DNA of 60,356 nt from a bacterium. Lineage in GTDB: Bacteria > Patescibacteriota > Minisyncoccia > Phycocordibacterales > PALSA-1337. The position numbers were made by a program, and so were the translations under genes. The notes beneath the pieces were generated by a model. That model saw only the letters and a list, made by a program, of their open reading frames with translations, was not told the origin of the DNA and did not search any database. Every line of letters starts with the position of its first letter. Within the stretch, counting starts at the first letter, position 1. Of the stretch, positions 1-60,356 are shown one piece after another. The DNA is taken from assembly GCA_025355565.1 (NCBI GenBank), contig JANXZK010000020.1, positions 1 through 60,356 on the forward strand, written 5' to 3'.

Positions 1-344
1 AGATTCTTGTACTCTCGAGTCGCCATACCTGTCCAAGCTCTACAAATCTCGTCCGTGAGAATGGCGAACTCCACACCTTCCTTCATGCCACCTCTTTCCC
101 ACTCGTCTGTAAGAGCTTTACGAATCTCAATAGCTTTCAACTGTACGATTTTCTCGTACACTTCACTGCCTTCATTTTTCAAACTTATCTTCAGATCTGA
201 CCAATATCTTCTAGGTATGGAGCTGCCAGTCAGTACTGCAATAACATCAACCACGGAGAAATACCATTTCTCCGATCTTTCGTCTCATTGTCGGCGAATC
301 TGCTGACCCTCGAATATAGCTAAATGCTTTTTCACGTCTGACAT
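1..344 (-). pseudogene. Bro-N domain (phage antirepressor-like) pseudogene, runs off the window
   Basis: Manual translation from ATG 344: MSDVKKHLAIFEGQQIRRQ*DERSEKWYFSVVDVIAVLT...PRRYWSDLK...VQLK-AIEIRKALTDEW. In-frame TGA at 285-287 where the family usually has W, plus an apparent internal deletion. Confidence 0.75.
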
Positions 345-399
345 ATCTCAATCTTCTCACATGAAAATGAAAAAACAATATTGACTAGGATAATTTCGT

Positions 400-471
400 G
401 TGCCCCTCGTGAGATGGAATTGGAATCAGATTGTGGCTAGTATTCGAGATTTTGAATATTTGAAACGTTAA
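400..471 (+). other. Left att site plus displaced 3' end of the recombinase gene (VPLVRWNWNQIVASIRDFEYLKR*)
   Basis: GTG CCC CTC GTG AGA TGG AAT TGG AAT CAG...CGT TAA is in frame with recombinase ...SQL-VP at 9646. Confidence 0.8.
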
Positions 472-479
472 TATTCCTA

Positions 480-1322
480 CTACACCGGAATAGCTCTGGC
501 CGGTACTATTTTCGCAATTAGAGGGCTGCAAACAATCAATATCGGGATGATCAAAGAATCTGGAGCGTAGTGGTACGAGAGATTTACGCCCAGGGCAGTG
601 ATTGAGATGATCAATATGATTATTCCTGTCCAGTTGATTCTTCCCGGATCGTAATCAGATACGAGATCATCCATATCCTTTTTTATATTTAGCAATCTTT
701 GCTTGAACTTCTGATTCTTACCTGGTAGTGGTATAAGCGAGATGATGTACCAAAAATTCACGGTAATAAATAGGAATGATGCTCCGATGAAAAACATCTC
801 GACCGGTGAGTCTGTAAGAGCATGATCTTGTGTAAAGAAAATATCGAGACTCGTAAATGCGAAATGAGATGAGGCAATACCGACAATGATGATCAGAAAC
901 CAGACATAAAGAGCAGCTTTCCATGAGTACCGAGAGTCGAATGAAAAAAGAATGTTAGCCAGGACAAACAGACTTGGGATTATTATGATTGCCGATAAGA
1001 TGGGACTTTGGATAATCGAAACGTGCTGGAAAATTATGTACACGAATATAACATTCCAGATGGCTAATATTTCTTTGTTAATTTTTAAGAGAAGTTTCTT
1101 TCGAAAAAACACTGCGTATATAATGCAGAAGATTACGGCAACGATAAACAGATGTCCGTACAGACTGTAGACGTCCTCACCTTTTCCAGGAATCAGACCT
1201 CCCAGAGCCAATACTGCTGATAAGATAATAACAACCAGATCGATCTTTTCGAACTTCTCCTGGATCAGCAAGAAAGCTTGTGCTAGTATACCCAAATAGA
1301 ATGGCAAAATACCGAGCAACAT
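480..1322 (-). CDS. Multi-pass membrane protein, unknown function
   Basis: 280 aa with many hydrophobic segments; starts 6 bp after the signal peptidase gene. Confidence 0.75.
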   Translation of the reverse strand: MLLGILPFYLGILAQAFLLIQEKFEKIDLVVIILSAVLALGGLIPGKGEDVYSLYGHLFIVAVIFCIIYAVFFRKKLLLKINKEILAIWNVIFVYIIFQHVSIIQSPILSAIIIIPSLFVLANILFSFDSRYSWKAALYVWFLIIIVGIASSHFAFTSLDIFFTQDHALTDSPVEMFFIGASFLFITVNFWYIISLIPLPGKNQKFKQRLLNIKKDMDDLVSDYDPGRINWTGIIILIISITALGVNLSYHYAPDSLIIPILIVCSPLIAKIVPARAIPV

Positions 1323-1328
1323 AGTAGA

Positions 1329-2063
1329 TTATTGTCCCAAGACCTTGCCAACGATGTCAGACAATCTAACAGGACCAAATGTTCTTGAGTCCAGGCTTGG
1401 AGCCGAATTATCGCTCATTACGAAGTATTCATCGCTTCCAAGATTTGCATTTGCATCGCCACTAATAGGATTGGCGACGTATTGATCTTGAAATAGAGAT
1501 CCATTGATAGAAAGCTGACCATCTTTGAGGGTAATTTTCTCTGAAGGCAATCCGATAACGCGCTTTATAAGATAAGCCTGGCTATTTGAGGATTTGAACA
1601 CTATTACATTATCCCTTTGAATGTTTTTGTCGAACTTTTCGATGAACAGATAAGCGCCCTGATTAAGATGTGGACTCATGCTTTGCCCTGACACGACAAA
1701 TGGTTCAATGACAAATAACCTGATTGGTACGGCAACCACGAGAGCAATTATCACCCCAACAACAATGTTAGCAACATACACCCCGAGCGATTTTCCCCAG
1801 GATGCTTGATAATATTTTTTGAAGAGTGAACTTAGAATCAAATACCCAGCTATCACTGATAAGATTTGAGCAATCACACCTAAACCTATCAAAGAAAAGA
1901 CTATGCCGGTTATACTGCTTCCAATACCGGATAACAGCACCACAAGCATCGATTTTCGATAGGAAGCATTAGAGATTTTGAAAAGCTTACTCAAGCCGAG
2001 GAGAATCGCAGAACTTATGAAAAAGCCTGCCACAGCTACTATTACAATAAGAAGAATCATCAT
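1329..2063 (-). CDS. lepB: Signal peptidase I (S26) with N-terminal multi-TM extension
   Basis: PFVVSGQSMSP (Ser), YLIKRVIGLP (Lys), DN...SLDSRTFGPV. Confidence 0.85.
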   Translation of the reverse strand: MMILLIVIVAVAGFFISSAILLGLSKLFKISNASYRKSMLVVLLSGIGSSITGIVFSLIGLGVIAQILSVIAGYLILSSLFKKYYQASWGKSLGVYVANIVVGVIIALVVAVPIRLFVIEPFVVSGQSMSPHLNQGAYLFIEKFDKNIQRDNVIVFKSSNSQAYLIKRVIGLPSEKITLKDGQLSINGSLFQDQYVANPISGDANANLGSDEYFVMSDNSAPSLDSRTFGPVRLSDIVGKVLGQ

Positions 2064-2232
2064 GATAATTATATAAGTATTAATAAATGCGCGAAATCTT
2101 AGTAATTACTTTACCACTAAATGTGCATCATAGCCACTATTGTTTCTGATGGCAGTCTATTCGCGACCGTGTACGGCCTGGCGCGCCACAAAAAATAGAC
2201 AGAAGGGTAGGAGATATTCACACAACCTAATA

Positions 2233-3165
2233 TCATTTGAAATTTATCCTCTGTTCAAAATCTTGGCATTTTTCTCTCGGGCAGGCAAATATATTTTTTG
2301 ACCGAAAATTGTCTATTGATTTTATCTCAGTAACTTCTAGTTCAACGAACATGTTTCTAATTGCTAAAACATGTAAATTATACAGACAATAATCAATAGA
2401 CTTTGAAAATGCGAGAACATTATATAAATCATTTCTTGGATTCTCAAAAATAATAGATGGTCTATATTTACTAATTGTCCTGGTTCCACCCTTCATAATT
2501 TTAAATTCATATCCTTCTGCATCAATTTTAATTATAGTTGGAGGTTCGAATCTTAGACTATCAATTGTATCAACATCGACATTTCCGCAATCTTTTTCTT
2601 GTATACTTGCTAAACCAGAATGAAAGTTATCCAAACTTTTCATACTCACATTATGAAGAATGTTATTGGATAGAGCTTTATTTATCGGTAACACATTTTG
2701 TAGATGAGCATCATTGATTAAGGATACCAAATCATTAAATATTCTTTCTTGCGGTTCAAATGCATAAATTTTTCCTTGAAATCCTGGGCTGCTTGCAATA
2801 TATCCAGTGAAATAACCCCAGTTAGATCCGATATCATAAAATACCCCATTAGAAAGAAATAAAATATCTAAAATGGCCATAACTTCTGGTTCATATCCAT
2901 CTCTTATAAATCTTTCAAAATACAAACTATGATATTGGGTATTTCTAGTATCAAAACTGCATAAATTATTATCAATCATAAAATAACCCTTTTGTTTAAT
3001 AAATGGTAATAATATTCTTGAAATTATTTTCGGTGCAGTTCGCCAACCATCAATTAATGTCGGATTTACAAGCGACTTGTTATCATACCCTAGTCTATAA
3101 AGTGAAGTAAGCAATGTACCTTTAGAGAAAGAGAATACTTTTCTGAATGGTAGTTTACGAATCAT
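2233..3165 (-). CDS. FkbM-family SAM-dependent methyltransferase
   Basis: FYDIGSNWG, YAFEP and IIKIDAEGYE motifs; ATGA overlap with the upstream metG stop. Confidence 0.9.
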   Translation of the reverse strand: MIRKLPFRKVFSFSKGTLLTSLYRLGYDNKSLVNPTLIDGWRTAPKIISRILLPFIKQKGYFMIDNNLCSFDTRNTQYHSLYFERFIRDGYEPEVMAILDILFLSNGVFYDIGSNWGYFTGYIASSPGFQGKIYAFEPQERIFNDLVSLINDAHLQNVLPINKALSNNILHNVSMKSLDNFHSGLASIQEKDCGNVDVDTIDSLRFEPPTIIKIDAEGYEFKIMKGGTRTISKYRPSIIFENPRNDLYNVLAFSKSIDYCLYNLHVLAIRNMFVELEVTEIKSIDNFRSKNIFACPREKCQDFEQRINFK

Positions 3166-4616
3166 ATATTAATCCTTGGGAATAAGCCGACTTCTGGTTT
3201 TTTGTTACGATCTAATGCCTCAATAATTTTTTTAGAAGTTTCGGGCATAAAACACACTAACGAGTTAGCGATCATGTAAAGCCTTAGTAACAAAAATCTA
3301 ATTAAACCCGCACCTTTCTCCATATCAATTTTAATTACTTTATACGGCTCTTCCTTAGAAATGTATTCATCAAGATTATTAATCTCTTTCCAAATAATAT
3401 CAATCGCCTTCTGAATATCAAAAGATTCAATTAACTCTGAAATGCCATCAAGATATTTCTTATTTTCGTCTTTTAGTGTAATACCATGTGTCTCTGATAG
3501 CTTAAGCACCCGACTCAACAGATTTCCAATACCATTGACCAAATTGGCATGATAAGCTTCGTCAAATGAACGTAGACTCATCGGAGAATCATCAAAACTA
3601 TTCACATGTCTTAATAAATAGTACCGTAGAGCGTCTGTGCCATATTTTTTATATAGGTCATAAGGATTAATTACATTTCCAATACTTTTGCTCATTTTAG
3701 TTCCACCTTCACCTGTTATGAAACCGTCTATAACTATAGTATCTGTGTTCGGTAAATCTGCTGCTAATAATATTGCCTGCCACATCGCAGATTGTTGTCG
3801 TAAATTATCTTTTCCTGCAAATTGAATTTTATAACCATCTTCCCAAAACTTTTTAAAGTTGCCATTTTTATCATTAGGCCAATCAAGTGTAGAGATATAA
3901 TTTGTCAGTGCATCAAACCAAACATACATGACATGATCATTGTCATTTGGGACAGGCACACCCCAGGGCATTTTCGTCTTCATTCGTGATATTGAAAAAT
4001 CCTTCAATCCCGATTGTACGAAGGAGGTAACCTCGCGTTTACGAAACTCAGGAATGATAAAGTTCTCTTTCGTATATATACTAAGAAGCTTTTCCTGGAA
4101 GGCTGAAAACTTAAAGAAATAGTTTTCTTCATTGATGAACTGTATATCAACCATTGGGTGTTCTGGGCATCTGCCATTTACTAAATCTGAATCATTTTTT
4201 TCTAATTCACATCCAACGCAATATTTGACACGATAGGTTGATTTATATATGTAACCGTTTATGTCACACCTCTTCCAAATTTCTTGACAAGCAGATATAT
4301 GTTTTTCATCCGTCGTTCTAATAAAATGTAGCGAGTTAATCAGATTTAAGATTTTTGATAAATCCTTGAATTCTTTCGCGTATATATCCACATATTCTTT
4401 TGGTGTTTTCCCAGACGTTATGGCCTTTTCATAAATTTTTTGGCCGTGTTCATCCGTTCCAGTATTAAAAAAGATATCCTTGCCAATCGAGGCATAGTAC
4501 CTCGCCATAACATCTGCTCTTATTATTTCCATGGCAAACCCAACATGAGGACTAGCATTTACATAAGGAAGCGTAGTGGTTATATAAATATTATTCTTTT
4601 GTTTTATGCTATTCAT
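3162..4616 (-). CDS. metG: Methionyl-tRNA synthetase (element-borne, canonical motifs)
   Basis: YITTTLPYVN..PHVG, TGTDEHGQK, CxxC..CPEH knuckle, YVWFDAL, KMSKS, NGIGNLLSR. Confidence 0.92.
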   Translation of the reverse strand: MNSIKQKNNIYITTTLPYVNASPHVGFAMEIIRADVMARYYASIGKDIFFNTGTDEHGQKIYEKAITSGKTPKEYVDIYAKEFKDLSKILNLINSLHFIRTTDEKHISACQEIWKRCDINGYIYKSTYRVKYCVGCELEKNDSDLVNGRCPEHPMVDIQFINEENYFFKFSAFQEKLLSIYTKENFIIPEFRKREVTSFVQSGLKDFSISRMKTKMPWGVPVPNDNDHVMYVWFDALTNYISTLDWPNDKNGNFKKFWEDGYKIQFAGKDNLRQQSAMWQAILLAADLPNTDTIVIDGFITGEGGTKMSKSIGNVINPYDLYKKYGTDALRYYLLRHVNSFDDSPMSLRSFDEAYHANLVNGIGNLLSRVLKLSETHGITLKDENKKYLDGISELIESFDIQKAIDIIWKEINNLDEYISKEEPYKVIKIDMEKGAGLIRFLLLRLYMIANSLVCFMPETSKKIIEALDRNKKPEVGLFPRINI

Positions 4617-4622
4617 AAATAT

Positions 4623-5945
4623 TTACTTATGGTTATTTTTATAAAATTCAGGTCTTAATGTCGATGTCATAAAGTATAATAATTCAATATTTGTATCATC
4701 AACAAAATCTAAAGAATTGAGAACATTGAGAAATTTATCAAACAACGAGATGGCTTCATAAAATTTATACATGGAAATATAACCGATAAACTTCCCTCGG
4801 TAATATGATGAGTCTATGTCACTGTCCATGCTCGCATGGAATAAATTATGTTTATCGACACAACTTGATATTAATGTACAAGATTTCATTGAGTTTTGCT
4901 TTATTATCTCTAAATCATCATAACTAAATTCGAAGTCGTCGAAAATATTATGTGATAACACGTAGAGTCGTATATCATCTGACGAATAATTGTGTGCTAA
5001 CTCATCAATACTAACTATATTACCTTTTGATTTCGAAATTTTTTCTCCGTTTTTATTTACAAATCCATGAACCATTATTTGATCGGGGAGTCTTTCTATT
5101 TTTGCCGCTAAAAGTATAAGCGGAAAATATATTGTATGAAATTTAAGAATATCCCTACCGATATTTTGAATAATAAAACAATCTTCCGACATCCATGTTT
5201 CGTAGAACAGTTTTTCATTACTAAAATAACCAACGGCATTTATATATGAGATAAGTGCTTCAAAAAATGCATACACAACATATTTATTATCTTTAAAAAA
5301 TGGAACGCCCAATTCGCCACTTTTAATTCTAGTTACATTGAAGTCATCAAAATATTTTAATCTATCAAGAGATTCAGTTTTATAAATATCGGGTATTATC
5401 TCTATCTGATTCCTTTCAAGTAACCCAAATAGTAAATCTATATGGGTAGCTATTTTCAAAAAGTAATTTTCTTCTGAAATAAATCGATAAGGTGTATTAT
5501 GTAAAGGACAGGAATTACTTTCTGGATTATTTCCAACAAATGATTCACACGACTGACAGTAATATGATTCCCATTTCTTAACATACAAAGCATTTTCATC
5601 AAAATTAGATATTATTTTATTTACCGCTCGAACATGGACATCGTTGCTAGTCCTGTAAAATATATCTACGGAAAGGCACAGTTTTTCCTTCAATTCAAGG
5701 AAAACATTACTAAAATGATCGCAGAATTCCCTGGTATCAATACCAGCTTTCTTGGCCTTTATTTCAATCTTAAAACTATTTTCGTCTGTTCCTGTTATAA
5801 AAAAAACTTCCTTTTTTAAATTTCTAAGGAATCTTGCTATCGTATCCGTTATTAATATTTCAAAACCAAATCCAATATGGGGTATTGAATTCACATACGG
5901 TAAGGATGTTGTTAGTATGTACTTTTTCTTGTTTAAATCTATCAT
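4623..5945 (-). CDS. Divergent MetRS-like class I aaRS paralog
   Basis: TTSLPYVN..PHIG, TGTDENS, CQSC..CPLH, YAFFEAL, GRDILKFH, KISKS; the C-terminal domain lacks the NxxGNLxxR motif. Confidence 0.88.
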   Translation of the reverse strand: MIDLNKKKYILTTSLPYVNSIPHIGFGFEILITDTIARFLRNLKKEVFFITGTDENSFKIEIKAKKAGIDTREFCDHFSNVFLELKEKLCLSVDIFYRTSNDVHVRAVNKIISNFDENALYVKKWESYYCQSCESFVGNNPESNSCPLHNTPYRFISEENYFLKIATHIDLLFGLLERNQIEIIPDIYKTESLDRLKYFDDFNVTRIKSGELGVPFFKDNKYVVYAFFEALISYINAVGYFSNEKLFYETWMSEDCFIIQNIGRDILKFHTIYFPLILLAAKIERLPDQIMVHGFVNKNGEKISKSKGNIVSIDELAHNYSSDDIRLYVLSHNIFDDFEFSYDDLEIIKQNSMKSCTLISSCVDKHNLFHASMDSDIDSSYYRGKFIGYISMYKFYEAISLFDKFLNVLNSLDFVDDTNIELLYFMTSTLRPEFYKNNHK

Positions 5946-5978
5946 AAATAGTTAACACATGCTACCATATTTATCTGT

Positions 5979-6809
5979 ATGAGTAAAATAATTACAGTAA
6001 ATAAATTTCTAAAACAGCAGGTTGACTATAAACGATTGAATAAACGTATTGTACTGATGTCTGGCAGTTTTGATTTATATCATCCTGGACATGTCGATAT
6101 ATTGAGAAAAGCAAAAAGATACGGTGATATTCTTGTGATTCTTCTAAATAGTGATTCATCAATAAGAAAATACAAAGGTAGAAATCGTCCTATTTTTAAT
6201 CAAAAAGAGAGGGCAAAAATTCTTGAATCAAATCAACACATAGACCATATAATCATATTTCCAGAGATTAATCCTAAGAAATATTTTTCTCTGATAAAGC
6301 CCGAGGTATTTTGTAATGGACTTGACTGGAGTAAGGATTTTATTGGTAGAGAAATTCTCGAACAAAACCGATGCAAACTAGTTTTCTTTAAGCGGGCAGC
6401 ATTATCAGCTAGTAATATCATAGAACGAATTATAAGAATATCTTCAATTAGAGAGAAGAATGGATTGATCTTTGATGAGCCTCTGTTTAATAGGCTAGCA
6501 TCTGATACCGAAGTATCTCAAAAACTTAAAGTTCTCTCTAAGGAAAAGGAAATCTACATTATCAGTCAAGATAATAAGATCTTTTGCCTTGGGTCTAATA
6601 AACAAATAAGAAAGAAAAATATTGTTGATACTCTATTATTTATGGCAAAAAGTAACGATTTTGTATTAAATCATAGTTATCTAATTTCTTCTAGGAGTGA
6701 CCTCATTGAGAGTGCTAAAGAAGTTAATGTTCACCCTATGTTTTTTGATATGCAGAATCCTGACTTTAAAAAATCTTTTTTAGCTTTTATCAATAAGATA
6801 ATGGTGTAG
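5979..6809 (+). CDS. Cytidylyl/adenylyltransferase (RfaE domain II-like) fused to a degenerate HAD/GmhB-like domain
   Basis: GSFDLYHPGH, LNSDSSIRKYKG.NRP, ERA motifs; the C-terminal LNHSYLISSRSDLIESAKEVNV resembles a GmhB tail. Confidence 0.85.
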   Translation: MSKIITVNKFLKQQVDYKRLNKRIVLMSGSFDLYHPGHVDILRKAKRYGDILVILLNSDSSIRKYKGRNRPIFNQKERAKILESNQHIDHIIIFPEINPKKYFSLIKPEVFCNGLDWSKDFIGREILEQNRCKLVFFKRAALSASNIIERIIRISSIREKNGLIFDEPLFNRLASDTEVSQKLKVLSKEKEIYIISQDNKIFCLGSNKQIRKKNIVDTLLFMAKSNDFVLNHSYLISSRSDLIESAKEVNVHPMFFDMQNPDFKKSFLAFINKIMV

Positions 6810-7034
6810 TGTTTCAAAAAGTTATCCACCTCCAATATTTGCATCCATTTCTAGCGGAGTTAGAATTACACCATATAAAGCCCATCGGGCAGTCCATATA
6901 CGTATGGATCGAGCGCTTGACGCTACTCTCCAAGTAGAGAGAAAAGAAACTTAACGAGGCATCATCTGTGACCTCACCTATGCGTATTTCGATATACGCT
7001 CTCTGTTCTTAATAAGTACACAATCATGCCGGAA

Positions 7035-7092
7035 GCCGTCCCAGCGGATGCTTTAGCGCCGCGGGACGGCGGGAGGGTTGACTTGATTATAG
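7035..7092 (+). promoter_or_regulatory. Putative double-strand origin (GC hairpin plus CTTGAT nick-like motif)
   Basis: GCCGTCCC...GGGACGGC hairpin at 7035-7070, then ACTTGATTATA at 7081, directly upstream of rep. Confidence 0.5.
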
Positions 7093-7134
7093 GCACACTT
7101 AAAGAGAACTCATTATCAATCTAATTCTACTTGG

Positions 7135-7959
7135 CTGGTAACTAAACTAACCCATTCCAAGCTCATCATCTCCGGCTCCACCATAGAGTCATACGAGTAC
7201 AAAGAAAAATCACTCGCATATGGGTTCTCAAACTCCAAGGGTAAAAGTCGAAAGAAAATAGTCGTCGTCAACGAAGAGACACGATTGAAGAAGATCGAAT
7301 CCAGGAAGCGTTCCATGCAACGCTCCAATTCCAAGCTACGCCGATTGGTCAACGCCAATGCTTGGAAGTGGACTAAATCTGACAGCATGCCATATCCACC
7401 TGTCTTTGCCACCTTCACATTCAAGGAAGACCTGAAGGATATCAAGACCGCCAATAGGATCTTCTCTCACTTCGTCAAACGTCTTAATTATGAGCTAGGC
7501 CATACAAAAAAGTCATTCCTGAAATACATAACCGTAATTGAATTTCAGGACTTTAGCCGTGATGGCGTCGTCCATTATCACAGCATCTTCTTTAACCTTG
7601 AATATATTCGCAAGGATATTTTGGCTGATATTTGGGGCCAAGGTTTTGTCCATATCCGAGCAATTGATCAGGTAAGCAACGCCGGAGCTTACGTATCAAA
7701 ATATCTGGTCAAGCACTTCGAGGATGATCGTCTCGACGGACAAAAGCGATACTTCTCATCTCGTGGATTGCACAAGCCCATTGAAATATTGGATCAATTC
7801 AAAGCTGATTCTATCTCATCTTTGATCCCTGCTCCATATCTGGCCAAGCAGAAAGAATTCATGAGCAAGTATCAGGGCAAGGTCGAATACAAGCAATATC
7901 TGTTGGATAGGACGCAATCGTTAAACGATGTCGTTCCGGATCTCGACCTACTCCTATGA
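7135..7959 (+). CDS. Rolling-circle replication initiator (HUH endonuclease); start uncertain (CTG 7135 or TTG 7285)
   Basis: FATFTF (motif I), EFQ..RDGVVHYH (motif II), YVSKYLVK (motif III); frame open from 7093. Confidence 0.85.
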   Translation: MVTKLTHSKLIISGSTIESYEYKEKSLAYGFSNSKGKSRKKIVVVNEETRLKKIESRKRSMQRSNSKLRRLVNANAWKWTKSDSMPYPPVFATFTFKEDLKDIKTANRIFSHFVKRLNYELGHTKKSFLKYITVIEFQDFSRDGVVHYHSIFFNLEYIRKDILADIWGQGFVHIRAIDQVSNAGAYVSKYLVKHFEDDRLDGQKRYFSSRGLHKPIEILDQFKADSISSLIPAPYLAKQKEFMSKYQGKVEYKQYLLDRTQSLNDVVPDLDLLL

Positions 7960-8141
7960 TCACCATCGAGGAGCTGAAAAAACTTGAGCCGGAATTAGCA
8001 GACAAAAGCGACAAAGAAGTTACTGTCATTCGTAATCTCCTCTACCAAGCTGCCAATCTTGCTCTTGAGAATTTCTTCGAGGACAAAAGCGGTTCCAAAA
8101 ATCCCGTTGGGTTATTGACTTCATCAGAGCAGGTGAAATAA
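7956..8141 (+). CDS. Small protein between rep and recombinase (candidate directionality factor or regulator)
   Basis: 61 aa; ATGA overlap with the rep stop and 16 bp before the recombinase. Confidence 0.65.
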   Translation: MITIEELKKLEPELADKSDKEVTVIRNLLYQAANLALENFFEDKSGSKNPVGLLTSSEQVK

Positions 8142-8157
8142 TTATCATGTAAAAAAT

Positions 8158-9846
8158 ATGAACAACACTGAAAAGAAAAATGGCATCATATATTGCAGGG
8201 TATCTTCGACGGAACAGGTTGAGGGCACTTCGCTCGAATCACAGCAGAAAATCTGTAGCGACTATGCCGTGCGCGAGAATATTAATGTACCCAAAATCTT
8301 CATTGAAAAGGGTGAATCAGCTAAAACAGCCGACCGCACTGAATTCATGTCAGCCATATCATTTTGTGGAGACAAGAAAAACAAAGTCGATTACTTCATT
8401 GTTTACAAGCTCGATAGATTTGCGAGAAACCAAGCAGATCACATTACAGTCAGGGAAACGCTTCGTAAGTACAAGGTGGAATTGAAATCCGTCACCGAAC
8501 CTATTGGCGACAGTCCTGTAGGCAAAATGATGGAAGGCATACTCTCCGCTTTCGCCGAATTCGATAACAATGTCAGAACAGAAAGAAGCGTAAACGGTAT
8601 GAAGGAACGCATCAAACAAGGCGTCTGGGTATGGGGTGCTCCCATTGGCTACCACAGGCTACAGAAGGGCGCTAACTTATCTCCGCATCCGACTTACGCG
8701 CCATACATCAAAATGATCTTCGAGGAATATTACAAGGGATCATACACTTACGATTCATTAGCCAAGTATATTACTGTCAGAGGATTCACGACAACTTCCG
8801 GAAAGCCGGCATTTCCGCAGCTCATTGAACGCATCATTAAGAATCCGATCTACTGCGGCATTATTAGAATTTGGGACATTGAAAGCGAAGGTAAATTCGA
8901 GCCCATCATCTCCCAAGATTTGTTCTACCAGTGCCAAGGAAGTGGCAGGAGGCACAAGAGTACGCCACGATCAGTTAAGAATCCAGAATTTCCGTTGAGA
9001 AAATTAACAGTATGCCAGTTTTGTGGCGAATCATTATTAACTGGTAGCAATGCAACCGGCCGCAAAGGAGTGAAATATCCTTACTACTATCACCAGAAAC
9101 AATCCTGTACTTACGCTAAATTCATTCCCAAAGAATCATTCGAGCAACTATTCGTGGAACATTTACACGAGATCAGCCCGAGCTTGAAATATGAGAATGC
9201 TTTCAAGACTATCGTTCTCGACATCTGGAAAAACAATTACAAAAGATTTGATGAAGAAAATAGACTGATCAACAGAGATGTAGACTCCTTAATTGACCAA
9301 CGTCAGCGTGTCTTTGACCTGCATCGTGAATGCACTTACTCCAACGAAGAATTTATCGATCAGAAGGAATTGATCAACAAGAAGATTGCTGGCAAAAAGT
9401 TACTTATTCACGACAAGAGCGTGGCCGAATTTAACATGGATGAAGCGCTTGAATATTGCTTCAGCTTCATCAGGAATTCAGCCGAATCTTGGCTCAAGAT
9501 GGCAGACAGACCAGAGAAGCGTCTCCGGTTCCAAAATTTGATCTTTGAGGAAAATTTGCCATTCACCGGAGAAAAATTTGGAACCACCAAACTAACGCCT
9601 ATATACAGCATATATCAGCAATTCTTAACAAATCCATCACAACTGGTGCCCCCACCAGGAATCTCGCCCTACGGGCGCTGTACAGGTTTCGCATTCTTCG
9701 TCCCTCGCAAGCTCGGGATTCAGAATATGCTCAACCTCTTCGATTTCTGGACGCGAGACGCGCAGGCGTCTCGCTTGGGGGCACAAAAATTCGCTTCGCT
9801 CATCTTTGTGCCCCCACCAGGAATCGAACCTGGATTTTCTCCTTAG
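8158..9846 (+). CDS. Large serine recombinase; in the integrated state reads through the att site into antisense tRNA
   Basis: IYCRVSS (catalytic Ser), VYKLDRFARN, NPIYCG, CQFC zinc ribbon, coiled coil; ends VPPPGIEPGFSP. Confidence 0.95.
   Translation: MNNTEKKNGIIYCRVSSTEQVEGTSLESQQKICSDYAVRENINVPKIFIEKGESAKTADRTEFMSAISFCGDKKNKVDYFIVYKLDRFARNQADHITVRETLRKYKVELKSVTEPIGDSPVGKMMEGILSAFAEFDNNVRTERSVNGMKERIKQGVWVWGAPIGYHRLQKGANLSPHPTYAPYIKMIFEEYYKGSYTYDSLAKYITVRGFTTTSGKPAFPQLIERIIKNPIYCGIIRIWDIESEGKFEPIISQDLFYQCQGSGRRHKSTPRSVKNPEFPLRKLTVCQFCGESLLTGSNATGRKGVKYPYYYHQKQSCTYAKFIPKESFEQLFVEHLHEISPSLKYENAFKTIVLDIWKNNYKRFDEENRLINRDVDSLIDQRQRVFDLHRECTYSNEEFIDQKELINKKIAGKKLLIHDKSVAEFNMDEALEYCFSFIRNSAESWLKMADRPEKRLRFQNLIFEENLPFTGEKFGTTKLTPIYSIYQQFLTNPSQLVPPPGISPYGRCTGFAFFVPRKLGIQNMLNLFDFWTRDAQASRLGAQKFASLIFVPPPGIEPGFSP
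9646..9825. repeat. 18-bp direct repeat of the tRNA-Arg 3' end enclosing an interrupted inverted copy and hairpins
   Basis: GTGCCCCCACCAGGAATC at 9646-9663 and 9808-9825; TTCGATTTCTGG..TGGGGGCACAAA between them. Confidence 0.85.
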
Positions 9847-9880
9847 GACGGAATTGTTCTATCCATTGAACTACAGGGGC
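9809..9880 (-). tRNA. tRNA-Arg(CCT)
   Basis: Cloverleaf GCCCCTG..GT CCT AA..CCAGG TTCGATT CCTGG TGGGGGCA; no encoded CCA. Confidence 0.92.
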
Positions 9881-9963
9881 TTTGGAAATGAATCTTAGGT
9901 TTTGGAACTATACCACATTATTGACTTTTGCGGCATGATGAGTTTTCTGCTAGACTGATTCCC

Positions 9964-10251
9964 ATGACCCCAGAAGAGAAGTCATTGCTCGAACGTACAT
10001 GCAAAATGGTAGAGGATAACAATGCTATCCTCCATTCTATCCGTCGCACGAATAGGCTCTCTGTCATCATACGAGTGACATATTGGGTGCTCATATTGGT
10101 CATCAGCTTTGGAGCATATTATTTCATTCAACCTTATCTCACTATGATGCTCGGTCTATATAGTCAAGCGACAGGAGGTATTCATAGTATCCAAGGTGGT
10201 ATGGACACAGTGCAAAGCGCAACGGATTCGATCAAAGAATTGTTGAGGTAG
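9964..10251 (+). CDS. Small single-TM hypothetical protein
   Basis: MTPEEK... with one TM helix; TG-C-TAGACT 7 nt before ATG 9964. Confidence 0.7.
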   Translation: MTPEEKSLLERTCKMVEDNNAILHSIRRTNRLSVIIRVTYWVLILVISFGAYYFIQPYLTMMLGLYSQATGGIHSIQGGMDTVQSATDSIKELLR

Positions 10252-10269
10252 TAAAGGACGAAGTATTTT

Positions 10270-10342
10270 GCCGAGGTAGCTCAGTTGGTAGAGCATTCCC
10301 CTGAAGAGGGAAGGGTCACCAGTTCGATCCTGGTCCTCGGCA
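10270..10342 (+). tRNA. tRNA-Phe(GAA)
   Basis: GCCGAGG..TTCCC CT GAA GA GGGAA..TTCGATC..CCTCGGCA. Confidence 0.95.
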
Positions 10343-10367
10343 CAAAGTAGATGAGCACCACTCATAT

Positions 10368-10396
10368 TTCCACTGATGGGAAAAGCATCAGTGGAA
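10368..10396. terminator. Hairpin after tRNA-Phe
   Basis: TTCCACTGATG-N7-CATCAGTGGAA. Confidence 0.55.
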
Positions 10397-10510
10397 GGGA
10401 AGTGGTTCTGGTTCCTCATGTCCCTGCAAACATGAGATCATCTATCACATCATCATGATGGTCACAAAGTATTAGATTCGTAAGAGTTATGTCGACGCAT
10501 AACTACATAC

Positions 10511-10600
10511 AGGCTAACAAATAGTAGATAAAATCCTGATGAATTTTTGATAAAAATTCGATAAAAAAAGAATCAAATTTCGATAAAATATAGATAAAAA
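10511..10600 (-). promoter_or_regulatory. 11-bp periodic TTTATC array plus extended -10 (copy 1)
   Basis: GATAAA-type units at 10527, 10538, 10549, 10560, 10571, 10582, 10593; minus strand TTTATCT-N6-TG-T-TAGCCT. Confidence 0.75.
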
Positions 10601-10642
10601 CTATTTTGGACGAAAAGCTAGTGAGGACTCGTCAGATAACTG

Positions 10643-11341
10643 TTATAAATCATAGGCATCTCGGAGATGTTCGGGGGTGTCGATGATGTAGCCACGACCT
10701 GGAATATTGGCAATAAGGCTCGGTTTTCGACCGACATTGAGCTTCTTTCGTAGGTTTCGGATATGCGCTTCGACGGTATTTGAGAACGGATTGCTGTCAG
10801 CTGTCCAGACATGTTCCATGATGAGCGCACGAGAAAGAACGGTTCCTGCATGCTTCACCATGTATTCGAGCAAGCAAAATTCCTTCCGGGTGATCTTCAA
10901 TCGACGGTTGCCTCTCATGACTATGCTCCTTTCCGAATCGATCTTTAGGTCATGTATCTGGAGCGTAGGGATATCCGCTTTCCTTGGTCTACGTGAGAGC
11001 AATTTGATCCGCGCCATCAGTTCCTGGAGAGCGAAAGGTTTGGTCATGTAGTCATCAGCTCCGGACTCGAAGGCGGCGACTTTGATATCGGGATCCTCGG
11101 TCACAGAGAGGAAAATGATCGGAGTAGTCTTGCCGAGCGCACGGATCTCTCGAGTCACCGCCAGGCCGTCTTTCTTTGGCATCGAATAGTCGAGAATGAT
11201 CATGTCATGTTCAAAGCTTCTAGCCATAAATGAGCCTTCATTGCCATCATGGGCGACCTCGACAGTGTGACCCGCAGACTTTAGACCACTGCAGAGCGCT
11301 TCAGATACAGAAATGTCATCTTCGATGATGAGTATCTTCAT
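10643..11341 (-). CDS. OmpR/PhoB-family response regulator (no adjacent kinase)
   Basis: IIEDD, ILDYSMP, GADDYMTKPF, winged helix VEAHIRNLRKKL..GRGY. Confidence 0.95.
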   Translation of the reverse strand: MKILIIEDDISVSEALCSGLKSAGHTVEVAHDGNEGSFMARSFEHDMIILDYSMPKKDGLAVTREIRALGKTTPIIFLSVTEDPDIKVAAFESGADDYMTKPFALQELMARIKLLSRRPRKADIPTLQIHDLKIDSERSIVMRGNRRLKITRKEFCLLEYMVKHAGTVLSRALIMEHVWTADSNPFSNTVEAHIRNLRKKLNVGRKPSLIANIPGRGYIIDTPEHLRDAYDL

Positions 11342-11457
11342 ATTGAATTTAAGTATATGCGCATGTATACAAAATGCAAGCCTCTATTGAGTTTGTCACA
11401 CTTTCTTGGTACTATATGGGGCACAATCTCTTATAAACTAAGTGTAATTTTTATACC

Positions 11458-11925
11458 ATGCCTACAGATGTACAATATCTAACCAGTGAAAAGCGCGCAG
11501 AGTTAGAAAAAGAATTAAATTTTCTCAAGAGCGAGAGGCGCAAAGAGGTCGCTGAACATTTAGAATATTCAAAAAAGCTTGGCGATCTTTCGGAGAACGC
11601 CGAATATCATCAGGCTCGCGAAGAGCAAGCTCTGGTCGAGGACCGTATCTCGAGATTGGAGACTCTATTGAAGAGCGCTGTCATGATCGGTGAAGGAGGG
11701 AAAGAGATGGTAACGATCGGTTCAACATTCCGATTGCAGAAAGACGGTGATAACAAGTCGTATATATATACCATTGTCGGATCAGAAGAGGCTGATATGA
11801 CTCATGGCAAGATATCGAACATTTCTCCACTCGGATCTGCTCTCCTTGGTCATAAAAAAGGTGAGAAAGTAAAAGTGGTGACTCCAAAAGGAACGATAGA
11901 GTACACGATAGTTATTATAAAATAA
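11458..11925 (+). CDS. greA: Transcription elongation factor GreA
   Basis: GDLSENAEY, SPLGSALLG. Confidence 0.97.
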   Translation: MPTDVQYLTSEKRAELEKELNFLKSERRKEVAEHLEYSKKLGDLSENAEYHQAREEQALVEDRISRLETLLKSAVMIGEGGKEMVTIGSTFRLQKDGDNKSYIYTIVGSEEADMTHGKISNISPLGSALLGHKKGEKVKVVTPKGTIEYTIVIIK

Positions 11926-11984
11926 AGTAAACAGTAAACCGAATATTGTGATTACCGATTACTGTATACTGATATCTAATCCAA

Positions 11985-13487
11985 ATGGCATCGATCGATG
12001 AACTTCGCACAACTAGATTGAATAAATTGGCATTACTAGAAAAGGCTGGAATGGATCCTTATCCAGCTAAAGTGCCACGAAGTTTTTGTCTCGAGGATGC
12101 AAAGAAGGATTTTGCGCAATTCGAAAAGTCGGCGGAGAAGGTATCTCTGTGTGGACGCATCATGGCCATCCGCGGACAAGGCGCTATCTTGTTCCTAGTG
12201 CTCGATGATGGAAAAGCGGCTTTTCAAGCAGTCATCAAGAAAGACGTTCTGGATGTAAGATTGTTCGAGTTGTTTACTGCGACTATCGATATCGGTGATA
12301 TCGTCAGTGTCACTGGGACATTCATGACTACTCAAAGAGGTGAACAGAGCATTTTGGTCACATCATGGACTATCGCTGTCAAGGCACTGTTGCCACTACC
12401 AGAAAAGTGGCACGGTCTCACTGATCCTGATGAGAAATTCCGCAAGAGATATCTAGATTTCATCATGGACAAAGCGGCGCGCGACATATTCTATAAAAAG
12501 GCCAAATTCTGGGAAGTTGTACGCACGATCATGAAAGAAGAGGGTTTTTTGGAAGTCGAGACACCGACTCTGGAGACGACGACGGGTGGCGCGGAAGCTA
12601 CTCCATTCAAGACGCATCACAATGATCATGACATGGACGTTTTCCTGCGTATTTCTGTCGGAGAATTGTGGCAAAAGAGGCTCATGGCTGGAGGTTTCCC
12701 AAAAACATTTGAGATCGGTCGTGTCTACAGGAATGAAGGTTCGAGCCCTGAACATATGCAGGAGTTCACAAATCTCGAATTTTACTGGTCATACGCGGAT
12801 TATAACGACGGTATGGAGTTTGTGACCAGGATGTATCGGCGCATCGCCACGGAAGTCTTTGGCACCACCAAGTTTACGTACAAGGAGCACACTTTCGACC
12901 TGGCAGATGAATGGGTGAAGATAGACTATGCTCTAGAGATCTTGAAGCAGACAAACATCGATATACACAAAGCTACTGATGAGGAGATCGTCGAAAGGTT
13001 GCGATCATTGAAAGTAGGGTATGATGGCTTGAACCGTGAACGTCTCGTTGATACGTTATGGAAATATTGTCGCAAGAACATCGCTGGTCCGGCATTCCTG
13101 ATCAATCATCCTGTACTCGTCGCACCGCTCGCAAAGAGGGTGAGTGAAGCTGGATCAAAAATAATGAATGAAAATGGTGGAAATGGATATAGTGGAGTTG
13201 TGCAGATGTTTCAACCGATCATTGCCGGCTCCGAGATCGGTCGTGGTTATTCGGAACTGAATGACCCGATAGATCAGCGCAAACGTTTTGAAGATCAGGC
13301 GAGATTATTGAAAGGCGGCGATACAGAAGCGATGATGGCAGATGATGAATTCGTAGAGATGCTCGAACACGGTATGCCACCTACTTGTGGTTATGGTTTT
13401 GGTGAGAGGCTATTTGCGGTGTTGACTAACAAGCCGCTACGCGAGGTTACGATGTTTCCACTGATGAAAGGTAAGGGGAAGGAGTGA
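11985..13487 (+). CDS. lysS: Lysine-tRNA ligase (class II)
   Basis: OB fold, GGAEATPF, YRNEG, HGMPPTCGYGFGERL. Confidence 0.97.
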   Translation: MASIDELRTTRLNKLALLEKAGMDPYPAKVPRSFCLEDAKKDFAQFEKSAEKVSLCGRIMAIRGQGAILFLVLDDGKAAFQAVIKKDVLDVRLFELFTATIDIGDIVSVTGTFMTTQRGEQSILVTSWTIAVKALLPLPEKWHGLTDPDEKFRKRYLDFIMDKAARDIFYKKAKFWEVVRTIMKEEGFLEVETPTLETTTGGAEATPFKTHHNDHDMDVFLRISVGELWQKRLMAGGFPKTFEIGRVYRNEGSSPEHMQEFTNLEFYWSYADYNDGMEFVTRMYRRIATEVFGTTKFTYKEHTFDLADEWVKIDYALEILKQTNIDIHKATDEEIVERLRSLKVGYDGLNRERLVDTLWKYCRKNIAGPAFLINHPVLVAPLAKRVSEAGSKIMNENGGNGYSGVVQMFQPIIAGSEIGRGYSELNDPIDQRKRFEDQARLLKGGDTEAMMADDEFVEMLEHGMPPTCGYGFGERLFAVLTNKPLREVTMFPLMKGKGKE

Positions 13488-13566
13488 TCAGTATACAATA
13501 AACAGTAATCTGAAATCGGATAGTTATACACAGTCAAATGTTTGTGAGAGGTGTTATAATTTCATC

Positions 13567-16389
13567 ATGAAAAAAGATGATGGATATGTTGCTGCATTGA
13601 TCGCTGCCACACTCCTTCTCGTCGTCATTCTAGTCGGATCCATCAAGTTCGTGATCGCTCAATCTAGTTCTCTGGCCGTCGCTATCGATCCACGAACACA
13701 GACAGCTCAAGTATCTGGAGCGGTCGGTAATGTCTATAATTTGCCATGTCCTTCTTCGAAGAATCTGTACTCGGTGATGGTAAATGGATTCAATGATCGC
13801 ATTGACAATGCTAGTGTCAAGGCGCCTTCCAATGCAACTACTGATCCTGCCAGGAATACAGATTTCTTGAAAAGTTGGGTTTCTGGTTTGAATTTTTCTG
13901 GTCACAGCGCCGATCACACTGGTACGGACCATTATGGATATACTCTGATAAGTCCTCGACATGCCGTGAGCGCGTGGCACCTCAATGGTTACGGTGTGTT
14001 TGTTGGACAGGATGTTATTTTTCATAGTTCTAAGGGTGATCATACAGTCAAGGTTGCTGGAATGAAACAAGTCAGCGGAACTGATATTGCGGTTGTCGTC
14101 TTTGATCAGGATTTACCACCAGATGTTGCTTACTATCCGATATTGACGAGTGACGATATGTTCACTTATGGTGTGAGAGATGTGCCAGTGATATTCTATT
14201 CTCAAACAGGAGATTTCCTCATACGAGAAGCTATCGCAACTCTCTATGGCGGCTCTAACGCTTCCGTTTCGTTGATTACATACCCTTCAGGTTCGAAATA
14301 TCGTCCATTTGGTTTTGAATTGAATGATATCTCTCAACCGAATGTGCTGACTGCGTCTGCGTATCCGGGAGATTCAGGCCGCCCAGGATTTTATCTCATC
14401 GGCAATAGCTTGGTCCTCAATTCTACACAAACTACTGGCGATATGGCACAACTTCTCGGAGCGCATGTGAGTCTGATCAACCAAACGATGACAGAGCTCG
14501 ATAGTGGTCTTTCCGTGCCAGTGACTAGTGGTTATAGGGTAACGACGCTCGGTATGTCATGTTTTACTCCATTCTCGATGACATCGATACCGGCACAAAC
14601 ATTCGATCTAAATAGCAATAACGGTTCTATGATTGGGAAGGTTGCTTATACGAGGTCAGGTGACTTTGCCTCTACTACAAATTTCACGATTGTTGGTGGA
14701 AATATTGATGATGAGTTTTCTATCGATGTTGATGGACGGCTCAGACTCGCGAATCTTTCTGCTTTCGTCGCGGCACATCGTTCCAAGTATAATCTCGCAT
14801 TAAAGATGTTTGAAGTGTGGTTGGACGGCGAGACTCGCACAGTTCAAGGGGAAGTCACCATCAATGTTTCGAATAGTGCCCCAGTTCTCGCGCCGATAGG
14901 CAACAAGTCTGTGGATGCGAATAGCAATCTGAGTTTCACGATTACCGCCACCGATCCAGACGGCGGCACTCTCACGTATTCAGCGGAGGGTTTACCATCA
15001 GGTGCGACTTTCAATGCTTCGACTGGAGCCTTTTCTTGGACACCAGTATTGGCAGAGTCTGGTAGTAGTCGTACGGTAACTTTTAAGGTCGATGATTCCC
15101 TGGGATCAATAGATTCGGGGACTGTTACGTTGTCGGTTAGTCTTGGTCGTTATAGTATACGTACGGTACCGATTGTGATTTCCGCGATATCTGCAGGTAC
15201 TCCGGGACGAACTTCCGCCACTATCACCTGGACAACTGATAAAACATCTTCGTCAAAGGTTGAATATGGTCTGACCAATGCATATGGGAGTAGTACGGCT
15301 ATCAGTTATACGTGGGTTAAATCGCATAGCCAGACTCTGTCAAATCTGTTGTCACATACGACATACCATTTCCGCGTGTCATCAAATGATCCCGTAAATA
15401 ATGCGCCAAATATATCCGCTGATCAGACGTTTACCACCGCCGCCGATCCTATTGTCGAAACGATTGTACCAGACGTAACTGCGCCTGTCGTCACTCCGCC
15501 ACCACCGGATGTCACCTCGCCAATCGTCACTTTGCCAAATAGATCGCCCGTCGCCGACGCTGGACTGAATATTTCTACTACCATACCTGCATCCGCTAGC
15601 CTGTCAGCTTCAGCTTCATCCGATCCGGATGGTGATGTACTCACATATTCTTGGTCGAAGGTTTCGGGTCCTGGTACAGTGACATTCTCCAATATTTCGA
15701 ACGTTTCCACAGCTGTCACTTTTTCAGAGGCGGGAACATATGTTCTAGAAGTTAGAGTTTCTGATGGATCTCTAAACTCTACAGATCGCGTGAATGTGAC
15801 TGCAAATCTGGTTCCAGTTACAACGTACACTCTGACAGCCTCGGCAGGTTCTCACGGTTCTATCAGTCCTCTCGGCGCCACGACGGTGAATTCCGGAGGC
15901 AGTCAAGTTTATGTCGTCACTCCAGCGACAGGATATCAGGTTGCGAATGTGACCGTAGACGGGTCCTTGGTGTCCTTGTTGAATAGTAAGTACACATTTG
16001 CCAATGTTACCGCCAGTCACAGTATTTCCGTAAGCTTTACGCAGGTTGTCGTTCCGCAACCGCCATATGTCCCGACTCCGGTCGTTAATCAGGTGCCAAA
16101 TCCAACATCATCGCAGGCAGACGACTCATCGGACATCGTGACGCAAAATTTCGTGTCATCGCCCGCGCCCAAGGCCACCAATGCTTCGACGACCGACCCT
16201 ATCTATGAACTTTCCTTATTGACTGCCACGTCCACAGATTTGAATTTTACCGATCCGCCAACTCTGTCAGAATTTGTAGCCTCATTTGTTACAGAAAAGT
16301 TTGATAAGGTAGTTTCCACAATTCGATATGTTATTGATAAAGTTGTAAGTGGTTTGAGTTATACGATGTCGTCACCGAGTACAGAGTAG
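13567..16389 (+). CDS. Surface/secreted trypsin-like serine protease with cadherin/Ig/FN3/PKD-like stalk
   Basis: N-terminal TM; LISPRHAVSAWH, TDIAVV, GDSGRP triad; ATDPDG, YHFRVSS, PVADAG..SDPDGD..YSW; Pro/Thr linkers. Confidence 0.8.
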   Translation: MKKDDGYVAALIAATLLLVVILVGSIKFVIAQSSSLAVAIDPRTQTAQVSGAVGNVYNLPCPSSKNLYSVMVNGFNDRIDNASVKAPSNATTDPARNTDFLKSWVSGLNFSGHSADHTGTDHYGYTLISPRHAVSAWHLNGYGVFVGQDVIFHSSKGDHTVKVAGMKQVSGTDIAVVVFDQDLPPDVAYYPILTSDDMFTYGVRDVPVIFYSQTGDFLIREAIATLYGGSNASVSLITYPSGSKYRPFGFELNDISQPNVLTASAYPGDSGRPGFYLIGNSLVLNSTQTTGDMAQLLGAHVSLINQTMTELDSGLSVPVTSGYRVTTLGMSCFTPFSMTSIPAQTFDLNSNNGSMIGKVAYTRSGDFASTTNFTIVGGNIDDEFSIDVDGRLRLANLSAFVAAHRSKYNLALKMFEVWLDGETRTVQGEVTINVSNSAPVLAPIGNKSVDANSNLSFTITATDPDGGTLTYSAEGLPSGATFNASTGAFSWTPVLAESGSSRTVTFKVDDSLGSIDSGTVTLSVSLGRYSIRTVPIVISAISAGTPGRTSATITWTTDKTSSSKVEYGLTNAYGSSTAISYTWVKSHSQTLSNLLSHTTYHFRVSSNDPVNNAPNISADQTFTTAADPIVETIVPDVTAPVVTPPPPDVTSPIVTLPNRSPVADAGLNISTTIPASASLSASASSDPDGDVLTYSWSKVSGPGTVTFSNISNVSTAVTFSEAGTYVLEVRVSDGSLNSTDRVNVTANLVPVTTYTLTASAGSHGSISPLGATTVNSGGSQVYVVTPATGYQVANVTVDGSLVSLLNSKYTFANVTASHSISVSFTQVVVPQPPYVPTPVVNQVPNPTSSQADDSSDIVTQNFVSSPAPKATNASTTDPIYELSLLTATSTDLNFTDPPTLSEFVASFVTEKFDKVVSTIRYVIDKVVSGLSYTMSSPSTE

Positions 16390-16394
16390 TAATG

Positions 16395-16480
16395 TTATCA
16401 ACAGGTTATCCACTGTTATTTTATTGTGTATTCATATTGAGGTGGGATATAATATCCATCAAGTGGGATGAAGTGGATAA
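16395..16480 (+). promoter_or_regulatory. mraZ promoter with GTGG(G) MraZ-type boxes and DnaA-box-like 9-mers
   Basis: GTGG at 16442, 16463, 16473; TTATCAACA 16395, TTATCCACT 16406. Confidence 0.6.
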
Positions 16481-16544
16481 GGTCATTTTCTCATAATTTA
16501 AATATTTTGAAGGAAAGCCGAACCATTTCACTCGCGAAAACAAA

Positions 16545-16988
16545 ATGCTTATCGGCGAATTCCGACATACTATCGACGACAAGAACCGCCTATCGCTTCC
16601 TGCAAAATTCCGAAAGGAAATGGGGAAGACGGTGGTTGTAACCCCTGGTCTCGATTCCTGTCTCTTCATCTTTACGATGAAAGAATGGGAGAAGATCTCA
16701 GGGAGACTGTCGGCCGGAGATTCCTCGATGCTGCAGGCGGACAATCGAGGTTTCAATCGTTACCTCCTGGGAGGAGCAGTTGAAGCCGAGGTTGATGCAG
16801 CTGGCAGAATGTTATTGCCAGAGTATATCCGAGAGCGTGCCAAGCTCGAGAGCAATAAGGTGGTATTTATCGGAGTCGGTGATCGCGCGGAACTCTGGGA
16901 TGAGAAGGTGTGGGATGTGTACCGAGCCGAGGTTGAGAACAGGGCTGGTACATTAGCAGAAAAGCTCGGAGCAGCTGGAGTCAAATGA
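16545..16988 (+). CDS. mraZ: MraZ
   Basis: IDDKNRLSLP and VDAAGRMLLP repeats; upstream of rsmH. Confidence 0.95.
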   Translation: MLIGEFRHTIDDKNRLSLPAKFRKEMGKTVVVTPGLDSCLFIFTMKEWEKISGRLSAGDSSMLQADNRGFNRYLLGGAVEAEVDAAGRMLLPEYIRERAKLESNKVVFIGVGDRAELWDEKVWDVYRAEVENRAGTLAEKLGAAGVK

Positions 16989-17992
16989 TCATGCAAGCAG
17001 ACAATAGAGAGAAAGAAGCAGATCACGTCGCGAAGAGCATACATGAGCCAGTTCTTTTACAAGAAGTGATCGGGGGTTTGATAGAGGAGTCTGAATCATC
17101 TGGATCTAAAACTTCCAATATTCGATATCCAATATCCGGTCCATGGTATTTGGATGGAACACTAGGCGGTGCAGGACATGCTATAGCGATCGCCCGGGCA
17201 CTAGATGGAGATATGAATGTGATCGGGTTGGATCGAGACATCCAAGCGATCGATAGGGCACGCATCATATTGCCAGGCTCGGTAAATGGAAAGATCGTTC
17301 TCGAATGTGAGAACTTCCGTAACCTGGATAAAGTCCTTGAGACACACGGTATCTCAAGTGTAGACATGATCCTCCTAGACCTTGGTTTCTCATCTGATGA
17401 ATTGGAATCGTCCGAGAGAGGATTTTCATTTCAGAGAGATGAGCCACTACTCATGACTATGGGTGATCCGCATAGGCATCTCTTTACAGCTAGAGATATA
17501 GTCAATGGTTGGACAGAAGAGGATATCGCGAATGTGATATTTGGATACGGAGAAGAGAGATTCGCGAGGAGGATAGCGAGAGCTATCGTGAATTATAGAG
17601 CAAAGAAGAGGGTCGAGACGACATTTGAGTTGGTAGAGATCGTGAAGATGTCAGTTCCAGGATTTTACAGGAGAGGGAAGATAAATCCAGCCACAAAAAC
17701 ATTTCAAGCATTGCGTATCGCGGTCAATGATGAGTTGAATGCACTCAAGGATGGTTTGAAAAAAGGTTATGAAGCTTTGAATGATGGCGGACGCATGGGT
17801 GTGATCTCGTTTCATAGTTTAGAAGACAAGATAGTAAAAGATTTTTATAAAGAAAAAGCTATAGAGGGAGCAAATATCATCACAAAAAAACCAACGATCG
17901 CGAGTGATGAGGAGAGAGCAGTGAATCCACGGTCTAGAAGCGCGAAGTTGAGGATAATAGAGAAAAAATTTAATGAAATATCAAATAAATGA
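16985..17992 (+). CDS. rsmH: 16S rRNA m4C1402 methyltransferase
   Basis: HEPVL, DGTLGGAGH, FQALRIAVN, ISFHSLED, NPRSRSAKLR. Confidence 0.97.
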   Translation: MIMQADNREKEADHVAKSIHEPVLLQEVIGGLIEESESSGSKTSNIRYPISGPWYLDGTLGGAGHAIAIARALDGDMNVIGLDRDIQAIDRARIILPGSVNGKIVLECENFRNLDKVLETHGISSVDMILLDLGFSSDELESSERGFSFQRDEPLLMTMGDPHRHLFTARDIVNGWTEEDIANVIFGYGEERFARRIARAIVNYRAKKRVETTFELVEIVKMSVPGFYRRGKINPATKTFQALRIAVNDELNALKDGLKKGYEALNDGGRMGVISFHSLEDKIVKDFYKEKAIEGANIITKKPTIASDEERAVNPRSRSAKLRIIEKKFNEISNK

Positions 17993-18324
17993 CAAAAACA
18001 TTGATAAATACATACAATATAGCGAATGAATATAGGAGACATCTCATCTATGTTCTGATTTTCGGGTGTGCGCTAATGGTTGGTATATATATATTCAATG
18101 TGTATAGAGTTATCGCCACTACGATAGCATTGCAGAAGATCGAAACCCAATTGATTGCGACGGAGAATCAGGTTCAGAGTCTCGATTCCAGATATTTGGG
18201 CCTTTCTAGCCAGATCACACCAGATACTCTATCGAAACATGGCTTCACGACGGGCAAAGTCAGTCTCTATATCCCTCGCAATGCATCACTGGGTCGCGTA
18301 GCTTTAGTTGGACATGAATTATAG
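17989..18324 (+). CDS. FtsL-like cell division protein
   Basis: TM plus coiled coil, located between rsmH and the PBP gene. Confidence 0.65.
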   Translation: MTKTLINTYNIANEYRRHLIYVLIFGCALMVGIYIFNVYRVIATTIALQKIETQLIATENQVQSLDSRYLGLSSQITPDTLSKHGFTTGKVSLYIPRNASLGRVALVGHEL

Positions 18325-20047
18325 TCAACGTTTTCGGGCTAGGCTCATATATATAGGCATATTGGCAGTGGCGGTAGTTTTGATGATCTCACTTTATACG
18401 ACTCAGATAGTCAAAGGTGAGAGTTATCACATGAAGGCCGATAAGCAATATGTGAAACCGAGCGCGTCACTATTTGATAGAGGTACGATATTTTTCAGTT
18501 CCAAAGATGGCACCAAAGCTTCCGCCGCGGCGATCGGCAGTGGATATCTCATATATATGAATCCATCACAGATCGTGGACCATGCGCAAACATATGATGC
18601 GCTATCTCAATATGTCCAGTTGGACAGAGCAAGCTTTATCGTAAAAGCAACGAAAAAGGGTGATATGTATGAGGAACTGGTTCATAGAGTCCCGGAGGAT
18701 ATCGCCACGACAGTGAAGACGCTCGCGCTCACTGGTATCGGTGTCGTCAAGGAGACTTGGCGTACATATCCAGGCGGTTCTATCGCCGCACATGAGCTGG
18801 GTCTCGTTGGCGAGAATTCAACCTCTGGCGCGATCGAGGGCAGATACGGGCTTGAAAGCTCATATGAGAATGTGCTCGAAAGGGCGGGGGTTAGCAATTC
18901 GATGAATGTTTTTGCGCAACTCTTTTCTGGAGTGAAAGACGCAGTATTTGGTGGGTCGACTTTATCTGGTGACATCGTGACGACTATCGATCCGACGACT
19001 GAGAAGTATTTGGAAAAGATCTTGATGGAGACAGATGAAAAATGGAAACCTGATGAGATAGGTGGTATCGTCATGGATCCAAAAACAGGTGAGATCATCG
19101 CTATGTCGTCACTCCCATCATTCGACCCGAATGATACATCCAATGTAAAGAACGCAAAAGTCTTTTCCAATTCTTTGGTCGAACATGTCTATGAGATGGG
19201 GTCGATCATGAAACCATTGACGATGGCGATGGCATTGGACACAGGCGTGGAAACTCCGATCTCTACATACAACGATACTGGCACGCTCACTCTGAATACG
19301 AAAAAGATCTCAAATTATGATGGTAAAGCTAGGGGAGTGATACCGATGCAGGAGATACTCAGTCAATCATTGAATGTCGGTGCCGCGACGATCGCCATGA
19401 ATGTCGAACACAAGCTCGGTAATGGCACGATGTTCAAGTACTTTGATAGTTTTGGACTCGGGCAAAAGAGCGGCATCGATCAACCCAACGAAGCGACAGG
19501 CATCATCAGTAACCTAAAGTCTGGTCGTGATATCGAGATCGCTACGGGCGCGTACGGCCAAGGTATCGCGGTCTCGCCGGTCGAGATGGTCAGAGCTCTG
19601 GCAGTTCTCGCGAATGGTGGATATCTCATCACGCCACATCTGGTCCGTGAGATCGATCGGTTCGATGGGACGATCAAAAAGATAGATCCTGTAAAATCTG
19701 GTCCAGTATTGAAGAAACAAACCGTCGATGAAGTCACGAGTATGCTTATCAATGTCGTCGATCTCAAGATCGCCCTGGCGCACCCGGATATTCATTTTGA
19801 AAACTATTCTGTTGCGGCAAAGACTGGCACTGCTCAGATCGCTGATCATGTGAATGGCGGATATTATCCTGATAGGTATCTGCACTCGTTCTTTGGATAT
19901 TTCCCAGCGTATGATCCGAAATATATCGTATTCTTTTATCAGATATATCCAAAGGGTGCACAATATGCGTCTGACACCTTAACGACACCATTTAGTGAGA
20001 TGACAAAATTCTTGATCGATTATTATGATATCACTCCAGATAGGTAG
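18314..20047 (+). CDS. ftsI: Class B penicillin-binding protein (FtsI-like)
   Basis: EMGSIMK, SLN, KTGTAQ; dcw context. Confidence 0.9.
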   Translation: MNYSQRFRARLIYIGILAVAVVLMISLYTTQIVKGESYHMKADKQYVKPSASLFDRGTIFFSSKDGTKASAAAIGSGYLIYMNPSQIVDHAQTYDALSQYVQLDRASFIVKATKKGDMYEELVHRVPEDIATTVKTLALTGIGVVKETWRTYPGGSIAAHELGLVGENSTSGAIEGRYGLESSYENVLERAGVSNSMNVFAQLFSGVKDAVFGGSTLSGDIVTTIDPTTEKYLEKILMETDEKWKPDEIGGIVMDPKTGEIIAMSSLPSFDPNDTSNVKNAKVFSNSLVEHVYEMGSIMKPLTMAMALDTGVETPISTYNDTGTLTLNTKKISNYDGKARGVIPMQEILSQSLNVGAATIAMNVEHKLGNGTMFKYFDSFGLGQKSGIDQPNEATGIISNLKSGRDIEIATGAYGQGIAVSPVEMVRALAVLANGGYLITPHLVREIDRFDGTIKKIDPVKSGPVLKKQTVDEVTSMLINVVDLKIALAHPDIHFENYSVAAKTGTAQIADHVNGGYYPDRYLHSFFGYFPAYDPKYIVFFYQIYPKGAQYASDTLTTPFSEMTKFLIDYYDITPDR

Positions 20048-20139
20048 TATGGTTCCATGTGATATGGTAATGTTTAGTGGAGTAGAGATTAGTAGACAGT
20101 AAACCGTAAACAGGAGCTAGTAAATAGAAAGTGCCTGCC

Positions 20140-21453
20140 ATGCAATTTTTCAAGAAAATTCTGATATATATATTGATCCTCGAATCCAAGTTGATCGTCC
20201 GCAAATATCAACCTTTTGTCGTCGCTGTAACCGGTAGCGTGGGCAAGACTTCTACGAAGGATGCGATCTATTGTGTTCTGAAAGATGAGAGCAAATACGT
20301 GAGGAAGAGTGACAAAAGTATGAATAGCGAGATCGGTTTACCGCTTACTGTGATCGGTGTGCCAAATGCATGGCATAGTTTTGGAGGATGGTCGAGAAAT
20401 ATTTTTGAAGGTCTGAAACTGATCATGACTACCAGAGAATATCCGGATTGTCTCGTTCTAGAGATCGGTGCTGATCATCCGGGGGATATCAGTAGTATTG
20501 CTAAATGGTTGAAGCCGGATATCTCTGTTATCACCAAAGTCAGTAAAACTCCTGTTCATGTGGAATTCTTCAATTCTCCCGAACAAGTATTCGAAGAAAA
20601 AGCAACTCTCGCAACTGCTGTCAAAGAAGGAGGATCGCTCATATTGTTCGCCGATGATCCGGATGTTTCTTCACTTTCAGATAGGGTGAAGCGGAGAAAT
20701 GTGAGTGTACTCGGTTACGGGACTGTCGCGACTGCAAATGTCATCGGGCATGATCTCTCTATCGTTTATAAAACAGAAGGGGATCTGAGATTTCCGATCG
20801 GCACGAAATTCAATATCGATATTCACGGTGTTCCAACATCGGTGATGATCTCTGATGTTGTCGGAGAAACGTATCAGTATCCAATTTTGGCCGCCGCCGC
20901 TGTTGGGCTAGCGAGAGGTATTCATCGAGAGGCGATCATTACCAGTCTTGAGAGATATAATGCGCCTCATGGACGTATGAATGTTGTTCGTGGAATCAAT
21001 GATTCCACGATCATCGATGACACATACAATTCTTCACCTGACGCGACATCGGCGGCTCTGCGGACACTCCGATCGATCGAGGTTAGTGGTTCCAAAATAG
21101 CTGTTTTGGGTGACATGATGGAACTCGGCAAGTATTCTGCGGAAGAGCACAAGAAGATCGGTAGGGAAGTCGCCGGTATCGCGAATGTTCTCATCACTGT
21201 CGGACCCCGTTCACGTGCGACTGCTGACGAGGCTATCCGTGCCGGTATGGATTCGCGGCATGTCTACTCGTTCGATTCGTCCATCGATGTTGGAAAGGCT
21301 GGTATGCCAGTCGTGGTACGTGGGGATGTCATCCTGGTCAAGGGTTCTCAGTCTGTCCGGATGGAGCGCATCGTAAAGGCGCTCCTCAGGAATCCAGATC
21401 TATCTGCTGACTCGTTGGTGAGGCAGGAAAATGAATGGCTTGAAAAGGTCTGA
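20140..21453 (+). CDS. murF: UDP-MurNAc-tripeptide D-Ala-D-Ala ligase
   Basis: VTGSVGKTSTK, IDDTYNSSP, GDMMELG, VKGS. Confidence 0.92.
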   Translation: MQFFKKILIYILILESKLIVRKYQPFVVAVTGSVGKTSTKDAIYCVLKDESKYVRKSDKSMNSEIGLPLTVIGVPNAWHSFGGWSRNIFEGLKLIMTTREYPDCLVLEIGADHPGDISSIAKWLKPDISVITKVSKTPVHVEFFNSPEQVFEEKATLATAVKEGGSLILFADDPDVSSLSDRVKRRNVSVLGYGTVATANVIGHDLSIVYKTEGDLRFPIGTKFNIDIHGVPTSVMISDVVGETYQYPILAAAAVGLARGIHREAIITSLERYNAPHGRMNVVRGINDSTIIDDTYNSSPDATSAALRTLRSIEVSGSKIAVLGDMMELGKYSAEEHKKIGREVAGIANVLITVGPRSRATADEAIRAGMDSRHVYSFDSSIDVGKAGMPVVVRGDVILVKGSQSVRMERIVKALLRNPDLSADSLVRQENEWLEKV

Positions 21454-21521
21454 CTTTCATGTTATTGTTTTGTGGCACTGATTTTTCATTTTGATATTTG
21501 CGTATTTGGATAGGCACTACA

Positions 21522-21570
21522 TGGCTCTATCGTCCCTGCCTGCCGGCAGTCAGGTAATGGTTAGGACACG
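21522..21570 (+). repeat. Duplicated tRNA-Glu 5' end interrupted by a 20-bp palindrome
   Basis: TGGCTCTATCGTC [CCTGCCTGCCGGCAGTCAGG] TAATGGTTAGGACACG; flanks identical to 21815-21843. Confidence 0.9.
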
Positions 21571-21579
21571 TTCATTCAC

Positions 21580-21837
21580 ATGTTTTATGTTTATATGATA
21601 AAAAGCATAAATAATGATTGGTATTATGTCGGGTCGACAAAGGATATCAAGGCTCGACTCGGGAAGCATAACAGTGGAGGAGTCACGTCAACAAAGATGC
21701 GCCGTCCTTATCTATTGGTATATTCTGAATCATTCAGTACAATAGATGGTGCGCGAAGAAGGGAGAAACGAATAAAGAGTAGTCGCAGTGTAAAAGAGGA
21801 TATAATAAAGAAATTGGCTCTATCGTCTAATGGTTAG
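21580..21837 (+). CDS. Small GIY-YIG nuclease overlapping the tRNA-Glu 5' end
   Basis: YVYMIKS..YYVGST..RLGKHN..REKRIK. Confidence 0.9.
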   Translation: MFYVYMIKSINNDWYYVGSTKDIKARLGKHNSGGVTSTKMRRPYLLVYSESFSTIDGARRREKRIKSSRSVKEDIIKKLALSSNG

Positions 21838-21887
21838 GACACGGCCTTCTCAAGGCTGGAATCGGGGTTCGACTCCCCGTAGAGTCA
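21816..21887 (+). tRNA. tRNA-Glu(CTC)
   Basis: GGCTCTA..CGGCC TT CTC AA GGCTG..TTCGACT..TAGAGTCA. Confidence 0.95.
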
Positions 21888-21946
21888 CAAAAATTGAACG
21901 AACAATGTGAGTGAGATTTTCGTGACTCTGAAGAAGCGCAGCTTAT

Positions 21947-22315
21947 AAAGGCAGCACTCTTACCGAGCCTGATACGGCTGCGGTGCTTTTCGATAACGCT
22001 GAGGTGCCTGATAAGAGTCTGACCGAACAGCTCGAAGCGAAGAATCACCAGACTGCCTTGAATTATCTTTTCGACCATATCGAAAAAGGCGAAAAGATCG
22101 ACGAGAATCTAATCCTCAAGCTCCACAGTATTCTCATGAACGCCATGCTTCTACAGGCAAATATTGCACCTGCGATTATTCGTCAGGAGCAGAAGCGTCT
22201 TTACTACGCTTATCTCTACAAGGCACAAACCAAAGAAGACTTGAGTCAGCTTGAGGATTTTCTCTGTGAAGTCATCATGGATGGGTTTGCGATATTGAAG
22301 AGGAAAGACAAATAA
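21947..22315 (+). pseudogene. Fic-family remnant lacking its 5' end and catalytic motif
   Basis: GSTLTEPDT..EAKNHQTAL..ILKLHSILMN joined to AMLLQAN..YYAYL; no HPFxDGNGR. Confidence 0.75.
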
Positions 22316-22466
22316 TATTTATTAGCCTATTGCTTGGTATATATTGGCGATAATATATTGGTTTATCGTCGTGACTCTACGATCAAGAAGTCTCCGAATT
22401 GCATTGATATTACAAATGGGTAACCATGGTTGACCTTTCAATCGTATAGTTATATCCTTCCATTAT

Positions 22467-22883
22467 ATGACGAAAAATACATACAAATACTTATACATTA
22501 CGTCGACCATATTGACCATATTTGTGGCTGTCCTTTTGCTCGCACCAGGTGGTGCTCATGCGCAATATTACGGCGGTTATAATTACCAAAATTACGGCAA
22601 CAATTATGGCAATTATGGCTATGATAATGGCTATTCAAACTATTATAATAACTATAATGGTGGCTATTCTAACTACTATGACAACTATAGAAATGGTAGC
22701 TGTTGCGGCTATGTAAATCAGCCAACATACGTATATCAGCAGCCGTATTATGTTTCGGCGCCATATTATTCATACCCTTCATATTCCTACTCCTATTATC
22801 CTGACTACTCATATTCGTATCCGTCATATTCTTATCAGAATTACTATAATTACAGCTACGGTCATGGCTATCGGGGATGGTAA
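22467..22883 (+). CDS. Secreted Tyr/Asn/Gly/Ser-rich low-complexity protein
   Basis: Signal peptide ending AHA-Q, followed by YGN/YNN/YSY repeats. Confidence 0.8.
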   Translation: MTKNTYKYLYITSTILTIFVAVLLLAPGGAHAQYYGGYNYQNYGNNYGNYGYDNGYSNYYNNYNGGYSNYYDNYRNGSCCGYVNQPTYVYQQPYYVSAPYYSYPSYSYSYYPDYSYSYPSYSYQNYYNYSYGHGYRGW

Positions 22884-22933
22884 GATTTGCGTTAGCAGTG
22901 CACTATTTGCAACCGCATCACTCTTCCTGTAGT

Positions 22934-24523
22934 ATGAAAAGTATGTCAATATTTTCATATATACGTAAACACGTAGTTATTTCGACTGTTATCGTCCTGG
23001 TGGTGGTCATTGTCGCCATCATTGCTGGTAGGGCGGCTTCATCGGTTGCTCCAGCAATCAATGACTCTGGTGCGAAACAGGTCACGTTGGTGAACATTGC
23101 GTCATTTCGCAGAGGAAATATCGCGATTTCAGCTGACGGAGTCATCGAGGCACGTTCACAGGCAGATCTTCGCAGTCAGATGTCCGCACCCGTTTCGACC
23201 ATCGACGTTTCGCTCGGAGGTCGAGTATATCAAGGTCAAGTCATCCTCGAACTTCAAAATGCTGATACTCGCGCGCAACTCGCGCAAGCCGAAGCATCTC
23301 TAGCTCTGGCACAGAGTCAATTCTCGACTGGCGCGGTGTCATTGGACTCGGCAAAACAGAATGTCTTGGACAAGATACGAGATGCATATATCAAGACCAA
23401 TGACGCTATCACTTCGCAGGCAGATACTATTCTATACAACAATGATGGAAATGGCGGAAGATTGACTTCGTATTCTACAGATGCGGCGATGTATTCTGAG
23501 ATAACTACAGCTGACATCGATCTGCGATCAGGTCTCGTGACATGGAAGAATACGATCGCGAATCTCAGTTCTGACAGCAGTACGGATATCATACAGAATG
23601 CGATCAAGCTCGCTACGAAGAATATGTCAACGGCTGATATATTGTTAAATGATATGTCCAAAATATTGAATGATGTGTCGACATACGCGACGCCTTCATT
23701 TTCAGTGACGGTGAATGCTTGGAAAGCGGCGATCTCTGGAGCTCACGCTTCTCTCTCTGGCGCGGCTCAATCATTGACAGCGGCAAAGATGACATTGGAT
23801 ACCATGATCTCTTCGCAGAACGGTACAGCCAACGCGCAGATCTCTGTCGCGCAGGCTGGTGTGCGCAATCTCGAGGCTCAGTTGGCAAAAACGATAGTCA
23901 GATCACCGATCAGTGGTAAAGTGTCTGCTCTGCCGCTCCGAGAAGGGGAACTCGCTTCTCCAGGTACGCTACTCGCGACGATCATAGGAAATGATAGTGG
24001 CATCGAGATCAAAGCATACGTGAGTGGTGAGGATCTAGCTCGAGTCGCAGTCGGTTCATCAGTCATCGTGCAAAGACGAGTGTCACAAAGTGATATGAAT
24101 GCGTCGTCTACTCCGATCATGGGAACGGTTTCAAATATTGCCCCAGGTGTCGATCCTTTGACAAAGAAGGCGGAGGTTGTCATCGAGATCGGAGATTCTG
24201 TGAATTCTGGGTTGATCATCGGTCAGAATGTCACAGTCTCGATCCTGATGTCGAAGGACGTGTCATCGTCGATATTGCAGACTAAAGTGCCATCAGGATC
24301 ACAAACCATCACATATCTCTTGCCGATTCAGGACGTGAAGATCATCCCTGGAGCGGCATACGTTTTTACCGTCGATGCGAGTTCAAAGATCGTACGTAAT
24401 GACGTCACACTAGGCGCGGTGAGAGGTGATTTTATCGAAGTTGTGAAAGGTCTGAATGACGCGATGGATATCATCACCCCTGTCTATGAATTGGAAGAGG
24501 GTCAGACGGTGGTTGTAGAATAG
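22934..24523 (+). CDS. RND efflux adaptor (HlyD/MFP family)
   Basis: N-terminal TM, lipoyl halves (VRSPISGKV), long alpha hairpin; adjacent to the RND gene. Confidence 0.9.
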   Translation: MKSMSIFSYIRKHVVISTVIVLVVVIVAIIAGRAASSVAPAINDSGAKQVTLVNIASFRRGNIAISADGVIEARSQADLRSQMSAPVSTIDVSLGGRVYQGQVILELQNADTRAQLAQAEASLALAQSQFSTGAVSLDSAKQNVLDKIRDAYIKTNDAITSQADTILYNNDGNGGRLTSYSTDAAMYSEITTADIDLRSGLVTWKNTIANLSSDSSTDIIQNAIKLATKNMSTADILLNDMSKILNDVSTYATPSFSVTVNAWKAAISGAHASLSGAAQSLTAAKMTLDTMISSQNGTANAQISVAQAGVRNLEAQLAKTIVRSPISGKVSALPLREGELASPGTLLATIIGNDSGIEIKAYVSGEDLARVAVGSSVIVQRRVSQSDMNASSTPIMGTVSNIAPGVDPLTKKAEVVIEIGDSVNSGLIIGQNVTVSILMSKDVSSSILQTKVPSGSQTITYLLPIQDVKIIPGAAYVFTVDASSKIVRNDVTLGAVRGDFIEVVKGLNDAMDIITPVYELEEGQTVVVE

Positions 24524-24612
24524 ATCCATCTGGACCAGTGTCTTTCGTAAGATCAGATGATCAGGCTCTCGGATCGGTTCAATAGATTATAAGTGATAAA
24601 TATTCTTCAAGT

Positions 24613-27600
24613 ATGAACAACAAAGAACATTCATCAGACAGTAAATATCTGGAGCGCTTGACATTCCGACCAGAGCTGCGAAAAACATGGCTAAATTTCT
24701 TTGTATCAAATTTCCGCGTGGTAGTTCTCATCATTATACTCATAACCGCATGGGGATTGTATTCATTCTTTAGTTTGCCACGTGAATCGAGTCCAGAAGT
24801 GAAGATCCCGATCGCTATAGTGACGACAGTGTATCCCGGAGCATCGCCGACAGACGTGGAACAGTTCGTGACGAAAAAGATAGAAACACAGCTTTCAGGA
24901 TTGAAAGGATTGAACAAGCTCACTTCAAATTCATACAATTCTATCTCTGCCATCACTGTCGAATTCAACGCCAATGCTGACATAGAGAGTTCCATTCAGT
25001 TACTGCGTAATTCTGTCGATAATGCCAAGCCGAACATCTCTACTGATGCCAAAGATCCGGTAGTCACGGAGATCTCTCTCGATGACATGCCTGTCTGGTC
25101 TATCTCGATAACAGGGCCATATGACGCGTTCACTTTGCGTAAATATGCGGAAGATATTCAGACTGAATTGGAGAAAATACCTGGTGTACGTCAGATCAAT
25201 ATTTCTGGCGGAGATGAAAAGGAATTTGAAGTAGCATATCGACCAGACAAGCTGTTATTTTATGGGATAAATATATCCACCGCGAACAGTGCCATATTGG
25301 CCGCCAATTCAGCTATACCGGCTGGAAACTTTGAGACTGGCACGTTCATCGTGCCTATACGTTCAGATGAATCATTGAATGATGTGACAGAGATCAGCAA
25401 TGTGCCTGTGTCGCATTCCTCGGATGGCAGTATCGTGTATCTAAAAGATATCGCGGCGGTCAGTGAAAAAGCTGTGAAGAAGACAACATATTCACGTCTC
25501 TCGAGTGCCGGATCGGAACCAAAGAATGCGGTGACCTTATCTATCATAAAACGTCAAGGATCGTCTGTGTTGGATACTGTCGATACTGCAAAAGCAACTG
25601 TGGAAAAGATGGTCAAACAATTGCCTCCAGGTATCACATATAGCATTGTCGGTAAGGATCTAGCCAAAGTGGTGAGGCATGACTTTACTCAGCTGTCTGA
25701 CGACTTCTTACTTACAGTCTTGCTCGTATCGATCATCCTATTTCTCATCGTCGGTTTGAAGGAGGCCTTCGTCGCTGGTATCGCCATACCACTGGTATTT
25801 TTCGTTTCGTTCGGATGTCTGCTATTGCTCGGAATATCACTCAATTTCCTCTCACTCTTTTCACTGATATTGGCTCTCGGACTCTTGGTCGATGATGCGA
25901 TCGTCGTCGTCTCCGCGACCAAACAATATCTGAATACCGGGAAATTCACACCCGAAGAAGCCGTGCTCCTAGTATTGAATGACTTCAAATGGGTACTCAC
26001 GACCACAACTCTCGCCACAGTCTGGGCGTTCTTACCGCTACTATTCGCGAGCGGTATCATTGGACAGTATCTAAAATCGATCCCAGTTACAGTTTCGATC
26101 ACTTTGGTTGCATCGCTCTTGATCGCTCTCATGATCAACCATCCTCTCGCCGCTGTTCTCGAGCGCATCCGTCTCACAAGGAGATTCTTTTTCATTATCG
26201 AATTTGTCCTGATCGTGATCGCAGGAATATTGTTCTTCACAGGAGGAACGTTGGCATATGTAGTTGGGGTGCTCCTCATCATGATAGAGGGGTATCTCAT
26301 ATGGTGGTATGAACGAGGCGGGAAGCCAAGGTTGGCCGAAAATAGACTATTGACTGATAGGGAATGGGAGAGCGATGATCTCATCAAAGAAAAGCTCCGC
26401 CAGCAGGGGAGTCGTGATCACGAAAATATGAGTGGACGGCTGATGCATGGCATCATCAATTTTCATCGTTTCTTGCCTGTTTACGAGCTTTCGTTCCGAC
26501 ACTATATCCTGGACAAAAAACGCCGTCGACGCGTGCTGACTTTCGTTTTTGTATTATTCGTTCTAGCGATCGCACTAGTCCCGACGGGTTTCGTTAAAAG
26601 CGTTTTTTTCCCGATCCAAGATAGTGATTATGTCTATATCGATATGCGTACCCCTGTTGGTACCAATCTGACTGAGACGAGCAGGCGTGTGGAAGCCGTC
26701 GAAACGAAGCTGATGAGTTACAAAGATATCGACAATTTCTCTACGATCATCGGTTCGGCTAGTCCCAATTCTGGGTCTTTCGGAGCTGGGGCGGGAAGTG
26801 GATCAAATCTGGCCTCTATATCGATCATCTTGAAGGATGCATCGATGCGTTCTATGAAATCGTATGATTTTGCTGACAAACTCCGTGCCGACTTGATCGG
26901 GACACAAGGAATGGAAGTCAATGTTTCCACATTGGCTGGTGGTCCGCCGTCTGGTGCCGCGTTTGAGGCCCATATAGCAGGAGATGATCTAGATACTCTC
27001 TCGGGAATAGTCCGTAATTTGAAACCGATATTGTCATCTATCCCAGGCGTGGTAAATGTGAGCGTCTCACAGAAAGAGTCCGTACCAGAGTACACATTTG
27101 ATCTGAATCCGGCCGCGATGGAACAAAATAATCTGAATGCCGCTGTCGTCGGTTCCGCTCTGCGCACGGCTGTCTCTGGTGTCGAGCTCACGAAGATCGT
27201 CGAAGGGGATAAGGAAGTTCAATTGGTCGCCATATTTGATCAAAACTCCTTACCGAATCTCGCTTCTATCCAAAATTTACAGATATTAAATACAAAGGGG
27301 GCACCTGTATATCTAAAAGATGTTGCGAATATAGGATTAAAACCAGCTGTCGATGTCATCACCCGCATCGATCAAAAGCGAACGATCATCTTGTCTGGCG
27401 GTGCCAATTCAACGACTAACGGCCAAGCGATCCTGACAGCCTTTCAGAAGAAATTGACAAGCTATAATTTGCCTCAGGGGTACTCGATAACATATGGAGG
27501 TGAGAATGAACAGAATGCGGAGTCTGTCGCTTCCGTCCTCCGTGCCATGGTGATCGCGCTCGTCCTCATCGTCGCTACGCTCATCATTCAATTCAATTCT

Positions 27601-28017
27601 TTCCGTAAGGCGCTCATCGTTCTGGTACCGATCCCCCTGGCTCTCATCGGCGTATTCATAGGTATGGCTGTATTCGATGTGCCGCTCTCATTCCCAGGTT
27701 TGATCGGTATATTGGCATTGTTTGGAATCGTTGTTAAAAACGCCATCATTCTAGTCGACAAGATCAATCTAAATATAAATAGCGGCATCAAGTTCGAGGA
27801 TGCCATCGCTGATGCGGGGAAATCGAGACTTGAGGCGATCTTCATCACCTCGATATGTACGATCATCGGTATTCTCCCTGTCACGCTGTCCAACGAGCTT
27901 TGGCGCTCTCTCGGGGGTGCCGTTATCTTTGGCTTGACGCTTTCTTCATTCTTGACTCTATATATCGTGCCGGCTTTTTTCCTCATCCTAGTAAAAGACG
28001 AAAAACAGCATTTTTAG
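24613..28017 (+). CDS. RND permease (AcrB/D/F family)
   Basis: 1134 aa; LGLLVDDAIVV, GIVVKNAIILVD. Confidence 0.95.
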   Translation: MNNKEHSSDSKYLERLTFRPELRKTWLNFFVSNFRVVVLIIILITAWGLYSFFSLPRESSPEVKIPIAIVTTVYPGASPTDVEQFVTKKIETQLSGLKGLNKLTSNSYNSISAITVEFNANADIESSIQLLRNSVDNAKPNISTDAKDPVVTEISLDDMPVWSISITGPYDAFTLRKYAEDIQTELEKIPGVRQINISGGDEKEFEVAYRPDKLLFYGINISTANSAILAANSAIPAGNFETGTFIVPIRSDESLNDVTEISNVPVSHSSDGSIVYLKDIAAVSEKAVKKTTYSRLSSAGSEPKNAVTLSIIKRQGSSVLDTVDTAKATVEKMVKQLPPGITYSIVGKDLAKVVRHDFTQLSDDFLLTVLLVSIILFLIVGLKEAFVAGIAIPLVFFVSFGCLLLLGISLNFLSLFSLILALGLLVDDAIVVVSATKQYLNTGKFTPEEAVLLVLNDFKWVLTTTTLATVWAFLPLLFASGIIGQYLKSIPVTVSITLVASLLIALMINHPLAAVLERIRLTRRFFFIIEFVLIVIAGILFFTGGTLAYVVGVLLIMIEGYLIWWYERGGKPRLAENRLLTDREWESDDLIKEKLRQQGSRDHENMSGRLMHGIINFHRFLPVYELSFRHYILDKKRRRRVLTFVFVLFVLAIALVPTGFVKSVFFPIQDSDYVYIDMRTPVGTNLTETSRRVEAVETKLMSYKDIDNFSTIIGSASPNSGSFGAGAGSGSNLASISIILKDASMRSMKSYDFADKLRADLIGTQGMEVNVSTLAGGPPSGAAFEAHIAGDDLDTLSGIVRNLKPILSSIPGVVNVSVSQKESVPEYTFDLNPAAMEQNNLNAAVVGSALRTAVSGVELTKIVEGDKEVQLVAIFDQNSLPNLASIQNLQILNTKGAPVYLKDVANIGLKPAVDVITRIDQKRTIILSGGANSTTNGQAILTAFQKKLTSYNLPQGYSITYGGENEQNAESVASVLRAMVIALVLIVATLIIQFNSFRKALIVLVPIPLALIGVFIGMAVFDVPLSFPGLIGILALFGIVVKNAIILVDKINLNINSGIKFEDAIADAGKSRLEAIFITSICTIIGILPVTLSNELWRSLGGAVIFGLTLSSFLTLYIVPAFFLILVKDEKQHF

Positions 28018-28188
28018 ACATTGCCATATTTTAATGGTGATGGGCTGGTCATGATGTGAGATATTTTAATTGGAGAGACCCAAAATAGCATTAGGAAACA
28101 GAAATATGTTTTCGTGAACTTGTGGAGATTTTTTGTAGTGATAAAATTGTGGCACCTGCAAATATTTATAACCTAACAAATCAAATAT

Positions 28189-28587
28189 ATGAATAAGCAA
28201 AATAGAACCACCGAACAAATGATTGATGATCTAGCTGGAATGGTTCAGAGAGGTTTCAAAGAACAAAGTGATGAATTTCGATCAGAATTTAAGAAAGTGC
28301 ACGTTGAGCTTGATGAGATTCACAATGAACTTGACGGGATTCACGTTGAACTTGATGGGGTTCACGTTGAGCTTGACGGTATCCATGCCGAATTAGAGTC
28401 GTTCAAAGCTGAAGTCCATGAAGAATTTAATGGTATGCATAAGGATATAAACGACATAAAACGCGACATGGCTACTAAAGACGATGTGGCAGAGATAGCG
28501 AGCAGCATGAGTGCTATTCAGAAGACAGTCTATAAGGAACATGCCTCAAAGATCCGACGCCTAGAGAATACCATTCAAGCTGCATGA
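28189..28587 (+). CDS. Coiled-coil protein with 21-bp tandem repeats
   Basis: HVELDEI HNELDGI HVELDGV HVELDGI HAELESF (28300-28404); MATKDD motif. Confidence 0.8.
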   Translation: MNKQNRTTEQMIDDLAGMVQRGFKEQSDEFRSEFKKVHVELDEIHNELDGIHVELDGVHVELDGIHAELESFKAEVHEEFNGMHKDINDIKRDMATKDDVAEIASSMSAIQKTVYKEHASKIRRLENTIQAA

Positions 28588-28667
28588 TTTTCTGGCGCAC
28601 GAGTGAATATCGATGAATACCAATAGGTTGCTAGAATATTTAGCCATTTTTTGTTAGTATTTTACGC

Positions 28668-30872
28668 ATGGAAGATAAAAATATACAACCTCAAGGTGGT
28701 TCGTACCCCGACTCTAAGGTTCCCGAAAAGTTCCTGAAGCCATACGATTCCAAAGCGACAGAGGATCGCATCTATGAGATGTGGGAGAAAAGTGGTTTTT
28801 TTAATCCGGATAGGTGTGTCGAAGCGGGCGCGACTTCGAAAGATGAGAAGCCGTTCACTATAATCATGCCCCCGACCAATGCTAACGGCTCCCTACATGC
28901 TGGGCACGGACTAGTTATGACGATCGAGGATATCATGACCCGATACAAGAGGATGTGTGGCTACAAAACATTGTGGCTTCCTGGACTCGATCATGCAGGA
29001 TTCGAGACACAAGTTGTATATGAGAAGAAGCTCGAAAAAGAAGGTAGAACCAGATTTGAAATAGAAAGATCGACACTATACAAAGAGATCATGGACTTCA
29101 CCATAGCGAACTCCGCTACCATCAAATCTCAAGTGAGAAAGATGGGGGCTTCTTGCGATTGGTCGCGGGAAAAATTTACTCTGGATGAAGATATAGTGAA
29201 GGTTGTTTACCAGACATTCAAAAAGCTTTCAGAAGACGACCTCTTGTATCGTGGCAAGCGCATAGTCAGTTGGTGTCCAAAACATCAGACGTCATTCTCT
29301 GATCTCGAGATCAAAGATGAAGAGCGTGTCGAGGGATTCTATTATCTTAAATATGGGCCATTTACTATCAGTACATCTAGACCAGAGACAAAATTTGGCG
29401 ACAAATATGTGGTGATGCATCCAGATGACAAGAGATATGCGGAGTACAAGGATGGTCAGAAGATAGATCTTGAATGGATCAATGGGCCGATCACAGCGAC
29501 TATCATCAAAGATAGTGTGATAGATATGGAGTTTGGAACCGGTGTGATGACTATCACACCGTGGCATGATCCGGTTGACTTCGGTATCGCAGAGCGTCAT
29601 GGGCTCGATAAGGAGCAGATCATCGACGAGCAGGGTAAGCTCTTACCAGTCGCTGGGGAATTTGCAGGCATGCACATAAAGAAAGCCAGGCCTCAAATCA
29701 TCACGAAACTGCAGTCAAAGGGCTTGGTGGAGAAGATAGACGCCAACTACAAGCACGTCGTCAGGACTTGTTACAAATGTGGGACGGTCATCGAGCCACA
29801 GATAAAGAGCCAATGGTTCGTGAGGATGAAGAAGCTTGCCGAGAGGGCATTGGAAGTCATCAAATCTCATGAGATCGTCTATATCCCAGAGCATTACGAG
29901 AAGATCACTCTGCATTGGCTGGAGAACATCATTGATTGGAATATTTCCAGACAGATCGTTTGGGGCATCCCTATACCTGCTAAGCTGTGCCCGACATGTG
30001 ACACTGGCTATGTCGACCTCGATGACAAGATAGTGAAATGCGATAAGTGTGGCGGTAAGGTCGTGAAGGATAATGATACTTTTGATACCTGGTTCTCTTC
30101 CAGCCAATGGCCTTATGCTGTGCTCGGGTTTCCAGATAATGATGATTTTAAAACATTCTACCCGACGGACATCATGGAAACAGGTGGCGACCTGGTTTTC
30201 TTCTGGGTGGCACGCATGATCATGCTCGGTCTATATAGGACAGATAAAGTTCCTTTCAAGACTGTTTATATGCATGGACTGGTGCAAGATGCCAAGGGAC
30301 AGAAGATGAGCAAGAGTAAAGGCAATGTCATCAATCCTCTCGATCTAACCGCACAGTTCGGTACCGATGCGTTCAGGATGGCCGTTGTTGTGGGGAATAC
30401 TCCTGGTACATCTCTGCCTTTGTCGAGCAACAAGGTGACGGCATACAAGAAGTTCGTCAATAAACTTTGGAATATCACTAGGTTCGTGTTGGATAGCACT
30501 TATGGAGAAGAGCTGGTCGCAGATTTCGATCGATTTTCGGAGGCCGATCAGAAGCATATAGGAGTACGAGACGCCTTGATCGCTGAGGTCTCGAAGGAGA
30601 TGGATGAATACAGGTTCTATATCGCTTCAGAGAAATTGTATCACTACGCTTGGCATGAATTCGCTGACAAGATCCTCGAAGAGAGCAAACCCATATTGAA
30701 CGGCACTTCAGAAACCGACAAAAAATCTCGCAAACAGTTCTTGCTGCAAACATTGAGTGTCATCCTTCGTGCCCTCCATCCATTCATGCCATTCGTCACA
30801 GAAGAGATCTGGTCAGAGATGCCTATAAAAGGGAAGTCACTGCTCATCGTTGAGAAGTGGCCAGGACGATAG
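28668..30872 (+). CDS. valS: Valine-tRNA ligase (short form)
   Basis: PPTNANGSLHAGH, ISRQIVWG, DTFDTWFSS, KMSKS. Confidence 0.95.
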   Translation: MEDKNIQPQGGSYPDSKVPEKFLKPYDSKATEDRIYEMWEKSGFFNPDRCVEAGATSKDEKPFTIIMPPTNANGSLHAGHGLVMTIEDIMTRYKRMCGYKTLWLPGLDHAGFETQVVYEKKLEKEGRTRFEIERSTLYKEIMDFTIANSATIKSQVRKMGASCDWSREKFTLDEDIVKVVYQTFKKLSEDDLLYRGKRIVSWCPKHQTSFSDLEIKDEERVEGFYYLKYGPFTISTSRPETKFGDKYVVMHPDDKRYAEYKDGQKIDLEWINGPITATIIKDSVIDMEFGTGVMTITPWHDPVDFGIAERHGLDKEQIIDEQGKLLPVAGEFAGMHIKKARPQIITKLQSKGLVEKIDANYKHVVRTCYKCGTVIEPQIKSQWFVRMKKLAERALEVIKSHEIVYIPEHYEKITLHWLENIIDWNISRQIVWGIPIPAKLCPTCDTGYVDLDDKIVKCDKCGGKVVKDNDTFDTWFSSSQWPYAVLGFPDNDDFKTFYPTDIMETGGDLVFFWVARMIMLGLYRTDKVPFKTVYMHGLVQDAKGQKMSKSKGNVINPLDLTAQFGTDAFRMAVVVGNTPGTSLPLSSNKVTAYKKFVNKLWNITRFVLDSTYGEELVADFDRFSEADQKHIGVRDALIAEVSKEMDEYRFYIASEKLYHYAWHEFADKILEESKPILNGTSETDKKSRKQFLLQTLSVILRALHPFMPFVTEEIWSEMPIKGKSLLIVEKWPGR

Positions 30873-30945
30873 ATCTAATAAATAAAAGTTGGCAGATCAA
30901 AGGGCGTCTGATGAGGACGCCCTTGGTGGAGTTTGTCTGATGAGT

Positions 30946-31149
30946 TCAGTCCTTCTCCCGTGGTTGACTGTGGTCGATCCATCTGCCGGGCAGATGGATG
31001 GGATGATGTTTGGCATCATGATGATGCCTACCGGGCGCGTTACGCTCAGGTGTCCCACTATTCGCATCCCGGAGAAGGGTAGCCACTCTCGCGATCTCCT
31101 TCTCGACAGCCGCTAAAAGCGATCCTTTGATTGGGTAGAAATCTGGCAT
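30946..31149 (-). CDS. Small His-rich hypothetical protein
   Basis: TTGACA-N18-TATAAT upstream (31212-31183); AGGGCGTC..GACGCCCT hairpin downstream. Confidence 0.55.
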   Translation of the reverse strand: MPDFYPIKGSLLAAVEKEIARVATLLRDANSGTPERNAPGRHHHDAKHHPIHLPGRWIDHSQPREKD

Positions 31150-31269
31150 ATCATTGTCATTGGTTGAAGGTTATCTACCAGTATTATACCACCTGGCATA
31201 TGCATTTGTCAAATGTAATTATCCACAGCTATACAGAGCTGCACATTTCGTAGCCACAAATTGGACGTC

Positions 31270-31770
31270 TTATGCTTTAAGTAATACCTCCACAACTGCT
31301 TTTACGTCATTCCCGTCAGCTTTACCGGCGAGCTCCTTCATGATCATTCCAGTCATTTTGCCTCCAGCTTTTGGATCAAAGTTGCCCGCGGACTTGATCG
31401 CGTCGATACGTTGATGAGCTACGATACGGATCTGCTCGCGTGTCATCATACTAGGCATGAATGATTCCAGGATGGTTAGTTCAGTTTGCTCCTTTGATGC
31501 GAGATCAGTTCGACCACCTTTCATAAATTGCTCGATCGAATCTTTACGCTGTTTGACGCTGCGTTTTACTAGCACCAGCATTTTATCATCAGCGAGGAAG
31601 TCGGTCGCGATTTTTGGATCTGTCTTGGGGTTGGTAGATCTTGCTGTCGTACTAGTGAGTAGTTCATTTAATGCCAATGCATTCAAACCTCGCAATGTGT
31701 CCAATCTGATAGTATCCTTTGCGCGAAGAGCCTCTTTTATTTGGTTTTTGATAGTTTCATGTAATGACAT
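31270..31770 (-). CDS. GatB/YqeY domain protein
   Basis: KQRKDSIEQF..GGR.DL, IMKELAGKADG. Confidence 0.92.
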   Translation of the reverse strand: MSLHETIKNQIKEALRAKDTIRLDTLRGLNALALNELLTSTTARSTNPKTDPKIATDFLADDKMLVLVKRSVKQRKDSIEQFMKGGRTDLASKEQTELTILESFMPSMMTREQIRIVAHQRIDAIKSAGNFDPKAGGKMTGMIMKELAGKADGNDVKAVVEVLLKA

Positions 31771-31823
31771 ATATGAAGTGTACATTTATGGACAATAAGT
31801 ATCAAGTACCTTAGAATATTGAT

Positions 31824-32921
31824 ATGGAAACATTACTTATCATCCTTGTGGTCGTTGCGATCATTACGATCATCGCCATGGGCATAATGTTGGCTCGAAA
31901 AGGAACGAAGGAAGAGATCAAGGAAGATGTCGGACTAAAACTCATCTTGGAACAAGTCAATGAGATGTCGCGGACCCTGGATCGCAAAGTCGGAGATCTG
32001 ACCAAGACTGTTGATTCGAAGATCGACCAAAATTCACGGAACATACAGGAGTCGATGCGCTCACAATTGGGCGAGTCGGCGAAGCTCATTCGCGAAGTTA
32101 CCCAAGGATTGACCAAACTCGATGAGACAAACAAACAAGTCGTTTCTTTTGCTGACCAATTGCAGAACCTGCAGGATATATTAAAGAATCCTAAACATAG
32201 AGGCATACTTGGGGAATATTATCTGGAGACGCTGCTAAAGAATGTCTTGGCTCCTGGACAGTATGAGATGCAATACGCATTCAAGAATGGCGAGATCGTT
32301 GATGCGGCGGTGTTCGTGAAGGACAAAGTGATCCCGATCGATTCGAAATTCTCATTAGAAAATTACAATAAACTGGTCAACGAAAAGAACCAGGCAGAGA
32401 GAGACAAGCTGGAGAAGGCTTTTGTGAACGATCTCAAGATGCGCATCCAAGAAACATCGAAGTACGTGCGACCAAATGAAAAAACGATGGATTTTGCTTT
32501 TATGTTCATTCCTCATGAAGCTATATATTACGATTTACTCGTCAATAAGATCGGTGCGAGTACCGAAGAAACTGACAATCTGATCCAGCGCGCTGCTAGT
32601 AAATACAAGGTGATCATCGTTTCACCGACATCTTTCTTGGCATATCTGCAGACCGTATTGCAAGGCTTAAAAGCATTACAGATAGAGGAGACGGCCAAAG
32701 ATATCATAAAGAGAGTGGGGGAACTCGGTACACACCTAAGGAGATATGATGAATATCATATAAAGCTCGGACTATCTCTAGGCACAGTTATCAGTCATTA
32801 CAATAATTCTGGCAGAGAATTGAAGAAAGTCGACAAAGATGTCTTGCGTATAACCGGTGAATCACCAGGACTCAAAGCCAGAGAATTGGACAAACCGGAG
32901 GAGTCACTGGTCGATGAGTAG
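31824..32921 (+). CDS. rmuC: RmuC-family protein
   Basis: RGILGEYYL, IPIDSKFS, DFAFMFIP, VSPTSF. Confidence 0.92.
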   Translation: METLLIILVVVAIITIIAMGIMLARKGTKEEIKEDVGLKLILEQVNEMSRTLDRKVGDLTKTVDSKIDQNSRNIQESMRSQLGESAKLIREVTQGLTKLDETNKQVVSFADQLQNLQDILKNPKHRGILGEYYLETLLKNVLAPGQYEMQYAFKNGEIVDAAVFVKDKVIPIDSKFSLENYNKLVNEKNQAERDKLEKAFVNDLKMRIQETSKYVRPNEKTMDFAFMFIPHEAIYYDLLVNKIGASTEETDNLIQRAASKYKVIIVSPTSFLAYLQTVLQGLKALQIEETAKDIIKRVGELGTHLRRYDEYHIKLGLSLGTVISHYNNSGRELKKVDKDVLRITGESPGLKARELDKPEESLVDE

Positions 32922-33025
32922 TAGATTAGAATAAATATAGATAGTCCGAGCAGTAAGACTGCCGCTTGATCATAACCCATTTCGTTTGCATTTTTATCAT
33001 TGTTCGTATATACTGTCTGTCACTT

Positions 33026-33343
33026 ATGGAATTCGCCATTATAGAGACAGGAGGCAAGCAATATACCGTCGGAAAGGGCGATATCATCGCCATTGAGAAG
33101 CTTTCAGATACGCAAAAAGAGGGCGATGTCATCACTTTTGATAAGGTTCTCCTCGCCGATAATGGCAAAGACACTACGATCGGTACGCCATATATTCCAG
33201 AAGCAGTTGTCACAGGCAAGGTCACCGAGATTGGTCGTGCCGCAAAGATCATCGTCGTTCACTACAAACAGAAATCTCGCTATTTCAAAAAGAACGGTCA
33301 CCGACAGCCTTTTGTGAAGGTCAAAATAGATTCGCTGAATTAG
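33026..33343 (+). CDS. rplU: 50S ribosomal protein L21
   Basis: FAIIETGGKQY, GHRQPF; ATG 33026. Confidence 0.97.
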   Translation: MEFAIIETGGKQYTVGKGDIIAIEKLSDTQKEGDVITFDKVLLADNGKDTTIGTPYIPEAVVTGKVTEIGRAAKIIVVHYKQKSRYFKKNGHRQPFVKVKIDSLN

Positions 33344-33386
33344 AGAGTGGTGGTAAGAGATTGGAGGTTAGAGCTTAGATGATCGC

Positions 33387-34022
33387 TTACGCTCTGTTTT
33401 TCAGGGCATTTTTTATCGTCTCACTATCGACGTATTCCAGCTCTGCGCCTGTTGAAAGGCCTCTCCCGAGTACGGTGAGTTTGATCGGTTTGCCGTTTAT
33501 CAGTTTTGTTATCGCCTCACGAACTATATCCGTCGTATGCTCCCCATCTGGGGTCGTATTCAATGATAGGATGATCTCTTTTAATAGTCTGTCTATCGAG
33601 ATCTTTTCCAGCAGAGTCTTCAATCGAATGCGTTTTTCAGGATATTTGTCGAGGATCGGTACTGTTCCACCGAGGATGAAATATAGTCCTCTATAAGCAC
33701 ATGACCTTTCTATGGAATCAAAGTCGGAATCACGCGCGACGATCATCAGCGTCGTATGATCGCGAGCTTTGTCTCCGCAAATATCGCAAGCATTGTTCGA
33801 GGTTGACTGTGTAAGCAGTCCAATATTGGTATCTGTGATAAACAACCTCTGACAAGAATCGCATTGCGAAGTGATTTCTTTGATATCGTTTATCAGTCTC
33901 GAAAATTCGTTGATGAATGGTTGCGGTTTGCTTAGCAGGTAATATGCAAATCTTCTCGCCTGACGAGGTCCAATACCGGGGAAGTGTGAGAAAATCTCGA
34001 TGAGACGGTTCAGGTTTTCCAT
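33387..34022 (-). CDS. recR: RecR
   Basis: FPGIGPRQARR, CxxC..CxxC, Toprim, ELEYVD; ATG 34022. Confidence 0.93.
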   Translation of the reverse strand: MENLNRLIEIFSHFPGIGPRQARRFAYYLLSKPQPFINEFSRLINDIKEITSQCDSCQRLFITDTNIGLLTQSTSNNACDICGDKARDHTTLMIVARDSDFDSIERSCAYRGLYFILGGTVPILDKYPEKRIRLKTLLEKISIDRLLKEIILSLNTTPDGEHTTDIVREAITKLINGKPIKLTVLGRGLSTGAELEYVDSETIKNALKNRA

Positions 34023-34044
34023 ATAGATGAGTATACCAGATACC

Positions 34045-35436
34045 TCATACCCCTTCCCTTGAGTCAAAATCTCCAAAATCCGCCTTATCAATTGAGAGAA
34101 ATGTAGTTTTTTTGCTATCAAAACATAGTTTGACTGTGCCAGTAGGACCATTGCGATGTTTCTCGATCATGATCTCCGCTTCTGCTTTCTTGCCGCCGGC
34201 ATCCTGATCCGTTTCGCGGTGGATAAACATTACAACATCAGCATCCTGTTCGATGGAACCAGAGTCGCGGAGATCTGATAGACGAGGTTTACCGCCGCGC
34301 TGTTCGACGGCGCGAGAGAGTTGTGACAGAGCGAGAACCGGGACTTCGAGCTCACGCGCGAGATTTTTGAGTGAACGAGAGATTTCCGTGACCTGTTGAA
34401 CGATGTTGTCATTGTTTTTATTGATATTCGTCGGCAACATTAGTTGTAGATAATCTACGACGATGAGACCAAGGCCTTTTTCATTTTTAAGTCTTCTGGC
34501 CACGGCGCGCATCTTTAGGATATTGTTTCCAGGTTGATCATCTATATATATCGGAGCATCGGATAGACGTGAGATGGCGTCTCCGATAGCTTTGAAATCG
34601 TCAGAAACGGATAAGTTGTGGCCAGTGCGAATCTTCCATGCGTCGACTTGAGATTCGGCTGAGAGCATACGGTCAACGAGTTGTTGGGAGCTCATTTCGA
34701 GGGAAAATATAGCGACCGGGACTTTGTGATTTACCGCCGCTTTCCTGGCGATGTCGAGTGCCAGGGAGGTTTTTCCCATAGAAGGGCGCGCCGCCAGGAT
34801 GATCAAGTCAGATTTCTGAAATCCAGAAAGTTTGCTGTCGAGATCGGCGAATCCCGTATGTACACCTCGGAGTTGGTCTTTGGTGTTGTGTAGATGTTCG
34901 AGACGTTCCCATGCTTCGTGAAGTGTGTCTTTGAGAGCGATGAATTTGTGTGAGCCGGTTTTGTTAGTGACGGCATAAAGCGCCTTGTCGGCTTTGTCCA
35001 AGATGTCATGCAGGTCAGCCTCTTCATCATAGCCAAGATTACTGATATTCTCCGCGGCACGTAGTAATTCACGCATGATGTGTTTTTTTCCTACCATCTC
35101 CGCGTAATGATCTACGTTTGTCGATGTCGGTACACAATTGATGAGTTCTGTGAGGAAGGTCATACCACCGATCTGTTCCAATTGATCCTTCTCCTTGAGT
35201 CTAGAAGAGACTGATAGGACGTCGATAGGGTTGCCCTTGGTGTGCAGTTCGAGCAGTGTAGCCCAAACCATTCGGTGAATATTTGAATAGAATGATTGCT
35301 CGCTGACTATATCAGTCACATCGTGCATAGCTTCACCACGGATCATGATGGATCCGAGTAATGCCTTTTCGGCTTCGAGACTATGTGGTGGCACTTTCAA
35401 GTCTCTAGTCTTGAAATAGGGTGATGCGGTATTCAT
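34045..35436 (-). CDS. dnaB: Replicative DNA helicase
   Basis: AARPSMGKT, VDYLQL, LRDSGSIEQDAD. Confidence 0.97.
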   Translation of the reverse strand: MNTASPYFKTRDLKVPPHSLEAEKALLGSIMIRGEAMHDVTDIVSEQSFYSNIHRMVWATLLELHTKGNPIDVLSVSSRLKEKDQLEQIGGMTFLTELINCVPTSTNVDHYAEMVGKKHIMRELLRAAENISNLGYDEEADLHDILDKADKALYAVTNKTGSHKFIALKDTLHEAWERLEHLHNTKDQLRGVHTGFADLDSKLSGFQKSDLIILAARPSMGKTSLALDIARKAAVNHKVPVAIFSLEMSSQQLVDRMLSAESQVDAWKIRTGHNLSVSDDFKAIGDAISRLSDAPIYIDDQPGNNILKMRAVARRLKNEKGLGLIVVDYLQLMLPTNINKNNDNIVQQVTEISRSLKNLARELEVPVLALSQLSRAVEQRGGKPRLSDLRDSGSIEQDADVVMFIHRETDQDAGGKKAEAEIMIEKHRNGPTGTVKLCFDSKKTTFLSIDKADFGDFDSREGV

Positions 35437-35632
35437 GGTGTGAATATGTCTCTAACGTATTTCCTATATGTCGATGAAATATCGAAGAAATGCTCCGACT
35501 CATGCGAAATCTGCTTCGAACTAATCTCTAAGTCAGTTCATTGTATCATTTATAAAAACTTTGCAAATGATCGCACAAGTAAAATTAAGGGGAAAAGCTG
35601 TGTACAATCTATTTTCATGCGACGAAAGTAGC

Positions 35633-35742
35633 TTTATCAGAATTTTATCCAAATTTTATCTTTTTTTTATCGAAATTTGATTCTTTTTTTATCGAAATTT
35701 TATCAAAAATTCATTAGAAATTTATCTCCCGTCTGATAGAGT
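35633..35742 (+). promoter_or_regulatory. 11-bp periodic TTTATC array plus extended -10 (copy 2)
   Basis: Nine units ending 35638, 35649, 35660, 35671, 35682, 35693, 35704, 35715, 35726; TTTATCT-N6-TG-A-TAGAGT. Confidence 0.8.
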
Positions 35743-35773
35743 GGCGGTATTAGTAGAAGTTAATGTAGAGATT

Positions 35774-35859
35774 GTAACCAGTAGCCTGTAATCAGTAAAC
35801 AGAAGAATCTAAGTTGTAACTTTCTGATTTCTGTTTACTGATTACAGGCTACTGGTTAC
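35774..35859. repeat. Perfect 31-bp inverted repeat built from 7-mer units
   Basis: GTAACCAGTAGCCTGTAATCAGTAAACAGAA (35774-35804) and its exact reverse complement (35829-35859). Confidence 0.92.
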
Positions 35860-35874
35860 CGATTTCTAAAAAAT

Positions 35875-36090
35875 ATGTCATTAGACCAAAAAGATCTTGA
35901 GTTGATCGAGAGTATCGTCTACAAGAATGCTGACGACATCGCCGTCTCTATCGCGCGCAGTTTCGAGCGTCTCGAGGAACGTATCGACTCCACAGAGTCG
36001 CGGTTATATTCACGGTTAGCGGCGATCGATGATCTCACGAGTGAGGTGAGGGAGTTAGTGAAGGGGATTGATGAAGTGGATCTGGATTGA
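35875..36090 (+). CDS. Small acidic coiled-coil hypothetical protein
   Basis: 71 aa; ATG downstream of the promoter array and hairpin. Confidence 0.7.
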   Translation: MSLDQKDLELIESIVYKNADDIAVSIARSFERLEERIDSTESRLYSRLAAIDDLTSEVRELVKGIDEVDLD

Positions 36091-36109
36091 AGAGTACGTT
36101 TGATCAGTA

Positions 36110-37513
36110 TCAACATATTGTAACCCTCACCCCTTTTTCCGTATCCTTGATCTCATATCCTCTTGCTTCGATTTCCGCACGCAATGCATCCGATTTCTTC
36201 CAGTCTTTCTCTTTGCGAGCTTCTTCGCGGGCATCGACGAGCGCGGCGATTTCGTCAGGCAATGCATCGATATCCGTAAAAGAATCGACCTTTGGTATCT
36301 CGGCAAGTCCCAGTCCAAATACGCGGTCAAATTCGAGCAATGTCGCCAATTTGTCAGCATCTGACTCCATTTGGTCTTTTATCAATTCCCATGTTAAGGC
36401 CGCGGCTTTTGGTGTGTCTAGGTCATCATTCACATAGCCTGTAAAACGCTCAATATAGGTCTTTATGGGAGTTCCATGGCCATCATGGCTCGAATATTCG
36501 CTGACCGTCGCCATCAGCCTTATAAGGGCATTTTGAGCCCCTCGGACGGCCTCAAAGCTGAAGTTTACAGGGGATCTATAGTTCGCTGTGAGGAGCCAGT
36601 ATCTAAAACCGATGGGTGAGATCGAGCCTTCCCTGAGTCCTGTGAGTGTAGTAAAACCGCCAGCTGATTTTGACATCTTCTTGTTATCGACATTGATGAA
36701 AGCTTTGTGCATCCAGTAGTTGGCTAGAGGTTTTCCGTGAGCCGCTTCTGACTGCGCGATCTCATTGTTATGATGTATCGGCGCGAGATCGATCCCTCCA
36801 GTATGTATGTCAAAAGGTTGACCGAGATATTTTTCTGACATTGCCGAACATTCTATGTGCCATCCGGGGAAGCCGCGACCCCATGGACTCTCCCAACCCA
36901 GATCGGTATCGAACTTCCACAAAGAAAAATCTTTGGAATTCTTTTTTTGCGGATTGATGCTGATTCTAGACACGTCTTCTCTCGAATCATTGGAAATATT
37001 GCCGAGCTTGCCATAAGAAGGGAACTTGGCTGTGTCGAAATACATGCCGTCATCAGTCTTGTATGCGAAGCCTTTTGCTTCAAGCGTCTGTATCAATTCT
37101 ATGTCATCTTGGATATGATCGCTGGCCTTGGGGAGCTTCTCTGGCATCTCGTTGTTCACTGCCTTTAGATCTGTGATAAAGATATCGGCATATTTCGCGC
37201 CGATCATGAGCATGGACTCGAGTGTGAGTGGCAATTTCTCACGTTTGAGCGCTTTGGTCATCTTGTCTTCACCATCATCCCCGTCACTAACCAGATGTCC
37301 GACGTCAGTTATATTCATGACTTGATGCACTTTGTAGCCATTGAATTCGAACACGCGACGTAGTGTGTCCGCAAAAATATACGCGCCCAGATTTCCGATG
37401 TGCGCATGATCATATACTGTCGGTCCGCAGTTGTACATCGAAACTTCGCTAGCCTTTATCGGCTTGAATATTTCTTTCGTCTTTGAAAGTGAATTGTAGA
37501 GTTGGATTTGCAT
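36110..37513 (-). CDS. cysS: Cysteine-tRNA ligase
   Basis: CGPTVY..HIGN, GFPGWHIECSAM, KMSKS. Confidence 0.97.
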   Translation of the reverse strand: MQIQLYNSLSKTKEIFKPIKASEVSMYNCGPTVYDHAHIGNLGAYIFADTLRRVFEFNGYKVHQVMNITDVGHLVSDGDDGEDKMTKALKREKLPLTLESMLMIGAKYADIFITDLKAVNNEMPEKLPKASDHIQDDIELIQTLEAKGFAYKTDDGMYFDTAKFPSYGKLGNISNDSREDVSRISINPQKKNSKDFSLWKFDTDLGWESPWGRGFPGWHIECSAMSEKYLGQPFDIHTGGIDLAPIHHNNEIAQSEAAHGKPLANYWMHKAFINVDNKKMSKSAGGFTTLTGLREGSISPIGFRYWLLTANYRSPVNFSFEAVRGAQNALIRLMATVSEYSSHDGHGTPIKTYIERFTGYVNDDLDTPKAAALTWELIKDQMESDADKLATLLEFDRVFGLGLAEIPKVDSFTDIDALPDEIAALVDAREEARKEKDWKKSDALRAEIEARGYEIKDTEKGVRVTIC

Positions 37514-37528
37514 ATATTCAGTAATCCC

Positions 37529-38452
37529 CTACACCCACCCCTTCTTCTTGAAATACCACCAGAAACCGCCCGTGATGATGATCGCTCCTACCATGAGTAT
37601 CGTCCATCCAGCTGGACCAGTGACGATAGGGACATTTGGAGCTGGTATGGTAAAAATGGCGGCAATGATCGTGGCAGGGTAACAGATGAAGGTGATGATA
37701 GTCAGTAATTTGATGATGTCATTCTGCTTGGTATTCAGCAAGGAATCGTTAGTCTCACGGAGGTCTGTCAACAATTCGCGTGCATTGCCGACGAATTCAT
37801 GAATGACATTGAATTGGTCACGTATATCACGAATATAACTAGAGAAGTTACCGCCAAATATACTCTTGTCGACATTTTCTACCATTTTTTCCCAAATGTC
37901 GCGGTGCATGCGTGCAGTTTGTTTGAAATCGATGAGCTCGCGTGAGAGGCTAGACAATACCTCCACCATGTCTCGTTCGTCGCCCTTAAATATATGTTTT
38001 TCCGCGCCAGTGATCGAATCTTTGATGTTTTCGAGGTCTTCGATCATGCCCGCGTAGATCTTTTTGACCATATAATAGAATAGGAAGCCTGCGTGCTCGA
38101 TCTTTTCATCTCTATTCAATATGCTATTTGCTTCGAATATCTTACCGAAGTATTCGAGCTGCTCGATAGTCTCGGTGCGTGATGTTATAAGGAAATTCTT
38201 ACCGACTACGAAGTCGACTTCGCGTTCGACGATCTCGCTAGTATCCCCTTTACGTTCACGGACAGGGAGAGTGAGTACTGCTAGAAAATACTCGTCATAA
38301 AACTCGACTTTTGCCAGACTCGAAGACATCTTGAGCTCTTCACCGACGAGTGAGTGCAAACCGTACCTTTTTACTAATGAAGTCACTTCATCATCTGTAG
38401 GGCGTTCCAGGTCTATCCAGACGACACCACGATATGTATGTGTATAGGTCAT
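37529..38452 (-). CDS. CorA-family divalent cation transporter
   Basis: WIDL..P, QNDIIKLLT plus two C-terminal TMs; canonical GMN motif absent. Confidence 0.85.
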   Translation of the reverse strand: MTYTHTYRGVVWIDLERPTDDEVTSLVKRYGLHSLVGEELKMSSSLAKVEFYDEYFLAVLTLPVRERKGDTSEIVEREVDFVVGKNFLITSRTETIEQLEYFGKIFEANSILNRDEKIEHAGFLFYYMVKKIYAGMIEDLENIKDSITGAEKHIFKGDERDMVEVLSSLSRELIDFKQTARMHRDIWEKMVENVDKSIFGGNFSSYIRDIRDQFNVIHEFVGNARELLTDLRETNDSLLNTKQNDIIKLLTIITFICYPATIIAAIFTIPAPNVPIVTGPAGWTILMVGAIIITGGFWWYFKKKGWV

Positions 38453-38525
38453 ATGTATAAGTATAACATTATTTTATTTAATTTCAGCTTGTACGGCATT
38501 TGATTTAATGTAATAATGTCCGCAC

Positions 38526-39734
38526 ATGGATACAGGTAACAAAAAACTGATATACATCATAGGTATACCAGCTATCATTCTAGCTCTCTTTGTCGGCGCA
38601 TACATCGGTAGTCACAGCAGGGCCAATGTGAACCGATCGGATCTCGTAGATCAGACAGTCATCACTTCGGAGAAATTCCAGATATTCTGGAAAGCTTGGC
38701 AGATCCTGGATAACAAATTCGTTACAGCAGCCAGTTCGACTCCAGATCAGAAAATATTTGGAGCAATCCAAGGACTCGCGTCTTCATATGGTGATCCATA
38801 CACAGTATTTTTCCCACCAGATCAGGCAAAAGCATTCGCAGATGATATCGCTGGCAATTTTCAGGGCGTCGGAATGGAGATCGGTATCAAGGAAAAACAG
38901 CTCCAAGTCGTCTCACCAGTGAAGGGTAGTCCAGCAGATCGAGCAGGCGTGAAGGCGGGTGATCTCATATTGAAGATAGGGGACAAGTCGACCAATGATA
39001 TGAGCGTCGACGTGGCGGTGAAGCTCATACGCGGACCGAAAGGCAGCCAGATAAAGATCACATTCTTCCCAGTTGGTGGTACGAAGACAGTAGAGAAGAC
39101 GATCACTCGTGACACGATCAATATTCCGACACTGGATACGGATACGAAACCAGGAGGGATCTTCGTCATCCGGTTGTACAGCTTCACGGCGCAGTCAGCT
39201 GACCTCTTCCGAAACGCTCTACGTGAATTCGTTGCCACCGGCGATCACAAGCTCATCTTAGATCTCCGAGGCAATCCTGGAGGCTATCTAGATGCCGCTT
39301 GGGATATGGCTTCATGGTTCCTGCCAGCAGGGAAGACAGTAGTCACCGAGGATTTTGGTGGCAACGATACGCCGAAGATCTACAGGAGTAAGGGCTACAA
39401 TATGTTTAATAACAATCTCGAGATGATGATCTTGGTAGACAACGGTTCAGCATCATCAGCGGAGATCTTGGCAGGTGCCCTCAAGGAAAATGGCATCGCC
39501 AAGCTCGTCGGTGTGAAGACTTTCGGTAAGGGTTCGGTACAGGAATTGATCTCGCTCACGTCTGATACGTCATTGAAGGTCACGATCGCTCGTTGGCTCA
39601 CACCTAGCGGCCACAACCTGTCACATGATGGACTTGAACCTGATTACAAGGTAGAGTTCACGGATAAGGACGTGGCATCAAAGACCGACGTGCAGATGAA
39701 TAAAGCAGTCGATCTCTTGAACGCATTGCCGTAG
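38526..39734 (+). CDS. S41 C-terminal processing protease with PDZ domain
   Basis: DPYT, LDLRGNPGG, SASSAEI, TFGKGSVQ. Confidence 0.95.
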   Translation: MDTGNKKLIYIIGIPAIILALFVGAYIGSHSRANVNRSDLVDQTVITSEKFQIFWKAWQILDNKFVTAASSTPDQKIFGAIQGLASSYGDPYTVFFPPDQAKAFADDIAGNFQGVGMEIGIKEKQLQVVSPVKGSPADRAGVKAGDLILKIGDKSTNDMSVDVAVKLIRGPKGSQIKITFFPVGGTKTVEKTITRDTINIPTLDTDTKPGGIFVIRLYSFTAQSADLFRNALREFVATGDHKLILDLRGNPGGYLDAAWDMASWFLPAGKTVVTEDFGGNDTPKIYRSKGYNMFNNNLEMMILVDNGSASSAEILAGALKENGIAKLVGVKTFGKGSVQELISLTSDTSLKVTIARWLTPSGHNLSHDGLEPDYKVEFTDKDVASKTDVQMNKAVDLLNALP

Positions 39735-39781
39735 TGTCGTGGTATGTATGATGATTATTAGAACTTAAATAGTCTATAAAA

Positions 39782-40228
39782 ATGAAAGTGATACTTTTAA
39801 AGGATGTTGCCAAGCTAGGCCGAAGGTTCGATATCAAGGAAGTTTCCAGTGGTCATGCATTGAATCTACTCATTCCACAGGGAATGGTGTTGACTGCTAC
39901 CCCGGACGCGATAAAGCGCATTGATGTCCTGAAGAAACAGGTGGAAGGTGAGCGTGCTATTCATGAAGAGTTGCTAGTAAAGAATATAAAGGGTTTGGAA
40001 GGTATAACAGTACGTGTCGTAGGTAAGGCCAATGAAAAGGGGCACCTTTTTGCCGGATTACATCGAGAAGAATTGGTTAGAGAGATCGAGAAACAAACTC
40101 AGCTCCAGATAGATCCTTCGTTTATCAAACTCGAACATCCGATCAAAGAAGTCGGCGATCATGAGATCGTCGTTGAAGGGGGAGGGAAGAAAGCGAAGTT
40201 CACCGTGGCAGTGGAGAAAGCATTGTAG
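39782..40228 (+). CDS. rplI: 50S ribosomal protein L9
   Basis: MKVILLKDV..LG, GHALNLLIPQG, PIKEVG. Confidence 0.95.
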   Translation: MKVILLKDVAKLGRRFDIKEVSSGHALNLLIPQGMVLTATPDAIKRIDVLKKQVEGERAIHEELLVKNIKGLEGITVRVVGKANEKGHLFAGLHREELVREIEKQTQLQIDPSFIKLEHPIKEVGDHEIVVEGGGKKAKFTVAVEKAL

Positions 40229-40242
40229 GGATATATGTAATT

Positions 40243-40311
40243 CATCACATCTCTTTGGGTTCCGAGGACTTTTTTGTAAACAAATCCGCGGGAACGAAGA
40301 GAGGTGTGATG
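40243..40311. terminator. Long hairpin between convergent rplI and rpmA
   Basis: CATCACATCTCTT...AAGAGAGGTGTGATG. Confidence 0.5.
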
Positions 40312-40337
40312 GTTACGATAATATCTGTGCGCCTTAC

Positions 40338-40610
40338 CTAAATAACACTCGCTGTTTTTTTCCTATCAATAGAATTGTTGAAACTAGTTTTTCTCTTTGT
40401 GCCAAATGACACTTTACCATCTTTCATAGCAAAGAGGGTATGATCTTTACCCATACCGACATTCCTGCCTGGTAGTACCGTCGTACCACGCTGACGAACG
40501 ATGATCTGACCCAAAGTGATGCTCTCCCCATGATTGACCTTCACACCCAAATATTGAGGATTTGAATCGCGCCCGTTCTTGGTTGTTCCTGCCGCTTTCT
40601 TATGTGCCAT
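40338..40610 (-). CDS. rpmA: 50S ribosomal protein L27
   Basis: [22 protein letters not shown]. Confidence 0.98.
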
Positions 40611-40900
40611 TTTAGTTGATTGTTAGTGATTAGTAACTAATGATCGGGTCCGTCGAGTAGTGACGATACTTATCTCGTAGTAGCGAAATACTAGCATAAA
40701 AGAGCCAATTTAAGCAAGTATTTTGTTAATGTTGTATTATACGGCTAAGAATATAGCTATTTTGCGCCAATACGATGGCTCTGTAGAGCCATGTAATAGG
40801 GTATGGGGTATTGACTTATTTTGCTATAGGTGCTATACTTGATTTACAAATAAAGACATAGTAGCCGCATGGTTATCTAGGTCTTTTTTGTTTAAAACAT

Positions 40901-41374
40901 ATGATTGAACTTACAACTGGCGTAGTATTCTTGATGTCATCTCTATATGGTAATGGTCCGGGCGACAATTCTCAAAATCTCGTTCCATTGACTTTTGCCG
41001 TAGAGGCGACAACGACAGCCTCGAGCTCATCGACAACCAGCACGAAGATCATGGAAGCATATCTCATGAAGGAGTTCGCCGACACACCTATCTTGGTGGA
41101 TATCGCTCGTTGTGAGTCGACTTTCCATCAGTATGATAAGGATGGCAATCTCGTCCGAGGACGCGTCAACAATGCAGACGTTGGAGTGATGCAGATCAAC
41201 GAAAAGTATCACGATGACACTGCAAAGAAACTAGGCCTCGACTTGCATACCCTAGAAGGTAACGTCGCATATGCCAAACATCTCTATGCAGAGCAGGGCG
41301 CACGACCTTGGATCTCATCTTCGAAGTGCTGGTCTGGTTCAGGAGCGCAAGTCGCCTTGGATCAGAGCAAATAG
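40901..41374 (+). CDS. Secreted lysozyme/lytic transglycosylase-like protein
   Basis: IARCES, GVMQIN, GARPW..S..CW. Confidence 0.8.
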   Translation: MIELTTGVVFLMSSLYGNGPGDNSQNLVPLTFAVEATTTASSSSTTSTKIMEAYLMKEFADTPILVDIARCESTFHQYDKDGNLVRGRVNNADVGVMQINEKYHDDTAKKLGLDLHTLEGNVAYAKHLYAEQGARPWISSSKCWSGSGAQVALDQSK

Positions 41375-41416
41375 ATCGGTCTCATAAAATTACAAAAATG
41401 AGGTCATAATCGGCTA

Positions 41417-41451
41417 ACAAAAGTTCTCGCACAAAATGCGAGAACTTTTGT
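41417..41451 (+). terminator. Intrinsic terminator-like hairpin
   Basis: ACAAAAGTTCTCGCA-N5-TGCGAGAACTTTTGT. Confidence 0.7.
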
Positions 41452-41612
41452 GTTGCTTATAGAGAGATGTGTCATGATATAACTCTTTTCGCCTGATCAT
41501 CGAACGACCGAGCACTCTTTGCTTTGCAAATTGCGAGGAAGTGAGGGGACAGGTGAAAAGAGTTACAGAATCAATACTTGCAATTACGTGCTAACTATAG
41601 TATGCTCTAATT

Positions 41613-41755
41613 AGAGGTCCGAAACAAATCGTAAGTGGATGTCCGTTGTTTTGGAGCGTATTCAATGCAGAAGAGACGATCAAAGGTTGGGAATAGATTT
41701 CAGGCTGTAGGCCTCGCCATCGATCCCCCGAGTTAAATGCTCGGGGGATTTTTAT
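41613..41755 (+). ncRNA. Candidate ~140-nt ncRNA
   Basis: TTGCAA-N17-TATGCT promoter, internal stems, terminator ATCCCCCGAG..CTCGGGGGATTTTT; no credible ORF. Confidence 0.5.
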
Positions 41756-41880
41756 ATTTTAATATTAATTATTTGAATTAAATTATCTCCCCTGCGCATA
41801 TAATAGTTAAATAGCTGAAGTCTATAGGTGTTTTACGTGACCGATGAGAAGAATTGACTTTTGGTCTGAATCGTCTATAC

Positions 41881-41925
41881 TCTGTATGTCATTAGAAAAC
41901 GCCGGCCTGTACGGCGTTTTCCTTT
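41881..41925 (+). repeat. 45-bp hairpin repeat, copy 1
   Basis: TCTGTATGTCATTAGAAAACGCC-N9-GGCGTTTTCCTTT. Confidence 0.85.
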
Positions 41926-41927
41926 AT

Positions 41928-42356
41928 CTATTTTTCTAGGCACACCTGATTGTGCATATTCCAAATGAGATCTGTGACGACGAATGAATTTTCAGCGTAT
42001 CCTATGAATGCCTTACAGCCCTCACGAATTGCCTGCGGCCCGAGAGTCTTGCCTGAATCACATGATCTCATGTACACAACTTTATCTTTGAGCAAATGAG
42101 AATTTTCACCAGCAACAATAAGCACTTCATCATTATGACCGGCTATACAAGCATCATTACCATGGCCGTTAAATACAATAATTTCGGGACTCTGTTTCTC
42201 TAAATAGCTCTCAACGACCTTCTTTGATGCTTTTTCCTTTTCTAGATCAAAAATTTTACCAATTCGCTTCTTGGCTTCTCTTACAATTTCTTCACTCCAA
42301 TGATAGAAATAATGAGTTACCGGTTCATAGCGTGGACGAGTAATGAGAAACGACAT
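41928..42356 (-). CDS. Caspase/gingipain-fold-like protein, possibly internally deleted
   Basis: VFNGHG and YMRSC (His-Cys dyad pattern), AFIGY. Confidence 0.6.
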   Translation of the reverse strand: MSFLITRPRYEPVTHYFYHWSEEIVREAKKRIGKIFDLEKEKASKKVVESYLEKQSPEIIVFNGHGNDACIAGHNDEVLIVAGENSHLLKDKVVYMRSCDSGKTLGPQAIREGCKAFIGYAENSFVVTDLIWNMHNQVCLEK

Positions 42357-42359
42357 AAT

Positions 42360-42593
42360 TTAGGCAGGTAGGTTTTGGAGGGAACGCAGAAAAAATAGCT
42401 GTGTCGCAATTAATTTTTTTCCAATTTCTGATCTCTTCTTTACTTCTTCGATCAAGACATCTACCGACATGGGTTCTTTGTTGTTCCCAACGGAAAGACT
42501 CGCATTTGAAGGAATTGTTTTCAGACGAGCAATAACCAAGTTAACAATGTCTTGACTTATATCTTTTTGATCTGTAGAAATATTTTTATCCAT
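42360..42593 (-). CDS. Small hypothetical protein
   Basis: 77 aa; overlaps or abuts neighbours in a 3-gene operon. Confidence 0.7.
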   Translation of the reverse strand: MDKNISTDQKDISQDIVNLVIARLKTIPSNASLSVGNNKEPMSVDVLIEEVKKRSEIGKKLIATQLFFLRSLQNLPA

Positions 42594-42795
42594 TTTGTTT
42601 TTCTTCTGTAGGAATGAATTTGAGTTCGATCAGTTTATCCAAAATCTTCTTACCCATTTCAGTATCGCCATTTATCTCTCTGTATGCAATCTCCCAAGTT
42701 ATAGGGCCACCTTGGTTTTCACCCAAGTCCAATACTATTTCTTTACGAATATTCAAAGGGAGATTTGCGTAAAATTTGAAGAATTTATCTTTCAT
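42586..42795 (-). CDS. Small hypothetical protein
   Basis: 69 aa; first gene of the operon. Confidence 0.7.
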   Translation of the reverse strand: MKDKFFKFYANLPLNIRKEIVLDLGENQGGPITWEIAYREINGDTEMGKKILDKLIELKFIPTEEKQNG

Positions 42796-42894
42796 AATAT
42801 TAATTTCAGTATACCTTAATCGCTGTGATTATACCATATACATAGACGATCAAAGATAGGTTATAGTTTCGATATGGAAGTGGTATATAATATA

Positions 42895-42939
42895 TCTGTA
42901 TGTCATTAGAAAACGCCAACTCGTGTGGCGTTTTCCTTT
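42895..42939 (+). repeat. 45-bp hairpin repeat, copy 2
   Basis: Same arms as 41881-41925 with a different 9-nt loop. Confidence 0.85.
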
Positions 42940-43096
42940 TCATACGGCGTTCTATGCAGGAGGCGAGGATTTGACGGGGGTCTGGGTCGGATAGCCCCGT
43001 GTTTGCATTACCGAAATGTCCATTTTTTGATTACTCGTATAGTCTCGCCCGCTTGGATCGTTTGGTTGTTCTGTATTTTATGTTACCATCCATCCT

Positions 43097-43795
43097 ATGA
43101 AGAAGAAAATTCGAAAAAGGGGAGACAAAAAAGCAGAATGGGAGATCTTCGATGATTGTGCGATTTGTCAGGCCATGAAGAATGGCCAGGCTAACACTTG
43201 TGATGGTTTGAGTAGGGCTTTTGCCGAGCAGAATCTCAAGAATAGTGTCATGACCATGAGGGTGCAGAATAAAAATGATCTATATTACGACGCGCTTAGC
43301 GCGGTAGAAATTGACGACTTTAAATCAGCAGAAGAGATGTTATTGAAAGCAAAGGATGTCGATCCTAATTATGTGCAGACATATATTGGGCTAGTGTCGG
43401 CATATTCGAGACCAAAAGACAAAAAGAAGAGGGAAGAGAACATTGTACTGGCATTCGAGAAAGTCAAGAAAATATTTCCTACATGGCCTGATGAGATGTT
43501 ATGGGGTTATATTGAGAACCGTGCATATTTGAGAGCCATTCAATACATGGCAGATCTGAAGGCGGACAGAGGTAAAATTGAAGACGCTGTAGAACTGTAC
43601 AAGTTGATCTTGAAGTTAAACCCGGGTGACAATCAAGGCGTTAGGTATGTTTTGGCTGGGCTCTATGCCGGAATCAGTGGCGACCAGATAAATATGATGT
43701 TCGACGAGGGTAATAGGAAGCAAGACTGGTCAAAGCTCGAGAAGCTTGTGAAGCAACAGAACAAGAAATATAATTTTTGGGGTTTGAGTAGTTGA
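43097..43795 (+). CDS. TPR-like helical protein
   Basis: ENRAYLRA, LKLNPGDNQGVRY; N-terminal CxxC. Confidence 0.8.
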   Translation: MKKKIRKRGDKKAEWEIFDDCAICQAMKNGQANTCDGLSRAFAEQNLKNSVMTMRVQNKNDLYYDALSAVEIDDFKSAEEMLLKAKDVDPNYVQTYIGLVSAYSRPKDKKKREENIVLAFEKVKKIFPTWPDEMLWGYIENRAYLRAIQYMADLKADRGKIEDAVELYKLILKLNPGDNQGVRYVLAGLYAGISGDQINMMFDEGNRKQDWSKLEKLVKQQNKKYNFWGLSS

Positions 43796-43930
43796 ACGTT
43801 CTGACGCGATGATTATAACAGTGGACAGACTTACTAGCTGATGCAGCCGCCGAACACACCACATCGGTCCTTTGTAAACAGGGCATTCCTTGATTCCTAA
43901 CTCGCGCTAGCCAGAGCTCCTAAAGAATCA

Positions 43931-44080
43931 ATGTCGCACAATAGAAGCTTTTCCGACAGTCCCTAGGTGGGGATAACTTCACGCATATCCCCTCATGGCA
44001 GTAATTCGTAATTTTTGCATCGGTATTGAGCCATGAAAAGAATGATTACTGCCATGAAGGGATACACGTGGATAACTTTT
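43931..44080 (+). repeat. 150-bp direct repeat, copy 1, with 91-nt hairpin
   Basis: Matches 44856-45006 except one substitution and one G indel. Confidence 0.95.
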
Positions 44081-44231
44081 AGATCTCCATTACGAGTGGA
44101 GTATGGTCACTTTTTATAGAGGCTGGCGAGTACAAATGCTTGTGTTCACTTTCGTCAAATAGGAACTCGACATTGAACGTGGTGATATTCATATAACTAA
44201 TGATAACATATAGTTGTGATATACTTTGTCC

Positions 44232-44747
44232 ATGAAAGATTCTCAAAACAACCTCGCTTTTATAGACGGTCAAAATCTTCACCTCGGTACTAAGGAAGGT
44301 GGTTGGAGTGTGGACTACAAGAAATTACGTGTATATCTCACGGATAAGTATCATGTTTTGGAAGCCTACTATTTTTTTGGCTATGTCGACGAAGAACAGC
44401 AGGAACTATACAATAATCTTCAGAAAGCAGGATTTATTGTTTCGTTTAAGGAACACAACCCTGCTATGCTTGGCCAAAAGAAGGGGAATGTTGATACGGA
44501 TATTGTCTTTGAAATTATGAAAAATCTGATCGAAAATATGAAGTTCAGTAAAGTGATCATCGTATCTGGAGATGGAGACTACAAAAAAGTCATCGACTAT
44601 TTGATAAAAGGGGACAGGTTCGAAAAGATTCTTTTTCCCAACACAAAATTTGCATCTTCTTTATATAAAAAACTGGGTGCAGAGCGCTTTGATTATCTAG
44701 ACAACGTCAAAAGCTATATACAATACGAACATAAGAAACGTAAATGA
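44232..44747 (+). CDS. NYN/LabA (PIN-like) domain protein
   Basis: AFIDGQNL, KKGNVDTDI, VSGDGDY. Confidence 0.92.
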   Translation: MKDSQNNLAFIDGQNLHLGTKEGGWSVDYKKLRVYLTDKYHVLEAYYFFGYVDEEQQELYNNLQKAGFIVSFKEHNPAMLGQKKGNVDTDIVFEIMKNLIENMKFSKVIIVSGDGDYKKVIDYLIKGDRFEKILFPNTKFASSLYKKLGAERFDYLDNVKSYIQYEHKKRK

Positions 44748-44855
44748 AAAAGGCTCCTAAGGCACGAGACCTTTCGGATCCTTTTTCGTCTTAATACGTC
44801 ATTAATGTAGTCTATAGGAGCGCAAAAGTCAAGGCCTTGACAGGTCTGGAATATG

Positions 44856-45006
44856 ATGTCGCACAATAGAAGCTTTTCCGACAGTTCCTAGGTGGGGGAT
44901 AACTTCACGCATATCCCCTCATGGCAGTAATTCGTAATTTTTGCATCGGTATTGAGCCATGAAAAGAATGATTACTGCCATGAAGGGATACACGTGGATA
45001 ACTTTT
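44856..45006 (+). repeat. 150-bp direct repeat, copy 2
   Basis: Near-identical to 43931-44080. Confidence 0.95.
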
Positions 45007-45680
45007 TTAGCGCGGCGTTCTAAAAGTGAATTTGAAATCTTTGAAATAGATTTTCTCATCTTTATCCGGTGCCCATGTCAGATCATTTCCACCGAAGAAT
45101 ACTGCGAATTTGAATGAATCAATACCAAACGAATCATCGTTTCTAAACCGTAGAGTAAGATTGCAGACTTCCTCGTCATCAAACCACGATATCAATTTTC
45201 CATCATCCTTAGCCGGTGTGTTCATTTTTATGTATGTTTTCATTGTGTGCCACACATCAGGCGTCAGATATGCTCTATCTTCTTGATGTGCTTTCAAAGT
45301 ATTCCATTCTTTCCACATTTGAGAAGTAATCGGAACTTGTTTATTTAGAGCTTTCGTCCAGATAAAATCTTGACCCCATTGCTTCGTTGCATCCTTGCCC
45401 TCGAAATAGACATACTGCGTCATCATACCTAACTCTCGCCACATGACTCGTGCAGAAAATCCACTGGGCGTATTTCTGCCACCCATCGGACTGGATCCAC
45501 CACAAAAGCCTGGCAACTTACCACCTCGCTTGAAATCAAAATCGTTATCGACTCTGACTTTGTATTCAACTGTAGCTTCATTATATGTTTTACCAAATCG
45601 CGCGCCCCACGAAGTGCCTCCAATCTCTGGACCCGTTTGTCCCTTTAAGCAGGTGACACAGAGAACGTTTTCTTTGTCTA
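45007..45680 (-). pseudogene. Polysaccharide lyase (PL14-like) interrupted by IS630
   Basis: Frame open up to the IS: DKENVL..FDFKRGGKLPG..GFSARVMWR..FFGG; continues in frame beyond 46788. Confidence 0.75.
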
Positions 45681-46787
45681 CTGACCTTCACCCAACTCCC
45701 GTCTAATATGGTATGATGTAGGGATGAAAACATCCCATCACCACCCTTCCCGAGCCATGTCCCAGGATGAGCTCGAGAAGCGCCGTATGAAGGCGGCAGG
45801 TTACTTCAAATCTGGGGAAACAAACGGTTGGATATGCAAAAAGCTCGGTGTGACACACGGATCGGTGACAGAGTGGCATGCGAAATGGAAAGAAGGTGGC
45901 ACAGATGCCCTCCTTCAAGGTAAATACGGCAGGGTCTCCAAGTTGTCTCCTGAACAGGAGAAACAGATCCAGGAAGATATCTTGAAAGGCGCCAAGGAAT
46001 GCGGCTACGACACTGACTACTGGAGCCTCCGCCGATTAACAGACTACATCAAAAAGGAAACGAATATTTCATACAGAGATCGGTCGGTTTGGCATACACT
46101 AGAACGCTTTGGATTTTCATGTCAGAAACCAGCAAGGAGGGCGCGCGAACGCGATGAAAAAGCGATCATGACCTGGTTGAAGACAACGTGGCCTGCGACT
46201 AAAAAGGGGGTCTCAAAAACAAAGCAACCTTTGGCTTTTTCGACGAATCAGGGGTAACTGACAAACCACCAGTGCGTACTACATGGGGCAAGAAGGGGGT
46301 AACACCGATCACCATATCGGCTGGAGGGTGGAAGCATCTCACACTCCTTGGAATGATCACCTGGAATTCAAAAGCGAGGAAGACAGGGAATCTAGCCTGG
46401 GTGAAGCATGGTAGCGTAAACACCGAGACGATCCTCGGCGTGCTTGCCGACATGAAAAAGAAATACGAGCACGAGGGGCGATTCATCCTCATCTGGGATG
46501 GTTTGGCTCCACATCACTCGAAGGCGGTCAAAGCAGTGATTGAAGCCAACAAAAGCTGGCTTTCCGTGCACAGATTCCCAGCCTACGCACCTGAACTCAA
46601 TCCGCAGGAGTACCAGTGGTCGTCACTCAAACGAAAAGACCTCGGTAACTACTGCCCGCCCACCATGAAAGACCTTGCCACAAAAGTCAGGAAGGGACTC
46701 CAGAGAATGAAGAGGTCGACATCAATATTGAAAGGATTCATGGTCAAATCAGGGCTGTGGTCAAGACGGGAGTTGGGTGAAGGTCAG
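45681..46787 (+). mobile_element. IS630-family insertion sequence
   Basis: Perfect 24-bp TIRs CTGACCTTCACCCAACTCCCGTCT, TA duplication, two-frame transposase. Confidence 0.95.
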
Positions 46788-46790
46788 TAG
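45724..46790 (+). CDS. IS630 transposase (HTH + DDE) with probable -1 frameshift at 46201-46210
   Basis: AAAAAGGGGG links WPATKKG to LKNKATFGFFDESG; IWDG..HH, YAPELNPQE. Confidence 0.9.
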
Positions 46791-46879
46791 TATTGTGCTT
46801 GACCCACCTTCCCATTCGCGCACAAATTCCCGCGGTTTTGAAGAGACATTATAAAACGGCGTGGATTGCTCCCTTAAAA

Positions 46880-47212
46880 TTACAGATCAAATAAAAATCT
46901 TATCCCAATCCCAAATAGAATTGAAAATATATTTGCTATCGCTGAAATAACGATAGATTTTTTCCAACCTACTTGAAACGCTAGGTTATACCACATTGCT
47001 TCAAGGATAAATACTCCAAGCTCTATGAAAATATAAGGTGCGTTTTGTATATACAAAAAATATATCGCTATTGGATGAGTCAGCGAGTTAATAAGTACAA
47101 TTCCAAATATCCACTGCCAAAGCTTCTTCGGCTTTTGTATGACAATAATAATCGCAGTTTCTGAAATTATGGTAACAGCATATGCGAGTAGTATTGCTTT
47201 TTCAATAAACAT
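46880..47212 (-). CDS. Small multi-TM membrane protein
   Basis: 110 aa, hydrophobic; abuts the upstream gene. Confidence 0.75.
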   Translation of the reverse strand: MFIEKAILLAYAVTIISETAIIIVIQKPKKLWQWIFGIVLINSLTHPIAIYFLYIQNAPYIFIELGVFILEAMWYNLAFQVGWKKSIVISAIANIFSILFGIGIRFLFDL

Positions 47213-48457
47213 TTATTTTTTTCTAAATGCCAAGAATCCTAAAATTCCTATTAACGCCAGAAGTGGAAGCCAAACATATATCCGCATAAGTGGATTTGAA
47301 GAGTTTACCAGCATGTCAGTTTTTTTCTCTGGTGTTGGTTCATCTAAAACTGTTGATGCTGTGTTTAGACCCCCAGTATTGTGACCGGCAAGAATTGTTG
47401 TTTTTACCAGGAATGAATCAATTTCAGCAAGTGAAGCAGAATCTCTTTTGACTATATAACTAATATCTGGGTATTTCTTTATGAATTGGAGTGCTTTCTG
47501 GTTGAAATCATCAAAATCTTTTTTATGAGACGAAACAAATGTGTCAAAAGTAGATTTGCACCCTTGCGTCTCAATTTGAGATAAATCCCATCGTACAAAA
47601 TCCACTTGTGGTGTTTGTACGCCAGAATTTTCATGTGTCCAAAAATCTGGTCGGGGTAGAGTAACAACATTTCTACCATCAGAAAATCTTGAAACGATAT
47701 TTGTTATATTAAAACCGTTGATCTCTTCGGGAAAACTGTTTGGCCTATGTTCAAGGGAAAGCTGATACTCAACACGCACTCGATTATCGCAGGAAGAAAG
47801 TGCTGAATCGAGCTTTTGAAGAAGTATATTATATGCCGTGCTTGCATTTATAAACTCCTGACTTGCTACCGCCTTCCTTCCGGGAGTCATACCCTGCACA
47901 GTACTATCGCCAGGCCCGAATTTATATGTCGTCGGTATCAGGTTGTCCAAATTAATATTTGTTCTCTCGTATGGAAAAGAAACCCATCCAAAACCGTTAG
48001 TTCCAAAATTCGATAGCTTCATACCATCAATTGTCATCCCCTCAAACAAGTTCTGGCTATACATTATATTTTGGATATCTTCACTAGATGAATGCATCGA
48101 AGTAAAATACTCAAACTCATTTTTCAGGTTCGCCATGTTGCCAGTCGTTGATTGCAGTCTGTAAAACATTCCATCCGGCGCAAATGAAAATGAATTAGTC
48201 TTAAACTCGTAACAGTTACCTGGCTCCACGATTGTCCAAGGCCGTCCAAGATGACTACCGATAGTAGACGAATAATCATATATCAAAAACCCATCGGAAA
48301 ATTCTGGGTTTGTAACACTCACACACAATATTTTACCCGGGGTAACCCATAAATCTTTGGCTTCGTAAATGCTTTGTCCGGAATCATCAGCTTTTACAGT
48401 TCTTGCCCCAACGATTAAAAGTGCCAGAACAAAAAGTAAACTCAAATATTTTTTCAT
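47213..48457 (-). CDS. Secreted protein with C-terminal membrane anchor
   Basis: Signal peptide VKA-D; C-terminal TM followed by RKK. Confidence 0.8.
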   Translation of the reverse strand: MKKYLSLLFVLALLIVGARTVKADDSGQSIYEAKDLWVTPGKILCVSVTNPEFSDGFLIYDYSSTIGSHLGRPWTIVEPGNCYEFKTNSFSFAPDGMFYRLQSTTGNMANLKNEFEYFTSMHSSSEDIQNIMYSQNLFEGMTIDGMKLSNFGTNGFGWVSFPYERTNINLDNLIPTTYKFGPGDSTVQGMTPGRKAVASQEFINASTAYNILLQKLDSALSSCDNRVRVEYQLSLEHRPNSFPEEINGFNITNIVSRFSDGRNVVTLPRPDFWTHENSGVQTPQVDFVRWDLSQIETQGCKSTFDTFVSSHKKDFDDFNQKALQFIKKYPDISYIVKRDSASLAEIDSFLVKTTILAGHNTGGLNTASTVLDEPTPEKKTDMLVNSSNPLMRIYVWLPLLALIGILGFLAFRKK

Positions 48458-48639
48458 ATATAAAATTTAATTAGTAATAATTCTTAACGAGGAATACATC
48501 GAAAAATCTTTTATTAGGTTATGGTTCTATTCTATCATTTCCTGTGTTTTTTCTTAATAGCCCGCCCCGCCAAAAAATCCTTGGTCGGCGCTTTGCGCCG
48601 TCCGCTTGTATCCACCGAAAAAATCGTTGAGTTCCTTAT

Positions 48640-48726
48640 TGGTGCCGAAGGTGGGACTTGAACCCACACGAGCTTGCGCTCATAGCATTTTGAGTGCTAC
48701 GTGTATGCCAATTTCACCACTTCGGC
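48640..48726 (-). tRNA. tRNA-Leu(CAA)
   Basis: GCCGAAG..TAGCA CT CAA AA TGCTA, long variable arm, encoded CCA. Confidence 0.95.
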
Positions 48727-48804
48727 AACATATGTAGTTTACTTGAAATCTGCGTAAAATCAACTCTCCACTATATTTCCGGAGTCTGCTATAATCCTAC
48801 TATC

Positions 48805-49794
48805 ATGCAGCAAAACTCGTATGTGAATAATGCGATCTTTTGGATCGAAGTGGAGAAGATCCATCCTAACCCGTATCAGCCTCGCCAAGAGTTCGATGAG
48901 GCTAAGCTCAAGGATCTATCAGAGTCGATCAGGATGTATGGTGTATTACAGCCGCTCGTCGTTACTAGAAAAGAGGTATATCACGAGGGTGCCGGCATGT
49001 CGGTCGAGTATGAGCTCATCTCCGGTGAGCGCCGTCTGCGTGCATCAAAATTGGCGAAATTGGCTCAAGTGCCAGTACTCATCAGGAATGGTGAAGAAGA
49101 TTCTTTGCTTAAACTGGAGATGGCGATCATCGAAAATCTCCAACGCGAAGATCTGAATGCTGTAGATCGTGCTAGATCGTTCGATAGGCTAGTCAAGGAA
49201 TTCAAATTGAAACAAGCTCAAGTCGCCGACAAGGTCGGAAAGAGCCGTGAATATGTTTCAAACTCGCTCCGCATCTTGACCCTACCAGATCTCATGATCA
49301 CCGCTCTCGCTGAAGGGAAGATTTCAGAAGGTCATACTAGGCCACTCCTCATGTTGACTGACAGACCAGAAGAACAATTGGTCTTGTTCAAGGAAATAAT
49401 GGCAAAGAAATTGACTGTACGCGAAGCGGAGTCGATGTCTCGACGTGTGGCGACGGAAAAGATCCGTAACAAAGGGAAATATCTCGATCCTGCGATCATG
49501 GAGATGGAAAAGTCGTTTACAGAGACATTGGGTACACGTGTCAGGATCGAGAGAGTGAAGGAAGGAGGGACTGTCGTCATCGACTTCTTTAGTCCTGATG
49601 ATCTGCGAGTATTGCTCGAAAAATTGGCGAATGGTGGCGGGGTGAAGCATGGAGAAGGAAGGAAGGAGAGTGGAGAACAAATATTGAATGACCGAACACC
49701 AATAGCTAATATTGCCGAAGACGATCGAGCGCCTATTGACGTAAAAAAAGAAGAAAATGAAGAGATCTATTCGTTGAAAGATTTTTCGTTATAA
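48805..49794 (+). CDS. parB: ParB/Spo0J partition protein
   Basis: NPYQPR, SGERRLRA, ENLQREDL; ATG 48805. Confidence 0.95.
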   Translation: MQQNSYVNNAIFWIEVEKIHPNPYQPRQEFDEAKLKDLSESIRMYGVLQPLVVTRKEVYHEGAGMSVEYELISGERRLRASKLAKLAQVPVLIRNGEEDSLLKLEMAIIENLQREDLNAVDRARSFDRLVKEFKLKQAQVADKVGKSREYVSNSLRILTLPDLMITALAEGKISEGHTRPLLMLTDRPEEQLVLFKEIMAKKLTVREAESMSRRVATEKIRNKGKYLDPAIMEMEKSFTETLGTRVRIERVKEGGTVVIDFFSPDDLRVLLEKLANGGGVKHGEGRKESGEQILNDRTPIANIAEDDRAPIDVKKEENEEIYSLKDFSL

Positions 49795-49806
49795 TTATTT
49801 TCGCTG

Positions 49807-52092
49807 TTACACTTTCTTTGCAAACCTGCTTTTTCTCACAGTTTTTGGTATAGCCAACATCTCGAGCGCGCGCTCAAGCGTTATCTCATAGACATCGTCT
49901 GGCACCTTGATGGAGCGATAATTTCCATCAGAAACTATATATGGGCCGAATCGGCCCGCCGAAGAGATGACGTCTTTGCCGGTTTTTGGATCAACACCGA
50001 GGTTACGAGGCAAGCTCAAGTATTTCATCGCGTCGGCAACACCGACTTTCGATGGATCCATAGTTTTAGGAATAGAAGCCATACGTGGTTTGATTGGGGC
50101 TGGTGCTGTTTCGATAGTCGGATTCTTGACCTTCTTAGCCCTCACCTTCTTCACTTTTGGCAATTTTACGCCCAACTGAACATACGGACCGAAGCGTCCA
50201 TTTAACACGAAAATAGGTAAGCCGCTCACGGGGTCCAAACCGATAGGTTCGTCTTTTTTGAATTCCACGCCTTCGAGGGTGAGGGCACCGTCGCAGTCAG
50301 GATATTTGGAACAGGAGAGAAACTTTCCATTACGACCTAGTTTGATATCCATGGAAGCTCCGCATTTCGGACAGATATATTTCGCATCCGCCACTCCCAG
50401 ATTGGTGATCTTGGCGGTCTTCTCCTTGGATTTCAGATCTTTTTGGAATGGTTTATAAAAATCTGACAAAGTCTTCAGATATGTTCGATCACCATTTGCT
50501 ATCTCGTCCAGTTCATTTTCCATCTCCGCGGTGAATCCATCACTGATATATGTCGGGAAATTCTCTTCGAGAAATGACGAAACTACGTCGCCGGTATCAG
50601 TTGGTTTCAGTGATTTATTAAGCTTCTCGACATATCCGCGGTCTTCGATCGTCTTCGTGATGGAAGCATATGTGGAAGGACGACCAATGCCGCGTTTTTC
50701 TAGTTCCTTGATGAGACCAGCCTCTGTGTATCGTGGAGGTGGTTCGGTGGCTTTTTCTATGGAGTCGATAGAGATGAGTTTGATCGATTCACCTTTCTCG
50801 CATTTTGGTAGAGTCACTTCTTCGCCTCTTGATTCCGGATCTGCCTTGAGCCAGCCATCAAAGATCACTCTGGACCCATTTGCTTCAAAAGAAGGAATGA
50901 TAGGATTCCCATTCTTCGTTTTTTCTCCTTGCTGTTCCATGTCCGCAACATTTGCCACGATCTTGGTTCTGGCGACTCGCGCATCCGTCATCTGAGAGGC
51001 AACGGCGCGTTGCCAGATGAGACGATACAATCTCTTTTGCTCGTCATTGTGTCCCGCGTTTTCTTTATCGAAATGCGACGGACGGATAGCTTCATGGGCT
51101 TCCTGAGCATTTTTGCTCTTTGTAGTATATTTTCTAAATGATAGATATTGTTCGCCGTAGTCCTTCTTCACGACTGCGCCGATCTGATCCAATGCCTGTT
51201 GGCCGAGATTGGTAGAGTCGGTACGCATATACGTGATGTATCCAGACTCGTAAAGTTTCTGAGCGATGCCCATAGTGCGGGAAGGCGAAAAACCCAGTCT
51301 CGAGCTGGCGGCTTGTTGCAATGTAGAAGTGATGAACGGCGCGCGTGGAGATCTCTTTTGTTCTGATTCCTCGATATCGATCACCTTCCATGATCGTTTC
51401 TTGGCGATTTCTAGGATACGATCGACCTCGGTCTTGGCGCGTGGTTCCTCGGCACATTTCAACCTGAGCTCGGCCATGTTCGCTGTATTCCACAGGCCTT
51501 CGATCACCCAATACTTTTCCGGAATGAAGGCACGGATCTCACGTTCTCGTTCCATGATGATGCGGAGGGCCGGAGATTGGACACGACCAGCTGAGAGGCC
51601 GTAGCGGACTTTCTTCCATATCAGTCCCGAGAGATCGTATCCGACGATACGATCGAGGACACGTCGAGCTTCCTGCGCTTCGCGCAAATGCTCATCGATG
51701 TCGCGCGGTTCCTTCATGGCAGTCAAGATAGCTTCTTTGGTGATCTCATGGAAAGTGATGCGCTTCATCTTCCTCACGACGCCGCTCCCCAGCCTTTCCT
51801 GCAAGACTTCGGCGATATGCCAAGCGATCGCTTCTCCTTCGCGGTCCGGGTCAGTAGCGAGTATGATCTCCGTGGCTTTTTTGGCCTCGCTCACTATATC
51901 GGCGATCACTGCTTCCTTCTTTGCCACTATCTCATAGTGAGGTATAAAACCACCTTCTATATCTATAGCTTTTTTACTAGACTTTGGCAGATCGCGGATA
52001 TGACCGACCGATGCGCGCACGACGAAACCTGGACCGAGATATTTGGTGATGGTCTTGGACTTCGAAGGGGATTCTACGATAACTAATTTCAT
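49807..52092 (-). CDS. topA: DNA topoisomerase I
   Basis: MKLVIVESPSK, DPDREGE, SAGRVQS, ITYMRTDS. Confidence 0.97.
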   Translation of the reverse strand: MKLVIVESPSKSKTITKYLGPGFVVRASVGHIRDLPKSSKKAIDIEGGFIPHYEIVAKKEAVIADIVSEAKKATEIILATDPDREGEAIAWHIAEVLQERLGSGVVRKMKRITFHEITKEAILTAMKEPRDIDEHLREAQEARRVLDRIVGYDLSGLIWKKVRYGLSAGRVQSPALRIIMEREREIRAFIPEKYWVIEGLWNTANMAELRLKCAEEPRAKTEVDRILEIAKKRSWKVIDIEESEQKRSPRAPFITSTLQQAASSRLGFSPSRTMGIAQKLYESGYITYMRTDSTNLGQQALDQIGAVVKKDYGEQYLSFRKYTTKSKNAQEAHEAIRPSHFDKENAGHNDEQKRLYRLIWQRAVASQMTDARVARTKIVANVADMEQQGEKTKNGNPIIPSFEANGSRVIFDGWLKADPESRGEEVTLPKCEKGESIKLISIDSIEKATEPPPRYTEAGLIKELEKRGIGRPSTYASITKTIEDRGYVEKLNKSLKPTDTGDVVSSFLEENFPTYISDGFTAEMENELDEIANGDRTYLKTLSDFYKPFQKDLKSKEKTAKITNLGVADAKYICPKCGASMDIKLGRNGKFLSCSKYPDCDGALTLEGVEFKKDEPIGLDPVSGLPIFVLNGRFGPYVQLGVKLPKVKKVRAKKVKNPTIETAPAPIKPRMASIPKTMDPSKVGVADAMKYLSLPRNLGVDPKTGKDVISSAGRFGPYIVSDGNYRSIKVPDDVYEITLERALEMLAIPKTVRKSRFAKKV

Positions 52093-52135
52093 TGCTGCCT
52101 TAGTATTGCATGAATGTTTTGATTTGCAAAATATC

Positions 52136-53068
52136 TCACTCCCGAGCGATCCTGTATGTGCCTTCGGTTTCAGTAATGATCCCGAACAATTCCAATCGAG
52201 TCGCGATGATGCTGAATTGTGCAGCGGATATGCCAAATTTCTCTATCAATTCTTGGGACGTGCACGGTTTGAATTGCAATTCACGCAAGATGACTTTTTG
52301 ATCCTCAGGCAGTTCTCGGAATGCCCGATCTAGAAGCAGTTCGGTACGGTCGATCATTTTTCGATCACCTTTCCTGTTGCGCCTGGTCCCATCATCATGC
52401 ACGTCTTGCCCAACATCGAATCCGAGTATCTGTAGTATGTCTTCTCCACACATGACAGGTTTCGCACCATCCGAGTATAGCGTGTGCGGACCATATGATA
52501 AGTCGGAAAATATCGACCCTGGTACGATCATCACATCACGGCTTAGATTGGCAGCATATTCGGCGGTCAATAAGGTTCCTGATTTCTTGCGACCTTCAAC
52601 GATGAGTACGGCATGAGAGATTCCCGCCATTAGCTGATTTCTCACGGGAAAAGTCCAGTTATCTCCGCCTTGGAAAGGGTCGAATGATGATAGTAGCGTA
52701 TTACCAGTCTTTACGATGTGTTTGGCGAGCTCTAGATGCTCTCGCGGGTATATGACGCTATCTTCGAGACCTGAGCCTGGGAAAGCGATCGTGCGCAGAC
52801 CATTCCGTATGGCTGCCACATGGGCGATCGAATCGATGCCCAAGGCCATACCAGAGACGATGACTATCGGATGATTCCTGAGACCGTAGATCAGTTCCTC
52901 GCATGCCCTCTTGCCGTAGTCGCTGTTTCTCCTTGCGCCGACTACACACAGGAATTTGTTTTCATCGCTCGGTATCGGTGCACCGGATATGTACATATGC
53001 GTCGGACGCATTTTCAATTGCTTCATCAGGCCAGGGTATTCGTTTGGAAATAGTTTTGTATATTGCAT
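52136..53068 (-). CDS. dprA: DNA-processing protein DprA
   Basis: VVGAR, VSGMALGID, FPVRN, SGTLLTA. Confidence 0.95.
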   Translation of the reverse strand: MQYTKLFPNEYPGLMKQLKMRPTHMYISGAPIPSDENKFLCVVGARRNSDYGKRACEELIYGLRNHPIVIVSGMALGIDSIAHVAAIRNGLRTIAFPGSGLEDSVIYPREHLELAKHIVKTGNTLLSSFDPFQGGDNWTFPVRNQLMAGISHAVLIVEGRKKSGTLLTAEYAANLSRDVMIVPGSIFSDLSYGPHTLYSDGAKPVMCGEDILQILGFDVGQDVHDDGTRRNRKGDRKMIDRTELLLDRAFRELPEDQKVILRELQFKPCTSQELIEKFGISAAQFSIIATRLELFGIITETEGTYRIARE

Positions 53069-53143
53069 TTTGCTTGACAATCGACTTCAGTTTGATAAAA
53101 TAGTGTTACTTTTCAGATACGGTTGTCGAATCCCCCAAACTAG

Positions 53144-53572
53144 TTACGGGGGATTTGATTTTATCAAGATATGGGTAAGTTGTTTACGTATCATATCAAC
53201 TTGTTGCACATCTAGTCTTCCTGCCAGCTTTAATAGACGATTGCTGCTTATAGATCTAAATTGTTGGATCGGTATATAGCCATGAATCCGGCTGCCATGT
53301 ATTTTGTGAAGATACCCGCCGTCCCGTATTACTCTCGATGTGATTGGTAGTACCCATTGTGGATCTTCACTAAACTTTCTCAATATCAGAACAGGTCGTC
53401 TATAATCGATATTTTTCCCATCAATTTCATGCCCGACATTTAGGCCGATAGAAGTCCACCAGATTTCTCCTTCAAGCACGTAGAAATTGGCGTCAAGTTT
53501 CCGTAAATTTATCTCCTTTTTCACCTCATTCCATTTGTCATATTCCTTTATGTAACGTTTTTCATTTGGCAT
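53144..53572 (-). CDS. PemK/MazF-like toxin with no adjacent antitoxin ORF
   Basis: GEIWW.SIGLNVGHEIDGK...RPVLILRK...PITS. Confidence 0.85.
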   Translation of the reverse strand: MPNEKRYIKEYDKWNEVKKEINLRKLDANFYVLEGEIWWTSIGLNVGHEIDGKNIDYRRPVLILRKFSEDPQWVLPITSRVIRDGGYLHKIHGSRIHGYIPIQQFRSISSNRLLKLAGRLDVQQVDMIRKQLTHILIKSNPP

Positions 53573-53578
53573 CCTTGA

Positions 53579-53645
53579 AACTTACCATATTAGAGATAAA
53601 ATCCTGATGAATTTTCAATAAAATTTTGATAAAATAGTTATGAAG
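53579..53645 (-). promoter_or_regulatory. 11-bp periodic TTTATC array plus extended -10 (copy 3)
   Basis: Units at 53595, 53606, 53617, 53628, 53639; minus strand TTTATCT-N6-TG-G-TAAGTT; 22 bp identical to copy 1. Confidence 0.75.
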
Positions 53646-53844
53646 AATCAGTGAGACAGAATGCGTTGCGTGTAAAGGATATTTTAGACATACGATAGAT
53701 CGGCAATCCTCGCTCAAGGTGAGATATTGTTCCGTAAATTGCGAGGAAGTGAGGGGACAGGCGGGAGGGGTTATAGATCACCTCATAAGGTTAACTGTTC
53801 ATCAGCTTCAATTCCAAATAAAACAGTGCTACAATAAAACCACT

Positions 53845-55110
53845 ATGTTAGACATCAAATTTATCCGTGAGAACAGAGAACTGATCGCCGCGGCCGCCAA
53901 GAAGAAGCATATAGATTTTGATGTGGAGAGATTGATCACAACTGATGACAAGAGGAGAACGATGATGACGGGCACGGAAAAGTTGCGCGCGGAACAGAAT
54001 GCCGCAAATAATAGCATCGCTAGCGCGAGATCTCCTGAAGATCGCGCGAAACTCATCGCCGATATGAAAGTCGTGAAAGCGGCGCTCGAGAAGGAGGATG
54101 AAGGTTTGAAGGCCACAATGAAAGATTGGCAGAATCTGATGCTCCAGGTGCCGAATATTCCAGATATGTCCGTTCCAGATGGCGATAGCGATGCAGATAA
54201 CAAGGAGGTGAAGGCCTGGGGCGAAAAGACCGCATTTGCATTTGAGCCAAAGGATCATATAGAGATCATGACCAAGCTCGGGATGCTCGATCTAGAACGT
54301 GGTCAGAAAGTACACGGATTTCGGGGTTATTTCCTCATGGGTGACGGTGTGCGGTTATGCTTTGCGATCTGGAACTATGCTATGAAATTCTTTGGTGCAA
54401 AGAATTTCGTGCCAGTCATCCCACCGATCATAGTGAGGAAGATCAATCTCTTTGGTACAGGTTATCTGCCTCAAGGCGAAGAAGATATGTTCAAAACCCA
54501 AGACAATGACTATCTAGCAGGCACCGCCGAAGTTCCGCTCATGGGTATGCATGCAGACGAGACTCTATCTGTCGCAGAATTACCAAAACGATATCTGGGT
54601 TTCTCGCCTTGCTATCGACGTGAAGCGGGTGCACATGGTAAAGATGTTCGTGGTCTGATACGTGTGAATGAATTTTATAAGCTCGAACAAGTCGTGCTCT
54701 GCGAGGCCAATCACGAAATGACGATCAAATACCACGAAGAGGTCAATAGAAATACCGAAGAATTCATCGAATCATTGGGGATCCCTTATAGAACGGTCAT
54801 AAATTGCGGAGCAGATCTCGGATTGGGCCAAGTGAAGAAATACGATATCGAGCTCTGGGTGCCAAAGGAATCCAAATATCGTGAGATCAGCTCAGCTTCA
54901 TATTTCCATGATTTTCAGACTCGTCGCCTCAATATTCGCTATCGTGACGCGGATGGAGCATTGCGCTACGCGCATTCGTTGAATTCTACCGCTATCCCGA
55001 CACCGCGTATCCTAGTGTCGCTCGTCGAGAATTTCCAGCAACCGGATGGTACGATCAAAGTCCCACCTGTGCTCGTCCCGTATTTTGGAAAGGAGGTTAT
55101 CGGAAGTTAA
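53845..55110 (+). CDS. serS: Serine-tRNA ligase
   Basis: MLDIKFIREN, GTAEVP, CYRREAG, EISSAS. Confidence 0.97.
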   Translation: MLDIKFIRENRELIAAAAKKKHIDFDVERLITTDDKRRTMMTGTEKLRAEQNAANNSIASARSPEDRAKLIADMKVVKAALEKEDEGLKATMKDWQNLMLQVPNIPDMSVPDGDSDADNKEVKAWGEKTAFAFEPKDHIEIMTKLGMLDLERGQKVHGFRGYFLMGDGVRLCFAIWNYAMKFFGAKNFVPVIPPIIVRKINLFGTGYLPQGEEDMFKTQDNDYLAGTAEVPLMGMHADETLSVAELPKRYLGFSPCYRREAGAHGKDVRGLIRVNEFYKLEQVVLCEANHEMTIKYHEEVNRNTEEFIESLGIPYRTVINCGADLGLGQVKKYDIELWVPKESKYREISSASYFHDFQTRRLNIRYRDADGALRYAHSLNSTAIPTPRILVSLVENFQQPDGTIKVPPVLVPYFGKEVIGS

Positions 55111-55186
55111 TCGTATATTGTAGAAGATGGGAGATCTATCTTGAAATACTAGAAACCCTGCAGGGCTTTTTGAGTATCAAATTATC

Positions 55187-56101
55187 ATGTCCCCACGACA
55201 CCAACACCACAAACAATCGACGAACTTTGCGAAACGTAGGCGTGCTCGAGTGGTACTCATCTGCGGATTGATAGTTATATGCGTATTTAGTGTAGGATTT
55301 TCAGTAGTGCTGTTCATGTCGCTCGACGCTTTCTCGATAGACACAGTAAACATCGCCGGTGTTGATGCGGGCGCTGTCTCAACGCTAAAGGCGGCCGTGT
55401 TGGAATCGTTACAAGGAAAATATTTTGGTTTGTTTCCGCGTTCGAACACGTTCATATCTCCGGATGAGGCGATCAAGGGAAGGATACGGGCATTGGAGCC
55501 CAGTGCCGATGCGGTCAAGATCTCCCATACAGGAGGTACGACTATCGATGTCACGGTCAATGAAAGGGATCCTTCGGCTATAGTCTGTACTGATTATCCA
55601 GACTTTTCGGGAACGGACAGGGAAAATAAGGTGGATGACAGTTGTTACTATGCCGATCTGGATGGTTACATATTCAAGAAGGCACCGTCGATCACAGGCT
55701 ATGCCTATCATCGTTACTATGTGCCGACCTTGGTAGACAATGAGAGCTCTACGACGGACGTGATCGGTATGTATGCCACATCGACATCGGAATTCACCAC
55801 CTTGCAGAAGTTCTATACGAATGTGACGAATGGCGGGATAGTGGTAGATGCGATATTGATCAAGGATAATGGCGAATATGAGCTATATATAGAGAATGTG
55901 AGTTTGGGTGGCGCATCTAGTGCTGATTCAGGCAATCAAGTCGTTGTCGTATATTTCAATAATGCTAGAAATTTCAATTATGAATTGGCAAATCTCCTAT
56001 CATTCTGGTCGACGATGAAAGGGCCTTTGAGATCAAAAGCCACAACGACTACCTTTGACTATATTGATGTCCGATATGGTGCTAATGTATTCTACAAGTA
56101 G
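55187..56101 (+). CDS. FtsQ/DivIB-like protein
   Basis: Basic N-terminus, TM, POTRA-like region, C-terminal YIDVRYG. Confidence 0.65.
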   Translation: MSPRHQHHKQSTNFAKRRRARVVLICGLIVICVFSVGFSVVLFMSLDAFSIDTVNIAGVDAGAVSTLKAAVLESLQGKYFGLFPRSNTFISPDEAIKGRIRALEPSADAVKISHTGGTTIDVTVNERDPSAIVCTDYPDFSGTDRENKVDDSCYYADLDGYIFKKAPSITGYAYHRYYVPTLVDNESSTTDVIGMYATSTSEFTTLQKFYTNVTNGGIVVDAILIKDNGEYELYIENVSLGGASSADSGNQVVVVYFNNARNFNYELANLLSFWSTMKGPLRSKATTTTFDYIDVRYGANVFYK

Positions 56102-56114
56102 TCATAAAAAATAG

Positions 56115-57155
56115 ATGAAAGCATTTTATTACATCGTCTTTGGAGGACTGACGGCACTCGGAGTTGGTGTCGGCCTCGCACGTGGCGTGCAAGTAGCTTG
56201 GCCAACGATCTCATCCGTGGTTCATAGCATCAATGCCCCATCTATTGCGGCGGTTTTTAATGCTGTGAATAGATATTCGTGGAATTCATCGGGATCTGCA
56301 TCGGAAAAAGCAAAAAACAGCGCAAAATCGCCAGTCGTTAATTCAAAGACGGGAGACGGTACGTCTATCTCTGGCATGACTCGGACAGTGAGATATTCCG
56401 CTAGTGAAGAAGAAGACCTGATCGGTACAGCTTCATTGTCTTTGCCGAATTCCTCTGTGAAAAAGATGACTGCAGACGCTTACATCGTAAAGAGCATCGA
56501 TAACGGGGACACTGAGGCCGAGTTCAATGCTGACAAGATCGTTCCGATAGCCTCTCTTTCAAAACTGGTGACGGCGATCGTCGCTCGCAAACTGATCGCT
56601 TCGACGACGCGTATTACGATCACTCGAGATATCATGGTGACCTATGGAAATACTGGCGGACTCAAAGTTGGTGAGACCATGCTCGCAAGTGATCTGTATT
56701 ATCCTCTCCTCATGGTGTCGAGCAATGATACAGCTGAGGCTCTGGCGCAATATTATGGTAGATCAAAATTCTTACTGGCGATGAATGATTTTGTTCAATC
56801 GATCGGCGCATACCGTACGTCTTTTGCTGATCCATCAGGTTTGACACCTCTCAATGTCTCATCAGCGAATGACCTTGTGATCATATTGAAATGGATCGAG
56901 AAGAATGATCCTGGCATATTGGCAATAACTAAGATGAAGAGCAAGACCATTCGTGCACATACATGGGTAAATCCTACCCACTTCCTCAATTGGTCTAACT
57001 ATGCCGGAGGAAAGAACGGGTATACCACAGAAGCTGATCGTACTAGTGCAGCCCTTTTTACCATGGATCATGGTAGAGAGACTTATGCCGTGGTTGTCCT
57101 TGGTAGTGAATCGAGAGACGCTGATATGGTCAAGTTGTTGGCGAAAATCAAATAA
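56115..57155 (+). CDS. D-Ala-D-Ala carboxypeptidase (S11)
   Basis: PIASLSKL, SSN, DPSGL, GGKNGYT. Confidence 0.9.
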   Translation: MKAFYYIVFGGLTALGVGVGLARGVQVAWPTISSVVHSINAPSIAAVFNAVNRYSWNSSGSASEKAKNSAKSPVVNSKTGDGTSISGMTRTVRYSASEEEDLIGTASLSLPNSSVKKMTADAYIVKSIDNGDTEAEFNADKIVPIASLSKLVTAIVARKLIASTTRITITRDIMVTYGNTGGLKVGETMLASDLYYPLLMVSSNDTAEALAQYYGRSKFLLAMNDFVQSIGAYRTSFADPSGLTPLNVSSANDLVIILKWIEKNDPGILAITKMKSKTIRAHTWVNPTHFLNWSNYAGGKNGYTTEADRTSAALFTMDHGRETYAVVVLGSESRDADMVKLLAKIK

Positions 57156-57261
57156 TTATTCTCGGTCTTAAAAGAGGTTTGTGAGGTCACCTACAAAACA
57201 TTACTCAAACTCGGGGGATCACAATTGGAAGCATTCACGATTCATGGTAAAGTCGACTGGC

Positions 57262-58362
57262 ATGAAGAAAGAAATAGTCAAAAAGGTCAGTAAATCGGCG
57301 CAGGTCGCTTCTGTAAGCAGTAGTTTCTGGTCAAATATCTCGAAGCCATTTTTCGTGATCGCGCCTATGGCCAATGTCACCGATGCCGTATTTCGAAAGA
57401 TGTTTGCCAAATATGGCAAGCCAGACGTGACGTGGACCGAATTCGTCTCTGCTGATGGTTTGAATTCTGACGGCCAGAAGCGGTTGCTCATCGATCTAGT
57501 ATATTCAGAAAATGAGCGACCTGTCGTCGCGCAACTATTTACGGGTCATCCCGGGGAAATTAATAAGGCGGCAAAGCTCGTAGCCGAGCTCGGTTTCGAT
57601 GGGCTTGATATAAATATGGGCTGTCCAGACAGAGCAGTGCAGAAGCAAGGTGGTGGTGCCGCGCTCATAAAGAACCCGAAGCTTGCGCTAGAGATATTGG
57701 AGTCAGCGCGAAAAGGAGTGATGAATGAAGGGGCGAGGGTGATGGGTCGGGCTCGAAATGTTGGAAAACAGAGCAGACATATTCCTGTTTCCGTGAAGAC
57801 ACGTATCGGCTTCAATGCTATCGATCTCGGTTGGATAGAACTTCTATTGAAGCAAAAGCTGCCGGCATTAACTATCCATTTGCGTACTAGGAAAGAGATG
57901 TCGGATGAGCCCGCACATTGGGATCTCATGCCGGCAATCATCAAAATGAGAGATGAGATCAGTCCGCTGACACTCGTCATAGGCAATGGTGACGTTCGGT
58001 CTATGAAACAGGCGCGTGAATATACTGAGAAGTATGGTTGTGACGGCGTGATGATCGGGAGAGGTGCCTTTGGTAAGCCATGGTTTTTTGCAGGAGGAGA
58101 GGGGACGGGGAGTAGGACGCATGGGGCTGAAAAAACTCCAGAAGAGCGATTGAAAATCTTGGTCGAACACACGAAGCTATTCGAGAAGACTTACTGTGGC
58201 GAGAAGCATCAAAAAAGTTTCGATATGATGAAGAAACATTTCAAAGCGTATGTTTCCGGCTGGAATGGGGCGAAAGAATTGCGCACGGAGTTGATGAGTG
58301 CCAAGGATTCGAAGGGTGTAGCAAAAATTATTGCTAAATATTCTATCTCTTCTTCTATTTAG
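57262..58362 (+). CDS. tRNA-dihydrouridine synthase
   Basis: APMANVTD, DINMGCP, VKTRIG, GNGD, VMIGRG. Confidence 0.93.
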   Translation: MKKEIVKKVSKSAQVASVSSSFWSNISKPFFVIAPMANVTDAVFRKMFAKYGKPDVTWTEFVSADGLNSDGQKRLLIDLVYSENERPVVAQLFTGHPGEINKAAKLVAELGFDGLDINMGCPDRAVQKQGGGAALIKNPKLALEILESARKGVMNEGARVMGRARNVGKQSRHIPVSVKTRIGFNAIDLGWIELLLKQKLPALTIHLRTRKEMSDEPAHWDLMPAIIKMRDEISPLTLVIGNGDVRSMKQAREYTEKYGCDGVMIGRGAFGKPWFFAGGEGTGSRTHGAEKTPEERLKILVEHTKLFEKTYCGEKHQKSFDMMKKHFKAYVSGWNGAKELRTELMSAKDSKGVAKIIAKYSISSSI

Positions 58363-58472
58363 CGATCAAGGAATTGATGGCCTTGATTGTTCCATGACCG
58401 AAAAATCCCATTGTGCCGGATATCCTGTCAGAAATCCTTTATTCTTTATAGTTAATGCCTTATACTTATCCC

Positions 58473-59498
58473 ATGCCAGTCTTATACCGTACATATCGTC
58501 CGAACAAATGGTCAGAAGTCGTCGGTCAGGACGAGATCGTCACGGTGCTCAAGGATGCCATCTCTAGTCAGCGCATATCCCACGCATACTTGTTCTCCGG
58601 ATCTCGCGGTACTGGCAAGACGACGGTAGCACGCATATTGGCCAAATCTCTCGGTACCGCAGAGGAGGATGTATATGAGATAGATGCCGCGTCAAATCGT
58701 GGCATCGATGATATACGAGAACTCCGCGAACATGTCTCCGTCTCGCCATTTTCCAGCGCATACAAGGTATATATCATCGACGAAGTGCACATGTTGTCCA
58801 AAGACGCATGGAATGCGCTCTTGAAGACTCTCGAGGAACCGCCAAAGCACGTCATCTTCGTCTTGGCGACGACTGAGCTAGATAAGGTTCCTGACACGAT
58901 CATCTCTCGTTGCCAAACATTCACTTTCAAAAAACCCGTGAGAGAAGTGGTGAGGAAACAGGTGATGAGTATAGCGAAGAAGGAAGGATATGAATTGGAT
59001 CCAGGAGCGGCTGATCTCATAGCTCTACTAGGAGATGGGTCATTCAGAGATGCATTGGGTATGCTAGAAAAAGTCATTTCTACTTCGCCGGACAAAAAGA
59101 TTAGCACGGAAGAGGTGGAAAATATCACAGGCGCACCACGAGCGGGACTCGTCAATAGTTTCATCACCGCATTCACCACAAAGAATTCTGACGAGGCTCT
59201 TCGATGTGTGAGTGAAGCTGAGAAGTCTGGTATATCCATGACCATGTTTGCCACCCTCATTCTCGAAAAGATGCGTTTCATCCTGCTTCTCCAACACGCC
59301 GCTTCTTCTAGAGAGAGCATAAAGGAAAGAGTTTCACCCGATGACTGGGAATTTATCGAAGCGCGGGCGGTGAAAAAGTTGCTGACTCCAGTAATGCTCG
59401 TCTCTATTTTAGATGCGGCTGAAGAGATCGGTAGAGCTTGCATCGAACAATTGCCGTTAGAAATGGCGGTTGTAGAAGTGTGCGGAAATGAAATATAG
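58473..59498 (+). CDS. dnaX: DNA polymerase III gamma/tau (short)
   Basis: LYRTYRP, GSRGTGKT, IIDEVHML, LLKTLEEPP. Confidence 0.96.
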   Translation: MPVLYRTYRPNKWSEVVGQDEIVTVLKDAISSQRISHAYLFSGSRGTGKTTVARILAKSLGTAEEDVYEIDAASNRGIDDIRELREHVSVSPFSSAYKVYIIDEVHMLSKDAWNALLKTLEEPPKHVIFVLATTELDKVPDTIISRCQTFTFKKPVREVVRKQVMSIAKKEGYELDPGAADLIALLGDGSFRDALGMLEKVISTSPDKKISTEEVENITGAPRAGLVNSFITAFTTKNSDEALRCVSEAEKSGISMTMFATLILEKMRFILLLQHAASSRESIKERVSPDDWEFIEARAVKKLLTPVMLVSILDAAEEIGRACIEQLPLEMAVVEVCGNEI

Positions 59499-59618
59499 AG
59501 GTCGGCGGATGATATGAGGTTTTCTCTTTTCTCAGTAATAGGATTTTTCGCAAGATGATGAGTTGTTTGATTTTTCGTCAAATTAAATGTACTCTTAGAT
59601 GCGTTGTTAGAAAGAGAT

Positions 59619-59689
59619 TGGGGGGTCGTCTAATGGTAGGACAGCGGCCTTTGAAGCCGTTTATGAAGGTCCGACTCCTTCCCCCCCAG
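59619..59689 (+). tRNA. tRNA-Gln(TTG)
   Basis: TGGGGGG..GCGGC CT TTG AA GCCGT..GAAGG TCCGACT CCTTC CCCCCCAG. Confidence 0.92.
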
Positions 59690-59722
59690 CAAAGTATTTT
59701 TAGACTCGAAAAAGTTTAATTC

Positions 59723-60356
59723 ATGAAAGAGCTCAAGCTTATAAATCTAGAAAATGTCTCGGATGAAGAAGCCGGCGCTTTTGATGTTCGTCAAGCTGCT
59801 AGAGCGGTAGTTTTTGATGAAAATAATTTAAAGAGGGAGTGTTTAGAAGAGATCGGTTGTGGTGTTGAAGTAATAAAAGAAATCGGGTTAATTGTTGAAT
59901 ACAGAAAAAAATTTAATATTAGACAAACTTCCTATTGTTATATTGTAAAACTTATTGGACAGAAAGGTGTTCCGAAATTGGAACCAGATGAGATAGAGGA
60001 AGGATTTGAAACTGTGTGGATGCCATTACCAAAAGCTTTAGAAATAATGAAGCAAAGCAAACCTATTACTTATCAAGGCCCTTATATGGTGACTAGAGAC
60101 ACTGCTTTCATAGAGGCTGCTTTAGAAATAGAAAATACTATGTATGAAGACGATGATTTTATCGTGAAGCCGTCTATTATTGAGGGTTATGGCGTATTTG
60201 CAAAACGTGTATTTAAAAAAGGAGAAGCAGTATTGATTTGGCATCCCACAAAGCTAAACAAAGAAGGACTTGCGACAATTCCAGAAGATCAAAAAAGATT
60301 CATAAACACTCTTAAGGATGGTACGTTAGTTCTATTGAATATCCCAGAGCGATATA
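59723..60356 (+). CDS. Nudix-like domain fused to a SET-like domain (runs off the window; not in ORF track)
   Basis: Manual translation: RQAARAVVFDENN-LKRECLEEIG...VKPSIIEGYGVFAKRVFKKGE...PERY. Confidence 0.75.
   Translation, partial: MKELKLINLENVSDEEAGAFDVRQAARAVVFDENNLKRECLEEIGCGVEVIKEIGLIVEYRKKFNIRQTSYCYIVKLIGQKGVPKLEPDEIEEGFETVWMPLPKALEIMKQSKPITYQGPYMVTRDTAFIEAALEIENTMYEDDDFIVKPSIIEGYGVFAKRVFKKGEAVLIWHPTKLNKEGLATIPEDQKRFINTLKDGTLVLLNIPERY

Follow-up and report, generated by a model that had tools for sequence, protein, structure and literature searches.

Within the 60,356-nt stretch analysed here (the window), the reading frame of a serine recombinase runs across the heptamer GTGCCCC into tRNA-derived sequence, and the same heptamer recurs far upstream, followed by a short frame. 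This raises the question whether the DNA in between is an integrative element whose integrase changes its C-terminus with integration, and what such a change might do. We find that 400-9652 is a discrete integrative element of 9,246 bp with the 7-bp core GTGCCCC at both ends, an integrated plasmid-like element that is probably still mobile. The anatomy described below we hold to be very probable, and the explanation as a whole, i.e., anatomy plus proposed function, we put at roughly 0.85. The integrase gene (int), its att sites and its target comprise the following features.

400..406, plus strand: attL core, GTGCCCC as at attR
400..471, plus strand: native 3' end of int, now orphaned; forms the P' arm and encodes V-P-LVRWNWNQIVASIRDFEYLKR before the stop (tail HMM, spacing)
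7956..8141, plus strand: p61, a 61-aa protein whose position is always directly upstream of int, present in 11 of 13 elements
8158..9645, plus strand: large serine integrase as far as the junction, residues 1-496 (domains, alignment, Foldseek)
9646..9652, plus strand: attR core GTGCCCC (att-core comparison and contig joint)
9646..9663, plus strand: exact 18-nt copy of the 3' end of tRNA-Arg, displaced from the gene; B' arm in the attB used
9664..9807, minus strand: structured insert of ~144 nt, found repeatedly at tRNA 3' ends in the genus and separate from the integrase element
9808..9880, minus strand: intact gene for tRNA-Arg(CCT), the ancestral target (ARAGORN; Rfam RF00005, 55.6 bits)

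The int frame (8158-9846) encodes 562 aa in the window and carries Resolvase, Recombinase and Zn-ribbon domains. The Pfam scan reports PF00239 for residues 10-157 (1.1e-31) as well as PF07508 (4.6e-12); PF13408 scores 21.9 bits on the window protein, under the cut-off of 25.3, and is precomputed for many homologues. An alignment of 61 sequences shows no variation at S16, S17, Q20, D86, R87 and R90 or at the cysteines 259, 286, 289 and 317, and R14 is almost invariant. The structure model shows long helices at 342-389 and 395-415, i.e., an inserted coiled coil, and its best Foldseek matches are serine-integrase cryo-EM structures (9y66_A with 9e-20; also Bxb1, PhiC31 and LI); 4kis is among the matches as well. 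The ends share a short core (7 bp here) without long direct repeats, as do serine-integrase att sites. That is, catalytic domain, Recombinase domain and zinc ribbon with coiled coil, and short att sites are those of a large serine integrase.

The predicted empty site, i.e., 399 running directly into 9646 at the 7-bp core, is present in contigs of the public runs X1, X2 and X4, which skip 9,246 bases; seven letters of the joint are ambiguous (shared), and its shorter side has only 23 letters, called at 90% likeness in a class that carries a tool warning. A short side of 23 letters is exactly what is expected, because a k=31 unitig spans the 7-nt shared core. Unitigs of X1, X2 and X4 end at 406 and 9646, the contigs of run X3 are continuous across both junctions, and the occupied and the empty site are found together in the same samples, where all four runs stem from one study, possibly the source of the assembly, and the numbers of X2 and X4 are identical. 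The empty site need not result from excision; it could stem from a strain in which the element was never present. The circle junction (9645 back to 407) is absent among the listed joints, which come from contigs only, where rare forms are lost.

At the left core, the in-frame continuation reads PLVRWNWNQIVASIRDFEYLKR and then stops. This orphan tail (400-471) has 22 residues, which are in frame with 9645 only in the circular form. We trained an HMM on 14 native tails taken from homologues in databases, leaving the window out, and ran it over the six-frame translation of the 0.83-Mb genome (31,558 peptides). The peptide at 394-468 comes second (E=0.0015), and the following matches have E-values of at least 0.15. 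Tails of non-integrated homologues consist of six residues followed by WN-x-[IL][VLI]-xx-[LI]-xx-[WF]; the window tail fits this motif with the spacing of 15 native tails, whose alignment is gapless. The second core with an in-frame tail and stop, for which the HMM match and the contig joints speak, had been noted originally. Both conditions named at the time as refuting fail, i.e., the foreseen empty-site junction exists in public contigs, and homologues do bear a WN-type tail, with identical spacing. Another orphan tail lies on contig C24, 819 bp from a tRNA-Ala, as an int-less remnant.

The attP site lies inside the int reading frame at conserved Leu-Val codons, ~22 codons before the stop. 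On integration, int is parted from the final 22 codons, now found 9.2 kb upstream at attL, and in the chromosomal copy the native C-terminal helix is replaced by a peptide from antisense tRNA. The circular copy would encode the full integrase of 519 aa; for the window element itself this free form is a prediction from sequence. The original prediction of a C-terminus exchanged on integration is borne out by the homology of the orphan tail and by the tails of homologues. Its wording that int is 'split' by attP holds for the position of the site inside the gene but overstates the effect, i.e., with no more than 22 terminal codons out of 519 parted, the gene is tail-swapped and not cut in two.

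Between the ends, the element carries cargo and a replication module.

480..1322, minus strand: multi-pass membrane protein of 280 aa, cargo, no known family
1329..2063, minus strand: signal peptidase I (LepB) paralogue, cargo (PF10502, 2e-34)
2130..2189, plus strand: remnant of a GC-rich structured segment (32-nt match, 94-96% to the relatives G017 and G030)
2233..3165, minus strand: FkbM-family methyltransferase, cargo, in a low-GC island of ~30% GC (PF05050, 2.9e-12; GC profile)
3162..4616, minus strand: methionyl-tRNA synthetase (MetRS) paralogue, cargo (PF09334, 2.7e-88)
4623..5945, minus strand: second, divergent MetRS-like gene, cargo (PF09334, 6.5e-64; 35% identical to the first)
5979..6809, plus strand: cytidylyltransferase-like protein, cargo (PF01467, 1.4e-17)
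6861..7284, plus strand: non-coding leader in front of rep, conserved (shared with G017 and G030 from 6861 onwards)
7285..7959, plus strand: HUH rolling-circle replication initiator (PF23343, 3.2e-18; phrog_3584, phrog_3419)

The heptamer by itself proves little about the left end, since it occurs eight times in the window (2.7 expected; highest shuffle 7). One might thus take the match at 400-406 for chance and place the true left end near 6861, where the homology to G017 and G030 and a change in GC content begin. This is next to impossible: the contig joint runs exactly from 399 to 9646, the tail HMM match is specific, the 32-nt homology at 2158-2189 extends the element leftwards, and orphan tails of relatives stand 3.4-11 kb upstream with variable cargo in between. 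The tail HMM match together with the contig joint refutes a left end near 6861.

The Rep protein matches phrog_3419 'rolling circle DNA replication initiation' with 1.3e-16 and contains the motifs HYH and YVSKY, which we read as the HUH and the catalytic Tyr motif, respectively; by motif and family profile it is an HUH rolling-circle Rep. Its leader, which may be a double-strand origin or promoter, holds a conserved GC hairpin (7035-7070) and a 24-nt block (7086-7109), the latter invariant in 4/4 sequences; no nick site was identified upstream of rep. In relatives, the GC-rich segment lies between cargo and Rep module, while its remnant here borders the low-GC island on the left. A second LepB (37% identity) is encoded on contig C21 and another MetRS copy (54%), which we take to be the housekeeping one, on contig C14. 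The 280-aa membrane protein has neither a Pfam match nor a further copy in the genome. Capsid, packaging, lysis and conjugation families are absent from the element (Pfam on all nine proteins, PHROG on four), no capsid, packaging or lysis family occurs among 20 cargo proteins of relatives, and no relatives were found in IMG/VR, i.e., the element does not qualify as a temperate phage or prophage. The original view of a minimal element free of capsid and conjugation genes is thus right about these families and wrong about minimality, given six cargo genes. Likewise, the proposed core of HUH Rep, 61-aa protein and integrase is complete here, but Rep is found in only 6/13 related elements and rolling-circle replication is therefore not family-defining. 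Related elements without HUH Rep use AAA_25/DnaB-like or primase modules, some with a coupling protein; p61 and int form the constant module.

As to the target, the GTGCCCC core corresponds to the acceptor end of tRNA-Arg(CCT), and the P arm of attP mimics the tRNA discriminator plus CCA. The int frame does cross the core into tRNA-derived sequence, as had been claimed, in that 9646-9663 is an exact 18-nt copy of the tRNA end (two copies in the window versus 0.02 expected; two reached in 0/100 shuffles); it is, however, a displaced duplicate made by the separate ~144-nt insert. The attB used here is tRNA-like over these 18 nt only. Recombination at the tRNA 3' end (here the displaced duplicate) keeps the tRNA body whole. 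From sequence comparison, the crossover appears confined to core positions 1-4, i.e., tRNA positions 72-74. Since the crossover would thus lie at the extreme 3' terminus of the tRNA gene, the integrase element displaces no fragment of it, and with only 7 bp common to the ends the locus is no tRNA-gene island in the Islander sense (displaced tDNA fragment).

Nine attL/attR pairs of the family show the same layout: their common block of 7-12 nt always contains GTGA or GTGC, and upstream, at a distance of 3,358-10,989 bp, an orphan tail lies in the same orientation. Core and target co-vary, i.e., Glu-CTC goes with GTGACCC, Glu-TTC with GTAGCCC and Arg-CCT with GTGCCCC. An attP inverted repeat of 11/16 centred on GC had been proposed; the 11/16 are present, but a recount gives 14/20 with the centre after GTG, and in most relatives the symmetry is weak (about 5/20, the chance level). 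A palindromic GC at the centre first proposed would give no polarity.

Among the 120 best homologues, 91 carry an antisense-tRNA tail (87 recognised by a regular expression and 4 by eye) and 16 a native tail (15 and 1, respectively), the remaining 13 being truncated or different. In the relatives G017, G030 and G022, int adjoins an intact tRNA-Glu and its frame reads into the antisense tRNA; at another locus, a 92%-identical integrase adjoins an intact tRNA-Arg(CCT), followed by tRNA-Phe. Integrated-form homologues (53-92% identity) have frames open to the junction. The family has more than 2,000 members, and an attP that overlaps its own int appears, by sequence, to be common to this large family in tiny-genome (CPR) bacteria. 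These counts bear on the reading that integration inactivates the enzyme, SSV1-like, and locks the element unless a co-resident circle supplies full-length integrase. According to the models, integration removes one structured helix and cuts another, no circle joint is among the listed contig joints, and int-less remnants exist, e.g., the orphan tail on C24. We nevertheless consider inactivation unlikely, since 91/120 uninterrupted integrated frames are hard to explain without selection on the integrated gene, empty and occupied sites coexist in the same samples, and the catalytic residues are invariant.

What the native tail does is best approached via its structure. For the free-form homologue P0031, AlphaFold2 places Leu-Val 496-497 within helix 493-502, and the WN helix follows at 504-528 with pLDDT 90, then 79. 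The native tail is thus confidently modelled as a helix continuous with the preceding fold. Its hydrophobic positions are retained via differing codons (ATT, CTT, ATA, GTA, TTA). Because of the modelled helix and of hydrophobic positions kept through non-synonymous codon changes, the tail is protein and not only DNA.

This evidence also weighs on a reading to which we give appreciable credit, somewhat below even odds, namely that the overlap of attP and int is incidental, a product of genome compaction and tRNA mimicry by the P arm, with a dispensable tail, two integrase forms of like function, and direction set only by p61 or expression level. Native tails range from 20 to 59 residues (the window tail is among the shortest) and only their first ~17 residues are conserved; integrated-form tails look arbitrary, with about 11 aa in most homologues and 67 aa in the window; and the last 28 residues of the SPbeta integrase are disordered in the portion of PMC11722253 drawn upon. 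The confidently modelled helix with its conserved hydrophobics argues against a dispensable tail, as do the fixed spacing of the WN motif in proteins only 53-68% identical to the window integrase and F532 near the SPbeta C-terminus, which matters for direction according to the same portion. Alternatively, the native tail could be a degradation or instability signal that renders the free form short-lived and the integrated form stable, or the reverse. The principle is known for repressors with attP in the gene (PMC8092301, in the section used here), and in a few cases the last two residues of a native tail are AA or similar. We regard this as quite improbable, given that AA ends only 2/15 native tails, the window tail ends in KR, and the conserved part is the proximal helix rather than the extreme C-terminus.

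p61, without a family in Pfam or PHROG, is a candidate recombination directionality factor or integrase partner. It speaks against such a role that p61 and int are apparently co-transcribed in both states, unlike most directionality factors. p61 is predicted to bind Int at 343-357, 430-461 and 480-482 with a score of 0.73 (best control 0.00), with 81% or more of the contacts reproduced between runs and a partner pLDDT of 70 or higher. The binding mark is reached by 58/80 solved complexes and 2/110 mismatched pairs; the pass of p61, computed from our own alignments, may partly reflect solved integrase-RDF complexes. The predicted site is the base of the coiled coil, as for a directionality factor, and matches the DBD2 and inter-hinge segments at which the SPbeta factor sits (PMC11722253, as excerpted).

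We thus return to the tail swap as a directionality or stability switch, an idea with some support from the structure models. Tentatively, and against somewhat adverse odds, we propose that full-length integrase would perform attP x attB integration, while the tail-less integrase with p61 at the coiled-coil base would perform or permit attL x attR excision. Each state would produce the enzyme form suited to leaving that state. The extended version, possible but doubtful, is a state-sensing recombinase, integration-proficient from the circle and excision-proficient from the chromosome, whose native helix gates the access of p61 to the coiled-coil base, in what would be the first large serine-integrase group specialised on tRNA 3' ends. 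If so, direction would be written in the DNA topology of int and not in regulated expression of a directionality factor.

Serine integrases are workhorses of genome engineering, and the control of their direction is an active structural question. The family would provide a natural case of a C-terminus that differs between free and integrated state, with two native isoforms and a candidate 61-aa factor, and its tRNA-matched, co-varying 7-bp core suggests natural retargeting, which is of interest for integrase engineering. For annotation, the C-terminus of 91 of the 120 closest database proteins is really antisense tRNA. Furthermore, the elements move core-gene paralogues (MetRS, LepB) and defence systems among very small CPR genomes. 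The family contradicts the working rule, as given in the part of PMC4383910 consulted, that tRNA genes are not used by serine integrases. Island finders in which tRNA targets are paired only with tyrosine integrases would therefore miss these elements.

In comparison with known systems, the integrases of PhiC31, Bxb1, SPbeta and LI/A118 share the domain order (catalytic, recombinase, zinc ribbon with coiled coil) and the fold, and the 7-bp core is within the 5-8 bp called typical of serine integrases in the section of PMC8092301 used. In contrast to these four, the window family targets the tRNA 3' end and has an extra C-terminal module of a hairpin plus helices. The small partner predicted at the coiled-coil base resembles the SPbeta directionality factor. 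SSV1-type archaeal integrase genes are cut into two large parts and inactivated. They are like the window int in that the gene spans attP and a tRNA gene serves as target (Islander 2014, as far as excerpted). They are, however, tyrosine recombinases, while here a serine integrase exchanges only its last 22 codons. In the integration-dependent immunity of mycobacteriophages, attP also lies in a gene whose product is truncated by integration and changes its properties, but that gene encodes a repressor that loses a degradation tag (PMC8092301, same section); here it is the recombinase itself, and tag-like C-termini are rare (2/15). Integrative rolling-circle plasmids and ssDNA elements likewise have an HUH Rep (PF23343, phrog_3419) beside an integration module. 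Finally, Mx8 reportedly inserts at a tRNA gene. As in the window int, the attP of Mx8 IntP/IntX lies within the int coding sequence, and integration provides a new int 3' end that changes behaviour without inactivation (PMC6070905, in the passages available). Mx8 differs in being a single phage with a tyrosine recombinase of unrelated chemistry and att architecture, in contrast to a serine-integrase family of more than 2,000 members.

The contig under study (C3) belongs to a genome (G000) of 0.83 Mb in 27 contigs. Its integrated element covers window positions 400-9652 (9,246 bp), with GTGCCCC cores at 400-406 (attL) and 9646-9652 (attR). The features next to the right junction are:

8158-9846: int, a large serine integrase ORF of 562 aa with Resolvase (1.1e-31), Recombinase (4.6e-12) and zinc-ribbon (2.3e-4) domains
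directly upstream of int: p61, an ORF of 61 aa, no family
upstream of int, with p61: HUH Rep, a rolling-circle initiator of 224 aa (PF23343, 3.2e-18)
9808-9880, minus strand: tRNA-Arg(CCT)

In line with the original prediction, the int frame crosses GTGCCCC into tRNA-derived sequence, i.e., at 9646 it enters an exact 18-nt copy of the tRNA-Arg(CCT) 3' end. This 18-mer has two copies in the window (0.02 expected), while the GTGCCCC 7-mer, with 8 copies vs. 2.7 expected, is weak evidence by itself. The second core at 400-406 is likewise followed by an in-frame tail, namely PLVRWNWNQIVASIRDFEYLKR and a stop.

To compare C-termini, we used the int family of 2,139 proteins (E<=1e-40, among 6,404 candidates), whose source names indicate Patescibacteria/CPR, and classed the 120 best homologues by regular expression and by eye.

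C-terminus classes among the 120 best int homologues
Antisense-tRNA peptide tails (...LV-TLRGIEPRF, ...TLQRIEL): 91/120 (87 by regular expression, 4 by eye)
Native tails, i.e., C-termini of the free form: 16/120 (15 by regular expression, 1 by eye)
Shortened or other C-termini: 13/120

The native tails align without gaps as six residues followed by WN-x-[IL][VLI]-xx-[LI]-xx-[WF]. Thus, the WN-type ending expected for homologues is indeed found, and the peptide at the 400 site of the window shows the identical spacing. Only 2/15 native tails end in AA, and an ssrA-like tag was therefore not retained as their general explanation; we consider a role as stability tag improbable.

Close int homologues (54-69% identity) in the p61-int arrangement occur in the related genomes G017, G030, G005, G055 and G022, with partial copies in G035 and G031. 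Six of these seven genomes have a Rep homologue detectable by BLAST (all except G022). In G017, G030 and G022, the conserved Leu-Val codons are again the point at which the int frame passes into antisense sequence from the 3' end of an intact tRNA-Glu.

We searched the complete six-frame translation of the G000 genome (31,558 peptides) with an HMM of 14 native tails, leaving out the window's own. Window 394-468 is ranked second genome-wide (E=0.0015), with later matches at E>=0.15, and the top match is another orphan tail, i.e., a tail segment left at attL after integration. Orphan tails upstream of int and on its strand were also found in genome loci of G017, G022 and G055 as well as in metagenome loci L039, L041, L043, L044 and L054. 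Here, 13 of 17 metagenome loci were analysed; we left out L049, L051 and L052 (matches without C-terminus) and L055 (27% identical). A left end at window 6861 (G017 13711), where DNA homology between relatives stops, is ruled out by orphan tails farther upstream with variable cargo between.

The top-ranked orphan tail (C24:34982-35068, minus strand, E=5e-7) has a GTGGACC core; this 7-mer recurs 819 bp away, at the 3' end of tRNA-Ala(TGC) (C24:34173-34246). The interval contains two ORFs, one small and HTH-like, the other of 146 aa, and no integrase. Together with the tRNA-Ala site, this has the appearance of a family member in decayed or miniature form.

We also compared window 1-12000 with Logan contigs of four public sediment-metagenome runs (X1-X4) from a single study, which is possibly the source of the assembly itself. 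The predicted empty site is present in X1, X2 and X4, where one contig connects 399 directly with 9646 and leaves out 9,246 bases, with 7 ambiguous letters at the joint. The short side of this joint has 23 letters, as necessary for a k=31 unitig across the 7-nt shared core. In the same runs, unitigs stop at 406 and start at 9646, and coverage holes are found at 801-2000 and 8801-9600. The X3 contigs are continuous across both junctions and show no 399-9646 joint. In X1, the joint has a depth of 7 vs. 14.6-19.9 for element contigs, i.e., occupied and empty sites coexist. This may stem from excision or strain variation. The go-back joint of a circle junction was not among the joints listed for X1-X4, which, for contigs alone, does not imply its absence. 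Terminal repeats were not seen in the small free-form contigs G005:C27 (4,701 bp) and L045-L048, which therefore do not demonstrate circular forms. Synteny provided no empty site either: at the 10 tRNA-Arg(CCT) loci of relatives examined, the sequence past the tRNA 3' end has no match to window 1-7000, and the region is variable.

Several contig joints within window 9873-10288 leave out 265-414 nt between the tRNA-Arg region and the tRNA-Phe start, and probably represent related organisms in the same samples without the small ORF between the tRNAs. An AT-rich intergenic repeat of about 80 nt with internal GATAAAAA-like units follows at 10524-10606. Further copies are located at C3:35654-35727, on C10 (two), C23 and in genome G034, with identities of 88-92% within G000 and 86-89% in G034. 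Paralogues of the left-flank gene at 3-254 (minus strand; phrog_15286, unknown function) lie on C8, C7, C1 and C2, at the contig ends or close to them, and on C17, adjoining another serine recombinase. The gene may be part of mobile DNA and may account for the contig end lying 400 nt from attL.

The empty-site contig runs on into an insert of about 144 nt, and thus the attB used here is the displaced 18-nt duplicate. This insert (window 9664-9807) is an element separate from the integrase element. A homologous segment of about 145 nt (C24:78300-78450) lies beside tRNA-Asn(GTT) and is bordered by a duplicate of 18 nt from the 3' end of this tRNA. Matches are found in 41/93 genomes of the genus, some as tandem copies spaced by about 160 nt. 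Of 11 loci inspected (L057-L067), 5 carry a duplicate of the tRNA's terminal 16-mer 145-174 nt away; such duplications concern six tRNAs (Arg-GCG, Gly-CCC, Leu-GAG, Lys-CTT, Leu-TAG, Pro-TGG). Overall, inserts of about 144 nt follow directly behind tRNA genes for Arg, Asn, Gly, Leu, Lys and Pro with tRNA 3'-end duplications of 16-18 nt. Each tRNA has its own duplicated sequence, which a fixed att core cannot account for. Homologous inserts with tRNA-specific duplications at other tRNAs without integrase also rule out the remnant of a second integrase element. In metagenome locus L053, an int C-terminus of 92% identity directly abuts an intact tRNA-Arg(CCT) with tRNA-Phe next, and the insert is absent. 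The RNA of the insert has a strong fold (z = -6.4); Rfam reports two tRNAs only and no match for the insert or the GC-rich segments. The two G000 copies of the insert share a partly conserved short CxxC-motif ORF, encoded on the tRNA strand.

All nine attL/attR pairs (element lengths 3,358-10,989 bp) share a 7-12-nt block, always with GTGA or GTGC. The core co-varies with the target, i.e., GTGACCC for tRNA-Glu(CTC), GTAGCCC for Glu(TTC) and GTGCCCC for Arg(CCT), and free forms show further variants. The P arm terminates in (C/T)TGGTG, the antisense of discriminator plus CCA, such that the tRNA adjoining attR gains an encoded CCA. CCA is absent from the native tRNA genes, as seen from the attL flanks (CA-C-A...) of the window, G017, G022 and G055. 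The smallest shared block is TTG+GTGA (L054), and five pairs have no leftward identity, which places the crossover within core positions 1-4, i.e., tRNA positions 72-74. The mature tRNA is left undisrupted.

The inverted repeat proposed for attP holds for this element (14/20) but is a weak signal family-wide. Summed over 13 sites, dyad symmetry is highest at the centre after GTG (91) and nearly equal at +8 (90); most sites are at chance level and the G005 column is one base out of register. A family-wide dyad was not retained, and the central dinucleotide is not fixed by this sum.

With regard to gene content, Rep, the 61-aa protein and integrase are all present as claimed, but six cargo genes lie between attL and the Rep module:

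outside the low-GC island: a membrane protein and a LepB paralogue
in the low-GC island: an FkbM methyltransferase, two MetRS paralogues and a cytidylyltransferase

The island (2190-6860) has about 30% GC vs. 40-46% around, stands in place of about 256 bp found in relatives, and holds the two divergent MetRS paralogues side by side. A second lepB copy on C21 and a second metS copy on C14 are presumably the housekeeping copies. Among 13 elements compared, int is found in 13, p61 in 11 and HUH Rep in 6. In other elements, we found modules for replication or transfer (AAA_25/DnaB-like, primase, coupling protein, UvrD), defence genes (methylase with MutH-like nuclease, AIPR, GmrSD) and metabolic genes. 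Capsid genes were seen neither in the element nor in the relatives' cargo, as expected, and a viral origin was rejected given that none of 6 IMG/VR pattern matches is a relative.

The region upstream of rep holds a candidate double-strand origin for rolling-circle replication, made up of a GC hairpin (7035-7070) and a 24-nt block (7086-7109) that is invariant in four elements. The elements of two relatives conserve a GC-rich stretch of about 270 nt, at L023:13711-13976 (G017) and the corresponding place in L024 (G030), upstream of a small reverse-strand ORF; it contains several hairpins and repeated GGCGCGCCAC. This stretch may act as a single-strand origin or as an RNA; Rfam holds no family for its remnant at window 2130-2189.

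To relate the tail to structure, we inspected an AlphaFold2 model of the free-form homologue P0031 (mean pLDDT 84.9). The top Foldseek matches are serine-integrase cryo-EM structures. Following a hairpin-plus-helix module, Leu-Val 496-497 lies within helix 493-502, and helix 504-528 begins at the WN motif (pLDDT 90, 79, then 44). Given this model, integration would cut one helix and remove another, leaving a Pro/Gly-rich peptide instead. That integration thereby inactivates int is unlikely in our assessment.

For p61, no Pfam or PHROG family was found, and the Atlas returns unnamed CPR clusters alone (0.85 and 0.77, under the 0.9 guide). Its predicted complex with Int 165-496 scores 0.73 vs. 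0.00 for the best control, with at least 81% of contacts agreeing between runs and partner pLDDT of at least 70. The score mark is attained by 58/80 solved complexes and 2/110 mismatched pairs, p61-Int being run on custom alignments, and the score may partly echo solved integrase-RDF (recombination directionality factor) complexes. Predicted contacts are Int 343-357, 430-461 and 480-482, i.e., the coiled-coil base and the helices after it. The native tail, adjoining this predicted site, might modulate the effect of p61, such that circle-encoded and chromosome-encoded int forms would favour opposite reactions. That is, our hypothesis is a functional switch by tail exchange; that the overlap of attP and int is incidental we hold possible, at somewhat below even odds.

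According to PMC4383910, tRNA genes are not targets of serine integrases, and PMC8092301 and PMC5704250 describe their insertion within protein genes with 5-8-bp cores. In the literature searched, we found no description of a serine integrase with attP in its own gene, nor of a tRNA-targeting serine integrase family in CPR; TIGER/Islander tables may hold such cases. Genes for int that span attP are known for tyrosine integrases, i.e., Mx8 (PMC6070905) as well as Mx8 and SSV (PMC4383910), and integration-dependent immunity is based on attP inside the repressor gene (PMC8092301). The earlier observation is confirmed and its interpretation supported with corrections, and the arrangement is of real interest to the recombinase field.

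What the first reader, a model, noticed from the sequence alone, without database searches (positions are those of the whole stretch)
2233..6809. Mobile cluster: tandem MetRS and repurposed MetRS paralog with FkbM methyltransferase and nucleotidyltransferase
A visibly AT-rich, tightly coupled operon (gaps of 6 bp and -4 bp) encodes two MetRS-family proteins and a methyltransferase, with a divergent nucleotidyltransferase only 33 bp away. One copy is canonical. The other keeps HIGF/KISKS and the Zn knuckle but has TDEHG>TDENS, YVWFDAL>YAFFEAL (loss of the Met-pocket Trp) and no NxxGNLxxR anticodon motif. aaRS paralogs acting as tRNA-independent ligases are established (e.g. CysRS-like MshC). 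I infer the paralog may adenylate a non-Met substrate to make an aminoacylated, methylated sugar-nucleotide, glycan or aaRS inhibitor, with the canonical copy as donor or self-resistance gene. This is the best candidate for an undescribed biochemical system here.
Basis: partly seen in the sequence, partly recalled or inferred. Interest (0 to 1): 0.85.

Follow-up and report, generated by a model that had tools for sequence, protein, structure and literature searches.

The report
Acquired MetRS-paralog four-gene module
A small imported gene block in a tiny sediment bacterium pairs a normal methionine-charging enzyme with a rare relative that has lost its tRNA-reading part, plus a methyltransferase and a nucleotide-adding enzyme, and it probably builds an unknown methionine-containing compound.

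Summary
Window 2233-6809 is a low-GC block (about 27-40% GC against about 37-50% around it). It holds a tight operon, paralog > MetRS > FkbM methyltransferase, and a divergent HldC/TagD-like nucleotidyltransferase.

- **The paralog.** It belongs to a very rare clade: 13 sequences, and 5 clusters among 1.84 billion representatives. It folds as a type-1 MetRS. HIGH, KMSKS, the Zn knuckle and most Met-pocket residues are kept. Both pocket Trp residues are Phe. The anticodon-reading Asn/Arg helix is lost and the C-terminal domain is shortened.
- **Conservation.** The same four genes recur on one unrelated metagenome contig at 35-54% identity. The linked MetRS copies are sister lineages.
- **The host's own metG.** It looked frameshifted, but independent contigs show a collapsed 7-nt repeat, so it is intact and the island MetRS is an extra copy.
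TDENS is not diagnostic. The pocket argues for methionine or a near analogue, not a clearly different amino acid.
- **Reading.** Most likely this is an anticodon-independent methionyl ligase in a small-molecule or glycan pathway. The extra MetRS may give immunity or supply Met-tRNA. The product is unknown.

It is a new variant of the known kind "aaRS-derived ligase". Interest is moderate to high.

The parts
4623..5945 (-). MetRS paralog, 440 aa. It has a type-1 MetRS catalytic core and a shortened C-terminal helix bundle with no conserved residues.
   Evidence: AF2 model with pLDDT 90.8. Best Foldseek hits are type-1 MetRS, TMq 0.74-0.83. Clade of 13, SH-aLRT 99. Motif table.
3162..4616 (-). 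Full-length MetRS, 484 aa, of the 'RQQ' subtype that is the housekeeping type of the host's order. It is an extra copy.
   Evidence: TIGR00398 372.8 bits, above the 336 cut-off, and Anticodon_3. 50-59% identical to the single MetRS of 29 relatives. Sister to the L176 cluster MetRS, support 99.
2233..3165 (-). FkbM-family SAM methyltransferase, 310 aa, with a conserved N-terminal extension (motifs NTQYHS.YF and GYEPEV).
   Evidence: AF2 pLDDT 93.5. Best PDB match is FkbM 2py6; the rest are generic class-I methyltransferases.
5979..6809 (+). Nucleotidyltransferase, 276 aa. The N-terminal 150 aa are HldC/RfaE-II/TagD/ECT-like (HxGH). The C-terminal 125 aa may be a degenerate HAD-like domain.
   Evidence: The HAD-like lead is weak. 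It is the only PF01467 protein in the genome.
2300..6900 (.). Low-GC block (0.27-0.40 in 200-bp windows) that coincides with the four genes.
6810..7284 (.). Non-coding spacer of host-like GC with strong predicted structure. It may be the origin of the Rep element.
   Evidence: Fold z-score -3.2. No Rfam family.
7285..7959 (+). Rolling-circle replication initiator (REP_ORF2-G2P).
7956..8141 (+). Small ORF (61 aa) coupled to Rep. No family found.
8158..9846 (+). Large serine recombinase/integrase. The listed ORF runs on into tRNA-derived sequence, so the true end is probably earlier.
   Evidence: Resolvase and Recombinase domains, CcrB/XisF-like, phrog_95 integrase.
9808..9880 (-). tRNA-Arg(CCT). 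Its 3' 18 nt are repeated exactly at 9646-9663.

Best explanation
**What it is.** The low-GC block is a horizontally acquired four-gene module.

**Central enzyme.** The 440-aa paralog derives from a bacterial type-1 MetRS. It still makes an aminoacyl-adenylate, most likely from methionine or a slightly larger or looser analogue. It can no longer read the CAU anticodon. I infer that it passes the activated aminoacyl group to an acceptor other than anticodon-selected tRNA-Met. This is the way MshC and the MetRS-like domain of hydrazine synthetases work.

**Partner enzymes.** The acceptor or the product is probably handled by the two constant partners:
- the HldC/TagD/ECT-like nucleotidyltransferase, which would make an NDP-linked phospho-sugar or phospho-alcohol;
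- the FkbM methyltransferase, which would add a methyl group.

**Linked MetRS.** The full-length MetRS that travels with the paralog is a second copy beside an intact chromosomal metG. I read it as immunity against a methionyl-adenylate-like product or as a dedicated partner.

**Shown versus inferred.**
- Shown: anatomy, conservation, linkage, foreign origin, loss of anticodon elements.
- Inferred: substrate, acceptor, product and the role of the extra MetRS.
For: - **Fold and catalytic motifs.** The AF2 model has pLDDT 90.8 and matches type-1 MetRS structures. In 13 of 13 clade members Y17, H23, G25, D54, A230, Y234, I266, F269, H270, K302, S304, K305 and S306 are kept.
- **Changed pocket.** Trp is Phe at 227 in 12 of 13 members, against Trp in 57 of 57 canonical copies. 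Trp is Phe or Leu at 274 in 10 of 13, against Trp in 57 of 57. Val is Ser/Ala at 226 in 13 of 13. Asn is Gly at 233 in 12 of 13. The pocket roles come from PMC9071491 and PMC5370406 (passages read).
- **Lost anticodon reading.** The helix Asn and Arg are present in 57 of 57 canonical copies. In the clade Asn is present in 0 of 13 and Arg in 3 of 13. The C-terminal domain has a median of 86 aa against 138 and 160 aa. It has no invariant or near-invariant column after residue 337.
- **A distinct, rare clade.** SH-aLRT 99. In 1.84 billion representatives the scores are 455-669 bits for 5 clusters, then drop to 382.
- **Conserved linkage.** Contig L176 carries the paralog (46% identity), MetRS (54%), FkbM (35%) and NTase (54% over the N-domain). 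The operon order is the same and the NTase has moved to the other end. The two linked MetRS copies are sisters, support 99.
- **Probable further linkage.** FkbM homologues P0280 and P0287 sit on Logan contigs of exactly the lengths (9278 and 4797 bp) of the contigs of paralogs P0012 and P0003. This points to linkage in two more loci but does not prove it.
- **Foreign origin.** GC content. The island MetRS is not sister to the host metG. One MetRS per genome was found in 29 of 30 relatives.
- **Host metG intact.** Contigs of 4 runs carry 14 extra nt that restore one frame.
Against: - No biochemical data exist, and the acceptor and product are unknown.
- The pocket is so Met-like that ordinary Met activation, and even residual tRNA charging, cannot be excluded.
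- The deeper clade members (P0006, P0010, P0012, P0122) keep longer, basic C-terminal domains. tRNA binding may therefore persist in part of the clade.
- Full gene context is known for only two loci.
- P0279, an FkbM 71% identical to the island's, lies on a 53.5-kb contig. No paralog of similar closeness appeared, so this FkbM type may also occur without the paralog.
- Excess substitutions in the cluster-linked MetRS (25 and 30 of 190 conserved columns, against 0-13 of about 150-169 in housekeeping copies) are mostly conservative and fit AT bias. They are not evidence of resistance.
- The L176 organism may have no other MetRS, which would weaken the immunity reading.
- The host lacks GmhA, so the NTase substrate is not heptose-1-P made by the usual route.
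Confidence: 0.5

Rival explanations
1. The paralog still works in translation. It would aminoacylate tRNA-Met, or another tRNA, without reading the anticodon, perhaps helped by the co-translated full-length MetRS. The module would then be a translation accessory carried by a mobile element.
For: - Catalytic motifs and most Met-pocket residues are intact.
- The paralog and MetRS genes are translationally coupled in both loci and co-diverge.
- Deeper clade members keep longer, basic C-terminal domains.
Against: - All three classes of anticodon-reading elements are lost in the window's subclade.
- Both Trp residues, invariant in the 57 canonical MetRS compared, are replaced.
- This reading gives no role to the constant FkbM and NTase partners.
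- MetRS depends heavily on the CAU anticodon (recalled knowledge, not from a call).
Confidence: 0.15
2. GluQRS-like RNA modification. The paralog would attach methionine to a modified nucleoside of a tRNA or another RNA, and the methyltransferase and nucleotidyltransferase would help build that modification.
For: - GluQRS is an established example (recalled knowledge, not from a call) of a class-I synthetase paralog without an anticodon domain that still acts on tRNA.
- Foldseek hits of the FkbM model include tRNA/rRNA methyltransferases.
Against: - Those Foldseek hits are generic class-I methyltransferase matches (TMq 0.30-0.43).
- No RNA gene or Rfam family lies in the island.
- The NTase is closest to small-molecule phospho-alcohol and phospho-sugar enzymes.
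Confidence: 0.1
3. The paralog is a hitch-hiking, functionally decaying or purely structural duplicate. The only selected cargo would be the extra MetRS and/or glycan genes.
For: - The C-terminal domain is poorly conserved.
- The clade is very rare. It was not found in 400, 399 and 399 other sampled Patescibacteria genomes (the samples overlap).
Against: - Fifty-one columns are invariant, including every ATP-binding and amino-acid-binding motif, across sequences only 36-44% identical.
- The reading frame is intact in all 13 members.
- The identical protein is seen on 4 contigs.
- Linkage is kept through 46-54% divergence and a rearrangement.
Confidence: 0.07

Closest known systems
MetRS-like domain of bacterial hydrazine synthetases (Spb40, Tri28, PyrN). 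This is the 'paralogous MtRS' predicted by Aravind et al. 2010 (PMC2922099) and characterised in PMC8664883 and bioRxiv 10.1101/2025.08.22.671884.
   Same: - It is a MetRS-derived enzyme.
- It forms an aminoacyl-adenylate and hands the amino acid to a non-tRNA acceptor.
- It occurs beside an ordinary MetRS in the genome.
- It keeps a CP domain with zinc and a helix bundle.
   Different: - The known family is of the archaeo-eukaryotic MetRS type with duplicated Zn clusters, is about 550 aa long and has KFSTG in place of KMSKS.
- It is always fused or adjacent to a cupin and a Lys/Orn N-hydroxylase, and it activates Gly, Glu, Ser, Ala, Tyr or Thr (passages).
- The protein here is a 440-aa bacterial type-1 derivative with one knuckle, KISKS and a Met-like pocket.
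- No cupin was found among the neighbours, and no PF13434 is present in the genome.
- Its partners are FkbM, an NTase and a MetRS.
MshC (a CysRS paralog; Cys:GlcN-Ins ligase of mycothiol synthesis).
   Same: A class-I synthetase paralog that ligates its amino acid to a sugar-derived acceptor without tRNA.
   Different: MshC derives from CysRS, not MetRS. TIGR03447 scores 34 bits here against a cut-off of 485. MshC forms an amide on an amino sugar, whereas the acceptor here is unknown.
GluQRS (YadB), a GluRS paralog that lacks the anticodon-binding domain.
   Same: A class-I catalytic core kept while the anticodon domain is lost or reduced.
   Different: GluQRS still acts on tRNA (at queuosine of tRNA-Asp), stands alone and has no methyltransferase or NTase partners. 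This comparison rests on recall and was not tested.
Antibiotic gene clusters that carry a second, resistant aaRS (mupirocin/IleRS, albomycin/SerRS, agrocin 84/LeuRS). The principle is reviewed in PMC5388404.
   Same: A full-length second aaRS lies inside a small accessory gene cluster on acquired DNA, beside an intact housekeeping copy.
   Different: No inhibitor is known here. No resistance-type substitutions could be shown. The 'biosynthetic' part consists of only three enzymes.

Membership tests
Canonical methionine--tRNA ligase (TIGR00398 metG): the paralog | Whole-protein score above the curated cut-off | tested here: not met
   230.1 bits against a cut-off of 336.35.
Canonical methionine--tRNA ligase: the paralog | HIGH and KMSKS ATP-binding motifs | tested here: met
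   PHIGF and KISKS. H23, G25, K302, S304, K305 and S306 are present in 13 of 13 clade members.
Canonical methionine--tRNA ligase: the paralog | The 'strictly conserved' Tyr-Val-Trp of the Met pocket, and the second pocket Trp (E. coli W305) | tested here: not met
   The motif reads Y-(S/A)-F. Position 227 is F in 12 and S in 1 of 13. Position 274 is F in 9, W in 3 and L in 1 of 13. Both are Trp in 57 of 57 canonical copies. Residue roles come from PMC9071491 and PMC5370406.
Canonical methionine--tRNA ligase: the paralog | Anticodon-binding helix bundle with the N..GNL..R motif | tested here: not met
   No PF19303 or PF08264 hit. The motif Asn is present in 0 of 13 and the Arg in 3 of 13.
Canonical methionine--tRNA ligase: the island copy 3162-4616 | Score above the cut-off, catalytic motifs and an anticodon domain | tested here: met
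   372.8 bits, above 336.35, and Anticodon_3 at 23.6 bits, above 23.5. It nests in the housekeeping clade of the host's order. It has RQQ where most MetRS have KFH, as do all 26 relatives' copies read.
Hydrazine synthetase / cupin-linked paralogous MetRS | Cupin domain fused or encoded next door | tested here: not met
   None of the 9 proteins scanned around the paralog has a cupin Pfam hit. No fused form appears among the clade's representatives, which are 418-452 aa long.
Hydrazine synthetase / cupin-linked paralogous MetRS | Adjacent Lys/Orn N-monooxygenase | tested here: not met
   PF13434 has 0 matches in the whole genome, which is 99.7% complete. The control search found it in 12 of 14 genomes.
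Hydrazine synthetase / cupin-linked paralogous MetRS | Archaeo-eukaryotic MetRS type with duplicated Zn ribbons | tested here: not met
   It has a single CxxC...CxxH knuckle. The best structural and sequence matches are bacterial type-1 MetRS.
MshC | TIGR03447 equivalog score | tested here: not met
   34.3 bits against a cut-off of 485.1.
FkbM-family methyltransferase | TIGR01444 / PF05050 above the cut-off | tested here: met
   69.1 bits against 37.7, and 47.5 bits against 22.7.
HldC / RfaE domain II (heptose-1-P adenylyltransferase) | Equivalog score, and a heptose pathway in the genome | tested here: not met
   TIGR02199 scores 119.2 bits against a cut-off of 181.5. GmhA (TIGR00441) was not found in the genome. 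Only the superfamily PF01467 is met.
Self-resistance aaRS inside an inhibitor gene cluster | A second full-length aaRS in the cluster beside an intact housekeeping copy | tested here: met
   Island MetRS. The chromosomal metG is intact once the collapsed repeat is restored.
Self-resistance aaRS inside an inhibitor gene cluster | Resistance-conferring active-site changes and an inhibitor product | tested here: inconclusive
   There are 12 shared departures from 190 conserved columns. They are mostly conservative or AT-biased, and none falls on a named pocket residue. The product cannot be tested with these tools.
Large serine recombinase (integrase) | Resolvase, Recombinase and Zn-ribbon domains | tested here: met
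   PF00239 at 110 bits and PF07508 at 46.5 bits are above their cut-offs. PF13408 at 21.9 bits is just below its cut-off of 25.3. phrog_95 integrase, E 1.2e-80.

The most novel reading that the evidence does not exclude
The module would be a minimal biosynthetic system for a methylated methionyl-nucleotide. Such a compound would mimic methionyl-adenylate or the aminoacylated 3' end of tRNA and would poison MetRS or translation in the episymbiont's host or in competitors.

Proposed roles:
- The anticodon-blind paralog would load methionine onto an adenine-nucleotide-type acceptor made by the HldC-like enzyme.
- FkbM would cap the product with a methyl group.
- The co-travelling MetRS would be the immunity gene.

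If true, it would be the first natural MetRS-directed inhibitor pathway from Patescibacteria and the first tRNA-independent ligase derived from a type-1 MetRS.
Probability: 0.12. Interest if true: 0.85.

Novelty: new variant of a known kind. Interest (0 to 1): 0.6.

Why it matters
- **A second recruitment of MetRS.** Synthetase-derived ligases (MshC, hydrazine synthetases) show how translation enzymes are recruited into metabolism. This clade would be a second, independent recruitment of MetRS, from the bacterial type-1 lineage, with a new partner set.
- **An unexpected host.** Patescibacteria are thought to have almost no secondary metabolism. A mobile, conserved four-gene pathway there would be a small, easily expressed system for finding a new metabolite or glycan decoration. 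It might also reveal a natural MetRS inhibitor together with its resistance gene.
- **A caution for annotation.** The apparent 'broken housekeeping metG' in the assembly is a collapsed repeat.

Tried and rejected
- **Replacement of a broken host metG (my own idea, rejected).** The assembly's chromosomal metG (G000:C14) is frameshifted at a 7-nt tandem repeat. Logan contigs of 4 runs from one study, possibly the source sample, carry 14 extra nt there. These restore a single 517-aa frame.
- **Phage, plasmid or viral origin of the paralog (no support).** The best tblastn identities were 34.9% in phages and 36.6% in plasmids. In IMG/VR the best was 37%, over a short piece. A clade-specific DNA pattern had 0 hits in IMG/VR.
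- **Anti-phage defence system.** No PADLOC hit reached E 0.001 for the 7 proteins scanned. The only hit was a chance-level AbiEi match at E 0.0067.
- **Genome-contig scan with the clade alignment.** It is uninformative about the clade.
- **Empty-site comparison.** Genus relatives are too divergent and not syntenic. No att sites could be defined, and the 18-nt tRNA-Arg repeat has only two copies, 162 bp apart.
- **Promoter and terminator scan.** No excess over shuffles. No Rfam family lies in the island.
- **Complex prediction, island MetRS with the paralog.** No answer: score 0.00 against a mark of 0.32. This is no evidence either way.
- **RNA runs.** No RNA holder was listed, so nothing can be said on expression.
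- **ESM Atlas on the NTase C-terminus.** Only sub-threshold HAD-like leads, 0.77-0.80.
- **FkbM fold search.** Apart from the FkbM structure 2py6, only generic class-I methyltransferase matches.
- **dN/dS.** Not computed. The only two loci with DNA are about 46% identical in protein, so synonymous sites are saturated.
- **Supplements.** No supplementary files of papers were consulted. Additional file 1 of PMC2922099 may list MetRS paralogs that I could not compare.

Full report
**1. The observation**

One search lists four ORFs at exactly the stated places:
- FkbM, 2233-3165(-), 310 aa.
- MetRS, 3162-4616(-), 484 aa.
- MetRS paralog, 4623-5945(-), 440 aa.
- Nucleotidyltransferase (NTase), 5979-6809(+), 276 aa.

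The spacings are a 4-bp overlap, a 6-bp gap and a 33-bp divergent gap. The 1-kb windows 2001-7000 have GC 0.292-0.337, and every other 1-kb window of the 60-kb window is 0.371-0.507. At 200-bp resolution the low-GC block runs from about 2300 to about 6900, which is the four genes.

Pfam and NCBIfam confirm the families. The 484-aa protein passes the metG equivalog cut-off (372.8 against 336.35 bits) and has an Anticodon_3 hit. The 440-aa protein scores 230 bits, below the cut-off, and has no anticodon-domain hit.

**2. Surroundings**

The genome is an 832-kb, 27-contig, 99.7%-complete Patescibacteria-type assembly (proteins of relatives carry source names such as Paceibacterota and Patescibacteria). 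To the right of the block lie:
- a 475-nt structured spacer (fold z-score -3.2);
- a rolling-circle Rep (PF23343; PHROG replication initiators);
- a 61-aa ORF;
- a large serine recombinase (Resolvase and Recombinase domains; phrog_95 integrase);
- tRNA-Arg(CCT) and tRNA-Phe.

These genes have host-like GC, so the low-GC block is either cargo or a separate insertion beside an integrative element. I could not define att sites. Genus-level relatives are only about 55-70% identical in flanking proteins and are not syntenic.

**3. The paralog is a member of a tiny, conserved clade**

A search of 5.8 billion proteins gave 2637 hits. The top 11 (P0002-P0012) are 418-469 aa long, 40-51% identical, and none has an anticodon-domain Pfam. 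After them come ordinary Patescibacteria MetRS at 40% identity or less.

A profile search of 1.84 billion 50%-identity representatives found 5 clusters at 455-669 bits, then a gap to 382 bits. No longer, fused form appeared among them.

With the clade profile, no second member was found in 400 other phylum-sampled, 399 order-sampled or 399 class-sampled genomes. The samples overlap, so the result is 'not found in those searched'. One search includes the unpublished genome G154.

In a 70-row tree the 13 clade members form one group (SH-aLRT 99). The tree was made with the IQ-TREE quick search, LG+G4, SH-aLRT support only and midpoint rooting. I left out two partial relatives and representatives longer than 560 aa. 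The program flagged several paralog rows for unusual amino-acid composition, so deep placement should be read with care.

**4. What is kept and what is lost**

AlphaFold2 with the 12-row alignment gives pLDDT 90.8 and pTM 0.92. Foldseek's best matches are bacterial and kinetoplastid type-1 MetRS, with TMq 0.74-0.83. The best sequence match in the PDB is Aquifex aeolicus MetRS.

For the Met pocket I used residues named in two papers, of which I read passages. For S. aureus MetRS these are Pro11, Trp237, Ala240, Leu241, Tyr244, Ile273, Phe276, His277, Asp51 and Tyr14, with 'Tyr235-Val236-Trp237 strictly conserved' (PMC9071491). For E. coli they are W305 and Y15 as the specificity subsite (PMC5370406). 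I tabulated these columns in 13 clade members, 30 'FH-type' canonical MetRS and 27 'RQQ-type' MetRS.

| Feature | Paralog clade (13) | Canonical MetRS (57) |
|---|---|---|
| Y17, D54, A230, Y234, I266, F269, H270 | kept in 13 of 13 | not summarised here |
| L231 | kept in 12 of 13 | not summarised here |
| HIGH and KMSKS positions | kept in 13 of 13 | not summarised here |
| Position 227 | Phe in 12 of 13 | Trp in 57 of 57 |
| Position 274 | Phe or Leu in 10 of 13 | Trp in 57 of 57 |
| Position 226 | Ser/Ala in 13 of 13 | Val in 55 of 57 |
| Position 233 | Gly in 12 of 13 | mostly Asn |
| Anticodon helix Asn | 0 of 13 | 57 of 57 |
| Anticodon helix Arg | 3 of 13 | 57 of 57 |

The C-terminal domain has a median of 86 aa in the clade, against 138 aa (RQQ type) and 160 aa (FH type). 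No column after residue 337 is even 90% conserved, whereas the core has 51 invariant columns.

TDEN(S) is not special: 19 of 30 FH-type MetRS also have Asn there. Ser57 is fixed in the clade but also occurs in 7 of 30 FH-type copies.

In summary, adenylation chemistry and a nearly Met-shaped but somewhat roomier pocket are under selection, while anticodon reading is gone.

**5. The linkage is conserved**

A clade-specific DNA pattern found 94 stretches in the metagenome collection, and 80 loci were returned. I ran tblastn with six island proteins against those 80. One locus, L176 (7379 bp, GC 0.24-0.34 throughout), carries all four genes:
- NTase, 957-1739(+), 54% identity over the N-domain.
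- FkbM, 1728-2636(-), 35% identity.
- MetRS, 2642-4111(-), 54% identity.
- Paralog, 4071-5375(-), 46% identity.

The paralog > MetRS > FkbM order and the tight coupling are the same as in the window. The NTase has moved to the other end. L176 has no Rep or recombinase.

In the tree the island MetRS and the L176 MetRS are sisters (support 99) inside the housekeeping clade of the host's order. They lie next to two other families of that order. The host's own metG groups with its genus. So the pair of MetRS and paralog has travelled and diverged together.

Two further FkbM homologues, P0280 (42% identity) and P0287 (32%), lie on Logan contigs whose lengths (9278 and 4797 bp) equal those of the contigs of paralogs P0012 and P0003. 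I take this as probable linkage, not proof.

Against strict linkage, the FkbM P0279 (71% identical) lies on a 53.5-kb contig, and one search showed no equally close paralog.

**6. The host's own metG**

The assembly shows the chromosomal metG split by a frameshift in a GATTCA(A/G) 7-nt repeat. I tested the idea that the island copy replaces a dead gene. Logan contigs of four DNA runs carry 14 more letters inside that repeat and no other difference. These runs come from one study and may be the source sample, so they are not independent of the assembly's reads, only of its assembler. With the extra letters the gene is one open frame through the anticodon domain. The frameshift is therefore most likely a collapsed repeat, and the organism has two full MetRS plus the paralog.

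Each of 29 of 30 relatives has one MetRS match region. One of them is in two pieces, and one genome had no match at E 1e-30.

**7. The partners**

- **FkbM.** It belongs to a subfamily with a conserved N-terminal extension. Its model (pLDDT 93.5) matches the FkbM structure 2py6 and otherwise only generic class-I methyltransferases.
- **NTase N-domain.** It is nearest to RfaE-II/HldC. It also matches ethanolamine-P and glycerol-3-P cytidylyltransferases and the Fom1 cytidylyltransferase domain.
- **NTase C-terminus.** The cluster-type copies (window, L176, P0269) share a roughly 120-aa C-terminal extension. It looks like a HAD domain without a conserved nucleophile. The ESM lead for this is only sub-threshold.
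- **Genome context.** The NTase is the only PF01467 protein in the genome. GmhA was not found. The substrate is therefore probably not heptose-1-P made by the standard route.

**8. Mechanism**

The best-supported reading is an anticodon-independent methionyl (or near-Met) ligase that works with a nucleotide-activating enzyme and a methyltransferase. The precedent is the MetRS-like domain of hydrazine synthetases, shown in vitro to be tRNA-independent (PMC8664883; bioRxiv 10.1101/2025.08.22.671884). Ordinary MetRS can also transfer Met from Met-AMP to thiols such as CoA (PMC5370406).

Because the paralog keeps its own ATP motifs, it does not need the neighbouring MetRS as a donor. The extra MetRS is better explained as immunity or as a partner. 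Neither role is shown. Its excess substitutions (25 and 30 of 190 conserved columns, against 0-13 in housekeeping copies) are conservative and AT-biased.

**9. Comparison with what is known, and novelty**

The only MetRS paralogs I found in print are the cupin-linked family. Two searches bear on this. One search found 15 papers holding any of five terms. One search found 27 papers, of which 15 were listed. I read passages of PMC2922099, PMC8664883, PMC5370406, PMC5388404 and PMC9071491, and saw PMC12376268 only as an abstract in a listing.

The clade here fails each defining feature of that family: no cupin, no N-hydroxylase, the wrong MetRS type and a different Zn pattern. It is also not MshC. 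It works like these ligases but is not a member of either family. I therefore rate it a new variant of a known kind.

**10. Verdict**

The ligase idea and the conserved module hold. The 'non-Met substrate' and the TDENS argument do not.
- Confidence in the general mechanism is about 0.5.
- The specific product is unknown.
- Interest is 0.6.

Noticed in passing
G000:C14:37647-39120 (locus L002, around position 1483): The assembly's chromosomal metG is frameshifted at a 7-nt tandem repeat. Logan contigs of 4 runs carry two more repeat units, which restore one frame. This is probably an assembly collapse that would mis-annotate an essential gene as a pseudogene.
   Followed up: yes
window 3162-4616; loci L211-L237; L176:2642-4111: The only MetRS of this Patescibacteria order has GKDNLRQQSAMWQ where most MetRS have GKDIxKFHxxYWP. 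The Phe-His pair that lines the Met pocket in S. aureus MetRS is Gln-Gln in 27 of 27 aligned sequences, and in all 26 relatives' copies that my ORF filter kept. This is an unexplained alternative Met pocket in a housekeeping enzyme.
   Followed up: partly
window 9646-9663 and 9808-9825: An exact 18-nt copy of the 3' end of tRNA-Arg(CCT) lies 162 bp from the gene, inside the tail of the serine-recombinase ORF. It may be the scar of an earlier integration. There are only two copies in the window.
   Followed up: partly
window 6810-7284: A 475-nt non-coding spacer of host-like GC between the NTase and Rep. It has several strong hairpins (MFE z-score -3.2) and no Rfam match. It may be the origin of the rolling-circle Rep element.
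   Followed up: partly
window 8158-9846: The serine-recombinase ORF has no stop codon until it has run through tRNA-derived sequence (two VPPPGI stretches). The real C-terminus is probably earlier, or the gene is fused to the scar.
   Followed up: no
G000:C19:45810-46253: A second FkbM-family gene (304-aa frame) lies elsewhere in the genome, outside the island.
   Followed up: no
window 5979-6809: The island's NTase is the only CTP_transf_like (PF01467) protein in this 99.7%-complete genome. The host therefore has no NadD-, CoaD- or TagD-type enzyme of its own from this family.
   Followed up: partly
window 9808-11341 compared with L252 (G424) and L254 (G411): The block tRNA-Arg / small ORF / tRNA-Phe lies on the other side of the response-regulator gene in two genus relatives. 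This indicates a local rearrangement next to the integrase.
   Followed up: no

Follow-up and report, generated by a model that had tools for sequence, protein, structure and literature searches.

The window analysed here is a stretch of 60,356 nucleotides from the small genome (G000; 832 kb, 99.7% complete) of a member of the Patescibacteria (CPR). Three arrays of direct repeats are found in it. Array 1 (10527..10598, minus strand, 48.3 bits) has seven units in exact 11-bp period and lies immediately 3' of the gene of an OmpR/PhoB-family response regulator (10643..11341, minus strand); downstream of its promoter stands a candidate small RNA with no ORF (10344..10504, minus strand, 3' end approximate), bounded by a convergent tRNA-Phe gene (10270..10343, plus strand). 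Array 2 (35633..35726, plus strand, 48.0 bits) has nine units and precedes a gene encoding a 71-aa protein (35875..36090, plus strand). Array 3 (53595..53644, minus strand, 46.7 bits) has five units and precedes the genes of a PemK/MazF-like protein of 142 aa (53144..53572, minus strand), of DprA (DNA-processing protein A; 52136..53080, minus strand) and of TopA (topoisomerase I; 49807..52236), the last of which shares its strand with dprA and overlaps the end of that gene.

Detection of the arrays

The cores of array 1 are, in order, TTTATC, TTTATC, TTGATT, TTTATC, TTTATC, TTCATC and TTTATC; those of array 2 are four times TTTATC, TTGATT, twice TTTATC, TTCATT and TTTATC; and those of array 3 are TTCATA, TTTATC, TTTATT, TTCATC and TTTATC. 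Reading of the sequence thus agreed with the original prediction as to the 7, 9 and 5 units in exact 11-bp register, the degenerate second unit common to all three (the core beside the promoter-proximal one is TTCATC or TTCATT in each) and the common ending TTTATCT-N6-TGnTAnnnT. The pattern TTTATC-N5-TTTATC (at most one mismatch) has 10 matches in the window, every one within these arrays, against a mean of 0.95 in dinucleotide shuffles of the window, of which 0 out of 100 reached 10. The three arrays are real, and the chance level is far exceeded. The genome-wide motif scan proposed with the prediction, carried out with a position weight matrix of four units, found exactly ten arrays in G000 (35-50 bits), three of them in the window, the best other stretches of the genome scoring 19 and the reversed genome giving nothing at 14 bits or more. 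The identical ten arrays were recovered by nhmmer (E ≤ 2e-12).

Architecture of the array promoters

The arrays consist of 4-9 head-to-tail 11-bp units, each formed by a TTnAnn core, mostly TTTATC, and an A/T-rich spacer. When examined as direct repeats, all ten keep the exact 11-bp register, with the core TT[TCG]A[TA][CT]; in the unit matrix, A makes up 97% at core position 4 and C 82% at position 6, and variants such as TTCATC or TTCAGC take the same position in each array of one genome. The distance from the last core to the TAnnnT -10 hexamer is 10 bp in nine arrays and 9 bp in one, the hexamer carries a TGn extension in 8/10 promoters, and no -35 element was found at the G000 array promoters. 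In the window, the extended -10 elements are TGT TAGCCT at promoter 1 (10511..10519, minus strand), with the hexamer beginning 10 bp past the last TTTATC, TGA TAGAGT at promoter 2 (35734..35742, plus strand) and TGG TAAGTT at promoter 3 (53579..53587, minus strand). Since the ATG of the next gene is only 6 nt downstream of the latter, the mRNA from promoter 3 is probably leaderless. A search for sequencing runs containing this DNA listed four DNA runs of a single study, perhaps its source, and no RNA run. The earlier claim that the array replaces the -35 at fixed spacing is supported by these distances, and so is the proposed OmpR/PhoB-type architecture, as the arrays resemble the direct-repeat sites of this family. 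In the case of E. coli PhoB, the pho box replaces the -35.

Genes downstream of the arrays

The ten array promoters of G000 precede comEC, a ComG-like pilB-pilC operon, a pilin gene, comM, the operon of the PemK-like gene with dprA and topA, the rpsF-ssb-rpsR operon, a gene for a large LCAT-like protein, two small-protein genes and the ORF-less RNA. Pfam assigned the genes 3' of the arrays to ComEC, N_methyl pilin, T2SSE and T2SSF, Mg_chelatase/ComM, PemK-like, DprA (DNA_processg_A, 193 bits, in the second gene of its operon), TopA, S6 and SSB, and to an LCAT-like protein of 973 aa. Of four full-length T2SSE ATPases encoded in G000, just the short one of 387 aa has an array, and a family search for HHH_3 found no ComEA in this genome. 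Ribosomal and other strong promoters are generally without arrays, the rpsF-ssb-rpsR operon being the sole exception. When comEC, pilB-pilC, pilin, comM, dprA and ssb were inspected for a shared element, each was preceded by an array. Judged from this predicted gene content, the array-bearing promoters constitute a natural-transformation (competence) regulon. The arrays do mark a regulon, as was supposed from the window, with ten promoters genome-wide and a gene content of DNA uptake and recombination; its targets had been described as odd, a description that is not sustained by the genome-wide view, in which they are the machinery of these two processes.

The PemK toxin had been listed among those odd targets. 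A PemK-like domain is indeed encoded by the first gene past array 3 (PemK_toxin, PF02452, 36.6 bits, cut-off 23.1), at the head of the dprA-topA operon. With regard to a type II toxin-antitoxin system, the PemK/MazF-fold domain is present and an adjoining small antitoxin gene is absent, since no antitoxin-sized ORF was found between 53080 and 53144 or upstream on the strand of the PemK-like gene. The gene sits between array and dprA in 2 of 30 dprA loci, and homologs lie 3' of arrays in three other genomes (G075, G177 and G330). The idea of an accidental insertion was dropped, as in G177 and G330 these homologs stand directly behind the arrays; what had looked odd is an array-linked gene. The 71-aa protein has no Pfam family, and in the Atlas it neighbours Minisyncoccota clusters without names. 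An array-driven promoter is predicted for it in three other genomes as well (G065, G024 and G010). Its 5' leader in G000 contains a long inverted repeat with 31-nt arms (35774..35859, plus strand), composed of heptads in which GTA returns at every 7 nt, which is absent from the orthologous leaders of the same three genomes. Therefore, of the "hairpin-led small protein" the array promoter recurs elsewhere and the long hairpin is specific to G000.

Conservation of the arrays

In G065, G024 and G010 alike, arrays are found before comM, pilB(-pilC), the pilin gene, rpsF-ssb-rpsR, the LCAT-like gene and the small-protein gene. At comEC, four out of four phased units occur in 25 of 30 loci of the genus, compared with 0/30 in reversed sequences and 1/600 in shuffles, and at dprA, by our reading of the output, an array is upstream, directly or with one gene between, in about 12 of 30 loci. 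In other families, arrays precede comM (G224) and comEC (G259). Array identity is 0.73-0.84 within a genome; between species it is 0.67 where the promoters are orthologous and 0.66 where they are not, as expected from one trans-acting reader per genome. Units differ within single arrays, so that no species-specific code between recognition helix and unit can be read from them.

The adjoining response regulator

The regulator gene encodes a REC domain and a winged helix (Pfam Response_reg, 91 bits; Trans_reg_C, 80 bits) and is the sole Trans_reg_C (PF00486) protein of G000. Its phospho-acceptor site is intact, and 59 orthologs retain the acidic pocket together with D51 and K101. Compared with NCBIfam, it falls under every equivalog cut-off; scoring 166 bits against a PhoB cut-off of 296, it was not filed as PhoB. 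The closest solved homologs are generic OmpR-family proteins, RpaA included (E = 1e-33). No kinase gene adjoins it, and three sensor kinases are encoded elsewhere in G000. No array was found upstream of the regulator's own gene in G000, which thus gives no sign of the positive autoregulation that is usual.

An ortholog is present in 87/93 genomes of the genus, and an array of at least four units lies past the regulator stop codon in 46/51 species. The order of regulator, array and GTCGA-loop hairpin recurs in a sister genus (G270) and in other families (G158, G030, G305, G182 and G310). Among the genomes sampled from the order, 14/38 with a regulator homolog at least 44% identical contain the TTTATC pattern, versus 18/213 of the others (Fisher p = 2e-5, in which kin are not independent), and a Trans_reg_C gene is present in 6/6 genomes with at least two pattern matches, at a base rate of 88/251. 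Neither regulator nor array at comEC occurs in three genomes (G025, G034 and G037). On the other hand, two genomes of another family (G161 and G259, both 96% complete, the latter assembled into 3 contigs) bear well-formed arrays, which in G259 precede a Pfam-confirmed comEC, and neither a Trans_reg_C protein nor a regulator homolog was found in them, weak REC-only matches being all that appeared; a congener of both (G330) has regulator and arrays. As far as these assemblies tell, the arrays of G161 and G259 count against the regulator as reader. It also could be that the regulator stands beside the array-driven RNA because it functions together with the RNA rather than because it binds the array. 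The original prediction made the adjoining regulator the cognate activator; it is the best candidate reader of the arrays, as the only Trans_reg_C protein and through a linkage to arrays that recurs elsewhere, a position that stands beside the arrays without regulator in the two genomes and leaves the link itself inferred.

The candidate small RNA

The RNA predicted beside the regulator begins with the hairpin AGTTATG-CGTCGA-CATAACT (10485-10504), about 7 nt past the -10, and has a second hairpin with a GCAGG loop. The 5' hairpin, unique within G000, was found in 55/61 species, with compensatory changes at 5/7 stem pairs and an invariant GUCGA loop, and the fold z of the RNA is -4.1. Thus, the "ORF-less unit", previously considered an odd target, is rather predicted to be a conserved structured RNA. 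The convergent tRNA-Phe is found in 10/61 regulator loci, G000 among them. A search of the ORF-less region with Rfam 15 gave only the tRNA at gathering score, the other best E values being at least 0.06 and far under the cut-offs, and inspection by eye for pairing with the regulon leaders yielded nothing beyond a 7-nt match. An order-wide search with the hairpin as GTTATGNGTCGACATAAC (at most 2 mismatches) gave 7 matches outside G000, all with 2 mismatches, and the reversed control matched many genomes too; this pattern was too strict, and the modules of other families emerged solely from reading the regions beside regulator orthologs.

Discussion

Our findings suggest that the arrays are the common cis element of a competence regulon, and we consider it probable that they are read by the adjoining OmpR/PhoB-type regulator as an activator. 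We hypothesize that phosphorylated dimers of the response regulator would bind the units cooperatively, with 22 bp per dimer, and that the proximal subunit, placed at the -35 position, would recruit RNA polymerase in a class II activation like that at pho and CiaR boxes. Binding and activation of this kind would switch on jointly comEC, the ComG-like pilus, the pilin, comM, dprA-topA and ssb, and also the secreted LCAT-like enzyme, the MazF-like protein, the small proteins and the conserved small RNA after the regulator gene.

It is rather unlikely, in our judgement, that this competence element is read by another protein, be it a factor still to be characterised or DnaA that forms oligomers on weak boxes 11 bp apart, and that the regulator is linked to it just through the neighbouring small RNA. 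The arrays of G161 and G259, which occur without any OmpR-type regulator, are what such a reader would account for. In favour of DnaA, dnaA is present in G000 and the array unit contains TTATC, with which the DnaA box (consensus TTATCCACA) begins. However, the units share only these bases with TTATCCACA and mismatch the box at positions 6-9, G000 has 22 exact TTATCCACA boxes with a small cluster by dnaA, and DnaA is universal, yet the comEC promoters of G025, G034 and G037 are without arrays; the arrays were therefore rejected as DnaA boxes. As to an uncharacterised factor, no further gene shows a linkage to the arrays that would make it a candidate. The arrays are enriched where a regulator ortholog occurs, and hexamers that follow one another head to tail, are separated by A/T and end 10 bp before the -10 are the hallmark of OmpR/PhoB sites.

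That the arrays act with no factor at all, as phased T-tracts that form curved DNA or UP-like elements and make extended -10 promoters strongly and constitutively active, seems quite improbable. The units are T-rich and in helical phase, the TGn-extended -10 of most promoters can dispense with a -35, and arrays persist in the two regulator-less genomes, all of which would be in keeping with it. But the conserved A and C of the core are not T positions, the position-specific variants (TTCATC, TTCAGC) occupy matching positions across all arrays of one genome, and arrays are limited to one functional gene set instead of strong promoters generally.

It is known that repressors of the OmpR family use multiple sites and that extended -10 boxes can function without an activator, so the regulator might also be pictured as a repressor or silencer that coats the DNA upstream of self-sufficient promoters and keeps competence off until its release. 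Arrays of 4-9 units would suit coating, and the extended -10 boxes may need no activation. Nevertheless, we hold this very unlikely, because the arrays end 10 bp before the -10 and cover neither the -10 nor the start site in any of the ten promoters (0/10), and because this placement, with the -35 absent, is the activator position at pho boxes and CiaR boxes. Finally, it is scarcely credible that the arrays arose as copies of a promoter cassette, mobile or gene-converting, and share no regulator, being alike from copying and not from selection. In favour of this, identity is higher within a genome than between species even at orthologous promoters, the promoters at window position 35727 and at C26 have about 35 nt of identical leader in common, and in G065 and G010 there are arrays before genes of IS200-like transposases. 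Against it, the same gene families bear arrays in four species, and again in other families, the arrays keep a fixed distance to the -10, and the ten G000 arrays have no terminal repeats, target duplications or transposase.

With activation by the regulator as the preferred reading, the closest known system appears, by analogy, to be streptococcal CiaR with its csRNAs. CiaR binds TTTAAG-N5-TTTAAG located 10 bp from the -10, and its strongest promoters drive small RNAs (PMC3091779). Hexamer direct repeats, a 5-bp spacer, 10 bp to the -10 and no -35 are common to both systems, as are an OmpR-family regulator (a candidate one here), small RNAs among the targets and a link to competence (PMC3091779). 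CiaRH affects competence development by mechanisms that were undefined at the time of that report (PMC3091779), whereas here the genes of the uptake machinery themselves have the sites. In addition, CiaR boxes have two TTTAAG units and the present arrays 4-9 units of TTTATC and variants; the kinase CiaH is found beside CiaR, whereas no kinase adjoins the present regulator and an RNA gene follows it; and the candidate RNA, with its 5'-terminal hairpin, GUCGA loop and no Rfam family, is unlike csRNAs in shape. The complex arrays of 11-nt direct repeat units also resemble the operators of Streptomyces coelicolor PhoP, which is described as binding cooperatively to up to six such units per operator, some of them poorly conserved (PMC2275107). 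The targets of PhoP and PhoB are, in contrast, phosphate scavenging and not DNA uptake, and the arrays here reach 9 units.

Shared promoter elements also define competence regulons in Firmicutes, as the ComX and ComK boxes do. In the CRP-S/Sxy regulons of gamma-proteobacteria, found likewise by comparative genomics, one cis element stands at comEC, pilus, dprA, comM and ssb genes (PMC1635313). CRP-S is a palindromic CRP site, the ComX box a sigma-factor -10-type box and ComK boxes are AT-boxes, whereas the present element, which belongs to Patescibacteria, consists of direct repeats arrayed in the manner of response-regulator sites. An OmpR-family regulator over competence, which is a candidate role here, has been reported in Synechococcus elongatus, where RpaA acts upstream of natural competence (bioRxiv 10.1101/822627). 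Unlike the present regulator, RpaA conveys the output of the clock, has kinases of its own and uses another site. To our knowledge, no phased arrays are known at the competence genes under RpaA.

Patescibacteria comprise a large share of bacterial diversity and have tiny genomes in which com genes are almost universally kept. Natural competence, demonstrated in Saccharibacteria, was presented as the sole route so far to genetic manipulation of CPR, and its reach across these bacteria as a key open question (PMC10633639). Our literature search found no account of com-gene control in Patescibacteria or of the present array system. With a sharp cis element, a complete list of its targets for a genome of 832 kb and just one candidate regulator, the control of CPR competence genes becomes directly testable and, if the proposal is true, a known switch would permit on-demand induction of competence in uncultivated or newly cultivated CPR bacteria.

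The competence programme would have unexpected members in the large LCAT-like enzyme, the antitoxin-less MazF-like protein, the phylum-restricted small proteins and the new structured RNA. With these in mind, a wider proposal can be made tentatively, and we regard it as doubtful: a lineage-wide master switch of DNA uptake in Patescibacteria, in which one kinase-less OmpR-type regulator, polymerising on the arrays, would fire ComEC, a dedicated ComG-like pilus, recombination mediators, a lipase-like enzyme, a MazF-like RNase and a hairpin small RNA as one programme. The secreted lipase-like enzyme may then lyse a host or neighbour cell and free its DNA, the MazF-like RNase may halt bulk translation while the mostly leaderless mRNAs of the regulon are read, and the 5'-hairpin small RNA beside the regulator may feed back on the programme. 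The arrays, which evolve in concert in each genome, would offer a clean natural case in which a regulator drifts jointly with the whole set of its sites.

Phased Arrays in the Window and in the Genome

The three arrays of TTTATC-type units described in the original prediction were recovered from the sequence at the positions proposed, each in a register of exactly 11 bp: array 1 with 7 units (10598-10527, minus strand), array 2 with 9 units (35633-35726, plus strand) and array 3 with 5 units (53644-53595, minus strand). As had been claimed, all three carry a degenerate TTCATC/TTCATT unit adjoining the promoter-proximal one and end in TTTATCT-N6-TGnTAnnnT. The pattern TTTATC-N5-TTTATC (one mismatch at most) has 10 matches in the window, all within the arrays, with 0.95 expected, and 0 of 100 shuffles of the window reach that number.

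The window is one whole contig of an assembly (G000) of 832 kb in 27 contigs, rated 99.7% complete, and the genome is therefore very small. The genome-wide motif scan proposed earlier was run on this assembly and returned precisely ten arrays. All ten have E <= 2e-12 with an anchored nhmmer profile, the other alignments being secondary matches inside the same arrays or lying at E >= 0.7. A 4-unit weight matrix scores them at 35-50 bits, with the next windows at 19 bits (one of these falls on an array, read on its opposite strand), and found nothing at 14 bits or above in the reversed genome used as control. Aligned on the last unit, none of the ten arrays departs from the 11-bp register; the distance from the last TTTATC to the TAnnnT hexamer is 10 bp in nine and 9 bp in one, the -10 has a TGn extension in eight, and no -35-like hexamer occurs at any of the ten aligned promoters.

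Genes Behind the Array Promoters

The arrays are very likely the shared element of a competence (natural-transformation) regulon. The genes that they precede in G000 are comEC (Competence and DUF4131 domains), a prepilin gene (N_methyl), a short T2SSE ATPase gene together with that of a T2SSF platform protein, comM (Mg_chelatase/YifB), a PemK-like gene of the window followed by dprA and topA, rpsF-ssb-rpsR, the gene of an LCAT-like protein of 973 aa, that of a 71-aa protein in the window, two small ORFs on contig 19, and the stretch without an ORF that follows the response regulator gene. Core natural-transformation functions account for six of the ten, and the targets in the window, which had been considered odd, prove to be ordinary members of a competence regulon once all ten promoters are seen genome-wide. 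Four full-length T2SSE ATPases are encoded in G000 and only the short one, of 387 aa, has an array; therefore, the regulon selects a dedicated ComG-like pilus. A start codon lies 6-8 nt past the -10 in five of the ten promoters (comEC, comM, pilB, the PemK-like gene, with its ATG at 53572 and its -10 at 53579-53584, and a contig-19 ORF), a spacing from which we infer that these mRNAs are probably leaderless.

Some products deserve separate mention. The LCAT-like protein (L016:885-3806, minus strand) looks secreted, measures about 920-970 aa including its orthologs at loci L115, L120 and L138, combines a beta-helix with LCAT/serine-esterase domains, and is a constant member of the regulon; speculatively, it may have a lytic activity coupled to DNA uptake. 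L013:251-1294 (minus strand), which lies downstream of the array-driven pilin gene, encodes a 347-aa protein with an N-terminal sigma-70 region 4 and a HARE-HTH domain, with no further sigma regions; a D-Ala-D-Ala carboxypeptidase takes its place after the pilin in two other species (G065 and G010). The Atlas neighbors of the 71-aa protein belong to Minisyncoccota.

Conservation of the Regulon in the Genus

Of the 93 genomes of the genus, 47 contain the phased pattern, and its reversed form matched only once among them all. For three species (G065, G024 and G010), the array loci were retrieved and their downstream genes annotated. In all three, arrays precede comM, the pilin gene, the LCAT-like gene, pilB (followed by pilC in G024 and G010, the G065 locus stopping at a contig edge within pilB), rpsF-ssb-rpsR (ssb and rpsR only in the G024 scan), the gene of a small 'MSLDQKDLELIE' protein, and a gene of about 320 aa without Pfam match. 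In G065 the latter comes after comEC and has a separate array; its homolog in G000 stands at the end of the pilB operon and has none. Genes of IS200-like transposases or of a PIF1 helicase are also preceded by arrays in some of these species. The IS200-like (Y1_Tnp) genes encode about 195 aa (L112 and L118 in G065, L134 in G010), with possible further cases at L128 (G024) and L140 (G010); a GC-rich hairpin separates array and gene in L112, L118, L134 and L140, with none in L128, and tblastn found no homolog of this transposase in G000. At L125 (G024 contig 24), ARAGORN calls a tRNA-Met(cat)-like gene no more than about 50 nt past the array, with hisS next.

Upstream of comEC, 25 of 30 loci of the genus have four of four phased TTnAnn units in the last 130 bases, compared with 0 of 30 reversed sequences and 1 of 600 shuffles. 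The unit core drifts between species (TTTATC, TTCATC, TTCAGC, TTGAAC), with T1, T2 and A4 constant. dprA is a less constant member: as read from the output, about 12 of 30 loci have an array upstream of it, with either no gene or one gene intervening. A PemK-like gene between array and dprA occurs in G000 and G075 only; we nevertheless count it as a recurrent member because homologs with 34-36% identity come first after the array in G177 (comEC next) and in G330, of another family. No antitoxin-sized partner was found for it at the window locus.

Over their last 44 bases, arrays within a genome are 0.73-0.84 identical, versus 0.67 for orthologous and 0.66 for non-orthologous promoters between species; thus spacers and position-specific variants belong to the genome and not to the locus. 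Either a single trans-acting reader in each genome or gene conversion would account for this.

The Response Regulator as Candidate Reader

The OmpR/PhoB-type response regulator beside array 1 (10643-11341, minus strand) has REC and Trans_reg_C domains, and no other protein of G000 has the latter. Its acidic pocket, D51 and K101 are retained in 59 orthologs. Its gene is flanked by those of GreA and LysRS with no adjoining kinase, and the three sensor kinases of G000 are all on other contigs. Because it scores under every NCBIfam equivalog cut-off, it was not filed as PhoB, CiaR or another named regulator. Orthologs occur in 87 of 93 genomes of the genus, and 60 ortholog regions were retrieved; at two loci, G094 and G041, the sequence past the regulator gene could not be used. 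Among the 51 species with an anchor, 46 have an array of at least 4 units beyond the stop codon of the regulator gene.

The order was sampled evenly with 251 genomes, of which 88 carry a Trans_reg_C gene and 38, including G000 and G341, encode a homolog with at least 44% identity to the window's regulator. The TTTATC pattern was found in 14 of these 38 versus 18 of the other 213 (Fisher p = 2e-5, a value for kin that are not independent and single pattern matches near the control rate), and all six genomes of the sample with at least two matches have a Trans_reg_C gene. Three genomes (G025, G034 and G037) have neither regulator nor array at comEC, and G224, of another family, has an array ahead of comM. 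Two genomes of the genus of G330, G161 and G259 (both 96% complete, the latter in 3 contigs), have well-formed arrays at the usual -10 spacing, in G259 ahead of a Pfam-confirmed comEC, and gave no Trans_reg_C match and no regulator homolog, only weak REC-only matches. Either assembly missed the gene, or the arrays outlasted its loss, or they are read by another protein. In G000, no array stands upstream of the regulator's own gene, which we count against its role. Our inference that the regulator is an activator acting through the arrays is therefore held with moderate confidence only, because of the G161 and G259 arrays and of this missing array. Separately, the pattern matches at L188 (G299 contig 25) come from TCTTTTCTTTA repeated six times in perfect tandem; the regulator homolog of this genome has only 40% identity, and the locus resembles a simple tandem repeat rather than a promoter array.

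In the proposed mechanism, regulator dimers phosphorylated by one of the distant kinases would fill the array in 22-bp steps, and the proximal subunit, at the -35 position 10 bp from the -10, would recruit RNA polymerase. The nearest known system is CiaR of Streptococcus, described as binding TTTAAG-N5-TTTAAG 10 bp from the -10, with its strongest promoters driving small RNAs and an effect of the system on competence (PMC3091779). PhoP of S. coelicolor is described as binding cooperatively to 11-nt direct repeat units, up to six per operator (PMC2275107). Unlike these systems, the arrays studied here have 4-9 units, the target set is the uptake machinery itself, the regulator gene lacks a neighboring kinase gene and is joined at its 3' side by an RNA gene, and the host is a CPR lineage. 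The com genes are reported as conserved across CPR, and Saccharibacteria as naturally competent (Cell 2023, PMC10633639). For Patescibacteria, our literature search turned up no article on how competence is regulated or on promoter elements.

Candidate Small RNA and Leader Elements

The unit after array 1 (10344-10504, minus strand) had been described as an odd target without an ORF; the lack of an ORF was borne out, and the covariation and conservation of its hairpin indicate a conserved structured RNA instead of a mere oddity. Past the -10, 55 of 61 species (G000 included) have a hairpin GTTATG-nGTCGA-CATAAC, which in 31 of 54 starts 6 nt after the hexamer. Compensatory changes affect five of seven stem pairs (e.g., TA to CG, GC to AT), with U-G wobbles on this strand, and the GTCGA loop is invariant. 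The 161-nt stretch of G000 has a fold z of -4.1, a further covarying hairpin, recognized by eye, whose loop is GCAGG, and no second copy in the genome; Rfam matched no family. From the conserved hairpin, the covariation and the fold, we therefore regard it as a conserved candidate sRNA gene with a predicted array promoter. The order regulator, array, GTCGA-loop hairpin recurs in a sister genus (G270) and in other families (G158, G030, G305, G182 and G310), with widely differing stems; a kinase-like gene follows the regulator instead in G197, G285 and perhaps G191 (by eye).

The leaders of the small-protein gene (window 35742-35875) and of the pilin gene (L013:1918-2035, minus strand, contig 10) consist of heptads with GTA every 7 nt, six in one register in the pilin leader and six of eight in the other, and each pairs with an inverted copy into a very long hairpin, absent from the orthologous leaders in G065, G024 and G010. 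A shared transcript-start motif, (C)ATTATTAG(T/A)A or GGTATTAGTAGA, occurs in the pilin, small-protein and LCAT-like families of four species (window 35743-35760; L016, contig 26, past the array; L013 near 2035; L111, L115, L120, L123, L135 and L138), and possibly serves as a further control site acting after transcription. In the candidate sRNA, a similar ATTATnAAT block comes after the 5' hairpin.

A 562-aa serine recombinase (Resolvase and Recombinase domains) is encoded at window 8158-9846 (plus strand), its 3' end within a tRNA-Arg gene (9808-9880, minus strand) and with a tRNA-Phe gene (10270-10343, plus strand) also nearby; the overlap with tRNA-Arg may mark the edge of an integrated element beside the regulator-sRNA module.
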